From the NCBI GenBank assembly GCA_965178125.1, contig OZ237750.1, positions 1,054,001-1,118,000 of the forward strand: DNA of 64,000 bases. Reading direction: 5' to 3'. The notes under the pieces were generated by a model. It made no database searches and had not been told where the DNA came from. It was given only the letters and a program-made list of their open reading frames with translations. The translations under genes and the position numbers were made by a program. This document shows, in pieces, positions 1 through 64,000 of the stretch. How positions within the stretch are numbered: the stretch's first letter is position 1; each line of letters begins with the position of its first letter. Origin of the DNA: Bilabrum cf. latius. Taxonomy: Eukaryota.

Positions 1-1144
1 GGCCTCTCAGGTGCACTGCGGCCACGGCTCGCGCTGCCTCCAAAATGCTGCCGTCCCAGCTGTGTCGTCGCACCAGCCCACGAGCACTGTGCCTCTGCCT
101 ATCACCTGTGGTCTATCCTCTGCCATGACTATCCACCCCATCTCCACCCTTGCCTCCTACACCCGTGGGGTCCTCGTCCTCGTCCTCGTCCTTGTCATCA
201 CCTGTCTCTTCATCCGATGGATACCCCCTGCCTGGCAAGAACCCAGTGGCCCGAAGCCTGGCTTCTCTCGACAGCATGGGGGTCAGCAATGCAAGCGAGG
301 TGTGCGCGCTCCATGCGCTCCGCACCGAGGATTCCTCCCAGCTCGGGGCCCGCAGCTACCGGGGGGTGTCTGCTGCAGTAGCAGTTGCAGTAGCAGTGGC
401 AGCTGCAGGCCCGGAGATAGAGGCAGTGGCAGTGGCTGGAGTATTGCTGGATGCATGGTCCTGCTTGCTGTCAGATGCACTTGCGCTTGCAATTGCACTC
501 AAGCTGGCCAGCGTGGGGGGGACCCCGAGCTGGGGCGAGCTGCGCGTTCGCACCCCAATTGCCCCAGGGCTGTTTCCGCCGCTGCGGCTGCCTCGGGACC
601 TGGGCGGGGTGCGGGCGGGGCTATGCCCGGTGTTTGCCTGCAATAGCTGCTCTAGTCGAGCAGCGTGCTGCTTTGAGCTCCTTGCGCGGGCTGGTGAACG
701 CCGGACTTCCCAGGCAATGGACCGTCGTTCGCGCGGAGATCGTGATGGCGAACCGGGCTCACTGCCAGCGCGACGACCCGGGGATGATTCTGGTGTCATT
801 TCATGAATTTGAGACGCACTGCCCGCTGCATAGCTGCCACTTTCAGCGCTGTCCACGCGGACCAGTCGTTCCTGAAGAGAGGCGAAGTCTGCACGAGCTG
901 CCTCTAGAGCATCAATGGCTGTGCGGGTCTTCGCAATATCGCTCTCGAACTCGCATAACGTATAAAGCTCTTCAATTGATCTGCGTTGGGAAACTTTTTG
1001 GCTCTTGAGATTCACAGTGCTCCATTGAATGCGCGCACAATTCGAAATCGTAGGGAGCACTCACCTGTCCATATTTCTGAACGTTGACGACCACAGTTTC
1101 CGTCTAAATGTATGAGACCGGTCATCAGAATCATGCTGACTCAT
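1..1144 (-). CDS. SCAPER N-terminal-domain protein (3' end runs out of window); intron 981-1064
   Basis: Spliced RRKLWSSTFRNMDR|SIEELYTLCEFESD...ADFASLQERL and SIAWEVRRSP resemble SCAPER_N. Donor GTGAGT and acceptor CGCAG present. Frame continues through TAG at 356 and 113. Confidence 0.65.
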
Positions 1145-1312
1145 CGAAATGACCACGATACGAGCCGCAGGCGTGGATCCGAGGACAGAGCAAGTCGAAC
1201 GTTCCATCCAAGCGAGTTGCCGTTGCGAGGCACTGCGCAAATGCCAGACCAGAGGACCCAATGCAGGTAGAGGCCTGGTATTTCAAAGATCTTTGCAACC
1301 AATAAAGAAACC

Positions 1313-4300
1313 ATGAGAAGGGAAGCACGTATGTTGGCCACTAGAGGAAGTCCAGCAAACGAAGACTAGTAGTACAGCTCAATCCAACTGCAGCTTGAAC
1401 GGGTGCGTGCGCAATTCAACCTGCCCGAGCAATCCGATTTGTTGCTATTCGGTAGAGCACTGGATGATGCCAGTGATGCTGCCGCGCAAGTTGAAGCGCC
1501 GAAGGCTCGCGTATCGGTGCTTGGCGTGGTGCCGGCCTATGTGGCTCGAAGACGGAAGGAGCTAGCTGCAGGGGCCTCATCGAATGGAAGAGTTGCACGT
1601 GGGAAACGGCTTCAACCAGACAAAGTACCGCATAACCTTCTCACTGATGCTGCGGCCCAGACCATGGTTGGTTTGTCAACTGCACTGAAGCGAGCGAATG
1701 CTGGAACCTCATCTCTTCAAGAGTCTGCCATGCGCCAGGCCGCCTCCAAGCATGGCCATCGCGTTGAAACTCTGCACGAGTCTGCCATCGAAATGGCAGC
1801 TCGACCGGCCTCATCCTTAGCGGCTAGAAGCAGGACTGCCAGAGTCGGGTCGCGAGGCAGAGCTCCCATTGACCCGTCCCCAGCGAGTGCAGTCCTGGCG
1901 TCCATGCATGCGGCCCATCGCATCGGCGTCTGGCAGGCGGAAAGCCCAGCCCCAGGCGGAAGGGTGGCCGGCGCATCGCTCACTGGCAGGCCCGCCACGG
2001 CAGGCACCACCTCCCGTCCGCCATGGAGGCACGGTGGGACCCAGGACCCGCACGCCGCCGCGCGCAGCCGTGCGCTGCACCTAGCCAGACGGGAGGTGGA
2101 GCAGGCGATCAGTGTGCCCGGAGTGGCCTTCGCAGGGGCCCATCGGCTGGAGCTGGCCAGGCGTCTAAGGGAGCGGATGCCCGGCCTGTCCCGGTCTGCG
2201 TCCACTCCATCCATGGAGGCGCGGGGTGGCAGTGGGCAGGGCAGCTGGCAGGAAACGGAGTCGGCTAGCGAGAACATGGACGTTGAAGAGGACGCGGTTG
2301 ATCGGGTGCACCGCCATGCGGTGCAGCTGCGGGACCAGGTCACTGCCGCGAGCGCCCTGGGGTACAGCGAGAGGTTGCGGCGAGAGGCCGCGCGACGCAA
2401 CCGAGAGGCTGCTGCCAGTGTTGGTTAGGCTGCTGCCGGCGTTGGTTCCAGTGCGGGCCAGGGCCACGGCTCTAGGGCAAGATGGCGCCGACTTAGCCAG
2501 CAGCGGGGTGTGCTTGTGTCAAGGGCCGCAGAGGTGGCCGGCAGGTCGGCAGGAGCGGGGGCCGTGGCGGCTGCGGGCGGCTCCAGGGGGATCTTCGCCG
2601 CCACTGGAGAACACGAAGCAAGGAACAGGGTGGTGGCCGTGCTGAGGGGTGTGACGAGTGCATCGGCCGTCGACTCTGGGTCTTCCGGCAGGGCCACTCC
2701 AGGACTGCCGGCCATCGCGGGGGGGCCGGGAGCCGGCAGTGCGAATGGCGGGAGCGTGCTGTTTGGATCGCGCGGCCCTGGCGAGGGGCTGGAGGCTGCC
2801 GTGGATGGGTACGATCCCGCGCTGGATCCAGCCGTGCGAGCAGCAGTGGACCGAGTGGTGGCCCAGGCCCAGGCCCAAGCCCAGGCCCAAGCACTTGCAA
2901 GGACTCGGCCTGCATCGAGCGCGGGGCTCGGGGCTAGGCGATCCCACCACGGGACAGCTGGGTCCAGGGCAAGAACAAGATCGGGGAGGAGGACCTGGGG
3001 TCAAGGTGCTCGCTCCTCCGATGCACCAGCCCGAGGCTATGCTTCGGCTTCGGCGCGCCCGGGCACAGCGCCTGCCTCAGTGGCCTCAGCTCTCGGGTCA
3101 CCATCCTCAACCAGGGCCAAGCCAGAGAGCATCCCCGATGCTGGTGCGAGGGACAGGCGAGGTATTTTTCCGCCGGAACTCATGCGGAGAGAGGACTTCC
3201 GCAAGGCTGTCGTGGAGCCGCGCATCGAGCGGGGCTCTCCCTCGGCCCCCGGATCGCCGGGCGGGTCACCACCATCAACGAGGCCCTCTTCCAAACGCAG
3301 AAGCAAGAAGCAGGCCGCTGAGACGGTGTTCATGCAGGAGCTGCGGGCTGCGTGCGCGCACGAGCCCGAGGACAGGACCCGCAGGGACATGCTGGTAATC
3401 ACCCGCACGCTGCGGCGACTGCCCTTCACGCTCGAGCTGGAGGCGCACTATCTCGAAGACTTGGCTGGCTGCGTGGGGCACAGGGCGGTCAAGCGAGGCG
3501 AGCTCGTCTGCGTGCAGGGAGAGCACGGGGACGCGTTCTATGCAATTCTGAGCGGGCGGCTTGAGGTGGAGGTGCGGGGGATGGGCGTCGTGGGGGCGCT
3601 GGGGGCGGGGCAGACGTTCGGCGAGCTTGCGCTGCTGCAGACGGGGACGAGGAACGCCACGGTCCGGGTGTGCAGCGGGCAAGCAGAGCTCATGGTGATT
3701 CGGCGAGCGGATTTTCAGAGGATCCTGCGGGGCGCCGAGGCCCAGCGCCTCATGCACATCGTGGACTTTCTGTCCAAGCTGCCCCTGCTGCGGGGCTGGC
3801 AGCGGCTCCGGCTGAAGCAGCTTGGCAGCGTGATGACCAGGGAGCTGGTGCGCGAGGGCGGCATCATCGCCAAGCAGGGGCAGCCGCTGAGCCACGTGAC
3901 GGTCCTCGTGGCTGGGAGCGCGCTGCTGCACCACCGAGCCGTGGTGGAGGCCGTGAACAGCTGGCCCGCGCCCACTGCTCGGAGACCAGACGGCCGTATC
4001 GAGAGAGTGGAGGGCAAGCGGCCCCCTGACCTGGCCAAAGTGGCGACCGAGGGCCGATGGAAGCTGAGTGGGCAGCCAGTGGGCAGGGAGCGCATCGGGG
4101 TGACAAAGGGGGGCGAGCTGGCGATGACGAGACGGAGGGCGCGCATGGTGGTGGACGCGCTGGCAGGGCAGCTGCGGTCGGGGGCCGTCTTCGGGCTCAC
4201 TGCGGCCCTGGACCGGCAGCCGTGCCCCTTCACTGTGGTGGCTGCGGAGAGCTCCTGGGTGCTGCGGCTGCACTCGCACTACTTCACGTCCAACGCATTC

Positions 4301-5389
4301 GTGGAGCAGGACGAGGTCTTCGAAAACCTGCTGCGGCGCAGGCGGGCCCGGCTCGAGGCCGCGCAGCTGGACACCATTTCGCTGACGGACCTCGCCGCGC
4401 TCGTCTCGGAGAAGACGGGCCCAGCTCCCGGCGATCTGGCGGGGTCAGGGAGGGGCGCGGCCGGTCAGGGCGATCTGGTGGGGGGAAAGGGAGGGATGGC
4501 AGTGCCATTGCCTGCGGTGGAGGCACTCGGTCGCGAGGGGGCGGGGAACGGGGGGTTGTCCAGTTCCTCCGGGAGGGGCGAGGGACGTGGGAACCAGCAT
4601 CAGCATGAGCACGAGCACGAGCACACGTACGTTGCCCCTGACGCTGTGCCTGACGAGGGCCAGGGGACAGCGCACAGCGTGCTGGTGTTCCCCTCGGTGA
4701 GCCAGATCGGGGGCAAGCTGGGGGCGGCAGGAGCCTCTGCCGTGGGGCAGGTGGGGGCGGGGAGCGCACAGCGCGCGCAGCGAGAGGCAATCCTGACCCA
4801 ACGGCGCGCCTCCCTTGTGGCCATGGCCCCTTTAACGTCGCAAGAGGGCAGCCACCTGCTGCGCAAGGTGATGCACTTCTTGCTGGACGAGGCCGCCAGG
4901 CAGAGGCAGAGGCAGAGGGCGAGAGAGAAGGCGGGCCTCATGGGGGCAGCGGCTCCCGAGTTCGCGGCATCGGGTGCGGATGGTGCTCCAGATGAGCGGG
5001 GCGGAAGGGCGGGGATTGTTAGGCTCGGAGCAGCAGTGGCGGAGGACAGGGACAGGGGCGGTGAGATGGAGAGGGAGAGGGAGAGGGGGACCGAGCCCGA
5101 GGGTGAGGGCGAGTCGTGGGGTACTGTTGACGGTGCGGAGGCCAGCCGCAGCAGCAGGAAGAGTGCAGCAGCCCGGCGCACCACTCGGCGAGAGCAGCAG
5201 TCGATCCGCAGGGCAGAGGCCTAGGAGGAGGTCGAACGGACGCTGAGGAGGCGGGAGCAGGTGCAGGCAGTGGGGCCGAGTCGCAGGGCCCGTGAGCTGC
5301 CGGGGGTATCCAGAGGGGACCTGGATGGATTTGGCGGGATGCTGTCGGTGCAAGCATCGGTGGAGCTCGGGGAAGAAGATGGCTGCTGA
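1313..5389 (+). CDS. Cyclic nucleotide-binding domain protein (~1350 aa, single exon)
   Basis: ORFs 1403-2428 and 2510-5224 share a frame and are separated only by TAG; first TGA is 5387-5389. cNMP motif QGEHGDAFYAILSG...FGELALL...RNATV plus a second degenerate cNMP domain. Start is 1313 or 1331. Confidence 0.8.
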
Positions 5390-5494
5390 TGATTTGGCAA
5401 CCCTTGCGAATTAATGTTCCGCTAGTAGTCTCTGCGCGGCGCCGCTGGCATCAGCGTGGATCTGCTAACAAAACTCTGGTCCACCCCGAACACT

Positions 5495-7171
5495 ATGCTT
5501 GGCATTTCAGCAGTGACTTCCCTTTTATTCGCAAGTGCAGCCTATGCTGGGCATAGCAAGTCCCCACCGAGGGTTAGTTTGCGCATGGAGCCAGTCTCCT
5601 GCGCCCACTCCACAGCTTCCTCTCGAGAGGATTTGGCATCGTATTCAACGATGCTAGCATCGTGAATTATCCAATCATCTGTTGTATATCATGAGCAGGG
5701 CTGGAATAGCTACGATTCTTACAACTGGGTCATTACAGAGGCAGAGTTTCTTCAGAATGCGAAATGGCAGGCCGAAAACCTGCTTCCATACGGCTACGAC
5801 ACGGCGGTCGTTGACTACCTGTGGTTCATGCCATTGAATGGGTCCACCACTGTGAATGACAAGTACGGAAGGCCTCAGCCAGATCCGGCCCGGTGGCCGT
5901 CGTCAGCAAATGGGGCCGGTTTCGGTCCAGTCGCCCAGAAGGTCCATGCGATGGGCCTTAAGTTTGGGATCCACGTGATGCGTGGAATCACGTCCCAAGC
6001 CCGCGACGCAAACACTCCAGTGCTGAACGGCGGCGGAGCTACCACTAAATCGATCGTCCAGACTGACGGCAGCGCTGCGTGCCCGTGGTACCAGTTCAGC
6101 ATCGCGATCAATGCCACTGCTCCCGGCGCACAGGCGTACTTTGACAGCATGGTGGAGCAGTGGGCCGGATGGGGCGTGGATTTCATCAAGAACGACTGCG
6201 TGTTCGCGGGGAACTACGAGAAGGGCGACATCCTTGCCATGGCCCAGGCCTTCAGCAAGCACAAGCCCGACATGGTCTACTCGCTGAGCCCGGGGGGCAA
6301 CACCGCCACGCCTGCAATGGCCAGGGAGGTGGCAGAGCACGTGGACATGTATAGGTGAGCCACTACCTGCCTTGCCATCCACATCGATCGATCTCCCAGC
6401 GCACTCTATATCGCCAATGCCAACCCCCCCCCCCCCCCCTTCCCCCCCGACGAGTGTCTCTCTGTCTCTTTTTTCAAACATATTAGATTCTCTCTGTCTC
6501 TTTTTGGTTGATTCTACACGGGCAGGATCTGCGGGGACGACTGGGACAAGCAGAGCGACCTGCTCAGCCACTTCGCCCCCGCGGCCCAGTTCGCCGCCGC
6601 AGGGCTCACTGGGTACCAGGGCAGCTTCCCAGACCTGGACATGCTGCCCCTCGGCTACATCGCCCAGCCGTGCGGCAACAATGAGGACAAGCCCTCCTGC
6701 CGCCCCAGCCACCAGAGCGCGCTGACCCACGGGCAGCAGCGCATGCAGATGACCCTCTGGCAGCTCTCCAGGAGCCCCCTCTTCTTCGGGGGGGTCATGA
6801 ACGACAGCACCGTGGACCCCTTCACCTGGTCCATGCTCACCAACAGGGAGCTCCTCGACCTCAACGCGGACGAGGGAGCCAACGGGACCTGTGTGCTCAA
6901 CTGCGAAGGGTACCCCAGCGGGATCGTCGCCTGGAGGGCGCGAGCCACCACCGGGCACTTCAAGGGGGTGCAGTACGCTGCGGTGCTGAACGCGGGCGCA
7001 TCCCCTGCCACAGCCACGCTGCAGCTGTCCCAGTTTGGGATCCAAGCCCCGCCCGCTGGATGCTCGACCAGGGAGGTGTGGAGTGGCAGCCCGCTGGCCC
7101 CCGCTGTAGGGAGCACCTTTCAGGTGGACGTGCCCGCTCAGGACGCGGTGGTGGTTGCCTTCGCGTGCTGA
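5495..7171 (+). CDS. Secreted GH27 alpha-galactosidase (melibiase); introns 5573-5698 and 6355-6525
   Basis: Signal peptide; PPR|GWNSYD, VVDYLW, WGVDFIKND, YR|ICGDDWD and FPDLDMLPLG motifs; TGA stop. Confidence 0.9.
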
Positions 7172-7443
7172 GGCCGGCTGTCTCCCTGGGGAAGGGGTCG
7201 GCTGGGTCTACAGGGTATTTATGACCAGACAGCCTCTGCTGGTAGGGGCATAATTATGGCATCTTGTGTGTTGCGTGCATGCTTGGCCGTAGACTGCTGC
7301 ATTCTTCGATGCCCGGGTGATGCAGAGCCCAAACTTCATATCGCAAATCGTGTCAAAGAATGAATGCATCATCACGCCGCGATCGATATGCGCGGCTTGC
7401 ATGCTAGCTCCAAACCAGCGCGCACACACACACGCGCGCGCTC

Positions 7444-8531
7444 TCAGGGCGGAGCCGCCAGGTGCAGAGCCGCCGCATCCTCGGCCCCCTGGCCCCTGCC
7501 CCCGCCACTTTTGTCCACGTAGAAAGAGGGAAGCCTCTCCCCGAAGAACACCTTGGAGGTGTTCCCCATGGCCTCGATGTGCCGCAGCTGCAGATACTCC
7601 GGGGTGAGCAGGTCCTGGTTGGCCTTGGCCAGCAGCTCGAGGCGGTACGATTCTGACTCGGCCTGCGCGCGAGCACGGGCCACCAATATGGCGTCGTCGA
7701 TCCGAGACACGTTCTGCAGGGCTTCTCGCTCCATGATGCGCCTGCGGTTCTAGATGGCACTGATGTCGGTCTCCTTCTGCGCGTGGATTTGCGAGATCTT
7801 CCGCTCCGTCTCAGCTTCCAGCTCCTGCACCTTGGCTCTCTGCTGAGCGACCAGGACCTCTGCCTTCTGCACCTCCATGTTAAGGAAGTTCTGCTCAATC
7901 TACCGAGGAAGCCTGGGCTTGGTGACTCTGACAGCAATGATGTTGAGCCCTTTCGTGAAACGGTTGGCTTCGTGCTGCAGACGGTCGCGCAGCAGCTCAT
8001 CCAGCTCATCGAATTTTTCGATTAGCACCTATCTCAGCGTAGCTTTGCTACAATGCTGGTTGATTTCACTGTGCAGCCTCTGGAAAACCAGGGCCTGATC
8101 GTAGTCGATTCCAAACTCGCGAACGACGTCAAGCACAGCTGTCTCATTCAGCTGATTGACAACCTCTACGCGATCAAAAGAGATCAGAACACCACCTGAG
8201 GTGCCACATGCGATTTGGTTCACTTCTGCGAGAGATCAGGGAGTACAGGATGTGCAATAACACCAACGAAGTTCGTGGGCAGCCGATCTTTTCCATTCCC
8301 GGCCTCTCGCCAGTATTGCTCACCATCAACCTGCTGCGTGACCTAAATCTATTCAAACCTATCAACGAGAGGAATGGCAAGGTGCAGGCCTGGTCTGTAA
8401 ATCGCATCAGAGAGCTTTCCGAGCCTGAACACGATCCCAACGTGGCCTTCCTAAACTACATTGAAGCCAAACGAAGCTATCAATGCACCAATAGCAGCAA
8501 ACACAAATGAAACAATTAGGACTTGCGACAT
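7444..8531 (-). CDS. ERLIN: Erlin (SPFH/Band 7 family); intron 8226-8323
   Basis: N-terminal TM helix, EGHVGIVFR, CGTSGGVLISFDRVEVVNQL, HSEINQHCS, IIAVRVTKP, LLTPEYLQL. Needs about 6 TAG read as sense; TGA stop. Confidence 0.88.
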
Positions 8532-8679
8532 TTGTGAGCTCCTGTAGATCACAAATACGGATCCGGTCCAGAAAAACACCGTTTCAGATTATTGAGAACC
8601 GGAACCTGCCAGTGGGAACTTCGAAGTTGCAAATCATGGTGCCTCTTCTCCAGTTCATTTACAATATATTCCCGCAATG

Positions 8680-11600
8680 TTATGCGTCGCTTCCCCCATC
8701 TGCCCCGCTGCCAGCCCCCGCGTCCCCTGCTTCCCCACGGAGCATGGCCATTTCCTGGTTGTGCAGAGTGAGCTCCTCGTTCGTCTCGCGGAGCTGCGCC
8801 TCGAGACCGGCCATGGTCAGGGACCCTCCGCCCGCCGTCACCTTGGCACCCACCCCGCGAGGACGCCTGCCGCCATTCACTGCAGCTGCTGCTTCCTCCT
8901 CGCTCGGCAGCAGTCCACCGCTCCCTCGGCGCGACCCGCTGGCACCTCCCACGACGCCCCGCCCCGCCGCGGGCAGGGTTCCCGTCGATGCCGCCACGCG
9001 CGTGGCAGACCCCCGCATGGGGGACCGCAGCAGCCCCAACGAGTCGGAACGGCGCCCCCCGCGCATGCCCACCCTGCTGCCCCTGCCCCCGAGGCTACCG
9101 TTTCCATTCTCGCCCACGCTCAGCTGGCTCACCCCGCCCAACCGGCGGCTGCCCCCCATCCCGCTGCTGGACGGGCCTCCCCGCAGGGTGGCCACGGACC
9201 GCTGTCCGGGCCCTCCCCCCCCACTGCTCCCGAGCCCCTTGCCCTTGCCCGCGTGCCGCGCCCGGACCCCCCTTGCCAGCGCCGCCAGCGAGTCGGTGGA
9301 TCCCTCCCCCTGCCCCAGAACCTCGCTCTCGTTGGCGCCAACCATGGACCCGCCCATAAGGCCCGTTCCCATCTCAAGCTCAACGGACATGCTTCCCAGG
9401 GCGGAGGGAGACCCCAGACCCCCGAGACCAGCCATGGACGGCCGGTCCACCCCAACCCCACTCGACAACATCCCGCCCCCGCTGCCGTCAAACTCCGACG
9501 CCTTGCCCTCCCCCGCACCCTCTGCATCAGACACCATGGAAGGGGCAGGGCCAAGACCAAGCGGGGAATGGCTCCTCGGCGGCCGCCCCGATCCGCTCCC
9601 GCTCCCGCCCTCCGCCCTCGTCCCAGCTCCAGCTCCAGCTCGTGCCTTCATCCTGCCTCCCCGCGGCTGCCTCCCGCCGATACCCCCCTTCTGCTTGGCC
9701 AGGAAGACCTGCTCCTCCAGCCGCCGCTTGTCCTGGTGCAACGTGGCCACCTCGCGCCGCAGTTTGTTGCACTCGGACAGCAGCCGAGAGTTGTCCACCA
9801 TCGCCGACCTGCTCTTGCGCTCCGCCTCGAAGCTCGTCTGAGAGGCCTGTCGCGCGAGGGCGCGGGCTCCCCTCTGCATGTAGTCCCGCTGCCGCCGCAG
9901 CTCGCCAATGGTCTCCTACGCGTGCAGCTGCTCGATGCGGTTCTGGTTCAGCAAGTGGTCGATGCGAGCCTGCTACGAGTCACCCTCCTGCCCCTCCCCC
10001 GCGATTGCGCTAGCTCCCACCCCCGACGCCTTGCCTTCCGACCCTGCTTTCTTGCTTGCAACTCCCGAGCCCGAGCCCGCGCCAGCCGCATCGCTGCCGC
10101 CGCGGGTCTTGCTGCGCGACTTGCTGGGCTTTGCGGGCTTGACGTGCCGCCGCTGAATGCGCTCTTCCTTCACGTGCTTGCTGTGGAGGTCTCGCAGTGC
10201 CCCAAAGGCATCACCATCCTGCCCGGAGAGCATGCCGATCTCGATATCTCGCAGCACGGCACGCAGCTTGGCCTCTAGCGCGTGCTACTGCTTCCTTAGT
10301 CGGGCCACCTCCGCCTTCATCCCATTCTGGCTCATCTCACTCTTCCTTTCCGTGGCTTGCATGCCCTTCATCTTCGCATCCGTTGTGGTAAGCTCGCTAT
10401 TCGTGTCGTTCAGCAATTTCTGCAGCTCCTTGACCCTCAAGGCCAACGGCTCCCTCTCCATCTTCATGTCCTCTATGTTGTGCTCCAGAATGCTGCGATG
10501 GTGCTGCAGCGTCTGGTTGTCGCTTCGGAGGGCCGCACTCTCTCGTTTCAGCTGCATGACGGTCTCCTCAGCGGCCCGCCTCTGGCGATCCTTGGAGTCG
10601 GACTGCTCCTTGGACTGCCGCAACTGCTCTTGCAGGATGATTATCTCCTAATTCGCCTCCTCTGCTAGTTCCCCCGCGCGATCTAGCCGCCTCCTGCTCT
10701 CATCCAGCTGCTTCCGGAGAGACACCACCTCCCCGGCCCGCTCCGCCGTCCGCTTCTGCTCCTCGATGAGGTCTCTCTGTCCGAAAAACCGCTCCTTGCG
10801 CAGGGCCTCTTCAGCCTCCTCTTCGGTCTGCGAGAGCTTGGTCTCGAAATCTGACTTCTCAGTGACCAGCTTCTGCCGGTGCTCGTCGATTTCGGCCCGG
10901 AGCTTGCGCTCCACCTCGTTGCGCTACTCCTCCAGCGCGTCCTCCTTCTCTGCCCTCTCCCTCGCCATGCGCTGCATCTCCTGCTCCGCCTGCTGCTTGG
11001 TGGCCGTCAGCTGCTCGTCCAGACGGTCGAAGCGGTCGATTTCCATGGCAAGCTGGTGCTCGTACTCGTTCTGCTTGACCCGCACTTGCCTCTCGTGGTG
11101 CGCCTTGAGGTCCGCGATGATTCCCTCGTCCCGCTTGGCCTGTTCCATGCTCTCCCGCTGCAGACGGGCGTACTCGTCCTTGAGCCGTCTCTGCTCCGCC
11201 CTCGAGTCGTCCAGCAGCTGCTGCCTCTCGTCCGCCCACTCGCGCTCCCTGAGCTTCAGCACGTCCTCCGCCGCGGCCCTGCTCTGCGAGAGCTCCTCCT
11301 CCAGCGTGTGCACCCTCTCGAACATCTCCCGAATCGCGTCTCGCTCCACGAGCCCCACGCGGTTGTTGAAGGCGCGCGCCGTGGGGGCCTCCCAAGAGTA
11401 CTGCACCATGGCCTGCGAGGCGGCGGCGGAGGCAGAGGCAGAGCCCGAGGCAGGCGAGGCGGAGGGGCTGCTAGAAGGGCTCGACCCGTCGCCTGCACCT
11501 CCGCTGGGCACGGCCGGTGGCAGCGAGCGCGGCACCCCCGCCCCCTGCCCCGGCACCCTGGTTGCTGCTCTGAGCTGCACGTTCCCCCGCACACGCTCCT

Positions 11601-14600
11601 CCTTGGCCTGCGGGATGGCCACCAGGAATACAGACCCGTCCAGCCCCGCGCTGAAGAGCAACTTGCGGTCCACAGACAGCCGGAGCGAAGACACGGGGCC
11701 GGCGTGCAGCTGCAGCTCGGTGCAAGGCGGTGCATCCCTGGCCTGCGCGTCCAGGGCCTCGTACGACCCAGCCGTCGCGGGCTTGGAGCGGTCCGAGCGC
11801 GATGACACGCGGAAGGCAGCGCTCGAGGTGTCAGGTCCCAAGCCCCTAGGACGACTGCCACCGCTCCGGCCGTCCCGCTCGCCCGTGGGTCCGCCACCAC
11901 CCGTCCCCCCTGCGGCCCCCTCGCCGCCGTATGCCTCGTCGTCGCCCGCGTCCACGGCGGGGAAGGGCCACGGGTAGGCGCGCACGCTTCCCCCTGCCGT
12001 GCCCGCAAAGAGCGCCCTGTCGTGGGGACCCCTCTCGAGGGCGGTGAGGCGCGCCCCCGTGCGGTAGACCTGGGCGTCCCCGTCCTTGGAGACCTGCAGC
12101 AGAGGCAGGCCCGGCTCGTGGCTGTGCCGCTGGGCCCTCAGCGCGAGGGTGGCGAGAGAGGGCTTCTTGCCGCTGTGCGCGCCCGGGTGCGCTGCACCTG
12201 AGTCCCGCTTGGACTTCTTCTTCTTGCTTTGCTTCAACACGGGAGCAGCTGTGCCGCAACCAGCGGCCACGATGGCCCTCCCGTGCCCCTGGCCCAGCAC
12301 GACGGCACTGTCGAAGTGCACCCCCTTGGTCACGTTGGTCATCCGGTCCACGCGTCGCCCCGTGGACGGGTCCCACGCAACCACAGCCCCGTCCTCCCCG
12401 ACACTCGCCAGCAGCGTGTCATCATCTGCCCACGCCAGCGCCTGCACCACGCCGACGTGCCCCGAGAGCTGGTACCGCTGCTTCATGTCGTACGACGAGA
12501 TCAGCTGCACCGTCAGCCCGCTGCACGCTGCCAGCAGCGCCCCGCCCGGCGAGAACTGCACCTGGCCAACGTGCCGCACGCTCGTGTGCTCGCGCCAGGG
12601 CCGCAGGGTCTTTGTGGTGGCGCACACGTTGAAGATGCGCAGGCGGTCCGGCAGCGCGGCAACGACGAGGTAGCATGTGGGGTGCATGGACACGTCCACC
12701 GCGGGGCTGTCGAGCTCCTGCTCCACCTCGCATACGCCTTCGAGGTAGTCGTACAGCCGCAGCGTGGAGTCCTGCCCGCTCGAGGCCACCAACGGGGCGA
12801 ACATGCCGCAGTCCAGAGAGGTCACTGCCCCCGTGTGCGCGCCCTTCTCGATCATGGCCCTTGAGGGGTCCTCCCGCTCATCCAGGCTCTCGGCCAGCCC
12901 CAAAGCAACCGACCGGAGGCCCATGCGGCCGGACCCGATTACCACCAGGCCGTCCCCCGGGCTCGTGCTCACCGACCGGATCGTCAGCCTGTCTTCCAGG
13001 TCGGCGGCAACGGCCGCGGCGGCCCCTGCGCCGGCAGGCCCCTGGCCCGAGGCCGACGAGATGGACGCGCTCCTGGTGCCCCCGATGCTCTGCGTGAAGG
13101 ACGTGCCCGTGCCTCGGTCCAGGCCGCTGAGGCTGGCCCGGGCCCCTGGGCGACTCCCTGCCTGCTCTCTCAGGTCATCCAAGACGTCCTGGTGGCCCGG
13201 CAAGAAGGCGCGCAGCAGCTAGTACCCCATGGGCTCGTCTGCCTCCCGCCCGCCTGCCCCTCCATGTAGCCCGGGCATGCCCATCCCGCTCATCGAGCCC
13301 CGCTTTCGCCTGTCCCCGCCCGCCCCCAAGCTCGGGTGTCCCCCGTGCGGCCTGCGCATCTCCTCCTCGTCAAGGTCAGACTCATCGTCGTCCTCGTCCG
13401 AGTCATCATCCGTCGCCCTGCACCGCTCGTAGATGCCCAGGTACCCGTGAGTCCCCGCCAGCACGAAGCCGCGGCCCCAGGCCTCCACGCAGGTCAGCTC
13501 AACGATCCCGCGGGCCTGCATCTCAGGCCCCAGTGCGCTGGGTGCGGCTCCCCCGCGAGCCAGGCCCGCCCTCTGCACCGCAGACTGCAGCTCGGGGAAT
13601 TCTGCCCAGAAGGTTTCCTTCACCTCGAAGCGGACCATGCGCCCGTCGCTGTCCCCGTGCCCCGGCCCACCGCGCGTCACCTTGGCCCCCACGGCGCCCT
13701 GGGCCGCTTCTTCCTCCGCGGACCGGCGAGGGGCCAGGACCGTCACCACTCCCCTGCGGCTGGCAGCCACCAGCACGGGAGGCTCCAGCTCCGGCTGCCA
13801 GGAGGCCCCCCCCGCGCCTTCCCCCCCAGCACCCGCCTCATCGTCGGGCCGCGGGGTCACCACCCAGGCGTGGTCCACAAACTCCTCCTCCTCTCGCCGA
13901 GAGACCTGCAGCACGGGGCCTTCCCGCAGCGTCCTGTCCTCCCCCAGCCGCCACTGCCGCAGGTGACCAGTGCCCGAGGTCGTCACGCACAGGCGCTTCG
14001 CCAGCTCCATGGTGCCCGGCGAGTGTCCCCCAGCCGAGTGATTGCCACCCTTGCCGTCGCCCGAGCCAGCCTTGGCACCGCTGGTCGCCGCACCCTGCCT
14101 CCTACCCTGCCCCCCCTCCCCCTCGTGCCCACGGGCCTGCTGGTCGTGCTCAGCGTCCTGGTCCTGGTCCTGGTCCTGTTCCGGCCGCGCTCCCCGGTAG
14201 TAGCCCTCGAACGGCTGCACGCGCAGCTGGGTGATGGACTGCCGCGGCATGCCTACCCCGAGCAACTTCCCGGTGGCCCACTGCCACACCGCCACCACCC
14301 TGTCGGCCCGTGCCATCTTCACCTGATCCTCGGAGGCTCCGGCAGCCTCGGCGGCTGCCCCAGGCTCCATCTCGTCCACCCCCACTGCATCATGACTCCT
14401 GACACCATGGTTTCCCTTCTCCTGCCGATGCCCGCCCTCTCTCAACCTGCCCCCGCCTCGCCTAGGCCTCGCCCCGCCCTCCTTGCCGCCCTCCTTGACC
14501 CCGTCTTTGTCTTTCCCCCTGTCCTTGCCTTTGCCCCGCCCACGACTGCGGAGCTTCTCCTCCGCCGCAGCCGCTGCTGCCTCCTCTCTCTGGGCCTCCT

Positions 14601-15419
14601 CCATTCGCTTCATCTCCGGCGTCACCTCCCCGTACGCAGCCAAAAACATCCCATCGCTGCTGAACGCCAGCCGCAGCCAGCGGCCCCGGAAGAAAGGCAG
14701 CACGAGGTGCTTGGGGCCGTGGGCAGGACGGATCGTCTCGCCACGGGCTGCGAGCGCGAGAGCATCAGAGCCGGTGGCTGACCCGTGCTTCCCTCCGCCT
14801 CCGCTGTGGCTTCCGTGCCTGCGTCGGTGCTTGCCGCCGACAGGACGGCCCGTCCCGTCGGTCGCCCTGCCCCTCCTCTTTGACGCCTGGGAGTCGGACG
14901 AGTAGAAGCTCCCCTTGGTCTTCTCCTTGAGTGACTGCAACGACTTGTACACGGGTGCGACTGAGATCATGCTGGAGCAAGCCATTACCGCAGCCGAGGC
15001 ATGCAAAGTAGCACCCCCAGCGTGCGCCTGCGCCTACGCCTGCGCTGACTGTTTGACAGCTTCTGGCATCTCCAATGAACTACCTGGGTGCCCGTTTTCA
15101 ACCGTTGCAACGTACTACCCAGGCCCTGTGGCTACCACAGCATCGATCTGCGGAGAGTTGATTGTGGGTGTGGACAGCGCGGCATGCCAGCAAAGCATAA
15201 TGCCTGGATGCAACCATTGCTCTATGCCGCCTTCAAACTCACCGTATTATGACCAGTTGCAGAAGAAACAAACTCGGTTGCCTTCGATTCAAAATCATAG
15301 AGGCAAACGTGCTGCCCGCTTGCGTAGCATGCAAGTCCTTCCACGACTAACGAGCATGGCAGCCGTCCAGTAGACCTACAACCGAGAGCGTGGTGTTTCC
15401 AAAGCTGCACAGTGCTCAT
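8680..15419 (-). CDS. CFAP57: CFAP57/WDR65-like WD40 plus coiled-coil flagellar protein (~2200 aa); intron 15148-15243
   Basis: HTGAVTSLDC...PLVASSGQDSTLRLYDY...VSMHPT...DRLRIFN resembles WDR65; long coiled coil follows. Same-frame ORFs are joined across TAGs at 13219, 10924, 10648, 10285 and 9973; ends in TAA. Confidence 0.8.
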
Positions 15420-15561
15420 GGGATGGCTGGATGTAGCCAATGCAAGTTCATGGTCGATTCACGGTGGGGTTCCGTTGGGGGCTCGGTTGCGAGCACTTTC
15501 GGCGGCCAGATGGGACAAATCACGATGCCATCACATTTTCTTTCTACAACCTTAACCTGAC

Positions 15562-16267
15562 ATGCGCGCTGCATTCTGTTTCTCCCGGCGATCACTTTCA
15601 GCGGTACGACATGCGTGTGGGATTCTCCAGCACAGTTCTAGAGCAGCGTCTTCAGGCGTGAAGTTCTGCTTCAGCGCACGTGCCAGAAGCCGAATTGCTC
15701 CGGCGATTCCGCGAACACGGCTGGTGCGATCGTGCCAGACGTCTGCAGCTAAAATTGATGACCTAGTCCTGTCTCCAGCCGCAGTCAAGGTGAGAGCGAG
15801 CTGATTGCTGTTTCACTCGGTGGCTGGTCAGGTGACGTGGATGCATGTTCGGCACACTTTCGCGCACGCATAAAAAATTCTTCCCGGTTCTGCCGCAGAG
15901 ATTGTAGGGAATTGTAGAACAAGATCTAAAGGCTGGAAAACAAGGCACCAGACTGCGCGTCGTGGTGGATTCAGGGGGGTGCTCCGGATTTTAGTACTAG
16001 TTTAACGTGGAGCGCGACGGGGAAGCACCAGAAAAGCTCAACGCTAGCGAATTTGACGAGTTCGATGCAGAGTTTGATACTGAAGACATTTTGTTCAGAC
16101 GAGGAGGCGCCGAGGTCGTCGTCGACACGGCCTCGATGGAATTGCTCAAGGGCGCCACACTAGATTATATCGACGAGATGATCGGCTCTCAGTTTGCTAT
16201 CGTAAACAACCCAAACGCTGATGCTAGTTGTGGGTGCGGGACCTCGTTTACGCTGAAGGGAGCGTGA
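15562..16267 (+). CDS. ISCA2: Mitochondrial Fe-S cluster assembly protein ISCA2; intron 15790-15898
   Basis: LRVVVDSGGCSGF*Y*F...VVVDTASMELLKGATLDY...NNPNADASCGCGTSF; Arg/Ser-rich presequence; TGA stop. Confidence 0.92.
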
Positions 16268-16406
16268 TTTGAGGTCAAAGCAAAAGTGGCGGCTGCAAGT
16301 AACCCTCTGCACCAGAAAAGCTGCCCATTAAGCACGCGTGCTGGCCCGCGGCGTGCTGTTGGGTTAGACTGGCTGGCAAAGCCCACCGCATTATGTGACT
16401 GTAACC

Positions 16407-17885
16407 ATGATGGAAGGAAGGTAGGAGATCAAATTGGCGCGCAGTGTCTCCAATAAACCTTCTTTAGGCAGGGCCTACAGGATGGGGCGGACCAGGAAGT
16501 GCGCCAGTTTGCGGACAGGAAGATAGCGCAATCTGTATCGCGCGCTTGGACTGTATTCTGGGTCTCGGTCGACGCTCAAAGCCCGAGATAGTCGCTGGCA
16601 GCGGTGCAGGCACGGTAGTCTTGGGAGGATCACCACTCGTTGTGAACAGCAGTTTGAACAGGATCACCACGCAGTGGCTGGTCGACAAATTTACAAACAC
16701 CACAAGCCACTTATTTGCACTCCGCCTCTCGACCGGGACCTCGCTCCAACTCGAAACCGGAATATGCCACGAGATGTCTCCAATGGGCCTCAACTGCCCA
16801 TTTCTGTGATGATCGATGCTTATATGCATTCTATTTGGCTGTTAAATGTATATCTAGGGCTGATTCATGATGCTGTCTCAATTTTCGTATCAGATCCTTT
16901 TGTTTGGAGACCCCTTGTCACATCGGTGCTTGCGGCTGCGATTCTGGTGGTACCTACAGTGTCTCTTCTGTTTTTGTTGGTGTGCGTGCCTCTAATCAGA
17001 AAATATTAGTTGAAAAGGCGCAAGCTGCTGTCATAGAATCGCGGGATCGTTGGGAGATAGGTTCAGTTGGCCGAGTAGCGCAGCAGACTTTGTTCATTAT
17101 TTTGGTCTTGCGTCACGTGCAAGTGGTTCGTGCGATTGTTCACGTGCAGTTTAGAGGATGAAATCACTGCCGGTCGATCGCAGCCATAGGCTCGATCGCT
17201 TACAACAAGAACATCAGGTTGGTGGTGCTGCCCCTCTTGCGCCGGCCGGAGTAAGGGCTCGGTGCAGCCCGCCGGGGCGGAGGCTGGTGGGCCTCAGCGC
17301 TATCGGCATATTCTGATTCGATGGCCAGGACTTTCGACGTATCGGCGCTTGCAGCTGCCGAAAGGCAGCATGTTTGCCTCCCTGAGCGGCTTGCGAAACG
17401 CCATCGCCTCGAAAATTCTTCGACAGCACCGCCTCCAGCTGCCATCTGGCTCGATGTACGAAGACGATGGCTATAAGGCGCTTGTTGCAGCGATACTAGG
17501 GACCAACTTGTACGCAGGCGATGGACCGGAGGCGGGGCACAGCGCAAGCGCTGGCGATGAGGACGGTGAGATGGGCGCTGGCAGCGCCAGCGCCAGCGGC
17601 GTCTTGCACCCACTGGTAGTACCCGGGCCGCAACAAGAGCCAGGCGAGGGCGAGGTCGGGCTGAGACACAGGCGACCTGCTGGCAGCGAGCAACCAACAA
17701 TCGAAACTTCCCTTTCAGCGGCAGCCAGCTCCGAGGAGCGGAGTGGAGATTTGCCTGCAGGCGCAGATGTCTGGATCAAGCACTCGCTGGTGCTGCAGCC
17801 AGCCGGGGTCGAGCTCGTCTCAGATGACGATCTCGAGATGCTGAGCGATGCGCAGCATAGCATTGAGTTGGTTGCTAGAGAGTGA
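16407..17885 (+). CDS. Hypothetical membrane protein; true start may be ~16763-16810
   Basis: Frame is open for 492 codons when 7 TAGs are read as sense; hydrophobic helix LVTSVLAAAILVVPTVSLLFLLVCVPL; TGA stop. No family recognised. Confidence 0.45.
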
Positions 17886-18085
17886 ATTGCTTAGGTTTCT
17901 GTACACTTGGAAGTATCCGCAACTGGTCATGCACAACAAATAGACTGACTGTGAGAAGCAATTATTGCGATAGCAACTCTACCTAGACTATCCTACCATA
18001 CTGAGCTGTGGGGACAGGCCAGCCCGGAAGCACCTGCTGTTATGCGATGAATAAGCTAATCACATTTTAGCTGCGACAGTGTGGT

Positions 18086-19906
18086 ATGATTCTAAGACGC
18101 CGGTTAAGCCAGCAGATGAAGAACGCATGTGGACACGTCAGACGATTTCAAAGCCACCCGGTGACTTCTTTGGAGGACTGGTATGCGGCGGAAGTTTCGC
18201 GAGGAGAGATACAAATAGATAAATCATAGGAGGAAGTGATTCCATAGTTTGGGAAGCTTGTCTCAAGAGTAGAATCGTACTTGCCGCGACTGCATGATTA
18301 CCGAAAGCAAGTTCGCCAGTACTGGACCGAAAGAGCGGCCTTGGATGCGCATAACGAACAAATAAGGCCCTCCAAAAATGGCTAGCCTGCGAGTTCAGCG
18401 CCATCCAGTATCCCTGCAATGCAAGAGCCGGCCCCTCCACAAGTGCCTCGGGGAATCTACTTGCACGGACCGGTAGGGACTGGAAAGTCGATGATTATGG
18501 ATAGGTTCTGCCAATCACTGCAGCAGCTTATTGCGAACGGTTCGCCAGGCACAGCCGACGCGGGCAGCACCGGTGTTGGCGAGGCGCAGGCGGTCGAGAT
18601 GCTGGGAGACACGCAGCTCTGGTCTCGACACAGCCCTGTTCGTCGGATGCATTTTCATGCCTTCATGCTTGAGGTACACAGACGCATTCACACACTCAAG
18701 CACCAGCAGCTCGAGCAGCATGGTCGGAACTGGCACGTCGACACCCGCCAGTCGAGCGACGCCGTGGTGCAGGTGGGCCGCCAGATGGGCCAGCTCTTTC
18801 CGGTGCTCTGCCTGGACGAGTTCCAGGTCGCGGACGTGGCGGACGCGGTCATCCTCTCTCGTCTCTTTGGTGCCATGTGGCGGGAGGGCCTTGTGCTGGT
18901 GGCCACCTCGAACCGTGCCCCCGGTGGCCTGTATGAGGGGGGCCTCAACCGAGACGATTTCCTGCCGTTCATCGAGGCTCTCGAGAGGAGGTCTAGGCCC
19001 TTGCAGCTGACGGGGGAGAGAGACTACCGCATGCACAGCAAGGGGGGGCGAGCTGGTCGCGGGGACCAGGGACAGGCCAGCGCGGTGCATGGAGGGGACA
19101 GCGGCGCATTTCTTGGCACCGCGGGTGACCAGGACACTGACGTCACCCAGAGTGGCTTGTTGCTGCAGAGAAGTGCAAGCAGTCAGGCCTCAGCGAGAGC
19201 CTTGCTGCAATTGGTCTCAAGCGCCGCTGTTCGCCTGGGTACCGAGGGGACTTCGGCGCATTCTGTGCTGGCCAGCGGCGTGCTTGACCCCGCGGAGGTC
19301 GACTGGTCCATGGAGGCGGTGCCCCCGAGGTACCTGGGAGACCCCACTTGGGGGGCTCTGTGCGGGATACAGATCAAGGGCGGGAGGCGGGCCTGGGTGC
19401 AGCTGCCGGACAGCCGCGTGGGAGGCCCGGTGGAGGCCCCGGGAGCAGCCGTGGCGCACTTCGAAGACCTCTGTGGGCGAGCACTCGGGGCCGTAGACTA
19501 CGCGGGCATTTTCTCCTCTGTATCCCTGCTGTGTTTGCGCGGGGTACCTCTGCTGACGGAGAAACGCGTGGATGCCGCCCGCCGGTTTGTGACACTGGTC
19601 GACGAGGCCTACGAAGCCGGAGTGGTGCTGGTGCTGGAGAGTGATGGGTCCCCAGGAGCCATTCTGGAGGACTTTCGGCCTAGGAGCGAGGCGTCGGGAT
19701 CATCTGCGGCCGCTTCAGATGATACAGGATCTACCGTCACCGCAGATCCTGCTGGGAGTATTGTGGCTTCCGCCGCAGCTGCCGAGGCCGGAGAAAACGA
19801 ACTGAGGTTTGCGTGCGCTAGAGCAGTGTCGCGGCTGACTGAAATGCTGCGTCCAGAGTATTTGACGAGCAAGAGGCGAGCTGAGGCAAGGCAGAGATCC
19901 AGGTGA
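18086..19906 (+). CDS. AFG1: AFG1/LACE1 (ZapE-like) mitochondrial ATPase
   Basis: RGIYLHGPVGTGKS Walker A, RRMHFHAFMLEVH, LCLDEFQVADVADA, ATSNRAP, ARRFVTLVDEAYE, RAVSRLTEM. N-terminus extends through 3 TAGs. Confidence 0.9.
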
Positions 19907-20030
19907 CCTGGCGTTGTGCAGCATGGTCAATGTCGCGATCGGTTCAAGCAAAGTAGATCTGTTACAAGAAAGAAATCCATAATGATTATGAAACGCAAAT
20001 TTCCCGCCGGTCTACTCTACAGCTCCAGAT

Positions 20031-23000
20031 TCACGCAAGGGCCGACTACAGTGTGGGAACCCGGTCCAGGATCCTGGCCACCTGCGCCCTGCGCACCGGC
20101 TTGAGTAGAACTTCCTGTGCGCCGCACGCCAAGAACAACTTCTGATCTGCAGGCAAGGCGTTCCCTGTCACTCCTACGATGGGGATCGCGCTCAACCTCG
20201 GGTCTGCGTCAGCTCGCAGTTCTCTGGCCATTTCGGGGCCTGACATGCGGGGCATCGAGAAGTCAAGCAGGATCAGGTCGACGGCTGGACCCGATGTGGA
20301 GATGGCAGGCTTTGGTGCAGTTGCTGCCCGGGAGTCGCGAATGGTGGCGTCTGCATCAGTGTCTGCTCCTGCGTCGCCACTTTGCTGCGCCTGCATTGAA
20401 TCCGCCAGGCCCAGGCGAGCTTGCAGGACAGCCAGGCCTTCCACGCCGTCTGAGGCTTGCAGAACCGTGTGACTCCTGTCCACAGCCCTGACCATCTTCG
20501 ATAGGAAGAGCCGATTCGTACGGCTGTCATCGACCACCAGCACACTTAGGCCGGCATGGGCGCCCCGTACCGCGCTGCTCACTGATGAATCTAGACGACT
20601 TCTATCGATCGAGACAGAGCCTGCCTATGACTATTCCCTTCCTTGACCCTTCCGCTTGATGACCCTTCGCTTGCCTCCAGAGGATGTGGTTGACGTGACT
20701 CGAGAGCTCGCACTTGATTCACCTTGCATAGGACGCAAGTGATGCTACCCTGTGTGGGTGGCTGTCGTAGAAGCACCCTTCGCAAGCTGCAGCACGGGCC
20801 TGCCAGAGCGGCGAGGGTCCGAGGGAGGCTGCCTGAACCGCATCTTTGCCCATAGGAAGAAAACGGTCCCAAGGCCGGGCTTGGACGAGAATCCAATACA
20901 CCCGCCATGCATACGCATGACTGTGGCCGTGATGGCCAGCCCCAAACCAGATCCCTGGCCCTCCGGCGTGAGGATGCCCGAGTGCAGTGCCTGCAGCGGG
21001 ACAAACACTTGGTTCCAGTCGTGTTTCCGGATTCCCGGCCCCTCATCATAAACCCAAAGACACACGTACACGGCATCATCGTCAGCTTCGTCAAGTGATG
21101 TGCTGTGTCTAGCGCTTGATACGCTGCCGGCGCCGCTGTGGACTCTGGACAGCCCCGGTGCCTCGCTGCGTGCACTGATCGTGTCTCCTGCCTTGCTCGC
21201 ATCGTGAGAGGCATGCTCGCGCAGGACAGTCGGCAGCTGAGCGCGACCCCCGTCATGAGCAAGGTCTGCTGCCATCCGGTCGTACCAAAATACCGAGTCT
21301 GGAGCTATCTGAGCTGCTGTCGAGCGAGGCTGCTGCGCCGCTAGCAATGTCTCGCACACATTAGTTGCTGCAGCCATCTCAGCCTTGTCAGTCTCGGAAG
21401 CCCTTTTGCTCCCCTGAGGCCATAATATGCTGCCAGATAAGGCAGAATCCGGGGAACTCCGGCCAGCGGCAGCAGGGCATTCCCCAAATCGCACAGCTGT
21501 ATCCAGCTCGCGCGCCCCCGGCGCGTCTGACATGAAGATAGACCTCATGCTGGAGCGTCTCCCTTGCCGCAACGCGCCCGCGCTGATGGTTGAGAGTGCA
21601 TACTTGCTCTTGGGAGCCACTTGTCGGCGACCAACGCTCCTGGTCGCTGACTCGTTCGAGCGCGAAGCAGTCTCTGAGATACTCCGTGTCCCGTGCTCGT
21701 CCTCGAGCTCGTCGGCTGCGGCGACGATGCCCCTCAGCCTTGCTGCCATTCGGTCGCCGAGTTGACGCCTGCACAACTCCCAATCGGTGCGTCCCCACAG
21801 GTGTGGCGGAGCGAGCGAGCTCCCAATCACGATGCTAGGGCGTGTCTTGTTCGGCACAATCAACGGCCCGCCTGTATCTGTCGAGCTAGTCCACCGGATC
21901 GCGTTGGTGGTGATGTTTGCAAGAGAGCTGCGGATTCTTGCAGGATCACACTCGTACAGGCCCTTGACCGCGGGGTGCATGTGGATGAATCGCAGCTTGG
22001 ACCCGGCAGATCGCGCTTGCCCATCCAGCGCAGAAACCGTGTCTCGCATCACTGCTGGCAGCAAGGGGTGGAAGCGAGTCGACAGCTCTAGCGTGCCAGA
22101 CTCAATCTGTTGTAGGTTCAGAACATCGTCGAGAGTGTTCCGCATGGCTTCAGTTGCCGCTTCTAGAGAAGGAAGCGTGTCATCGAACAACCCCACTGCC
22201 TCATGGAGGAGCGCATCAGTGCCACCAACGCCTCCGTCTGGATTGCCGCAGTCATTCTGTTTGCCTGCGGACAGCAGCTCTCCGAGTGATGGTTGACTGC
22301 CCGCCGTATCGACAAGATGGCTGGCAGCCTCATCGGTTTCAGTCGTTTGATACCGCTGCGAACTGCCATTGCCCCCTCCGCCCGATCTCGACAGCATTCT
22401 CTCTGACTCACCGAAGCGAGTGAATGGGCCTGAATGCTCTTCCTACGCTGCTGGGTCGTTCACATCGCCTGAGTTGACCCCAGTGTTCAACCCATCACTT
22501 CCACCGTTCGGTCTCTCCTAGGGAGGCATAGCTGCGCGACTAAAGAGCGATCTACGCTTCCGCAGCGCTTTGCGCACTCGCATAGCACCCTCCTGACAGA
22601 AATCAAGCCCCAGCACCACCGAGTTCAGAGGCACCCTGCACTCGTGAGACAGGAAACGCACTCTCGACTGGAGTGCAGCCTACTGCTTCTCCGAGATCTG
22701 AACCGCCCGCTCTAAGTCTTGCGTTTGCCTGGCGTACACGTACACGCAACCCACAAGCAGGCCTCGCAGTGCCAAAAAGGCCACTCGGACAAGAATTCGG
22801 GCCACCAGGTGCTGAAACAAGATGTCAGTGGCATGGTCGCCTAGCAGTCCGCCAATGCTGGCCCCCTGCTAGCGCTGAGAACATCGGCCCCAGACCTCCT
22901 CTAAACCCGCGATCCGACTGTAGGCACATCCGCACAGGAGATGCGAATCCGTCCGTATATTTGCAAGCACCGAGTCTCCGAGGAGCAGCTCCAGTACTAT

Positions 23001-25106
23001 CAGCCCGCACACTACCTTGAGCAGGCCAGATAGCACGGCAGCGCGCTTCATGCTCTCCTGCACCAGGGCAGACACTTCGCGCCGCACGTACACAGCAGCA
23101 GATCCATGCTTTTTGGTCGCCTGCATCATGAAGCTGTCTGCTTCCGATCGCAATGGCTGGGTGCAGGCACAAGCATCGATTCCCAAGGCATGCCTCGCCG
23201 TGGTGCTGCACTCATGCAAGCATGCAGTGGCCCGAAGCTGGTCGCGGCTCAAGCCCCGAATTTGCTCATGATGCCGATACTTGCTGGAGATATAGCACTC
23301 CACCTCATCGCTGGCTGGCTTGCAAGCCGAAGGCAGCGCTCCCATGCAGCAATACGACACACTGCAGTATGCGCACCGGGCTTCTGCACCGAGTGCGCGG
23401 TACTTGGCCGCATCGCCGCCGTTAGCTGCTTCCGACGTCTGACTGACCCATGCCCGCACCTCTGAAGCGGCCCCATCAATAGCTTCCGCCATGCCTCGGC
23501 TGGGAGTGGCCAGGTAGTACACCACGAACACAACAGAAAAGATGAAGTTGATGGCAACAAAGGACATGAACATGGAGACAAATGTACCTGTGGGAGCAGG
23601 AACCAGTTGCTGCTCAAACTACGAGCTATCCTGCAAAGTCCTTGGTGAAATCACGCTGGAGTTCGCCGCCAGACCGTGCTGCCGAGGGAGCAAGTCTGAC
23701 ACAAGCCGCGTCGGCGGCATGCTAGCTGGGAGGCCGGCGAGGCCTCGCTGGCGCCGGCCTTCAATGTGGCGCTGCACCGCCTGGAGGGCACGCACTTCGG
23801 TATTGACCGCGTGGATGAAGCACCAGTTCGTGTCTGTCAGCTGCGATACACCGTTGAGCAGCGGGCCCACGACGTCTGCCACCTCCTGCTCGCCATAGCC
23901 CTGGTCCCGAAGCCTGTCAGCAGCTAGTGCGAGCCTCCCTTTCCCTGATGGAATACCAGCTGCCTCGAGCGCCAGAGTTGTGCTCGGGTCAACGTTTTCA
24001 ATCTGCTGGAGGAGTGCCATGCCGAGCAAGGGCCTCCCATTGCTGCCCCACAGCGCGGTGTCCATGGTCCAGTTGGATCCTGCGGCCGAGTCGCACGCAG
24101 CCGCTGACAGTGGCAGCGATGAACTTGAAGAACTGCAGGTAGCATTCGCATTCATCCCATCAATGTATCTCTGGGTGTCCAGCAGCAGTGATGCCCCGAC
24201 ACCCGCTGCTTCCTTAAAGGCCTCCACCCGCACGAGGCCTAGTGACCCGGAGGCAAGCGACGACGTGATCCCGCTCGCGATGGCTGCGCTGGCGATGCAT
24301 AGCGCGCGGCTGCTCTTCAGCTTGTACTCCTGAGAGGGGTTCGGGGCCGTGGTGGACCCGATGATGAGCGCCACCACCATGGCCAAAGCGACTACCACGG
24401 CCGAGGTCCAGGGGCGGCCCGTCGACCCCGCCGCGGCGCGCTCCAGCAAAAAGGCGTCCCGCATGCGCCAGCCGCTGGACCAACCCGACGAGCCGAGCCA
24501 GTGCGAAGCAAGCCAGAACTAGTCTGTGCGAGTTGTCATGGAAATAATCGTGGGGCCTCCTCCGAGCCAGCTGCCAGACGCTCTCGGCGGCTGGAATTGA
24601 AAATACGCCTCGCACAGGACTGCTGTGCACACGAGCGCCAGCAGCGCCGTCATGGCAGCGTGGCGGCCCCAAAGTCGGGTGTCTGGGCAACAACCTCCTG
24701 GTGTTCGAGTGTGGTGCCAATCCATGGCTACCATGCCGCACGACATGACGAATCCAGCCAAAGCAACCGTTAGAACCACAAGCGATAGTGCCCCTACGGC
24801 CATCTGGGCCGCTGCAATGCCAGAATCAATACCGGAATTGTCAATAGTTAATGCTCTTTGCAGCGTAATGTTTTTAGCCGGGTATGGAAACGAGTAGTCG
24901 AGAGAAAAAGCACGGTCGGCCCGCCGCGTCACGCTCGAGCCAAGGATTTGTGCGACCACACCAATTATGAACGTGTACAGAGCTGTCACCGCTGTAGCAC
25001 CAACCAGAAGTGCACCTGCATTTGTCAGAGTCGCTTGCCGAACCATGCTGTCAATCTGGCTCGCCCTTGTGGGGCCGTCTTTCGCAGCGTCAGCCTGCGG
25101 CGCCAT
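20031..25106 (-). CDS. Membrane hybrid sensor histidine kinase with receiver domain (1691 aa, single exon)
   Basis: H-box FLSHECRVPLN (~22623-22655), N-box NITTNAIRWT, G1 YDEGPGI, G2 GSGLGLAIT; receiver VLVVDD...LLDFSMPRMSG...KPV; multiple TM helices. Five ORFs joined by TAG; TGA at 20031. Confidence 0.88.
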
Positions 25107-25792
25107 CTTCGCGTTCTAGTTAGGCTAACGGTCCAACGATTCCCTTCATCGGTATTTTCAAAGTCTACGGCTCAAACGATTGGAATGAGTAGCGACGCGT
25201 TTCCTGTTGGCGACTGCGACGGGAGCTGGCTGGTCGTCGCGTGTGGTCGCATCCACGCGTGCCTTTTCGCTCACCTACAATGCAGTGCAGCGCATAGATG
25301 CAGTGCATTGCACCACAATGTACGGGATAGGGTGCGTACAGCCCGATTTTTACAGCATCCTTGCCCCGTGTAAGTAATTGAATGCTCCGGAGGCCTGCTG
25401 AGTTCATTGGACTGACATACTAGGAGGCATGTTTTGAACTTGATGCCCAGAAGCCGGACGATCGCTAGAAGACATCGGCGGCAGGACAGAAGCGCGCGAG
25501 GATACAGTCGCAGTCAGAATCCACTGAAGGGCGATCTCTGCAGTCAAGTGGGGTAGCACAATTGTCATCGGCGTTTTCTAGAAGTGGACCGTGATTTCAA
25601 GTCACAGTAGCTCTGGAGACGCATTCTTGTGTGACTGCTTGAAGATTTCTATTCTAATGCATGGCCATCATAAGAAGAACACACAGTGCGTGTTCAATTG
25701 AATCTCCAACACACCACGGTGTATGTGTGGCACACTGTGTGCTCGTCAATTCGAGACGTCACGCTGCAATCGTAGAGTTCGCCCAACTCTCT

Positions 25793-26368
25793 TCAGCGGC
25801 GCTGCGGCGTCTCCGGGCTGTCTCCCCAGCTGACATCGCCAAACTCTTCAGTCTTCCTAAATGATTTTGTAGCCGTTCGATGAAACCACATCCTACCGCC
25901 TTTGTCCTATGGTTGTGTCAAAAACGAGCTGGTAGCAGCAGCAGAGGTGGAGGCCTAAGACCCCTCAGGTGGCCCACCAGAGGACAGAGAGCTGTCCGTG
26001 CCAGTGGAATGCTACTGTTCGGCTTTCTTTGCTGCTGACACTGCAGCGAAGAACGCCTTTTGCTCAGCATCCGATTTCGGCTGCACCAGCTAACTCATTT
26101 CAAAAGGCTCCCCCTCGAGGCGAGGCTAGCGCCGAATCATGTCAATGACGACCCATCGTTTCTTCTTGCTCGTGGCTCTTGCATCCTTAATCTGTACGCG
26201 GTCACCAACGCCACAGATGTTGTGTTCGTCATGCGCGTAGTACTTCTTTCGCTTCCTCATCCAAATTCGATACTTTGGGTGCATTGCCAGCCTTGTCACG
26301 CGAATGACTGCAGTCTTATCCATGGCTGTGCTGACGACTTCGCCAACAATCTTCTTTAGAAGCTTCAT
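25793..26368 (-). CDS. MRPS17: Mitochondrial ribosomal protein uS17 (bacterial-type S17) with C-terminal extension
   Basis: GEVVSTAMDKTAVIRV...HPKY...KYYAHDE...GDRVQI...SKKKRW. First TAG is 26126; first TGA in frame is 25793. Confidence 0.85.
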
Positions 26369-26636
26369 GGCAGCGCGACGGACAACTGCAACTCGAAGGC
26401 ACCCTCCTTCCGGATATTGGAACGCACGTAGCTAATTTCTGTCAAAAATCAGACTAACAAGTATAAATACAACCGATGTAAGGTAAGAAGAGCAATAAGA
26501 TCTCTCGATACTCGAAAAATACGGCAAACAGGAGCTTCGATGACAACTCTTTTGTAACGCGCAAAATGTGAATAATTGATATGGGGGGCTGACTGGAGCT
26601 GTTCTGCATTGCAGCGCTTTTGCGAAGCACTCCAGG

Positions 26637-27430
26637 ATGCAGCAGCTCGGTGTTGGGTTGCCCGATGTGCCAGTTCCAATGAGAGAGAAAGGGTGCATGT
26701 CACAGCTTGCCTAGGGTGCAGTAAGATTACCCGTCCTGCTGCAGCGTTTCCTCTTTCCATCGTACCAGCGCTATCGTGCCGATTTGATTGATTTAACTCG
26801 TCGTTCGACGCTTCCTTTTGCAGATGTATGGATTTGGAGTAGGTACTGCTGGAACTCTCGTAGCCACTGCTTGGACGACTTCCTTCCTTAGTGAGATCGA
26901 CGTTTTGAGATACTTCACGGCGTTGCTAATGCCGGCGCTGCTCACGTTATGCATTTATTTGTTCCACCTCTGCCTTGACTTGACGTACCGCAGAAAAGGG
27001 AATCACGGAAGGGATGCTGGTAGCCCGATTCGGCCGCACCGTGTACCCGCCAGCGCTCGCTCTGTTCACAGTGTTCCCGCTGGTAGACTGCACAGCCCGG
27101 GATAATGGTTGGAAGAACACCACGAGTAGAGCGGCATTTGCCGGTGCAATGACAGGCGCTGTGATGAACGCCGGAGTGTGGGGCTCGATGGGTGCTGTCG
27201 TGAAGGGCGTGATCGCCGGTGCAACGATCGGAGCTGCGTACGACGTGACGGACTTGTTGCTTGGCAAGCGCATGGGGCCGGAGGCTCGTGCCCGGAGGAC
27301 CTACGCCATGGACGTTGACGCTGTTGCGAGCACCGCCGCCAGGCTCTCGCAGTCGAGGGAGGCGTACGCGCCGCAGCCGGGAGTGTCCGCCCGAGGCAAC
27401 CTGATTCAGGGGGATGCCGCCCGGCAGTGA
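26637..27430 (+). CDS. Tim17/Tim22-family-like membrane protein; introns 26721-26823 and 26891-26993
   Basis: Spliced GCMSQLA*GA|MYGFGVGTAG...AAFAGAMTGAV...GVIAGATIGAA with Gly-zipper helices; splice phases are consistent. Confidence 0.5.
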
Positions 27431-27597
27431 TTAGCACACGATACAGACATGACTTTGGACGCTATACTTGCCAACGGCCTTGATCTTGCGTAATCTCTCG
27501 CACACGCCGCATCTTCCGGTATTGACACAGATCCTCTCTGCCGTCCACTGATCGTCGCAAACTCAAGACGCTTCGAGTACCCATTGCTGTTATCTCC

Positions 27598-29855
27598 ATG
27601 AAGACTGTCGATGTTTTGGCCTTAGGGGCTGCCGGTAAGCCATTTTGCCGTATGAGTGCTGCGAATCGTCCGGAGCATTGATTCGCATGGATCACAAACG
27701 GCTCCCCCCATCATTTAAGTTCCTGCAGTAGGGATTGTTTGCGCCCAGGCAAAATCATTCTTCGTAAACCCGCTCGGACAGGACTCTGGCAGCTGTCAAT
27801 CCGCAGGATCGCCCTGCAAAACACTCTCATTCGTGCAGCAGCAGGTTCGATCCGCGAAAGGGTCTGCGCAATCTGAAGACTTTACGGTTCACGTGGCCCC
27901 AGGAAAGTACCCTCTAACAAAAACATGGACGCTTGGACCCGAAGACGGTGGAGATGGAGGGTTCAAAATAGTGTGGCAGGGCATAGCGGACGACACGTCG
28001 GATCTTTTGGCTCGAGCGGCGGAGGACGCGGCCGTGCCGATCATATCAGGCGCTACCCGCGTTGACAGCTGGAAACAGTTCAATGCTAGCAGCAACGTGT
28101 GGAGCGCGGACCTTGCCGTACCGACTCGCCAGCTGTTCGTGAACGGCATCCGTGCGCAGCGCCCGAGCCGCCTCGCCACAGACCCAGAGGCCCTCGGCAA
28201 GGTGACCAGCATCACCGAGACGGGTTTCCTCGTGTCGTCGGAGGCGCCCTAGCAGTGGTCTCGCCCAGACCTTGTCGAGTTTCTGTTCACGGGAAGCGGC
28301 ACGACGTGGACGGAGCCTCGCTGCCGAGTGCTCGCGGTGGGCCCGCGGACAGACGGGCAGCCCGGCTCCAACGTGACTATGCAACAGGCCTGCTTCAGCA
28401 CGGGCAGGAACCGGGGCCACGGCAAGCAGGCGATCAAGGACCCGATCCACGTGGAGAACGTGCTGGAGTGGGTCACGAGGGGCGGCGTGCCTCTCCCGGG
28501 GAACAGCAGCACCGGGCTATTCGTGTACGACGTCGAGTGGACGGACCCAGACCACCCCTCCGAGGGGGGCAAGGGAACCATCTACTACCGGCCCAACGCG
28601 GGGGGACCAACCCCCAACCAGGCGGTGGCAGAGGTGCCCGCGCTGCAAGGGCTGCTGCAGGTGGAGGGAGACCTGGCGGGGGGTGCCCCGGTCACCGGTC
28701 TCGAGCTGCGAGGGCTCGTGTTCGAGCAGGGGGGTTGGGTGGAGCCCTCGGGTACGCAGGGGTACATTGACAACCAGAGCGGGTGGTACTATGGGAGGAA
28801 CGGGCAGGAGAACACGCCGGCTCAGGTGAGCATCTCCGGCGGCAGGGGCATCGTGGTGGAGGGCTGCGTGTTCCGGCGGATGGGCTCCTCTGCCCTGTGG
28901 GTCACCAACTCGTCCCAAGGGGTCACTGTGAGGAACAACTGGTTCACTGACCTGAGCGGAGGGGCAGTGACGGTGGGCACGGTGAACGACAACGGGGAGA
29001 AGAACGAAACGCTGCAGAACGCGGGGTTCGTGGTGGAGCAGAACTATGTGAGCGCGGTGCCCCGCGAGTACTTCTCGTGCGCCGGCATACTCGCGGGCTA
29101 TGTGCGGGACACTATCATCCAGGACAACGACGTGGGCGACACCTCAAACACGGGCATCTCCGTGGGGTGGGGCTGGGGCGCGTCCAACTACATGCGCAAC
29201 AACACGATCCAGAGGAACAAGGTGCACGGGTCCAACTGGAGGATGGCTGACGGGGGGGCCATCTACACGCTCTCGGCCCAGCCCGGGTCCTTCATGCGGT
29301 GGAATTACGTGTACAACCAGGGTGAGGCGCGGTTTATAGTGTGGGTATAAGTTGCCCTGTATCCGCGCATTCTTCGATGATTCCTGCCTCCCTGGTCGTG
29401 TCCTCTACATCCCTATCGTAGACAAACTCTTCGGGTCCTTGTACCATGACCAGGGCAGCGCGTACTACCAGACGTACCAGAACGTGGTGGAGAATGTGCA
29501 AGAGGTGAGATATAAAAGCTTGCGCTTGCCCACTGGGATTGGTCGCACTCAGCGAGCCTCTCTCGCGCCCCACCCACCACCTACCGAGTCGATCAGTCAT
29601 GCCCCACCCGTGTCGCAGTGGCTGCATATCTGGCAGGACAGCATCCACAACATCTCGGTATTCGACAACTGGACCGACCAGTCGTACTTCATCAACCGAG
29701 GGATCAACTGCACGGTCACCGACACCCACTACGTTGGGGTGATGGGGGCGCCGAACGGGTGGCCCCCGAGGGCCCAGGTCGTCAAGATGAGGGCGGGCCC
29801 CACCATGCTGCTGCCGCCTGCTGCTCTGGCGCTTGTGGCGTCGGAGGACAGGTGA
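27598..29855 (+). CDS. Secreted right-handed beta-helix (pectin-lyase-fold, GH141-like) enzyme; introns 27635-27728, 29322-29421, 29505-29618
   Basis: Signal peptide; TRQLFVNGIRAQR, W..PRC, GISVGWGWG, DGGAIYTLSAQPGS, LYHDQGS motifs. One internal TAG at 28250-28252. Confidence 0.72.
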
Positions 29856-30103
29856 TGCAGGTGGAAAGCTTCACGAAAAGGACCACACCGCTTGCAGTCT
29901 TCACGGTATGAGCGCATGCTTTGGTTTAAAGTTGTTTGTGAACGGCCAGGGCACAACTCGCAAATATTGCTGCGAATGACTGTCGACTACGCCAAATCAA
30001 ATCGGATGCAACAGCCAATGCATACTTCGCACGAGTTCTTCGCGCCGCACCTTCAGACCCTAGCAAGTCCGCCTCGGCACTGTGTCAACAGCTTGCACGA
30101 GCT

Positions 30104-33090
30104 TCAGTTCAACTTGCGCCGGAACCCTCCGATGGATTCGCTGGCGATGTAGTAGTACGGGGTGGTGCCGTCCCCATCGGGTCGCAGTACGCGGGCCCTC
30201 CCGCTCTTCGAGTCGTACATGTACGTGGTCACGATGCCCTCGCCACTGGGCCACGTGCCAGCCGGGGGGGTATCATCGGGAGACCCTGACCAGTCCTCCC
30301 AGGCGACCTTGGGCACGGGGGAGCCCTCCTCCGCGGTGATGGTCCCCTTGTACACGCCGATGCCCTTGTTCCACCCGTCCGTCACCCAGCACGCCACTAC
30401 CACGGTGTCCCCCTCCCCAGCCCCCGCCGAGAAGATGATGTGTTCCCTGTGCAGGGTGGCGTTGTACCACGGCAGCTTCCCCTTGCGCAGATCGAGGGCC
30501 TCGTCGATGTCCAGCACCTGCGTGAAGGTGGCACCACCGTCGATGGACAGCACCACCCCGGTCTCACCGTTGGTGGGGTACACCACCCGAGTGGTCTTGC
30601 CCCCGTTCACCCTCCACGAACTGAGGCCCTTCTCGCCCACGTAGGGGTACCTTGTCGCGTTATAAGACCCATTGGAGAGCTTCTTCAGCTCCCAGAGGCC
30701 CTTCTCCGAGTCCGAGTTGGTGTTCCACGAGGCCAGCAGGGCGTCCCGCTCGGGGACCACCACCACCTCGCTAAAGTAGGCCTTGCTGAGGTCGGCGTTG
30801 ATGGCCTGCACCATGCTGAAGTTGGACGCGGGCGCGGGTGAGGGCAGCAGGAGCCCAGTGAAGTCCTCCGTCTCGTACAGGCCGCACTGCTCTGTGCTCA
30901 CCAGCAGGCGCTTGGGGTCGTCCGGATGCAGCGCCATGGCGGGCATGTTGCGGTTGGGCAGACCAGCGATCCTGGGCGTGCAACCCACCTCGTACGAGTT
31001 GTGCCCCCCCGCGATGCGGTAGGCCTTGTCGTTGACGGTGCCAGTCACCAGGGGCTTGGCCAGGAGGCAGCCACGGTCCCCGCTGGCCCCGTAGCCTACG
31101 CCCCCGTGCAGCAGCACCACCGGCAAGCTGCTGTTCTGCGACCCAGGCGCCCCTGCGGGCAGCTTCATGGCCGGAGTGGTGACAGTGGAGGTGCACCGCG
31201 ACGGAGGGTCGGGCCAGAGGACGATGTTGTAGTTGAACTGCGTCCAGGATCGGCCCCCGTCGAAGCTCTCCACGATCCCGTGGTCTGCCTGGCACGAGAC
31301 AGCGTAGTTCCCCGAGGCTCCCAGGTCGTACACGTATGTGCTCGTGAAACCGTTGGCGGCCCACATATGCCGCTTGCTGTCCCCGCCGAACGACTCGGCG
31401 GACTCGTCGTTCACCCCTCCGCGCAGGGATGGGGGCGGCTCGTGCGTGTACACGTTGATCCAGCTCTTGTCTCCCTTGGGCCAGCCGGGCTGGTCCATCC
31501 GGCTGCGCATCAGATTCATGCTCCCGCTCGCGATGAGCGCGGTGGTCTCGCCCTCGGTGAGGTTCTGGTTCCAGCTGAGCGGGAAGAACTCCAAGGCGAT
31601 GGGCTTCCATGACCTGTACTCCCAGCCCATGGTCATGTTGAAGCCATCCCCTTGCCCGTTACCGGCCACATACCACTCTCCAGTGGGCATAGCATCGTCC
31701 GGTGCTGCTGCATCAGCCCCTGGCATGCGCATGTCCGCCATGACCAGACCAGAGCGTGCCCCCGACACGATGCCCATTGCAAGCCGGTGGAGCGTGCCAT
31801 TGGACCGGGGGTCCATCTGCAGGAAGGCCCACTCGGTGCAGTAGAGATGGTCCAGTCCGCTCGAGACACGGGTCCACGGATCAGAGCCAGTGCTCGCAGA
31901 GGCTCGCAGGTCCTGCGTGCGGGCCACAAACACGGCCGTCGTGGTGGTGTTCACACACTTGTCCTCGGACAAGCCCAGGCCCGAGGTGTTCCCGACTTCC
32001 CGCCTTTGCCCGCTAGTATCCAGCTTGTACACAGCATACACAAACTGTCCACCGGGAGAAGCAGCAGCACCCCTGCACCCGCCGACTCGATCTGTCTGGT
32101 CGCCCAGTCCAGAGACAGTTCCCGCCGGATCCACCGCCCTAGTCCACTCGAGGTCTGAAGCCGTGCCCGGTCCACTTGCACTGCCTGCAGCGGGCCAGTC
32201 GCCCAAGTACACGCCGGCATGCGCCCCCAGGAGCACGCTGGAACGGGATTGGACGTCACTCGCGGAGGAAGCGACTGGAAGGGGGGACAGGGTGTACACC
32301 TGCCTGTAGCCCTCCTGCTGCTCGTACGTTGAGAAATCGAAGCTCGAGGCATAGTCGGTGGACACAAACACACCCCTCGACCCGTTGACGTGGATGTACA
32401 GCTGGGCGCCGCTCGTTGACCTGGCCTCCCCGCCGTACACCTTGACATTCCAGCCCTCTGCGGCGATGGCAAACGAATCGAACGGCGGGAGAAAGTGTAC
32501 CTCCATGCAACGACACATCCTGCATGTCCTTCCTTAACTCTTACCTGCCAAGTACGAATTTGATGAGTCCTTCGGATCAAACATTGCGGTTGCGATCGAT
32601 CTGTTTCTAATGGTCCAAGTGTGGCCCTCGTCCCGCGAGACTTGCGCCGCATAGAGGCCGGACGCGAGATGAATAGGGCTAGGCCCACCCAGCATAGCTG
32701 AGCCACGAGAGCTCAGGTCTTCAATCTAATAATGGAACATCATCCCAGAGGCGTGGCCCTCGACGAACTGCCAGGTTACCCCGAAGTCGGGCGAGTAATT
32801 CACGCCTTCCATATCCGACACCTCATATATGCTTCCAAGGCGATTTGGGTCCAAATGAACACCCTAAATCTAGCCACCGGCCCCGCCATTTATGTTTTCC
32901 CAGCTAGCGATACCGGCAGAGCAGAGGCACCCCAGCGCTGCGGCGAAAGGATGGCATGATTGCAACGCGTCATTATGATCGGATCCGCAATGCGCCTCAA
33001 CGCAGCAGCAGGCGAAGCAATGACAGAAGATGACGCACATAATAATGCCACGATATGTTTCAAGCGGACCGGATTTGGAATTGTCTTCAT
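30104..33090 (-). CDS. Secreted BNR/Asp-box beta-propeller protein (GH74/sialidase-like); two 5' introns (~32938-33038 and ~32458-32544)
   Basis: Signal peptide then WENINGGAGG*I*GVHLDPN...SDMEG..YSPDFGVTW; Asp-boxes SRDEGHTW, SFDGGRSW, SIDGGATF; TGA stop. Confidence 0.7.
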
Positions 33091-33350
33091 CGCGGCCAGA
33101 ATGGCAGGAAGCGCATTGGATCGTGAAATACAGTTGCAGTTGGATACGTGCACCGTGACGCTACCCTACCCGCCCAACAATTTGGCTTGGGCGTGCAAGA
33201 GACATGTATTTTTGGTACCATGTTATCATTGATCGTGGCTAATCGAGGCTAATCAGCACAGCGAGATAGGTTCCTACCATGTTGCCAGACCATCGACAGC
33301 ACTGGCCCCAACTTGAGCTGGGCTTCGCATCCGAGGTTAGGCTGCGCAAG

Positions 33351-36300
33351 TCAAGTCCCGATACCCGCTCTCCCTCGCGGCTTGCTGCTCCGCTCCACCT
33401 CAGCTTGCGCTGACTCGACTGCCTCAGCAGCAGCAGAGGCGTGCCCGTGCACCGACCCAGCCAGGGCGAGAGACCTCACGTTCCCCCTTCGCACCGCGGC
33501 GGCAATCACCTCGGCCACGTCACGGTCCCCCTTGGACTCCTCTCCCAGGGCCCGCGCCATGCGGTCCTCCCTGCTCTCGTGCCTGCCCCTGCCTGCGCGA
33601 TTGCTCGAGGACCTGCCCGCCCCCCTAGATCTGGATCTGGATCTGGATCTGGATCTGGATCCTGATCCATCACGAGTGGCGCTCCTGCCGCCCCCCCTCC
33701 TGCTCCTCTTGCTCTTACTATTGCCCTTGCCGCTGCGACCCGCCCCGTGCTGCCCTCCTGTGCCTGCTCCCTGTCGCCCGCCGGACGAGGACACGGAACC
33801 CTTGCTCCCAGCCCGGCTCACGTCCTTGTCCTTCTTTGAGTACAGCTGCCTGCTGATCATCGCCTCAAGCGCCTCCTCCTGCCCGGCAGGTGCCTCCTGC
33901 ATCGACTCCAGTCCACCTCTCATGCCCGGGCTGCGTGTCCCGCTCTCATTGTGCTCCGCACTGGACCGTCGCTTCCGCTGCGAGGACCGGGATCGTGACC
34001 TACCCCTGGATCTTGACCCACCCCTGGACTGAGAGCGGCTCGCGGCCTTGGACCCAGACTACCTCGAGCTCCTAGACCTAGCCGAGCCAGCTCTGCGTCG
34101 TCGACTCGAGCCACTGCTGCCCGCACGAATCCTTGAGCTTCGCCCACCCGCTAAGCTGGTGGCACCTCCTGCACCGCGCCCGGAGGTACTGCCCTCACCC
34201 CTCGGGCGTCGCTGGGACCCCCCCCCCGTGCTCGGCTTTTTCCGAGACCGCTTGCTGTGCCCAATGGACTTGCCGCGCTGGCTGGCTGCTCCCGCCCTTT
34301 CTATCCTCCCTGTCCTCATGTTGACCTCGATCCTTGAAGTGGCGGGGTCTGCAGCGGCCTTGGATCCGCCATGCCTGGATTCCTCGATGGCCTGTCTTTG
34401 CAGCTCCTCTCTATCTGCCTTGGACATTCCTGCCTGGTTGGCAGTGGCGGCCTCTGACACCGATGCCTGGCCTGCCCATCGGAGCGAATGCTCGCCGGCA
34501 GCAGATGCCGCCCCAGCTGCACCACCAGCGGCCTGTGCGGACGCCGAATCGTGCACTTCCCCACGATCTTCGTTCGAATCAGTGTCAGGGTCTTCCGCCT
34601 CAGAGTCCTCGCTCTCCTCGCCGCCGGTCTCGTCATCACGCTCGGCACGCAGGGCGGCCGGGTCCTCCTCCGGCGGCATCCCGATCCAGCCACCTATCTC
34701 TGCAGGTCGCGGACCCAGCGCCATGTTCATCACCAGGCCACGGGCATATCCGATGATGCTGATGGCAGAACGGCGATCCGAAAATGTCTCGGGCCTGCTG
34801 GTCAGGACGCAGGCTGACCGCTTCGCAAGCGGACTTTTGCGCGCGTACAACCGCTGCCAGTCGACCCCTTTGAAGTACGGGTGACGCATGATGCGGCGAG
34901 CACCTCCGCTCGCGCCATACCTCTGCGTGGGGTCCTGTGCAAGCAGCCCCACAATCAGGTCCAGTAGGTGCGGGTCACTCGTGCGGGGCAGGCGCTCCCA
35001 CGCAATTCGGCCGTCCCTGCCCTTCATGAGGACTTCGTCCGTCGAGTTGGCGTCATATGGCAGCCTGCCGCATGCCAGACGGAACAGGATCACGCCAAGG
35101 GAGTACCAGTCGCTGGCGAACCCTTTTGCAGGCTCTCCCTTGATAACCTCTGGGGCGATGAAGGCGGGAGATCCCGCAAATCCTTTGGCATATTCTCTCC
35201 GCAACTCGAGGATGGGAGTTGCGCAGTGCTGAACAGCACGAGTGACTGCTGACCGCCGCGTGAGCCCTCTCACGCTGAGCGGGTCACTATCACGCGATTG
35301 ATCAGCAACTTTGGTCGGGCTAGCCGCTTGGGACACCTCATCCAGCTGACCCGTCTGTTGTCCCATGACATCGTGAGTAGCCGCAGCAGCAGATTCAGCC
35401 TGCATGGATCCCTTGTATAGGTTCATGTCACTGGCGCTGCGGAATGCGGTTGGCTTTTCCCCATTTCCCGGATGGGCGGGGCTCTATTCCGCGGAGGCTT
35501 GGTTGCTGTTGGCCATCTGCCTAGATGTTGACCTCGTGCCGAGCTTGCTGTCGGGATCAGAAGCACCTTTTCCGCTCGTGCTGCGAGGGAGGCGTGCTAG
35601 GCTACCCCCTGAGCTCGTCTTCTCAACACTGGAGCCTCCTACTACTGTAGTCCCCAGCGTCGGCCGCAGCCCACCGAGAGTGGCCCATCCGTAGCGGCGC
35701 TACGTCTGCACCTTGAGGAAATCAACGCCCATCGAATACCGCTGGCTCAGCTCCTCCCAGCGAGCGGCTCGTGCAAAGCCAGGCAGAATCACGCGTTGGT
35801 ACAGCTCGCGATTGGAGACCCGCAGCGGGATGCACACGACGCCAGGCAAGATCTACGCGGCCAGGGCAAGTATGTCTCGCTGCTACTGGGGAGTGGACGA
35901 GGCTTCAAAAACAAGCACAATACGTGGCATCACCACTGGCAGAGTGGCCTGCAAGTCGCGATCGCGCTCTACGGAAGTATAGGAGTCCTCTGCAGCGGCA
36001 GCACGAGGCCCATCGCTCTGCGAGCCGCGCGAGTTGTTCCTGGATCGAGCAAATGCGATCCCATCGCTTGCCTGCTAGGATGCGTCTGTCTATGTCAGTT
36101 CAGTTGCCCTGGATACCGCCTCGACTCCCACCGGCCCAGCTCCCTCCCGGCCCTACACCTCTTCGTGCGGCAGGGTGGCTCTCAGCTCCTCGAATGCCTC
36201 TTCCATGACCTTGCGCAAGAACGTGGCAATAACGACAAGTACCCCTGCCGTGTCATCAAGTCCGCACATGTCTGTCACGATGATGGAATCGAACATGGGG

Positions 36301-39300
36301 CCGTCGCTGCTGATGGCAGACTACAACTGAGACGGGGTCCACACCAGCGAAGGGACAATGCGACGGTCCTGATCAATCGATACAAACGCATCTGACACCT
36401 CCCTCAGCTTGCGGCGAGCCTGCTTTCGCGACATTTTTGGGTACGCTAGGCGCGGGTCTGCCTTCAGCGAAGCCCGCAACGATTGGCTCGTGCGTGAGCG
36501 ACTTCCAGGTGGCACATCGTGGCCACATTGGTCTGCAGCGAGTGTTCCAGACACCTCCCACACGTCCATAAGTCGTGCGGACGTATAGTCTTCATCGCTG
36601 TGGCTCTCCGAGGACGCGGCCCTGCTGTCAGTCCCACTGCTACTGGCCTCTTTGGCGCCCTCGTGGCCAGCCACTAGCTCGTCTATGTGCCGCTGCTTCG
36701 CGAGCTTTCTCCGGTGTCTTCGCCCTATCTTGCGGAGTTGTTCCACGTGTCTCCCCTTCACGATGCTTTGATCGAATACCAAGACGGTCATGGTGCGCAG
36801 AAGGTGTGCGCCTCCTGCCACCACAGAGCGTAGCGTCTGCAGCGGTCGGGTGAGGCTTTGACCCACCGCAGTAGGACCATCACCTGCAACAGCCCTGCGC
36901 TTAGCCTTACGCAGATCATGTCTGGAAGTATTCCCAGCTTGCTTTCCGGTCTACTGACTGCCGTTGGCAAGGGTCAGGCCCTAGAGGGGCAGCCTGGCCA
37001 TGCGGTCGTGCGCCTGAGCGATGCTGAGGCAGGGCGACACGTGTGCCAGCTGCGAGTAAAGACCCTCAGCGGACGTCGCAGTGGTGTGGCTCTCCTCTAG
37101 CAGCCGAGCAGCTGACTCTATCTTTGCGCCAGATGCAGCCTGTGGCACGGTTGCGGCGCCGTTCTCGCGGCTGGGCTCCTCCTATTCCTCTGTGCGGCGC
37201 TCCCTCTATATCCTAAGGCTGAGCCCAAAATCAATAATCTTAATATGACCGCGCTGATTGACCATCATATTCTGAGGCTTGAGGTCTCGGTGGAGTACCC
37301 CTGCCTCGTGACATGCCCCGATCGCACACACCAGCTGCGCCGCAACGATCTGGAGTGGCTCTGGCTTAAGCCGGTGCCCAGAGCGCACAACAGACGATAG
37401 GGTGGTCCCTTTGATGTATTCCGTGACTATCGCAACACGGTCTGTCATCGCAAGGCACAAAGCCATCCGCATGACACCAGGGTGTGGTGGGAGTGCGGCG
37501 AGTGCAGTAACCTCGCCCCTGACCTCGCCTCGCAGGGCCTGCTTCTTCTAGAATAGCTTCAGGGCGGCCGGTGCGCCCGACACGGAGTCTCTCACCATAA
37601 ACACACGTCCAAAAGCACCAGAACCAAGCAACCGCATGCGCTTCAGCCTAGCCAAGAATGCACCAGCCCAATGCTGCCTGAAACCGTGCAGCGACGTGCT
37701 GTAATCCATACCTAAAACTAGTGGCAATGGCACGCCACCCGGTACACCCTCGAAAAGTAGCCTACGCGCGCTGCCCCGCGGCCGAAGAACGGACATTCCA
37801 TTGAGATGGATCTCTCTTAACTGCGACCCATTGGCGTTGATGCGGCCAGCTGGCGCACGCCCTGTCTAGAGCCAGTGGAGAAACACCCAGGCAGGCACGG
37901 TGGACGGATCAGCAATGCGAGGGGCACCAAGCGAGTTGGAGGATACAGCAAGCGGGGCTCCACCTCGACTGCCAGACCCACTCGATGCCTGCTTGGACCG
38001 ACTCCCTTTGTACAGTGGTGTGGGTGGCGCGTCTCCCGGTGTCCGTCCTGATGGCCCGACTGATGCCACGGCAAGAACCGGTCCAGTATCGCGCTCTTCC
38101 TCTTGCTGTGACCTTGTTGTGCTGCTGTTGTTCAGAACTTCGCTCTAGCCGTGCTTATAGCCTGTCGAGGCTACGATGCACAAATGGAGGAGGTTGCTAT
38201 GCAGTGCGGAGTTCCACTCTCCTATTACCCCTCTTGTCCGTAGGCTAGTGCCCTGCACCACCAGCTCGTCCACACCAGCATCAGACATCCTCGTGCTGGT
38301 CGAAGCCATGGAGCGCGAATGGGTGTTCTCCTGACCCGTCATGAAATCGATACCAGTCAACCCTTCGTCATTCGAGTCAGACGAGTAGTCGCTGGAGTTT
38401 GACGACTCGAAGGACTCGGATCTGTCGTCTTCGCTGTCCGAATCGCCAGTCTCGTTCAAGTGTGCATCTAACCTGCCCTCTTCCTCGTCCTCTTGGATCT
38501 CGCTGAGGCCACCAGGCCCGGCATGGTTGCTCTCGGGGATATTTGTCCGAGCAGTTGCTTGTTTATCCGCGTCTGCAGATGATGCAGGTGCTGGCGGAGA
38601 TGTTTGAACGTCGAAAGCTTGTCCAACTTGTTTCGATACTGGAAAACCGCCTCGTTGCTTGATATCATTGTCGATCGCGTCTGCAGCCGGTGTATCGCCA
38701 ATTGTTGATGGAGCTTTCGGTGTGAGAACAGCCACCCCAGCAGCATCTCGAGATGGCGAAGGCGAATGCGAATGCAGCAGGCTTTGCTTGGTCTTGGAAC
38801 TAACGGAAGTAGTTCGAAGGACCGGTTCGACATCTCTGCTGCCCCCATTCTGCCTCGCACCGTGCACCTGTGGGCCCACACAAATTGTCATGCCTTCCAT
38901 GAGTGGCTCTGGGGCACAGGCTGCAGCTGACACTGCCTGTCGAGAATACGCAATGGATGAGCGGTCAGGCGGTACCACTGCAGCTGCCGCCGATGCCAAT
39001 CCCATTGCCTCCTGCATGCCTTTGCCGTAGGCGTCCCAAGCCTACCCCTCTGCGCCCACAGTGCCAAGGACGACCCCACCCACATGAATGGCTGCAGACA
39101 GCGATAGTTTGGCCCCAAGCCGCCGTTCTAAAGCTTCTACTCTGCATATTGCAGCAGAGGCGGCGAACGCGGCGTGCAACACAGGGCAGTACGAGGCCGG
39201 GATATCGCCTGAAGCGGTTGGGAGGTGACTGGACTGGCGGGACACTTGACTTGGGACATCGAAGATCACTGACATGCCGTACTGGTGCACGTGCACCCGG

Positions 39301-42300
39301 AGCCCGATCGCGTCCATGTTCTACTCGCTTCCAAGCCATCGGTAGGCCGTCCCTCGCCGAGAGGATCCGCCGAGTCGGCTGCCAGTGGCAACTCGGGTCT
39401 GCGTCTCAGAGCTAGACTTAGAGGCAGCCCACCCCTGGCTTTCAGTAGCTGATGGAAACGGAATGGTGCAACTGTCTTCCACAACTGCAGCTAACATACG
39501 CACCAGCCGGAACAAACTGACTGCAGACACCAACGAGTCCAGCATCTGCGCCACTCGGAACCGCACAGCTAGCACCACTACCACCGAATGCCTCGATAGC
39601 ACGAGGCGCTCCTGGAATGGGAGCGTGGCCTGGGATATTTTACTGGTGGATGTAGTTGAGGGCCCTGCCATTGTGACGGAGGGAGACGACTCCCTATGGA
39701 TGGACGGCGACAGCAGATTTTGAGGTACCTCTTGCTTGGCTGTGCCGTTGGAGTCCAGCCGGTGTTGCTGTGCAGGCACTAGAGACTACACTGACGGCGC
39801 AAGCACTCCGAGCTGAGCTGATCGGTCCATCGAACTGCTTTTCCCCGAAAAACTGCTCCCGGGGCCGGTGTAGCGCTTGTCAAGAACAGCCCGGAGCAGC
39901 CTTGCAGGCAGTAGTCGTTTGACTACCTGCACCACCAGCCGTTTGCGCCGAATCATCTTGCTGGATAGGCTCTGGAGCTGCTTCATGATGCGATCTCCTA
40001 GACTCACCAGTACGATTCGGCGCTCGTCGTGGATGGCGATGGCCACCAGAGCAATCATGATGGCTCGAATACCGTGCTGGATCCGCTGGCCAACTGGTAT
40101 GTTGTGATCCGGGCTGACATTTTGCCGGCAGCGCAGCACCGGATGGCCATCTGGGATCCCAAATGGAATTGCCTGGTTGGTGAGAATTGTGACCCCGTCT
40201 TCTAGTCCAGCAGCGAGCACGTCGGTGATGCCAATGATGAGGCTCACCACTAGAACCACATACCGCAGGCAGGTGCTCGGCCTCAGCACCCCGTGCACGT
40301 CCCCGCTGTAGATCAGGACAACAACAAATAGAATTGTCGTGAGCTAAGTGGCGGTCAAAAAGAACTCTGATAGGAACACGACGCACCCTATGGCAGGCTC
40401 CTGCAGCATGCGACTCCTAGTTATCGAGATTCCGACTCGACACAGGAAGATGGCCACCAGGTTGAGGACACCATATCCACACCCATTCTCGTCGTCCGAT
40501 GAAATGAAAACGTGCTTGATACCGTACTGCCCTACCAGCAAATACCGCCGTAGTCCAAGTCCAAGTCCGAGGACAAGGGTCAGCAATGCTGGAACGTATG
40601 TAGCGCGGGACCAGAACACACTCACGCGGGCGACCTCGTCCAAGTCGGAGCCCATGAGCTCTGGAGCATTCGTGTAAAGCCTGACACGCACTAAAAACAT
40701 GTCTAGAAGCACAACGATGCTCATCAATACCATAATGACGGGGTTTTGGACAATCCGCGTGATTGGGGCGCGCTTGTAGTCGAACCGCCGCGCGTTCACA
40801 ACAAAGCTGCTCTCGCTCCTGTCAATCTCCTCTTCCACTATGCCTATCCTAGAAGGATGTACCGCAGCCGTAGATATAGCTTGGCTTGATATTCTCATGG
40901 CTTGATCATTATTCCTCGTGCGAGACACGTACGCATCTCCTTTGGGGTCCAACAATCCAGGTATATCTGCTTCTTGTCGTCGAGATCTACGCACAGATGG
41001 CTGGATATCAGGAACCTCTGTGACCTGAGGAGTAAGCCTACGCTTGGGTCCTTTCGCATTGTTCTTCCACACCGCGTGGTCTCGGCGGGCAATGCGCACA
41101 AGTGCCTCCTCGGCCCCTCGGCGCAGGCGAGGAAGCCCGAGCCGCGCTCGCATCACGTTATCCCCCCGCCTTAGAGCTGGATAGAACATGTCGTCCATCT
41201 TGTTTGGGTCTCCTGAAACCGGAATCCAGTCAGGGTCTGAAAGCAGATTGGGTACGTGTTGCCAGCGCGGATCTGAGGCAAGAGGGGCGGCCAGTCGGAT
41301 AGACTTGGGGGCCCTCTTCTTGCCCCGGCGGGAGTGCTTCGGTCGCCGAATAGAAACGAGACTGGTGGCAGCCGCGATTCCAACTCGAATTGCACCACTG
41401 GAGTCATCTGTGGATGAATTTCCATTCTAAATGCCTACTTGCTTGGCGGTGGCTAGCCCTCGCATGCGCTGCAGCACAGACAGGACCTGACAGTTGGCTC
41501 GATCCAAAATCGTCTCCACCTGCGATGCCTATATTACCTCTACCGGTTTTGGGTCGCTGCTGCCACCCTCTCCGTGGTCTGGACCCAGCAGCCCACCCCC
41601 TGCGAAAGTAGACGATTCCCTGGAGTTCTCCGAATTGATGTGGTCCATACTAGCTCGGGTGATCTTCAGCTGAGCCTGGACCTCCAGTCGCAACCTGGCT
41701 TCCGAAGCTTCTGGATACACGCGCCGCAGTTGTTGCATGCGATGCATGACCTCAAGTTCCGACTGCAAGGAGACATCAAGCCTCCAATCCCTGGGCACTT
41801 CGTAGAAATGGGTGGCCGTCACTGTGGCCCCGAAGGCAACTGCGTCTACAGGCATCGGTTTCTTCTCGCAGAGAGACAAGAGCTCTTTGGCCTGCTGCCT
41901 CATTCGCTTTCGCCACCCAGATACAAGGATCTTCTCGGCTTGCTCTGCCTCTCGGGAAATTGCTTGATGTGCAACGGTGTGCTGCGGCAGCTGCCATGGC
42001 ATCCGAAGGCCGTGGTGGGCAGTATTCGGCTGCAATCGCTGCAGCTGCCGCATCGTGTCGCTGTGGACAATACCCCATGAGGAGGGGCTCTGCAGCCTCT
42101 CCAGCGCTCGCGAGCTAATACGCACGCCAGGCCCTTGGCTTGCAAGCTGCTAAGCCTCTGAACCCCCATCGCCAAACACGCTCCACCTGTGTGCAGAGGA
42201 CCCAGAGGACAGGAAACCGCAAACGGTCTTGCTCCCGAACGCAATTCCAGCACCTAAACGCACTGAGCAGTTGGGTTCTAGCCCGCCCGCCCTCGCTTGA

Positions 42301-45300
42301 TCACGCACAACCCATGACGCTTTTAGCGCAATCTCCAGTGCGGTCGCAATGTTGAAGCAGCCCACTGCATCCGGCGTGATTGGATGCTCCTTCTCGACCT
42401 CATCATCGTTCCGTGTGCGCCTTGAGCTGGAGCGGTCCGTCTCAGTCCCCGATGAGTCCGTGCCCGCTCCATCCCGTGGAGTCCGCCGCGCAACGCTCGA
42501 GCGACTTCCGCTGGAGCTGCTGGCTCTACGACTCTGCCTGCGGCCATCTGCAGCTCGCTGGGTGTCCTCCTCGTCAATCTGATCGTCGTCATCATAGCCG
42601 AGACCGAACACTTTAGAGTCTTCGCCGTGCACTGCAACGATGACATCCTGCCCCACGACGCTTACGCAGGTGGCGCGGCGACCGAAAGCACCGTGCTGCA
42701 GCACACGCTCGATGGTTCCAACCGCCCTGAGTGTGACCCGGGCCAACTACTCGTCTCTCTCTGCCGCAGCCTGTTTAGCAGCCTGTGCAGCGGAGGGCGC
42801 TGTGTCAAGTAGTGGATCGAACGTGTGCACCGTGGCCATGTCGGTAGGTTGCCCCTGCAAGCCCTTCAGGACTCCTGCCGGCGGGCCGCCGCCCAAGTGG
42901 TGCATCGGTGACGGTGAGGTGAACCCTTGCATCTCGCTCTGCGCATCCTCATCAGTTGAGTCCATCATGAACATGTCCGACGTGGCGCTGCTGCGTCTCT
43001 TCGAATTTCTCTGCCTAGATCTAGATCGACCCTTGCGTCTGCGCTTGCGCTTGCGTCTCCTCTCGCGACCACCGCGACCGGAGCCCTCCTCGACTGTTCC
43101 TGCATCGCTATCGTCCCCGACGCATGAACGGACCGACTGATCCTTGGTTCGGGAAGCGAGAGAACCGCCAGATTGGGCCCTCATCATAGTCCGGCGCGTG
43201 GAGCGGCACTTCGTCAGGATTCTGAACACGAGCACAGCCGTGGTCTCCTCCAGCTCAACGCCCGCTGTCTTGCCGTGAAGCAGGCGGAGAGCGAAAGGGG
43301 GCATCTGCACGCGGGCAGCGCGCATGGCCATCTCATGGTCTGCCTCCACTTTGGACACCGCCTGCATGCACCGCTCTACACGATTCCGCACTACGACCGC
43401 AGTGTATCCCCTCGCAACGATAAAGATGTACGCAGCAGCGAAGTACGGGGTGGTGTTGATCAAGAGCGCAGCGATGATGCTGGCGAGATTACCACCGTTG
43501 GGACCCCACAGATCGTCCCCCATGCCTCTTGCTATCCCAAACAGTACACACCACAGAAAGTACAGGGCAGAAGCGGAGCTGTAGAGCAGCAATACCATTC
43601 GCACGTCCGTGATGCTGGAGGTCACCAGAGTGGAAGGGGCGAGGTAGGCCAGCGCCCACACGCCAGCACCGGGATATCCCTCAGAAAGGTCAAACACTGC
43701 CGCTAGAAAGGCACCCAGTAATATCAATACTACGACGTGCCACACGGCAGCCTGAAGCACCACTCCACACCATCGCATGGGGCGGAAAGCCAAGTTATCG
43801 AGCTCGTCCGCGGAACAGCAGCAGCACAAGCACAAGCACACCCTGTACACATCGCAGACGCACCACGCGGTTGCATTACGGGCAGTCTGCAGCATTTCTT
43901 CCGCGCTATTGAAGCGGAGCGCGAATCTGCTCAGGTCCCGCACCTCCTCCTTGGCCGATTCTGTGGGCTCGCTGCCGGGGGCGCGAGCTGGCATCTGCAG
44001 CTGCCCGGCGTGCTGGGTCTGACCCAGCTCCACCGATCCTCCATCCGCCCCAAAAGCAGATGCAGACCCCCCCTCACTACCTCCTTTCTCCTCCTGCTCC
44101 TCATCGCTCTCCATCGAGCCAACAGACAGGGTCCGCTGACCCGCCCACGCCGTCGGTCCATTGGCTCCAGTTTCAGGATCTGCTGCTGCGGCACTTCCTG
44201 CTGCCGGTCCCGAAGGACCTTCCACCATACCAATTGGACTTCTACCCTTGCTCTTCTTGCTGCTGTCCTTCCCGCGCCCCTGTTCCCCTGCGCTGGAGCT
44301 GCCTGTCTCGAGCACGTTCTGAGCGACCCTGTCTGACCGCCGCCCAGCTGCGGCTGCACGCTCCCCGTGCGTAGCTCGAGACCTGCCCGCCCCACCCCCA
44401 ACAGTATTCGTGCGAGTGCTAGCTGTACCACTGCTGGCCTAACCTCGGGATTTGCTCCTGCTCCTCCGCAGCAGCACAGGCACCGTACCAAACACTGGCA
44501 GCACCAGTGGGATCTCGTACGAGACGTGGGGACTGACTTTGTCGTCTCGGGTGGCCACGCGCGTTTCCAGAAGTGACATACAGTATCCTTTGTTCGCGGG
44601 TCCACACCTCTCTCGCTGGGCAGACCAGGGCGGCAGCGCGATGCGGCTAGAGGCGATCAAGGCCCTCGTAAGCCCAGAGACCAGCTACACGCGCATTATT
44701 GTAATAGTTATCGCAACCCACACGAAGAACACAGCAATGTACAAAACTTCTGAGATCCGCAGCTTGTCAGTGGGTATTGTTTCCAGCGTGTCGCTGCCCG
44801 GGTACTCCCCCGATGATCCGTTCGTAGACTGGCGCACAACAGTGTTCGCCCCGTAAGTATCGTACCTTTCCCAGTGCGCCAGCGTAGGCGAGATCAAGAG
44901 ATGCTTCGATCCGTACCAGAATGGGGAGGCTAGCAGAGCAATGAGGATAAGAGGAAGCACCAACTGCAGACAGCGAGCGTTTGAGGCCTGCTGCGGACGG
45001 CCTGCAAGAACGACAGCCTGGCCGTCAAATGGAGGCGAAGCTAACTGAATGTCCTGTCTTGATCGCAGAGATTCAGCTGCGATGGTGACCAAGATGCGGA
45101 TCACGTAGAGATCATCATGCTACGAGCCTACAACATTTCTGATGGGTCGCCGAAATTCAGTGCTGGCTGCACCTCACTTGGAACCAGCAGAGCATAAACG
45201 CGTTGCAGCCACACTGGGAGTGCGTATGGATCCTGCCAAAGAGGCACTCTCGGGGCCTGCTGGTGCTTGCTTGGCGTACCAGTAGCACCACCCGCACCGC

Positions 45301-45388
45301 CGTTCGTATCATTTTCGTTAGACTATCCTCCCCGACTTAGCAGCGAACGAATAATCTAGACGCTGTCTGTTTGATCATATTCTCTCAT
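33351..45388 (-). CDS. Giant (~3970 aa) multi-TM protein with two degenerate class III cyclase-like domains and a C-terminal split AGC-type Ser/Thr kinase; intron 45167-45279
   Basis: About 16 annotated ORFs share one frame and are separated only by TAG (~29). Kinase LGSGAFGRV, HRDLKPQN, DFGLS ... GSPAFIAPE, DWYSLGV, HPYFKGVDW. Cyclase-like AAIHVGGVVLGTVG...WDAYG. Confidence 0.78.
33627..33665. repeat. (GATCTG)n hexamer microsatellite encoding an RS tract
   Basis: About 6 tandem copies inside the kinase C-terminal tail. Confidence 0.8.
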
Positions 45389-45572
45389 ATTTCCCAAATA
45401 GTCCTGGGCCTGTACTGCGACAGCAGAAGCTGCGGGACAGCACGAAGCAGTCGGAATTCGATTGCGTGGTTGCGCCTTGCCTGCCCTGGGGCGACTAATC
45501 GGTCGCAACCACTGCCAGTGGCACTGCCGCATGCCCATGGTCGCAGTGAGTCTGAAATTATGCTTGTTGAGT

Positions 45573-48128
45573 TTAAAAACCGCTGTCATCTGCACCGTCT
45601 TGGTCACTATCCCCTTCCAGCTCAAACTGCTCGCTCTCTTGCGCGCCACCCATGGGCTCCCTGCGCCTCGCCTTGGCCGAAGCCCCGCCACTGGCACCAC
45701 CGCGCCTGCCACTGGCGGGACTCAACGGGGCGGGCGACTAGGACATCGCGCCCCCCTCGCTGGTCATCAGGCTCCGCACCGTATCCCGCACGGCTGCCAC
45801 CACCCCTGCCTCCATCTCCCCTATGGCCCGCATCCTGGCGGCGCGCTCCTGTGCCAGCGCGGCAGCCGCACCGCGGGACTCCCGCTCGGCCCTGTCCGCC
45901 CGCGCCTCGGCCTCCCGCACCCGCTTGGCCCAGGCATCCCTCTGCATGGCCAGCTGCCTCCTGCCCTCCTCTTCCGCGCCCCTCGCCCGCTCCTCCGCGC
46001 GCTCCAGCCCACGCTCCGCCTCGCCGGCCCGAGCACCAGCCTCCTCCGCTCGCCCCTCCGCCGCACGAGAGGCCGCCCCCGCCCGCCGCTCCCCGTCCTC
46101 AGCTCGAGCTGCTGCGGCCCTCGCCTCCCTCAGCTCCGTCTCCCTCGCCGCCAGTGCCCCCCGCAGCTGCTCCACCTCCCTGCCACTCGCAGCCGCCCTG
46201 TCCTTCAGCGACTGGCTCTCCGCCGCAGAGGCAGAGGCGGCGGATTTCCTCGCCGCCTCCACGGCCCGCACGCGCTGGTCGGCCGACTCTCGCTCCGCCT
46301 CCAACCGATCGTGCGCCTCGCTCCTCAGCGCCGCCTCCTGCTTCTGCAGCGCCGCCTCCCCCTCCGCCCTCGCCCTGGACAGCTGGCCCCGCGCCTCTGA
46401 CAGCTGCCTCTGCGCCTCGGCCAGCTCCTCCTCCAGCCGAGTGGCCCGCTGTGTGGCCTCTGCTACCGCTTGGTCTGCCGCCCACCGGGCCCCGCTCACC
46501 TCGTCCTGCGCCTTGCGCGCCGCCTCGGCTGCCCTCCTGCTCGCGCCCGCCTCGGACTGCTGCAGACGGGCCCGCAGCGCCTCCAGCTCGGAGCGAGCTT
46601 CGGCCGCCGCAGCCACGTCCCTCGCGGCGTCCGCGCGCGCCTGCTCCGCCTCCTGCTCGGCCGCCGCTGCCGCATCGTGCGCCTCGGCCAGCTCTTTGCT
46701 CAGCCTCGCCCGCGTCTCGTCCAGCTGCCGAGACACCCGCCGCCGAGCAGCGTCCGCCTCTGCCCTCAGGCGCGCCGACTCGTCCACCCGCTTCTGCGCG
46801 GCCTCTGCTCTTTCTTCTGCCGCCCTGCGTTCCTCCTCGAGGTCTCGAAGGGCCGCGTCCAGCTCCCGTCGCGTGCCCGCGTGAGCCTCCGTCTCTGACC
46901 GGAGTCGACTGAGTGCCTCGCTCTGGCCGCGCTCCGCTGCCAGGCGGGCCTCGTCCGAGGCAGCGGCCCGCGCCAGCGCTGCATCCGTTTGCTTGCGCGC
47001 CTCGTCCGCCTCTGCCCTCACCATGCCCACGGCCTCGTCCCGCCTCTTCTCCAGCGCCTCGTCCGCGGCCCGCCGCGCGAATGCCGCCAGCGAGTCCGGG
47101 ACGGCAGGCAGGCCCGCGGCGTTGCGCCTGCAGCACTTGTCGATGGCCGTCTCGTCCTCGGGCCTGGCCCTGTTCCCCGCCACCAGCAGTCGGGTCACGC
47201 TCGCGTTGTACTCCATGGCCTGCCCCAGTGCCCCGCAGGCCTCGGGTCCCATGTCGTTCCAGCGCAGGTCCACCATGCGAAGGCAGCGGTTGCGGCGCAG
47301 TGTCCCGGCCAGCATCTGCCCGTCCGCCCCCGTCAGGCGGTTGTTCCTCAGATCCAGGTGAGTCACGGACCCGGAGTCGGCCAGGGCGGCAGCCAGGTCG
47401 GCAAAGCCCTCGGCGGCCCTGGGCTCGCCGGAAGAACCCCCCAGCCGGTTCCACTCCAGCACCACGCTGCGAAGGGCGGGCGCGTTCCGGATGGCCTCCG
47501 CCACAGCGTGCCCGTCTGCGATGTCGTTGCCGCGCAAGTCCAGGTGCGTCACTCGCACGGAGCCGCGGCCCTGCAGGTCGGCCAGCGAGCGGGCGAGCAC
47601 GCGGGCCCCTTCGTCTCCGATGAGCCCGTCTGCCAGGCCTGCCCGGCGGCTGGCAGCCTCCTCGGCGCGGACCATAGCGAGCGCGTGGGAGGCCACGGCC
47701 GGGTCCGAAGCGCCCGCCGCCGCCCTGCCGAGGTCCCGCGCGGCGGTGGCTTCCCCGGCCCAGTTTCCTTTTCGGGCTGGATCTTGTACGCCAAAGTCAA
47801 TGTCGGCCTCGCTCTGCTCGAAACCGATCTGCCCGGAAGCCGAATGCGGTGGATCCTGCGGAGAGGCTGACCGCCGAGCATCTCCGCCACCTGCACCGTA
47901 GCGCACGTCAGCACGAAGCCTCGCGGTAGATCTGTCTAGCATATCTGCTACAGATGCATTCAAACCGTCTCCTTGGCGTGTCTCTGTCTCTAGCCAGGAG
48001 GACGATCGGCCCTATCGCTGCGCACTCTAGTCGTGCTCGTGCCTTGAAGTGATCGTGTGCTTTCCAGGAGGCGATAGCGCCGCCACCACCTATCGTTTCG
48101 AGTACGAAGAATCCATTTCGCCACTCAT
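45573..48128 (-). CDS. LRRC45-like leucine-rich repeat plus coiled-coil protein
   Basis: LDLRGN, LEWNRLG, LDLRNN, VDLRWN repeats then an Ala/Glu coiled coil. Extended through TAGs at both ends; TAA stop at 45573. Confidence 0.72.
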
Positions 48129-48276
48129 TTGAGCCGGTACAGCTTCAGTGGGTACGCCGCATCGCACACGAAATCCATCCGTTGTCTGTCGCATTATTCC
48201 GGTTTGAAAGACTCGTCACACAAGAATGAATCAGCTGCAGATTTGCCGACATTGATTAGTACCTTGTCCCGTTCGC

Positions 48277-48910
48277 ATGGCTCGACCGCTCGCTCGCGAT
48301 GAAGAAGACGAAGATACAGGTTTCTCTGCGAAGCTTGGCCGCGCAGTTAGGAAGGACCCTGGAATCTTCATTGGTGAGCGCTCGTTTTCGCAGATTCGAA
48401 CATACCTCTTCTTTCCGGCTGTATTTGATAGACGGGCAAGGCTACGCGGCGCATTACTCAGAAATGTATGTATATGTTCATCTACCCGGGTACTTGCTTC
48501 CAGCGGTCCGCATTGTTTGCGTTGAACTTTCTGACGCAGGGCTTACACTGGTTGTAGGTGTGCTTGGGAGGGGACTCTATTCATTTGTTCGAAGTGATAA
48601 GTAGACTTCATATCGAATGATGAGGTATCGAGTCTTGTTTCAAGGGGGCGTCGTCTTATTCCTGCTCTTTGGGGTGTTTTTCAAGCCAGAGCTAGGTACG
48701 GGCTGGGGCAAAGTGGAGCAGCACGCTCTCGTTGACAAATAGCAGTTCCTTGACCATGCAAAGGAGATTAGGGAGAAGGAGGCCCGACGAATTCTTCGAA
48801 AGAGAGCTCGGGCGGCAGGTGGTGCTCGCGCGGAGGAGGCCAGGAAACAGCTCGAGGCAATGGCTGGCCAAGCTGCCGCGGAGCAGGGAACTGAACCTGG
48901 CAGATAGTGA
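48277..48910 (+). CDS. HIG1-domain (Rcf1/HIGD-like) mitochondrial membrane protein; intron 48374-48539
   Basis: RKDPGIFI|GLTLVVGVLGRGLYSFVRSDK*TSYRMMRYRVLFQG; ends TAG TGA. Confidence 0.78.
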
Positions 48911-49080
48911 ATTGACTTGAAGCGGATTGCGTTGCATGCCTGCACATGCCATGCAATCCACATCGCATTCATGCACAGCAAGCATAACAACATATTTTCC
49001 CCAGTTTGGTTATCGTCACACCACGGCCTCTTCGTCATTCCGAACAAACACTCACAAATTGTGCGCATCCTCGTCTCTTC

Positions 49081-50110
49081 ATGGCTGGTCCATGGAGACA
49101 TACGTTCCATGGGATCGTTTCTCGCTCGAGGATTGCCGGGCGGCGTTCATTAAGCGTTCGATGGGAGCGACAAAGCACTTTGATACTATCCCAAGCGCGC
49201 ATGGCATCCAGCGCTTCTATTATGGCTTCTTCCACTAGTTCCGACAAGCACTGCCGCTCTTGTGGAAGTTGTGTTAATATGGCACAGATAATCTGCGGAA
49301 CTTGCGATCAAATTCAGCCTGTGGAAAAAGAGACTGATTTTTTTGAGTTGTTCGACATGTGAGCCTTTCGCTTCGTTTGTGTCCATACGAGGGCTAGCCT
49401 TGTCTACAAACTGAATCATTTATCAGTGTTCCATACGAATCGCGCAGGCCTCGCTCTTTTGAGCTAAACGGGAAGGAGTTGCACGAGAAGTACAGATAGC
49501 GTTAGAAAATGGTGCATCCTGACAGATTTGCTCAAAGCGACCAGGTGAGGCTAGGCCAAATCTTATCAATATTCTTAGATTTGCGCTGGTGCATTTGACG
49601 CGCTCTTCCACTCTCGCTTTCTTGGGTCCGCAGGCCGACCAGGACCTTAGTGCTATGGCTAGTAGTAAATTGAATCAGGCGTACGAAACTCTGAGCAACC
49701 CATTGTCTCGGGCGCACTACATGCTATTGTAGTACATGGAAGTAGATCCACTTGCAGAGGGCGCGAGCAGTGGGGCTGGTAGCGGGGACATGGAGCTCTT
49801 GATGGACATGATGGAGCGGCGATCGATCGTCGAGGACCCTTCGACGCCGCTGGACGAGATCTACACGTAGATGCAACAGGCTGACTCTGACATGGCGCGG
49901 GCTATCGATGGATTGCGAGAGAACTTCCGTGCTCTAAAGCCTGCGATGGGGGCTCCGCCAAGCGAGCAGAAAGGTGGCTCCGGCGTATCAGAGCCAACAG
50001 GTGCTGTATAGGAGGCCTGCACTTTACTGGTTCGGCTTCAGTACCTCACTAAATTGAAATAGAAAGGCAGAGAGGTTCTAGATAGTCGAAGGCATGAGGG
50101 CAGACAGTGA
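49081..50110 (+). CDS. HSCB: Fe-S co-chaperone HscB/Hsc20 (Jac1); introns ~49359-49447 and 49544-49633
   Basis: CxxC...CxxC.IQP, DFFELF, YR*R*KMVHPDRF, LNQAYETLSNPLSRAHYML, LVRLQY; 6 TAGs; TGA stop. Confidence 0.88.
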
Positions 50111-50358
50111 GGTAGGCGAGGTCACGTGGCTGTTCGTCCTTCTAGTCAACATTTTTTGAGAGCGTGGCCGGTGTAATCGCTCGGTAGCACTGCTGCAAAG
50201 GTATACATAGTTTGTTCAGCGTACTGGGACGATCTTGGAGAGCTGTAGATAGTTTAGTTGCAAACTCGGCCTCTCTGGTTTCCGTGGCCAAACCGCTCGT
50301 TACTTGGATCCACCCAAATTTATCTCCCAAACTTCACTCGCTGCCTCTCGGGTGTGTC

Positions 50359-51982
50359 ATGGAAGTTGCTCGCACTTTTGCAACGAATGCTTTCGTTGCT
50401 GCGGATACGTTTGTCAAGGAACAGTATGCTGCGAATCCTGTTGTCGTGACGGTAAGTTGTAGTAGTTAATTGATGTTGGGGGACATGATCCTATCGCCGC
50501 ACCTCCAACGTTGTCTGTTTTGAGATTGCATCAAAGCAAAACATGAAGTGCTCCAGCTTTCACAATAATTTTGATCGAATATCTCTCACTGGAACGCGAC
50601 TTCGACAAGATTGCGATCGCTCCGGCGCGGCCCATGGGTGATTGTTTATTAACCTTGGTCCCCATCCTTGTGTTGGCTTGCGGAGATCAGCATGCTGCTA
50701 GGTGACTCTTCATTGCGATAAGCAAGGTCTTGATAGCTTGGTGTTTTCCTACTGAATCGTTTTGCAGATGATCGGGGTCGCTGTGGCGTCGCTTATCCTG
50801 TATATCATCGTGGAGAAGAGCTTCACTGGCGGGCTGGGGCAGCGAGCTTCTTTTTTCACCACGAACTCGTCCATCGAAAACGTTGCTCAGCAGGCAGAGC
50901 TGTACACGAAGATGCACGACGAGGGCGGGGGCACTGAGGAGGATCGCGCTGAGAACAACGAGGAGATGGTGAACCAGTATTACAACCTGTCGACCGACTT
51001 CTACGAGGCTGGGTGGGGCTCATCGTTCCACTTCGCACCCCGGTGGAAGGACGAGTCATTTGAGCAGTCGCTCGTCCGGCACGAGCACTTCATCGGCATG
51101 CAGGCGGGCGCCAGCCAGGGCAAGAGGGTGCTGGACGTGGGCTGCGGAGTGGGCGGGCCGGCTCGCAACATCGCGCGGGTGTCGCGCGCGGAGGTCGTGG
51201 GACTGAACAACAACGCGTACCAGTGCCGCCGCGGCGCCGCGTGGAACAAGGTGGAGGGTCTCCAGGGGCTTGTGTCATTCGTGAACGGGAGCTTCCTGGA
51301 CATGCCCTTCGAGGACGAGGAGTTCGACGGGGCATACGCCATCGAGGCTACCTGCCATGCGGCGGACCGCGTGAAGTGCTACAGCGAGGTGTTCCGCGTG
51401 CTCAAGCCCGGGGCTGCCTTCGCGGCGTACGAGTGGTGCATGGTGGAGGGCTGGTATGACGAGAGCAACGAGTAGCACCGCAGCATCAAGGCCGGCATCG
51501 AGATCGGAGACGGGCTGCCCAACATCTTGTACACCAAGGAGATCCTGGAGGCCCTCGAGGAGTCCGGCTTCGAGATCGAGGAGGAGGCAGACCTCGCGGC
51601 CCCAGGGAACCCCAAGCGGCCCGGCGCCTCGGACGGCAAGGACGGGCCGACGATCCCGTGGTTCGACGTGTTCCGGCCTTCCTTCTTCAACTCCTTCCGC
51701 CAGTTCCAGCTGACGCTCCCCGGGATCACCGCCACGCACGTGCTGGTGGTATTTCTCGAGCTGCTGGGCCTGGCCCCCAAGGGCACTGCGCTCATGCACT
51801 CCAACCTGTGCAGGGCCGCAGAGACGCTGCTGGCGGGAGGAGAGCTCAACATTTTCACGCCGTCCTACTACTTCCGCGCGCGCAAGCCCCTGGACGCGAC
51901 TAGCGACTCTAGCGAGAAGGCAGGCTCCAAGGCCGACAAGAGCAGGCAGCGCTCCGGCTCCCGGGCCCGGTCGTCGCAGTGA
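50359..51982 (+). CDS. SMT1: Sterol C-24 methyltransferase; intron 50452-50767
   Basis: YYNLSTDFYEAGWGSSFHFAPR, LDVGCGVGGPAR, YAIEATCHA, NE*HRSIKAGIEIGDGLP, GGELNIFTP; TAG at 51473-51475. Confidence 0.92.
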
Positions 51983-52087
51983 TCGCTGCCGCTGCCAGGC
52001 TGATCCCCGCGAGGGGCTCATGAGAAGAAATGCCGCTGCAATGAGCTCTTAGCTGTGAATGAAACGATAGATCAGGGGTCCAATGTG

Positions 52088-55000
52088 TCAATGGCCAGCA
52101 GCGTACTAGTCTGTTTCCAGAGAATAAGATTAGTAATAGTAGACACGCTTTTATCACTTACGTTTCAATGTCCCAGCCGGCACTACATGAGGCTTCGGCC
52201 AAGACCAAACCTACGACTTGCCCGCGCCTGCTTGGCTAGAGGACTTTCCTTCCGGAGACTATTCCGGCGACGCCTCGGGGTGCATCACTGCGTCCGCCTC
52301 TCGCAAAGCAGCCTTCATGGCCTTGTCCAGCTCGCCTTCCACGTCGTGTCGCGCTTCTGTGGCGGACCTCTCCAGCAACGCGTTCCCTGATGGTTGCAGA
52401 ACCACATCTGGCTTGCCGGTTCCCCCAGGGTTGGAGACAGAGATCGTGACCCCGCCCTTACCCGCGCTTATCCTAACCAAATCGTGGGCCTCGCTGGTAC
52501 CCGCTTCACCCTCCGCAGCGACGGCGATGGGTGATGCCGGCACGGACCCCCCCAAAGTTACTGCCCCCTCCTCCTCAACCTTCCCATTGGAAATGTAGGG
52601 AGCCTATGTGGTGCCCCCCTCGGCAGAGCTCAGCACAGGAGCCACGTCCGCCTCGATCTGCTCCCCAGCATCCCCAGAGCCAATCTCTGCCTCCGTTTGC
52701 TCACCTGCTGCACCATCGGGTGAAAAAGCATCCGCCTCCTCCTCCTCCTCCCCAGCTGCAGCCGATTCGGATTGCCCTGAAGAAGCACTGCTGCCTTCAT
52801 CCTCCCCAGCCTGCTATGCATCTGCCTCTTCGTCGCCTCCGTCCTCAGGTGCGCCGCTAGAATTTTCTACCTTCATCTCACCGTCCCTCTTCTGCTCCTC
52901 GCCCTCGCCCTCGGCTGCTACATCGCTGGAACCGGCCAGCTCAGCACCAGCCTGTCCATCCGCGCCTGCCGCACTCCCTGCCTCGCCCTCTGCGTGCTCC
53001 AGGGCACTCAGGATGGCCTGCGTGGCAGCCTCGGCCACTCGGCCCGCTGACCCTGGCACTGGCCCTGACTGGCCAGCACTGGCTGCAAGTGGTCCGAGGG
53101 GGGCAGCTACACCCTAAGCTGCATTCAGACAGTCGCAAGCATCCGCCTGCAGCGACGAAGCCTACCCGCAGTCGCACACTGGACGTTGCGAGGGGCATGC
53201 ATCGCCGCAAGACGCAGGATCCGTCCCCCCGCAGGCTGCAGAATCATCCCCAACCCCGCCCCCGATTCCCCCTTCCTAGGGACAGGACCGCCTCACCGAC
53301 ACGAACCGCTCAGTCTCGCCCTCAGGCTGACCCTGACCCTCGCCTCCCACAGCGCCCCCCGCGGCATGTGCCTCCTTCGTGGCAGCCTCCACCGACTCAG
53401 TCCCGTTCTGCCGTACCGCCCCTGCCAGGTCCTCCACAGCAGCCCTTCCGTACTACGCCCCCAGCTTGACTGCCAGCGCAAGGGCCTCCTTGCCTTCCCC
53501 GTGGGCTTCCATCGCCTCGCGCGCGGCGCGCACCGCCTCGGCCGCCCCCAGCAGAGCCCCGTCCCGCGCTCCGTGGGACAAGGAGGCCATGCCCATCACG
53601 CGAGCCCCCACGCGGGCGCCCGCGTGCGTGGCAGCGGCAAGAATATCCTCCGGGATGCCCTCCACGTTGATCTTGCTGGCGATCTGCTTCACCAAATTAC
53701 TGCGTTCACCCTCGCCAGACGTCTGCTCCAAGATCTCCAGCGCCTTGCGGACACGCTCGTGTCTGCGGAGCGTCTCCTCGTTCGGATACAGCTGCTGGTC
53801 CACGTCGGGGTGGTCGCCCTTGCCAAGGATGTCCCGGGCCTTGTCCAAAGCCTGCTAGGTGCGGTTCTGGCTGGCCAGTGCTGCGCGGTACACACCGCTG
53901 ATCCGCTCCCTGCGCTCCCCCTCCGACTCTGTGGGGGCGTTGGCACCCACGGGCTCGCTCGCCTTGTCGGCCACCTGCTGCACCTCCTCGGCGAGACTGT
54001 CGCCTGCGCTCTCCAGCTCACTCGCGACATCAGCCGACGGGCCGTTGTTCTTCTCCTCGCCGACATCTCCCGCCAGCAGCTGGGCGGCCGCGAGCGCGTT
54101 GTGTCGGCGGGCGCGCCTCGCCCCGGCCCTAGACCGCAGCACCCTGACAGAGGCCTGTTGCTAAAGCAGCATTGCCCCTGTAGGCGGGGGCAGCTGCTCG
54201 GCATCTCCAGTGGAAGCGGAGGGCTCTTCGCTGGAGCTCGTCGATGCAGGTGTCGCGGTGCTGTTGCTGGCTGACTCAGTCGTATCGCCCTCGCTTTCTT
54301 CTTGGCCCTCGCCCTCGCCCGCGCTCTTGCCCAAGTTGTCAGCCACCTCTGTGGCGTGGTGCAGCCGCTCGAGTGCCTCTGCAATGGCGTCCTCCTCCTT
54401 GCTCTTCGTGCCCCCTGCAGCGAACGGGCTCTCCTTCAGCCCGGCCTGCTCTTCTGCCTTCTGGTTCGCATAGTCACCTGCGCTCTGGCCGGGGGCTCGC
54501 TTGACCGGCTGCTTGATCACAGTGCCTGCGGGTGACTGCTCATCCTTTCCAACGGAGAACACACCGGACAAATCATGAGATGCCTCGTCGGCAGGAGTAG
54601 TCGGCTTATAGGGGCCATCCTCGGCTTTATTCTCCTCCTCACCGGCACCCTCGGCACCATCGGCCTTGTTCTCCTCCTCACCGGCACCCTCGGCATCCTC
54701 GGCCTTGTTCTCCTCCTCACCGGCACCCTCGGCCTTGTTCTCCTCCTCACCGGCACCCTCGGCACCCTCGGCCTTGTTCTCCTCCTCACCGGCACCCTCG
54801 GCATCCTCGGCCTTGTTCTCCTCCTCACCGGCACCCTCGGCACCCTCGGCCTTGTTCTCCTCCTCACCGGCACCCTCGGCACCCTCGGCCTTGTTCTCCT
54901 CCTCACCGGCACCCTCGGCCTTGTTCTCCTCCTCACCGGCACCCTCAGCCTTGTTCTCCTCCTCACCGGCACCCTCGGCACCCTCGGCCTTGTTCTCCTC

Positions 55001-58000
55001 CTCACCGGCACCCTCGGCATCCTCGGCCTTGTTCTCCTCCTCACCGGCACCCTCGGCCTTGTTCTCCTCCTCACCGGCACCCTCGGCACCCTCGGCCTTG
55101 TTCTCCTCCTCACCGGCACCCTCGGCATCCTCGGCCTTGTTCTCTTCCTCACCGGCACCCTCGGCCTTGTTCTCCTCCTCACCGGCACCCTCGGCACCCT
55201 CGGCCTTGTTCTCCTCCTCACCGGCACCCTCGGCACCCTCGGCCTTGTTCTCCTCCTCACCGGCACCCTCGGCCTTGTTCTCCTCCTCACCGGCACCCTC
55301 GGCACCCTCGGCCTTGTTCTCCTCCTCACCGGCACCCTCGGCACCCTCGGCCTTGTTCTCCTCCTCGCCAGCACCAGCACCAGCATCTTCCTCCTTCGGC
55401 AAGCTGTTCTCAGGGTCCGCCCCAGAAGCGCTCTGCAGCCAAGTCCTCGCCGACCGGAACCTCTGCATCAGGGAAGGCTGAGACTACCCCGGGCCCGTCT
55501 GCTCGTCCTGCGCCTTCATGAGCGCCAGCTGGCTGGAAATACCGGCCATCGCGCCCTCATCACCGGATGCCACCTTCGTAGCGGCAGCTGCTGCGTCTTG
55601 CGCCGCGCTCTTGGAGGCATCCACGGCGGCGCGGAGAGCGTCCAGCTCCGACCCCGGCCCCGCCAACTCGTCCAGCACGCTCCCAGCAGCAGCTTCGTCT
55701 TCTGCATCGTCCTCTCCCACAGGGACAGGGGTAGACCCGTCGATGGCAGCCACTGCTCGGGTGAGCTTCCGGCTGACGCGGGCCATGAAGTGCACGTAGT
55801 GTGCCTCAGCGGTGGCGAGGTCGTGGAGAGCTCGAGCGGCGCGGCTCTGTGCGATGGCGCTGTGAAGGGCAGCCTCCACCTCGTGCGCGGGGGCATGCTG
55901 CTTCTCGGCCCTCGTGGCGTCCTGTACCGCCTTGCCCGCCAGGCGCATCTGGGCGGCCAGCTCGCGGGCTGACCGAGCCGACCTGCGTCGAGCCTCCGCC
56001 AGTCGCTGCTCCGCCACGGCCTATGCCACATCCGCTTCGTGTCGGGCGTCCGTCTTGACGCCCTCCAGGTGCCGGCCAGCCATGCGTGCCTGCCGGTCCG
56101 CCTCCACCGCAGCCTCCTCTAGCTTAGCCGCCTTGCGCTTGAGCGCAGCCGCTTCCTGGCTCCGCTGCTGGGAGGTCTAAAGTTGACGGATCACGTCTTC
56201 GGAGGCGGCGTCCCAATCAGTGCTGTCAGCTCCTGCATCGGCGGCCAACACATTGGCAGTGGCAGGGGCAGAGGCATCCAGGTCGCCAAAGGCCTCCTCC
56301 GGCGTGGGCGCAGCGGCTGCAGGTTCCTGGCCGGTCGCATCACCGACTGCGACCCCACCTTCCTCTTGATCGGCGACGGGCTCCTCTAGCCCACCCCTGA
56401 GCTGCGCGAGAATGGAACCTTCCGTATCCACCCCATCAGGCGTGTATGGCTCTTCATCGCCTGCAGATGGCAACACGTCCAGCTCCCCTCCTGCCACCGC
56501 GTGCGACTTCACTCCTAGCGCCTCCGACGCGCCATCCACAGCTGAATCAGCAGCTGTTCTCAGGTGGCTCTGCACCTGCGCGCTGGCTCCCTCCGCTGAT
56601 GACACAGCAACGTGTGCATCCCGAAGCGCCTTGAGCAGGTCGGCCTTGGCGGCGTCTGCAGCTGCCCTTGTGCTTGCTGCGGTCTTGAGCTTGGCCTCGA
56701 GGTCGGCCTGCGCGCTGGCCACGCTGCGCCTCCAATTTCCTATGGTGCGGTCGATCTGCTCCCCAATTCGCTTCTCCGCCTGCTGCTCGGCGGCCTTGTA
56801 GGCCTCAGGAGCCGCCGAGGGGGCGGGGGTGGGCGACGAGCTGCCTGCCTGCTGCGAATCTTCGCCGGCAGGAGCTGCCTCCTAGCTGGCGCCTTCCACC
56901 GTCAGATTGGTAGATGCCGCGTCAGCCTCAGCCTCAGAGGCCTGACCTCCTCCTCCCGCTGAGGCTGGTGTTGAATCTTCCTGCTGCCCTTGTCCCTGCC
57001 CCTCTGCGCCACCGGGCTCTGGTGACTTGCCACCGATTACAGAGGGCTCTTTGCCATCAGAGGGCTCTTTGATTTGAGATGCCTGGCTGATGGGAGGAGA
57101 GCTACCATCGGCACCAGCACCAGCACCAGCACCAGCACCGGCACCGGCACCGGCATCGGCACCAGGTGCACCGTCCATTCCCGAGGCGTGCTCTTCTTGC
57201 TCCGGGTCCTACTGGGCCCCGATGCCTTTCTCTTGCGATTCGGTCTCTTGCACGCCGCCCTGTTCAGATGCTGCCGAGGCAACCGCTTGCTATGGATCGC
57301 CTTCCCCTTCCTCTGCTTCGCCGCCTGCCTCCTCGGCATCGGGAGTCGCATTTTCCTCTGCCTGAAGGGCGCCTGCTGCCCGCAGGGCGTCTTCCTTCTG
57401 CCGCGCTGCAGCACTGGCTGCATCTTCTGCCTCCTTCCGTTTAGACAGGGCTTCCTTCTGGGCCTCCTGGGCCACTCGCATGGCCTCCTTGGCCTCTGCC
57501 ATCTGGGCATCAGCCTCTGATAGGACTGAGTTGGCCTCAGATTCACGCTCCTCCGCAGCCTCTGCAGCTGCTAGTGCCTGCTGCTAGACTTGCTACTCGT
57601 GCTCCTGCTACTCTGCTCTGGACTACGCATCTTCCATCTCGGCCTGTCGTTGATCGACTGCATCGCGCTGCTACTACTCGTTCCTATTGGGGAGCTCCGT
57701 CGCAGACTGTTCGTCAGCACCAGTCTAAGCATCTCCATTGTCAGTTTCTTGCTCATTATCGGCGCTGCTGTCAGTATCCTCTTCATCTCGTCGTCGGGTA
57801 CCAACGGAGCTTTCTGCGACAGCAACAGCATAGCGAGAGATCATCGAAGTCAACAACAACATCAGCACCGATCGAAACAAACGAGATCTGCGAAATTTTT
57901 CTCACTAATAAAGCTGAGCTCTTCAGATGCCACTGTTAAGAGCTGCATCGCAGAAGGCATTGGGAGGCCTGCGAATGAATTGGATTGAATATCTAGAAAG

Positions 58001-58167
58001 GGGGATTCAATAGGACTTGCAAGACAAACAGAGCTCACATACGATCGCAACTGTTAGTTTCACGCGAACTCACGGGATCCTCTCAGCGAAACGGGCTCAG
58101 CAAACCCAGCACAAGCTAGCAATGCAGCGGCTACCACGCATCCCAGCGCTTGCAGCGGCACTCGCAT
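52088..58167 (-). CDS. Large secreted acidic Ala/Glu-rich repeat protein (~1950 aa); introns 57993-58073, 57814-57905, probably 52111-52161
   Basis: Signal peptide MRVPLQALGCVVAAALLACAGFA; nine same-frame ORFs joined by TAG; coiled-coil segments, tandem repeat and a Cys-rich module near 53120-53290. Confidence 0.68.
54620..55370 (-). repeat. Coding minisatellite, 30/39-nt units (EEENKAEGAG / EEENKAEGAEGAG), about 20 copies
   Basis: Repeated ccttgttctcctcctcaccggcaccctcgg. Confidence 0.95.
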
Positions 58168-58301
58168 GGTGATCAGTCCTGCTTACTCTTTCCCGGTGCC
58201 CAAGATGCTTTAAAATATCGTGTTACTCCAAAATTCTGCTGCGTATTGGAGAAGGCGGTTCACCAAGCCAATGGTTTGCCTCCCTAGGCGGATAGCCAGC
58301 G

Positions 58302-58389
58302 CTGTACAGAAATACAGAAAATACAGAAATACATTGTTGGGTAAAGATTCCGCTGTATACAGAAAATACATTGTTGGGTAAAGATTCCA
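58302..58389. repeat. Imperfect ~40-bp tandem duplication in a divergent intergenic region
   Basis: acagaaa(a)tacattgttgggtaaagattcc occurs twice, preceded by acagaaa(a)t sub-repeats. Confidence 0.75.
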
Positions 58390-58648
58390 CAAGCACCCAG
58401 ATGCACCGTTGCCCCCGAAGGAGTTCGAGTGATCACCTGAATCCAGAGGAGTCCTCAAACAAGGACTACAAGACCCCCGACCCTTTCAGCTGTGGGATTT
58501 CTCTTTGTTGCGTGTGTTTAACGAAAATGTCGCGCATTGTTGCGAGCAAGTCGAGCACCACAATCCGATTAAATTTGGCCTCGCAGTAAAACCTTCAACA
58601 CCAAGTTGTGCATATTTCGGGAGCGGCTGCTCGTCCGACGAAGCTATC

Positions 58649-59831
58649 ATGTCAAAGCTGTACCTGGGCCAATTGAGGCCTGATATAACGCAAAGGGAGA
58701 TTGAGGATGCATTCGCAAAGTTTGGGCCGATCGACAACCTTTGGATTGCAAGGAAGCCACCAGGTTTTGCATACCTGACATACGCTGAAGAAAAGGATGC
58801 CGCTGAGGCTATGAGAGTCATGGATGGAGCAGACGTTGGAGGCCGCCCGTGAGTGTCAAGTTTCAACGAGAAAGTGTTGCGAATTATGACCTGTCGCAAT
58901 TGAATGTGGCTCCCACAACTGTTCATTTTGACGCAGCGTGCGAGTTGAGGTTGCAAAAGCAGGAAAAAAGGAACGGCGGCCTCGTGGCCGTCCAGGGCCT
59001 GGTTACGGTGGAGATCGGGGTCCGCCGCCGCGCCGGTTTGATGACGCCCCTCGAGGAGGGCACTACGCACCTCGATATGACGACCGTGGTGCACCACCCC
59101 CCAGATATGACGACCGTGGTGCACCACCCCCCAGATATGACGACCGCGGTGCGCCGCCTGCGAGGTATGACGACCGCGGCGCACCGCCTGCGAGGTACGA
59201 CGACCACGGTGCGCCGCCTGCGAGGTACGACGACCGCGGTGCGCCGCCTGCGAGGTATGACGACCGCGGTGCGCCGCCTGCGAGGTACGACGACCGCGGC
59301 GCGCCGCCTGCGAGGTACGACGACCGTGGCGCGCCGCCTGCGAGGTACGACGACCGTGGCACGCCGCCTGCGAGGTACGACGACCGCGGCGCGCCGCCTG
59401 CGAGGTATGACGACCGCGGTGCGCCGCCTGCGAGGTACGACGACCGCGGCGCGCCGCCTGCGAGGTACGACGACCGCGGTGCGCCGCCTGCGAGGTACGA
59501 CGACCGTGGTGCGCCGCCTGCGAGGTACGACGACCGTGGTGCGCCGCCTGCGAGGTACGACGACCGTGGTGCGCCGCCTGCGAGGTACGACGACCGTGGC
59601 GCCCCGCCTGTTGATGGAAGTGCTCCACCCGCCAGGTACGACGATCACGGCGCTCCTCCTGCACGCGAGGTCGGAAGGGAGGCTGTCGAGGTGATTTTGC
59701 CAACTTCAACAGATCCAGCTGGTGGAGAGCGTGACTTCAGAAGAGCACCACCTGACAGGGACGGGGACTTCAGAAGGGCACCAGCTGACAGGGATGGATC
59801 AGCAGTGGCTCCAGACGGAGGTCTGCACTGA
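58649..59831 (+). CDS. SRSF3/7-like RRM protein with RYDDRGAPP repeat tail; intron 58849-58937
   Basis: KLYLGQL...EIEDAFAKFGPIDNLWIARKPPGFAYLTY...DAAEA..MDG...|VRVEVA; TGA stop. Confidence 0.85.
59070..59665 (+). repeat. Coding 30-nt tandem repeat (RYDDRGAPPA), about 19 copies
   Basis: Repeated cgaggtacgacgaccgcggtgcgccgcctg. Confidence 0.95.
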
Positions 59832-60070
59832 GCCATTCCATTTACACGGCAGTGTAATTCGATGGCGGCCGACGAGTCATTGATTCGGAGAAACCCGGTA
59901 CACTGCACCGCACTACACTTGCCAACCGACACAAGACTGGTACCTGCGGGTAACCAGCTTACGACGCAAGTCATTCGCCGCTGCTGTTGATTTTCTTCAG
60001 GTACAACTTAGGCTGCTCCATCGCGTGGCCTCCTTCGCCCAGCAAACGCCGCGACAGCGCCATCACCACA

Positions 60071-60795
60071 TTATTGGCGCCCGGATCCGCTGCCACTGCC
60101 TTCGCCAGGCTACTCCGGCCCCAGCACGCCCTTCTTCAAGATGATATTTCCGTACAGTGCCGACTCGCCGGTCGCTACGACGCAGTACGCCTGTTTCGCT
60201 CGCTCGTAGAAAGCAAATCGTTCCACCTGATCGAACGGGACGGCCCGGCCCTCAGCTTCGTCGACAATACTTCGGTAGTCCGCCCAAATAGGAGTTTGCA
60301 TGCCCTAGTCAACGTGCATCTACATCATCTGCATCAGAGTGCACGGTGTGCTCGAATCGTCGAGCGGCATTAGCTCAAGGATACCTCGAAGGATCTTCGG
60401 GATGCCGTGTCCGTCGGCTCTGATCACGCCACCAGGCGTGCAAGCACCGACCGACTCGCTCGGAAAGTTGGCATCCGCCAACACAATTTCATCTCCTGCG
60501 GCACGTCGAGTGTAATAATTCCACCCACTGGCACTGATATGCACAGACTGCAGCGGCACGGAATCCATCCGGGCATCCCAAATGTGGCAAGCCCACCATG
60601 GACAACACATGATAGAGTGATATGATTCTCGTTTACAGTCGTGGGTACAGTACATTCCTAGTTTTCTTTGGATGCCGAGTCGGTAATACCGACTCGGTAC
60701 TGAAACACAAGCGCGATCTTACCGTGTCCAGCTCTTGCAAGCATGTATAGAAGCCGGGGAGAGAGAACACGAGGAATACGTTTAAGAATCGTCAT
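60071..60795 (-). CDS. FUOM: Fucose mutarotase (RbsD/FucU family); intron 60496-60722
   Basis: [33 protein letters not shown]...[33 protein letters not shown]; 3 TAGs; TAA stop. Confidence 0.92.
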
Positions 60796-61054
60796 CGGGA
60801 TAAACTAATCAGAGGCCAAAATGAAATCTTGCAATAGTATCCGCTGTTTTACAAGAGCCCTGGATAATCCGGAACCGAACCACGGCACAACGAACCAACA
60901 TCGGAGTGTGGCCCACCCTCAGCCGCTTCCCGGATAGGTTGAGATTGTACTCGCAGTCGACTGAATACTATTAGGTGTCCTTCAATACTGTGCCCAGTTT
61001 GGATTGGTAACTTTATCTCAGTAGTAGTTGGCTGGGTATCTGGACAGCGATACA

Positions 61055-62896
61055 ATGAGCGAGCTAGCAGACGACCCTCGGATTGGTATTGCCAAGGAAG
61101 CCATATCCAAACTTCGAAGTGCCATCTAGAGGCAGCGGGATAGGGCTCAGCGATTTCAGGTGAACTACTCGCCACCTGACGTATTGAAGGTTTTATCGAA
61201 AACGGAGCTATCTTGCGTCTTGCGCCACGCAAGCGACATTCCGGATGATGTTGCAGAGCTGCTGCAGTCGATGCAGCGGCGGATTGCGGGCGCAGGGAAG
61301 CCTGGCAGGCAAGGTGCCGCGGCAAGCGGTGAAGCGTTGGCTCTCGGATTTGACCCCAATTCAGAAGAGCAGATCAGGCGCCGCAAGGCTAGAGAGGCAA
61401 GATTTGCCGCGAGCGCCCCTTCCAAATAGTTAGGAGTGGATGCTGGAGATGCGGGCGCATTGATGAGGGCGCTTGATAGCTCGGTCACCGGCACGGCGGG
61501 TGCCTCGCACACGACAAGCGCAGACGACCTGGTAGAGCGCGCCGAGCGTGCTGCACAGGCATTGCTTCGCGCACCCGGTGAAGGAGCTGGCAGGGCGCGA
61601 CGAGAGCGAATGCTCTCTGCCCTAGACACGCCCCTGGGTGCGTCCACTGGCAGCAGCAGCGGGTCGTCCTCGAGTGCGGCCACAATCTCTGCCAGTACCT
61701 CCAGCTCCAGCTCTGGCAGCAGTGCCGCGGCAGGTGCAGGGGCAGAGGATGGCACTGACCCTAAGGAGTCGAAGCCTGCGGCGGGCGAGAACGAAGCCGC
61801 ATCTGAATCTGCACCGTCTTTGTCCTCGTCGCCGTCTTCGCCTCACGGAGTTGCCAGTGGTGTTGAGGTTGTGGAGGGCGACGCTGCCGTAGTGTCGGTG
61901 TCGGCGGGTGCACCCGCAGCTGCAGAGGGCTCGGCGAGCGACAAGCCGAAGCCTGAAGCCGCCAGCGATGCTCTGCAGAAAGCACGCGCAGAAGGGTGGC
62001 GGCCGGGCCTCGACTCGGCGGGCATACGCATGAGCGAGGAGGAGCGCAAGGCCCGGGGGATGGCTCTGCTTGGGGGCGGTGCTCCTTTGCGAGACGGGCT
62101 GCTGCTGATGGCGGGGGCCTACCTCTCGGCTGGCACGGGGGATATCCACCGGTTCCTGGGCAAGCACCACGTGAAGCCGGGGGGAATCGAGTGGCTCAAC
62201 GGGGAAAGCGTGGTGTGCTGGTTCCCGGACGAGGGCGCGGCGGGCCGGGCCATGGCATCTCTCAGCCAGCCCGTGCCCGTGGTGGACGGCGTGTCGCGGG
62301 TGCCCCCGGTGTGGAGGGAGGCGGTGCGTCCGCTAGTCAAGGGAAAGACGGACCGCTATGCGACCAAAGGCAAGCGCACCTTCGTGTGGATGCGACCCGC
62401 CACGGAGCACGACTCGGCAGACCGGACCGTGAGGACAAGGGGGGCTGGCTCGCACGGCACCCGCGCTGCGAGAGGGAGGGGGAGGGGGAAGGAGGCAGCC
62501 GGGAGAGGTGGCAGTCGGCGGGAGCGTGGTCGAGATGCAGCGGGCAGGTAGGGGTGGGTGAACGGCCGCAGTGAGGTCCGCCAAACGGCTGGCTCAAGGT
62601 CTGGCCCTGGCTCTGGCCCTGGTAGGGGCAGCGGTGGGCTGTCGCTATCGGAGCGGCTCATGCTGGGGCTCGAGGCATCCAGGCCAGGGACCGCAGGCGG
62701 GGCTTCCTCCGAGAAAAGCAGCTCCAGGAAAAGGAAAAGGGGCAGGGGGTTTGATTCGGGCGATACAGGGGGCAGCGCAGCCCCGGGCCCGCCTGGCGGC
62801 TCCAAGGCGGCCTCCTCGCAGGGCGCCGGCGGTCGCGAGGAGCCTTCAAGAAGATCGGACGAGCCGAGCGCCGCCAAGAAGGTTCGAACGGATTGA
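61055..62896 (+). CDS. NCBP3-like (nuclear cap-binding subunit 3 / DUF2414) protein
   Basis: TGDIHRFL...IEWLNGESVVCWFPDEGAAGRAMASL...W...KRTFVWMRPAT..D; RRKAREARF. Joined across 3 TAGs; TGA stop. Confidence 0.65.
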
Positions 62897-63111
62897 AATC
62901 CATGCAGGTGCATTGTCCAATGCGTTTGGGTGTGCAAGTGGCAAATCAAATGTTTTGCGTGTATTCAATTACACACGAATCCCGGGCGGCAGAGCATACT
63001 TGCCGGCCACCCTCTGCAGGAACTGCGGGGGAAACGCCGACGAGGGTCTCCACACAAGCAGGGGGAACACGCATCCAATCGCAATCCCGTTGAGCGCGGA
63101 CGATATTCCTC

Positions 63112-63570
63112 TCACTGCAGCAATGGCAAAAGGGCGAGTCGCTCACGTGGGGCTACTGAAGCAGGCAAGGATAGTGGCCAAGGCAACATGCGGTGCATGG
63201 TCTCACAACGGTACGACAGTTCTCGACGGGATACCATGTTAACTTCATCCGCTGAAAAGGGATTGTACTCGAAATAGGAGTACGAATGTTCTCCAGGGTG
63301 CCACGAAGTGTCCCTGCGTACAAGTTCAAAGTTCACTCGCGTGACAGCCATCTCTGCCACCTTGCAGGCGACTGCGACCCTCAAGGCTGGCCAGACCCGA
63401 ACTCGGTGCTTCATGAACACCCCCAAACCAATCGCAAAACCAGCTACGGATCCAATCAAATGCCTGTGCGTTACGATGCGCCATTTCCGGGAGTCTGCCT
63501 CGCTCGCATCGATAAGCTCGTCTCTGCGCGCATCGTGGAGCACCCTTTGTAACGTTACCTCGTCTGCCAT
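63112..63570 (-). CDS. Hypothetical small membrane protein (exon structure uncertain)
   Basis: ATG-initiated ORF with hydrophobic LIGSVAGFAIGLGVF; possible GTACGC donor near 63321. Confidence 0.4.
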   Translation of the reverse strand: MADEVTLQRVLHDARRDELIDASEADSRKWRIVTHRHLIGSVAGFAIGLGVFMKHRVRVWPALRVAVACKVAEMAVTRVNFELVRRDTSWHPGEHSYSYFEYNPFSADEVNMVSRRELSYRCETMHRMLPWPLSLPASVAPRERLALLPLLQ

Positions 63571-63729
63571 GGCAGAATTAGTTTACGTTCATTCTGCGGC
63601 CAATTTTGTTCGTTCACCTTTTGCTTGGGCCCACTGTGAGGGGATTGGGGTAGCTGTCATCACACGCCATTTTCAGTGGATCACAAGCCTTCTTTCTATT
63701 TGCTGCCCCAGGAAGCCCCAAAGCGACTC

Positions 63730-64000
63730 ATGGCATATCCGAACCAAGTGAGTCTATGAGAATGCCACCTGCGACCGGATCCGGATGATCTAGTCACCCA
63801 AGCGTTTGGTCACCAGAGTTCTTTGATGAGTGCATTCGCAGCAATTTCGGGGCCGGCCGCCGCACCAGTAGTTCCACGGGGTTCCAACTAATGGACAATA
63901 CCCCGGCTACGCTACTGGACCAGGGGGGATGCCTGTAAATCAGGGCCAGTGGCAGCCAAACCCAACGGGCGCAGCATACCCTCCCTAGGCTGGAGCTTTC
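63730..64000 (+). CDS. 5' end of a Pro/Gln/Gly/Tyr-rich protein; intron 63748-63841
   Basis: MAYPNQ|QFRGRPPHQ*FHGVPTNGQYPGY...AAYPP*AGAF; GTGAGT donor and CGCAG acceptor in phase. Confidence 0.6.

Follow-up and report, generated by a model that had tools for sequence, protein, structure and literature searches.

Reassignment of UAG apart from UAA is rare and has so far been reported from few lineages. According to the available text of PMC5304391, the fornicate Iotanema spirale reads UAG as glutamine and retains UAA and UGA as stops, with a tRNA-Gln(CUA) derived from tRNA-Gln(CUG) and an eRF1 weakened for UAG, specifically by a T32G change in its GTS motif. The ciliates Hartmannula sinica, Trochilia petrani and Protocruzia tuzeti likewise reassign UAG alone to glutamine in the excerpted account of PMC11687900. 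Other UAG-only changes given in the available parts of these two sources lead to leucine (the rhizarian exLh and TARA phyllopharyngean MAGs) or to serine (Scotinosphaera) (PMC5304391, PMC11687900). UAR=Gln codes (NCBI table 6) are listed there for many ciliates, Hexamita, Ulvophyceae, Streblomastix and Amoeboaphelidium protococcarum (PMC11687900). The excerpted text of PMC9523058 attributes the TAG-to-glutamine reassignment of NCBI table 15 to crAss-like phages. Here, we analyzed a 64-kb stretch of DNA (the window). We hold it to be highly probable that the window comes from the nucleus of a eukaryote that is GC-rich, aerobic and poor in introns, and whose cytosolic translation decodes UAG as glutamine, with UAA and UGA as the sole terminators.

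The genes and exons on which the analysis draws are as follows.

1088 to 5389, plus strand: cyclic-nucleotide-binding protein gene, 5 in-frame TAG, TGA end (Pfam cNMP_binding, E 6.2e-24)
7444 to 8588, minus strand: erlin (SPFH) gene, 6 in-frame TAG; exon-bearing frames 8223-8588 and 7444-8235 (E 4.5e-5 and 4.6e-68, respectively, against human erlin-1/-2)
8680 to 15246, minus strand: WD40 and coiled-coil protein gene, 8 in-frame TAG, TAA end at 8680-8682 (Pfam WD40, E 2.4e-17)
15836 to 16267, plus strand: ISCA-type Fe-S assembly gene, 3 in-frame TAG, TGA end (Pfam Fe-S_biosyn, E 6.6e-10)
18047 to 19906, plus strand: AFG1-like ATPase gene, 4 in-frame TAG, TGA end (Pfam AFG1_ATPase, E 2.6e-58)
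20031 to 25145, minus strand: hybrid histidine kinase with receiver domain, 12 in-frame TAG (Pfam HATPase_c, Response_reg)
25796 to 26401, minus strand: mitochondrial-type ribosomal protein uS17 gene, TAGs downstream of the S17 domain (Pfam Ribosomal_S17, E 2.5e-25)
33351 to 45076, minus strand: very long protein-kinase gene of ~3,900 codons, 26 in-frame TAG downstream of a 5' intron (45077-45177), TGA end (Pfam Pkinase, E 1.8e-47)
45573 to 48215, minus strand: LRR and coiled-coil protein gene, 4 in-frame TAG, TAA end at 45573-45575 (Pfam LRR_6)
48539 to 48910, plus strand: last exon of the HIG1 gene, 3 TAG, one within the HIG1 domain (Pfam HIG_1_N, E 1.2e-12); intron 48373-48538 spliced in X5, X6 and X7
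49448 to 49544, plus strand: HscB J-domain exon 2, TAG at 49497-49499 and 49503-49505; between introns 49359-49447 and about 49545-49630 (GT..AG joints in X5, X6 and X7 contigs), with Pfam HSCB_C in the exon that follows
50768 to 51982, plus strand: sterol C-24 methyltransferase (SMT) gene, 1 TAG (51473-51475), TGA end (Pfam Sterol_MT_C, Methyltransf_11)
52154 to 57813, minus strand: acidic low-complexity protein gene, 23 in-frame TAG, TGA end; 39/108-nt tandem repeat at 54619-55375; 5' introns 57814-57905 and 57968-58072 spliced in RNA contigs
60071 to 60493, minus strand: last exon of a small gene, 3 in-frame TAG, TAA end at 60071-60073; intron 60495-60721 spliced in X5 and X6; from reading the translation by eye, we take it to resemble RbsD/FucU
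60965 to 62896, plus strand: 643-codon gene, 5 in-frame TAG, TGA end; a Pfam search with it returned no family

The earlier note on this DNA had claimed that TAG breaks most genes, and in-frame TAG was indeed found in 11 of 12 coding regions assigned with confidence, a result that exceeds chance. These regions (15,158 codons) contain 92 in-frame TAG and neither TAA nor TGA, next to 503 CAG and 130 CAA codons, so that TAG makes up 12.7% of the glutamine codons. Across all six frames of the window, TAG occurs 860, TAA 367 and TGA 1563 times (about 6.7, 2.9 and 12.2 per 1000 codon positions), as against in-frame rates of 6.1, 0 and 0. The zeros are partly circular because frames were delimited by the absence of TAA and TGA; a frame of 3,940 codons without either is nevertheless beyond chance at the rates of the window, and it is spanned by Pfam domains and by fragments from relatives. 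Once TAG counts as sense, the longest frame grows from 931 codons to 3,940, the next four reach 2188, 1915, 1704 and 1433, and the codons within frames of at least 300 increase from 15,771 to 32,146; the long frames contain Pfam domains. GC content is 55-67% and GC3 is high (0.6-0.88). A search for tRNA genes in the 64-kb window found none. The earlier note had also pointed to a TAG in a Gln-rich tract at 63869. The triplet is present (63869-63871); the open frame around it is rich in P, G, Q and Y, continues beyond the edge of the window and is at most putatively coding.

To read the TAG codons against close relatives, we used 11 fragments that are 79-98% identical, giving 3,837 aligned pairs and 10 informative TAG sites. 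The residue opposite TAG was Q at seven of these ten and S, E and K at one each, and the log-likelihood was -14.1 for Gln, followed by -42.4 for Glu, -43.4 for Lys, -62.6 for Leu and -74.0 for Ser. Ordinary Gln codons are conserved in the same relatives at 0.86 (n=138). Fragments P0246-P0249 span residues 427-3545 of the protein kinase and show Q at six of the seven TAGs covered, the pair at residue 1008 being read by hand from the final residue of a fragment. The SMT TAG is matched by Q in a 98% identical relative (P0006) and by E (GAG) in an 81% identical one. Eight relatives' fragments end inside proteins of the window: five just before a CAG of the window, two just before a TAG (P0284 and P0285, which stop exactly at histidine-kinase TAGs 1467 and 759), and one before TAC, where the end lies opposite a non-Gln codon. 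In metagenome DNA (L001/L002), the SMT frame carries TAG at two sites where the gene in the window has CAG, and runs past both through conserved sequence to a TGA. At least one separate relative, from a metagenome and with an 81% identical protein, thus uses TAG in the same way, which places the code change before their split. In a tree of AFG1, the gene from the window falls within a clade of environmental sequences.

The likeliest alternative, which we nonetheless regard as improbable, is that UAG is ambiguous, read as glutamine within genes and as a terminator near some 3' ends. Ambiguous stop/sense UAG occurs in Condylostoma and karyorelict ciliates. The HIG1 frame ends in ...TAG TGA, so its TAG is possibly the real stop, and the absence of TAG-ended genes is not demonstrable in a window of ~20 genes with frames delimited by TAA and TGA. 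However, TAG is needed as a stop in none of the 12 coding regions. Moreover, one histidine-kinase TAG (1700) lies just 4 codons ahead of the TGA stop, and P0286 has K at this site with the same 4-residue tail and the same end, so this TAG is read through even at the extreme 3' end.

Distant homologues, aligned with TAG entered as X, bear on the identity of the amino acid. The four sites named in the earlier note lie where it placed them and were read in the contexts GGCSGF[TAG]Y in ISCA (15992-15994), YR[TAG]R[TAG]KMVHPD in HscB exon 2 (49497-49499 and 49503-49505), I[TAG]VTQQVD in erlin on the minus strand (8343-8345), and DKS[TAG] in AFG1 (18227-18229). The AFG1 site (residue 61) is opposite Q in 106 of 107 aligned residues (Q 106, D 1, gap 13 among 120 homologues), the ISCA site is Q in both PDB chains displayed, and the erlin site is opposite the Q of VQTT in both human erlins. 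In HscB, the first TAG is opposite A and Q and the second opposite Q and Q in PDB 4it5 and 3bvo, matches with weak E values (0.02, 0.044); a HIG1 TAG is opposite Q of HIGD2A in the one comparison, also weak (E 0.022). Altogether, 16 TAG columns comprise 5 conserved for Gln, 1 that is Q/A, 3 on Glu and 7 variable. Among the remaining sites, AFG1 residue 67 falls in a column of R 74/K 11, the second ISCA TAG is opposite G and A, and a uS17 TAG at the domain end (PDB match E 4e-18) is opposite E, V, A and A; the erlin columns are E, S and Q in frame 8223-8588 and E, A and R in frame 7444-8235.

Glutamate, as the likeliest other amino acid for a sense UAG, derives some support from these columns. 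UAR=Glu is used by some ciliates and by Blastocrithidia. Three TAG columns are on Glu, two in erlin (EEGH, TLQE) and one in SMT, where 88 of 120 homologues have E and the 81% relative has GAG. Against this stand the invariant Gln columns in AFG1, ISCA, erlin and HscB, the single E beside seven Q among close relatives with the likelihoods given above, and the relative's own TAGs, opposite CAG in the window in both direct cases and never opposite GAG. We therefore consider a meaning other than glutamine very unlikely; no other residue comes close to Gln in its fit to the TAG columns.

That both UAG and UAA encode glutamine, with UAA rare merely from GC-richness, is less likely still. High GC3 would depress TAA; however, if TAA:TAG followed CAA:CAG, the 92 TAG should be accompanied by ~24 in-frame TAA, and none was observed. 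The earlier note was thus correct that in-frame TAA is absent although CAA is common, and the TAA stops that it reported at 8680, 45573 and 60071 are present. The 12 confident regions end in TGA (9) or TAA (3), and one further gene is also TAA-ended, giving four. Reading through three of the TAA stops adds only 31 (WD40), 65 (LRR) and 9 codons, with GC3 of 0.61, 0.55 and 0.44 compared to 0.83, 0.79 and 0.80 in the genes themselves, and two of these extensions contain a further TAA. Making TAA sense as well hardly lengthens frames, the sole change among the five longest being 2188 to 2234. UAA and UGA remain stops, absent from reading frames yet closing them.

The earlier note had also raised RNA editing, splicing and assembly error as sources of the TAGs. 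Contigs from X5, X6 and X7, which come from two studies other than that of X1 (a DNA run and the probable source of the window), show 10 splice joints, GT..AG or CT..AC, none of which is present in X1. We take X5-X7 as transcripts because of these joints, the RNA label itself being a guess and X5 being marked 'probably DNA'. Five genes in 44001-64000 have 35 in-frame TAGs between them; the listed contig pieces keep the T at 30 of these and leave the other 5 uncovered. Two of the 30 (52211, 52259) fall within a piece that has a single differing letter of unlocated position. No T>C is listed in any coding region, although contigs drop rare variants. All 23 TAGs of the acidic low-complexity gene, which has the deepest RNA contigs within the stretch compared, are under RNA pieces with no T>C listed; the SMT TAG is unchanged in X6 and X7, as are four of the five TAGs of the 643-codon gene in X5 and X7. 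Contigs differed only in a high-copy element at 58410-58460 and at position 59361, all 10 introns seen leave the counted TAGs in place, and X1 DNA contigs match the window with no other letters. Even though the five uncovered TAGs and the loss of minor variants from contigs could hide partial editing, these data, together with frames interrupted solely by TAG and never by TAA or TGA and a relative's own TAGs at other Gln sites, make it scarcely credible that the TAGs are edited to CAG, spliced out, assembly or sequencing errors, or pseudogene lesions.

In this code, UAG serves as an ordinary sense codon and is unchanged in spliced mRNA. Three independent lines of evidence (Gln columns among distant homologues, Gln/CAG at matching sites of close relatives, and spliced transcripts that keep UAG unedited) agree with the central claim of the earlier note, that UAG encodes glutamine with UAA and UGA as stops. 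The decoder would be a tRNA-Gln with anticodon CUA, pairing with UAG and not UAA, which may most simply have arisen by one anticodon change in a copy of a tRNA-Gln(CUG) gene, and eRF1 would no longer recognize UAG efficiently but would still act at UAA and UGA. The same mechanism is argued for Iotanema in the available text of PMC5304391.

How, then, does the window compare with the systems described? Since it encodes mitochondrial-type uS17, HIG1, AFG1 and ISCA/HscB, the source organism has a translating, respiring mitochondrion; fornicates are not known to have one. The codon table is identical to that of Iotanema, with UAG and UAA likewise decoupled, but Iotanema is an anaerobic fornicate known from a transcriptome (PMC5304391), in contrast to this 55-67% GC DNA with genes of a respiring mitochondrion. 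The UAG=Gln-only ciliates, according to PMC11687900, have UAG shares of Gln codons of 18.5-31.8%, compared to ∼13% here, UAG in 78-84% of genes, compared to 11 of 12 regions, and UAA as main stop (91.9% in H. sinica), compared to TGA in 9 of 12. No ciliate was among the named best matches of the proteins of the window. Phyllopharyngean macronuclei are gene-sized and AT-rich, unlike this 64-kb multi-gene GC-rich contig. The Leu and Ser changes of exLh, the TARA MAGs and Scotinosphaera share the decoupling but differ in amino acid, as far as the available texts describe them (PMC5304391, PMC11687900). UAR=Gln codes likewise turn a stop into a near-cognate Gln codon, but with UAA also sense, whereas in the window no UAA lies within frames and UAA ends genes. 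No report of UAG=Gln for such an organism was found in the open-access literature, and as far as the window shows, the organism is aerobic and outside the published UAG=Gln lineages. The coding table is NCBI table 15, an exact match (TAG=Q, TAA and TGA stop) to the code listed for Blepharisma nuclei and some phages. While those users of table 15 are phage and ciliate systems, the window, a piece of eukaryotic nuclear DNA whose genes contain spliceosomal introns, represents another instance of this already known code type.

Reading TAG as a sense codon resolved the 64-kb window, which has a G+C content of 55 to 67%, into closely packed eukaryotic genes encoded on either strand. These encode a cyclic-nucleotide-binding protein, erlin, a WD40/coiled-coil protein, ISCA, AFG1, a hybrid histidine kinase, a mitochondrial-type uS17, two bacterial-looking glycoside-hydrolase-like proteins, a protein kinase, an LRR protein, HIG1, HscB, sterol C-24 methyltransferase (SMT), a long acidic repeat protein, and several products without a name. 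Introns are sparse, short (∼90 to 320 nt), and of the GT..AG type. Five of the genes are located as follows:

20031 to 25145, minus strand, hybrid histidine kinase
33351 to 45076, minus strand, protein kinase (∼3,900 codons)
48539 to 48910, plus strand, last exon of HIG1
50768 to 51982, plus strand, SMT
52154 to 57813, minus strand, long acidic repeat protein

Under the standard code, no open stretch in any of the six frames was longer than 931 codons. With TAG opened, the longest frames reached 3940, 2188, 1915, 1704, and 1433 codons, and opening TAA in place of TAG left frame lengths nearly unchanged. Opening TGA, the commonest stop triplet, gave a longest frame of at most 1548 codons. By summed long-frame length, a measure that needs caution, TGA opened (44,609 codons) exceeded TAG opened (32,146 codons). 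Codons were tallied over 12 coding regions picked by length or Pfam support (15,158 codons), which are genuine genes, spanned by Pfam domains and relatives' fragments. TAG occurred in frame 92 times, in 11 of the 12 regions, at a rate (6.1 per 1000) close to that over all frames (860 in ∼128,000 positions). TAA and TGA were each found 0 times in frame, against expectations of ∼43 and ∼185 at their all-frame rates, a result that is partly circular because TAA and TGA delimit the frames. An earlier note had read UAG as Gln, with UAA and UGA as stops, and every in-frame TAG it named, in ISCA, HscB, erlin, AFG1, and at 63869, was found where it had been placed. The last of these stands only in part: the TAG is present, but the P/G/Q/Y-rich open frame around it continues past the window's edge, and the coding status of that frame found no support.

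Editing of the transcripts, removal of the codons by splicing, or assembly error would each make the in-frame TAGs apparent only, and contigs covering 44001 to 64000 argued for UAG as real on all three counts. Contigs from X1, the DNA run that is the probable source, carried no differing letter in the pieces listed and no spliced joints. Contigs from X5, X6, and X7, runs from two other studies, were joined over ten GT..AG or CT..AC introns, which confirms ten introns in this part of the window, and their depth differed more than 100-fold from gene to gene; based on the spliced joints and uneven depth we take them to be transcripts, the RNA label itself being a guess. Five genes here have 35 in-frame TAGs in all; the pieces listed from these three runs retain T at 30, and the five TAGs without listed RNA cover are four in the LRR gene and the last of a 643-codon gene. 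Located differences in the 20 kb were confined to 58410-58460, in a short high-copy element, and to 59361, with none at a TAG; two covered TAGs sit in a piece that has a single difference at an unlocated position. Minor variants may be lost from contigs, so that partial editing is still conceivable. Introns 45077-45177, 57814-57905, and 57968-58072, which sit 5′ in the two longest genes of the minus strand, were spliced in the RNA contigs; they lie upstream of the likely start codons, and hence the 5′ parts of these long open frames would be untranslated leader. Four long "skips" (2,545 to 8,782 bases) with sides of 21 to 23 letters were discarded as repeat artefacts.

To ask which amino acid UAG specifies, TAG was translated as X, so that alignments were not drawn towards Gln. 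AFG1 was compared with 120 homologues: at the TAG of residue 61, 106 had Q, one had D, and 13 had a gap, and at the TAG of residue 67, 74 had R and 11 had K; two more TAGs fall in unalignable N-terminal sequence. The TAG in the GGCSGF-x-Y motif of ISCA lay opposite Q in both of the PDB chains aligned, and the TAG that follows it lay opposite G and A. Two TAGs ahead of the HPD of HscB were opposite A/Q and Q/Q, with E-values that are weak because the exon is 32 residues long, and the HIG1 TAG was opposite Q in the single chain aligned (E 0.022). The six TAGs of erlin lay opposite E, S, Q and E, A, R of human erlin-1/-2, the uS17 TAG, at the domain edge, lay opposite E, V, A, and A, and that of the protein kinase occupied a variable position among distant homologues. 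At the SMT column, 88 of 120 homologues had E, seven D, six S, four N, four T, three Y, two Q, and two R. No AFG1 homologue was present in the PDB, and the HisKA region of the histidine kinase had no PDB match. Overall, the 16 aligned TAG columns comprised five conserved as Gln, one Q/A, three Glu, and seven variable. Distant homologues alone thus favoured Gln, since all invariant columns are Gln, with Glu still possible.

Close relatives decide the question for Gln. Public collections hold protein fragments 79 to 98% identical to proteins encoded in the window, and since these fragments were evidently called with TAG as a stop, the residues in them represent ordinary sense codons. Across 11 fragments and 3,837 aligned pairs, TAG lay opposite Q seven times (kinase residues 809, 1008, 1215, 1249, 1610, and 2044, and SMT residue 236 in a 98% relative), and once each opposite S (kinase 1951), E (SMT, 81% relative), and K (histidine kinase 1700). 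The pair at kinase residue 1008 had been trimmed off by BLAST and was added by hand. Residues were scored by how each ordinary amino acid is substituted in these alignments; on that basis the TAG set had its highest log-likelihood, −14.1, under Gln, followed by −42.4 under Glu and −43.4 under Lys, with every other residue lower still. Ordinary Gln codons were conserved at 0.86 in these alignments (n = 138), and 7 of 10 Q at TAG is therefore within range. Kept out of this tally were the histidine kinase sites aligned with four relatives at 42 to 62% identity (P0287, P0288, P0360, and P0378), where the TAGs fall in a linker of low conservation, opposite A, G, R, I, D, E, A, R, and D.

Comparison in the other direction agrees: eight fragments end inside the window's proteins, five right before a CAG, two before a TAG (a shared site), and one before a TAC. 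Fragments P0246-P0249, P0284-P0286, and P0010 begin with the first Met that follows a TAG and extend as far as the next TAG. The relatives' public proteomes have evidently been cut short by standard-code annotation; applied to the window's genome or to those of its relatives, such annotation would truncate most proteins, as the public fragments break exactly at TAG codons. The SMT gene also occurs on metagenome contigs L001/L002, where the encoded protein is 81% identical to the window's SMT. Two positions that are TAG in this gene are both CAG in the window, and its frame passes the TAGs through conserved sequence and ends at TGA. Reading through TAGs of its own, this relative points to a distinct organism that uses TAG alike, and TAG and CAG are exchanged between the two by single transitions.

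A code in which UAA is likewise read as Gln (UAR = Gln, table 6) does not fit the window. With 130 CAA and 503 CAG codons in the 12 regions, ∼24 in-frame TAAs would be expected if TAA were Gln and followed the CAA:CAG ratio relative to TAG, and 0 were observed. The regions end in TGA (nine) or TAA (three), and the TAA at 60071 closes one more small gene. The extensions beyond the three TAAs, 31, 65, and 9 codons long, look non-coding: their GC3 is 0.61, 0.55, and 0.44, versus 0.83, 0.79, and 0.80 in the genes, and another TAA lies inside two of them. The window has more TGA than any other stop triplet (1563 in six frames), yet TGA is absent in frame, and the SMT of L001/L002 also ends in it. 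A dual role of UAG as both stop and sense codon, as in Condylostoma and karyorelicts, keeps some room in a sample as small as ∼20 genes. None of the 12 regions requires TAG as a stop, and a TAG four codons before the end of the histidine kinase is matched in a relative by a sense residue followed by a conserved tail, which speaks against a dual role. The sole spot in the window where TAG could be a terminator is the end of HIG1, ...AGA TAG TGA (48899-48910).

Two neighbouring genes in the window look bacterial in type:

27719 to 29350, plus strand, right-handed beta-helix protein (Pfam Beta_helix)
30104 to 32533, minus strand, 809-codon BNR/sortilin-like protein (nearest protein-atlas clusters all bacterial)

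Their GC3 values, 0.80 and 0.83, are the highest among the long genes, and together they contain 1 TAG in 1,352 codons, compared with ∼6 per 1000 elsewhere; they are possibly acquired genes. The element at 58300-58490, with X1 depth ∼70-fold above its surroundings (bin 1031 versus ∼13; contigs of 59 to 80 letters, depth ∼920), is a high-copy dispersed repeat and adjoins short direct repeats 'aaatacag...attgttgggtaaagattcc'. The acidic protein gene, which has 23 TAGs and the deepest RNA contigs within 44001-64000, contains a 39/108-nt tandem repeat at 54619-55375 on the minus strand (∼7 copies of 108 nt, 93% matches) that encodes the EENKAEGAEGAG repeat of the protein and at which short-read contigs break in all four runs. 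A 30-nt tandem repeat at 59079-59610 (17.7 copies, 94% matches) reads as HHGRRTSQAA repeats on the minus strand, but a nearby spliced RNA joint, 58848/58937 (GT..AG), suggests a plus-strand gene.

The reading of UAG as Gln is thus upheld by homologue columns, close relatives, spliced contigs, and stop tallies. The analysis shows with high confidence that UAG is decoded as Gln and is no general terminator, with UAA and UGA terminating, a pattern that corresponds to NCBI table 15. According to PMC5304391, CUA is the only anticodon that reads UAG but not UAA. A tRNA-Gln with a CUA anticodon would then be needed, most simply derived from a duplicated tRNA-Gln(CUG) gene by one anticodon change, and eRF1 N-domain changes that weaken UAG recognition would be expected (PMC5304391). 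ARAGORN detected no tRNA gene, either in the window or on L001/L002, and no Rfam family reached its gathering score in the 64-kb window, which also contains no eRF1 gene. UAA and UAG nearly always change meaning jointly, and the few UAG-only cases test ideas on the limits that tRNA wobble and eRF1 set to changes of the code.

Whether this code arose independently and is undescribed hinges on phylogenetic placement. Diatoms account for 7 of the 11 organism-named AFG1 matches among the 120 listed, at 32 to 46% identity, and the named best matches of SMT are plants or diatoms. In a FastTree phylogeny of AFG1 (121 sequences, 474 columns), the gene falls in a clade of eight to nine environmental sequences, apart from diatoms. 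In the main texts of open-access papers and bioRxiv preprints searched, UAG = Gln was reported only for Iotanema spirale and three ciliates, and no report fits the window's organism; as the data date from 2025, one may already have been written or be under way. An independent, unpublished origin of UAG = Gln with UAA as a stop, in a clade of GC-rich, aerobic protists that live freely or with algae and belong to neither ciliates nor fornicates, with at least two members (the window's organism and the 81% metagenome relative with TAGs of its own), is a serious possibility that falls slightly short of being probable. If true, this would be the first such lineage in which tRNA(CUA), the changes in eRF1, and the sequence of steps could be worked out directly, since genome and transcriptome data already exist, and the code change would have been accompanied by pressure towards GC instead of AT. 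One more case, in an aerobic eukaryote that is GC-rich and has DNA and RNA data in public archives, would provide an independent data point, tractable for the suppressor tRNA and the eRF1 change.

Among known nuclear codes, PMC11687900 lists UAG-only reassignment to Gln in Iotanema spirale, Hartmannula sinica, Trochilia petrani, and Protocruzia tuzeti, to Leu in one rhizarian and uncultured phyllopharyngeans (MAGs), and to Ser in Scotinosphaera. The window encodes proteins of mitochondrial translation and respiration (uS17m, HIG1, AFG1, ISCA, and HscB), and these genes argue against a fornicate origin. A ciliate origin is argued against by GC content, contig structure, and named best matches to diatoms and plants. 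A GC-rich multi-gene contig appears at odds with the genomes of the UAG = Gln ciliates Hartmannula, Trochilia, and Protocruzia. As a code, the pattern in the window is a further case of a rare, already known kind.
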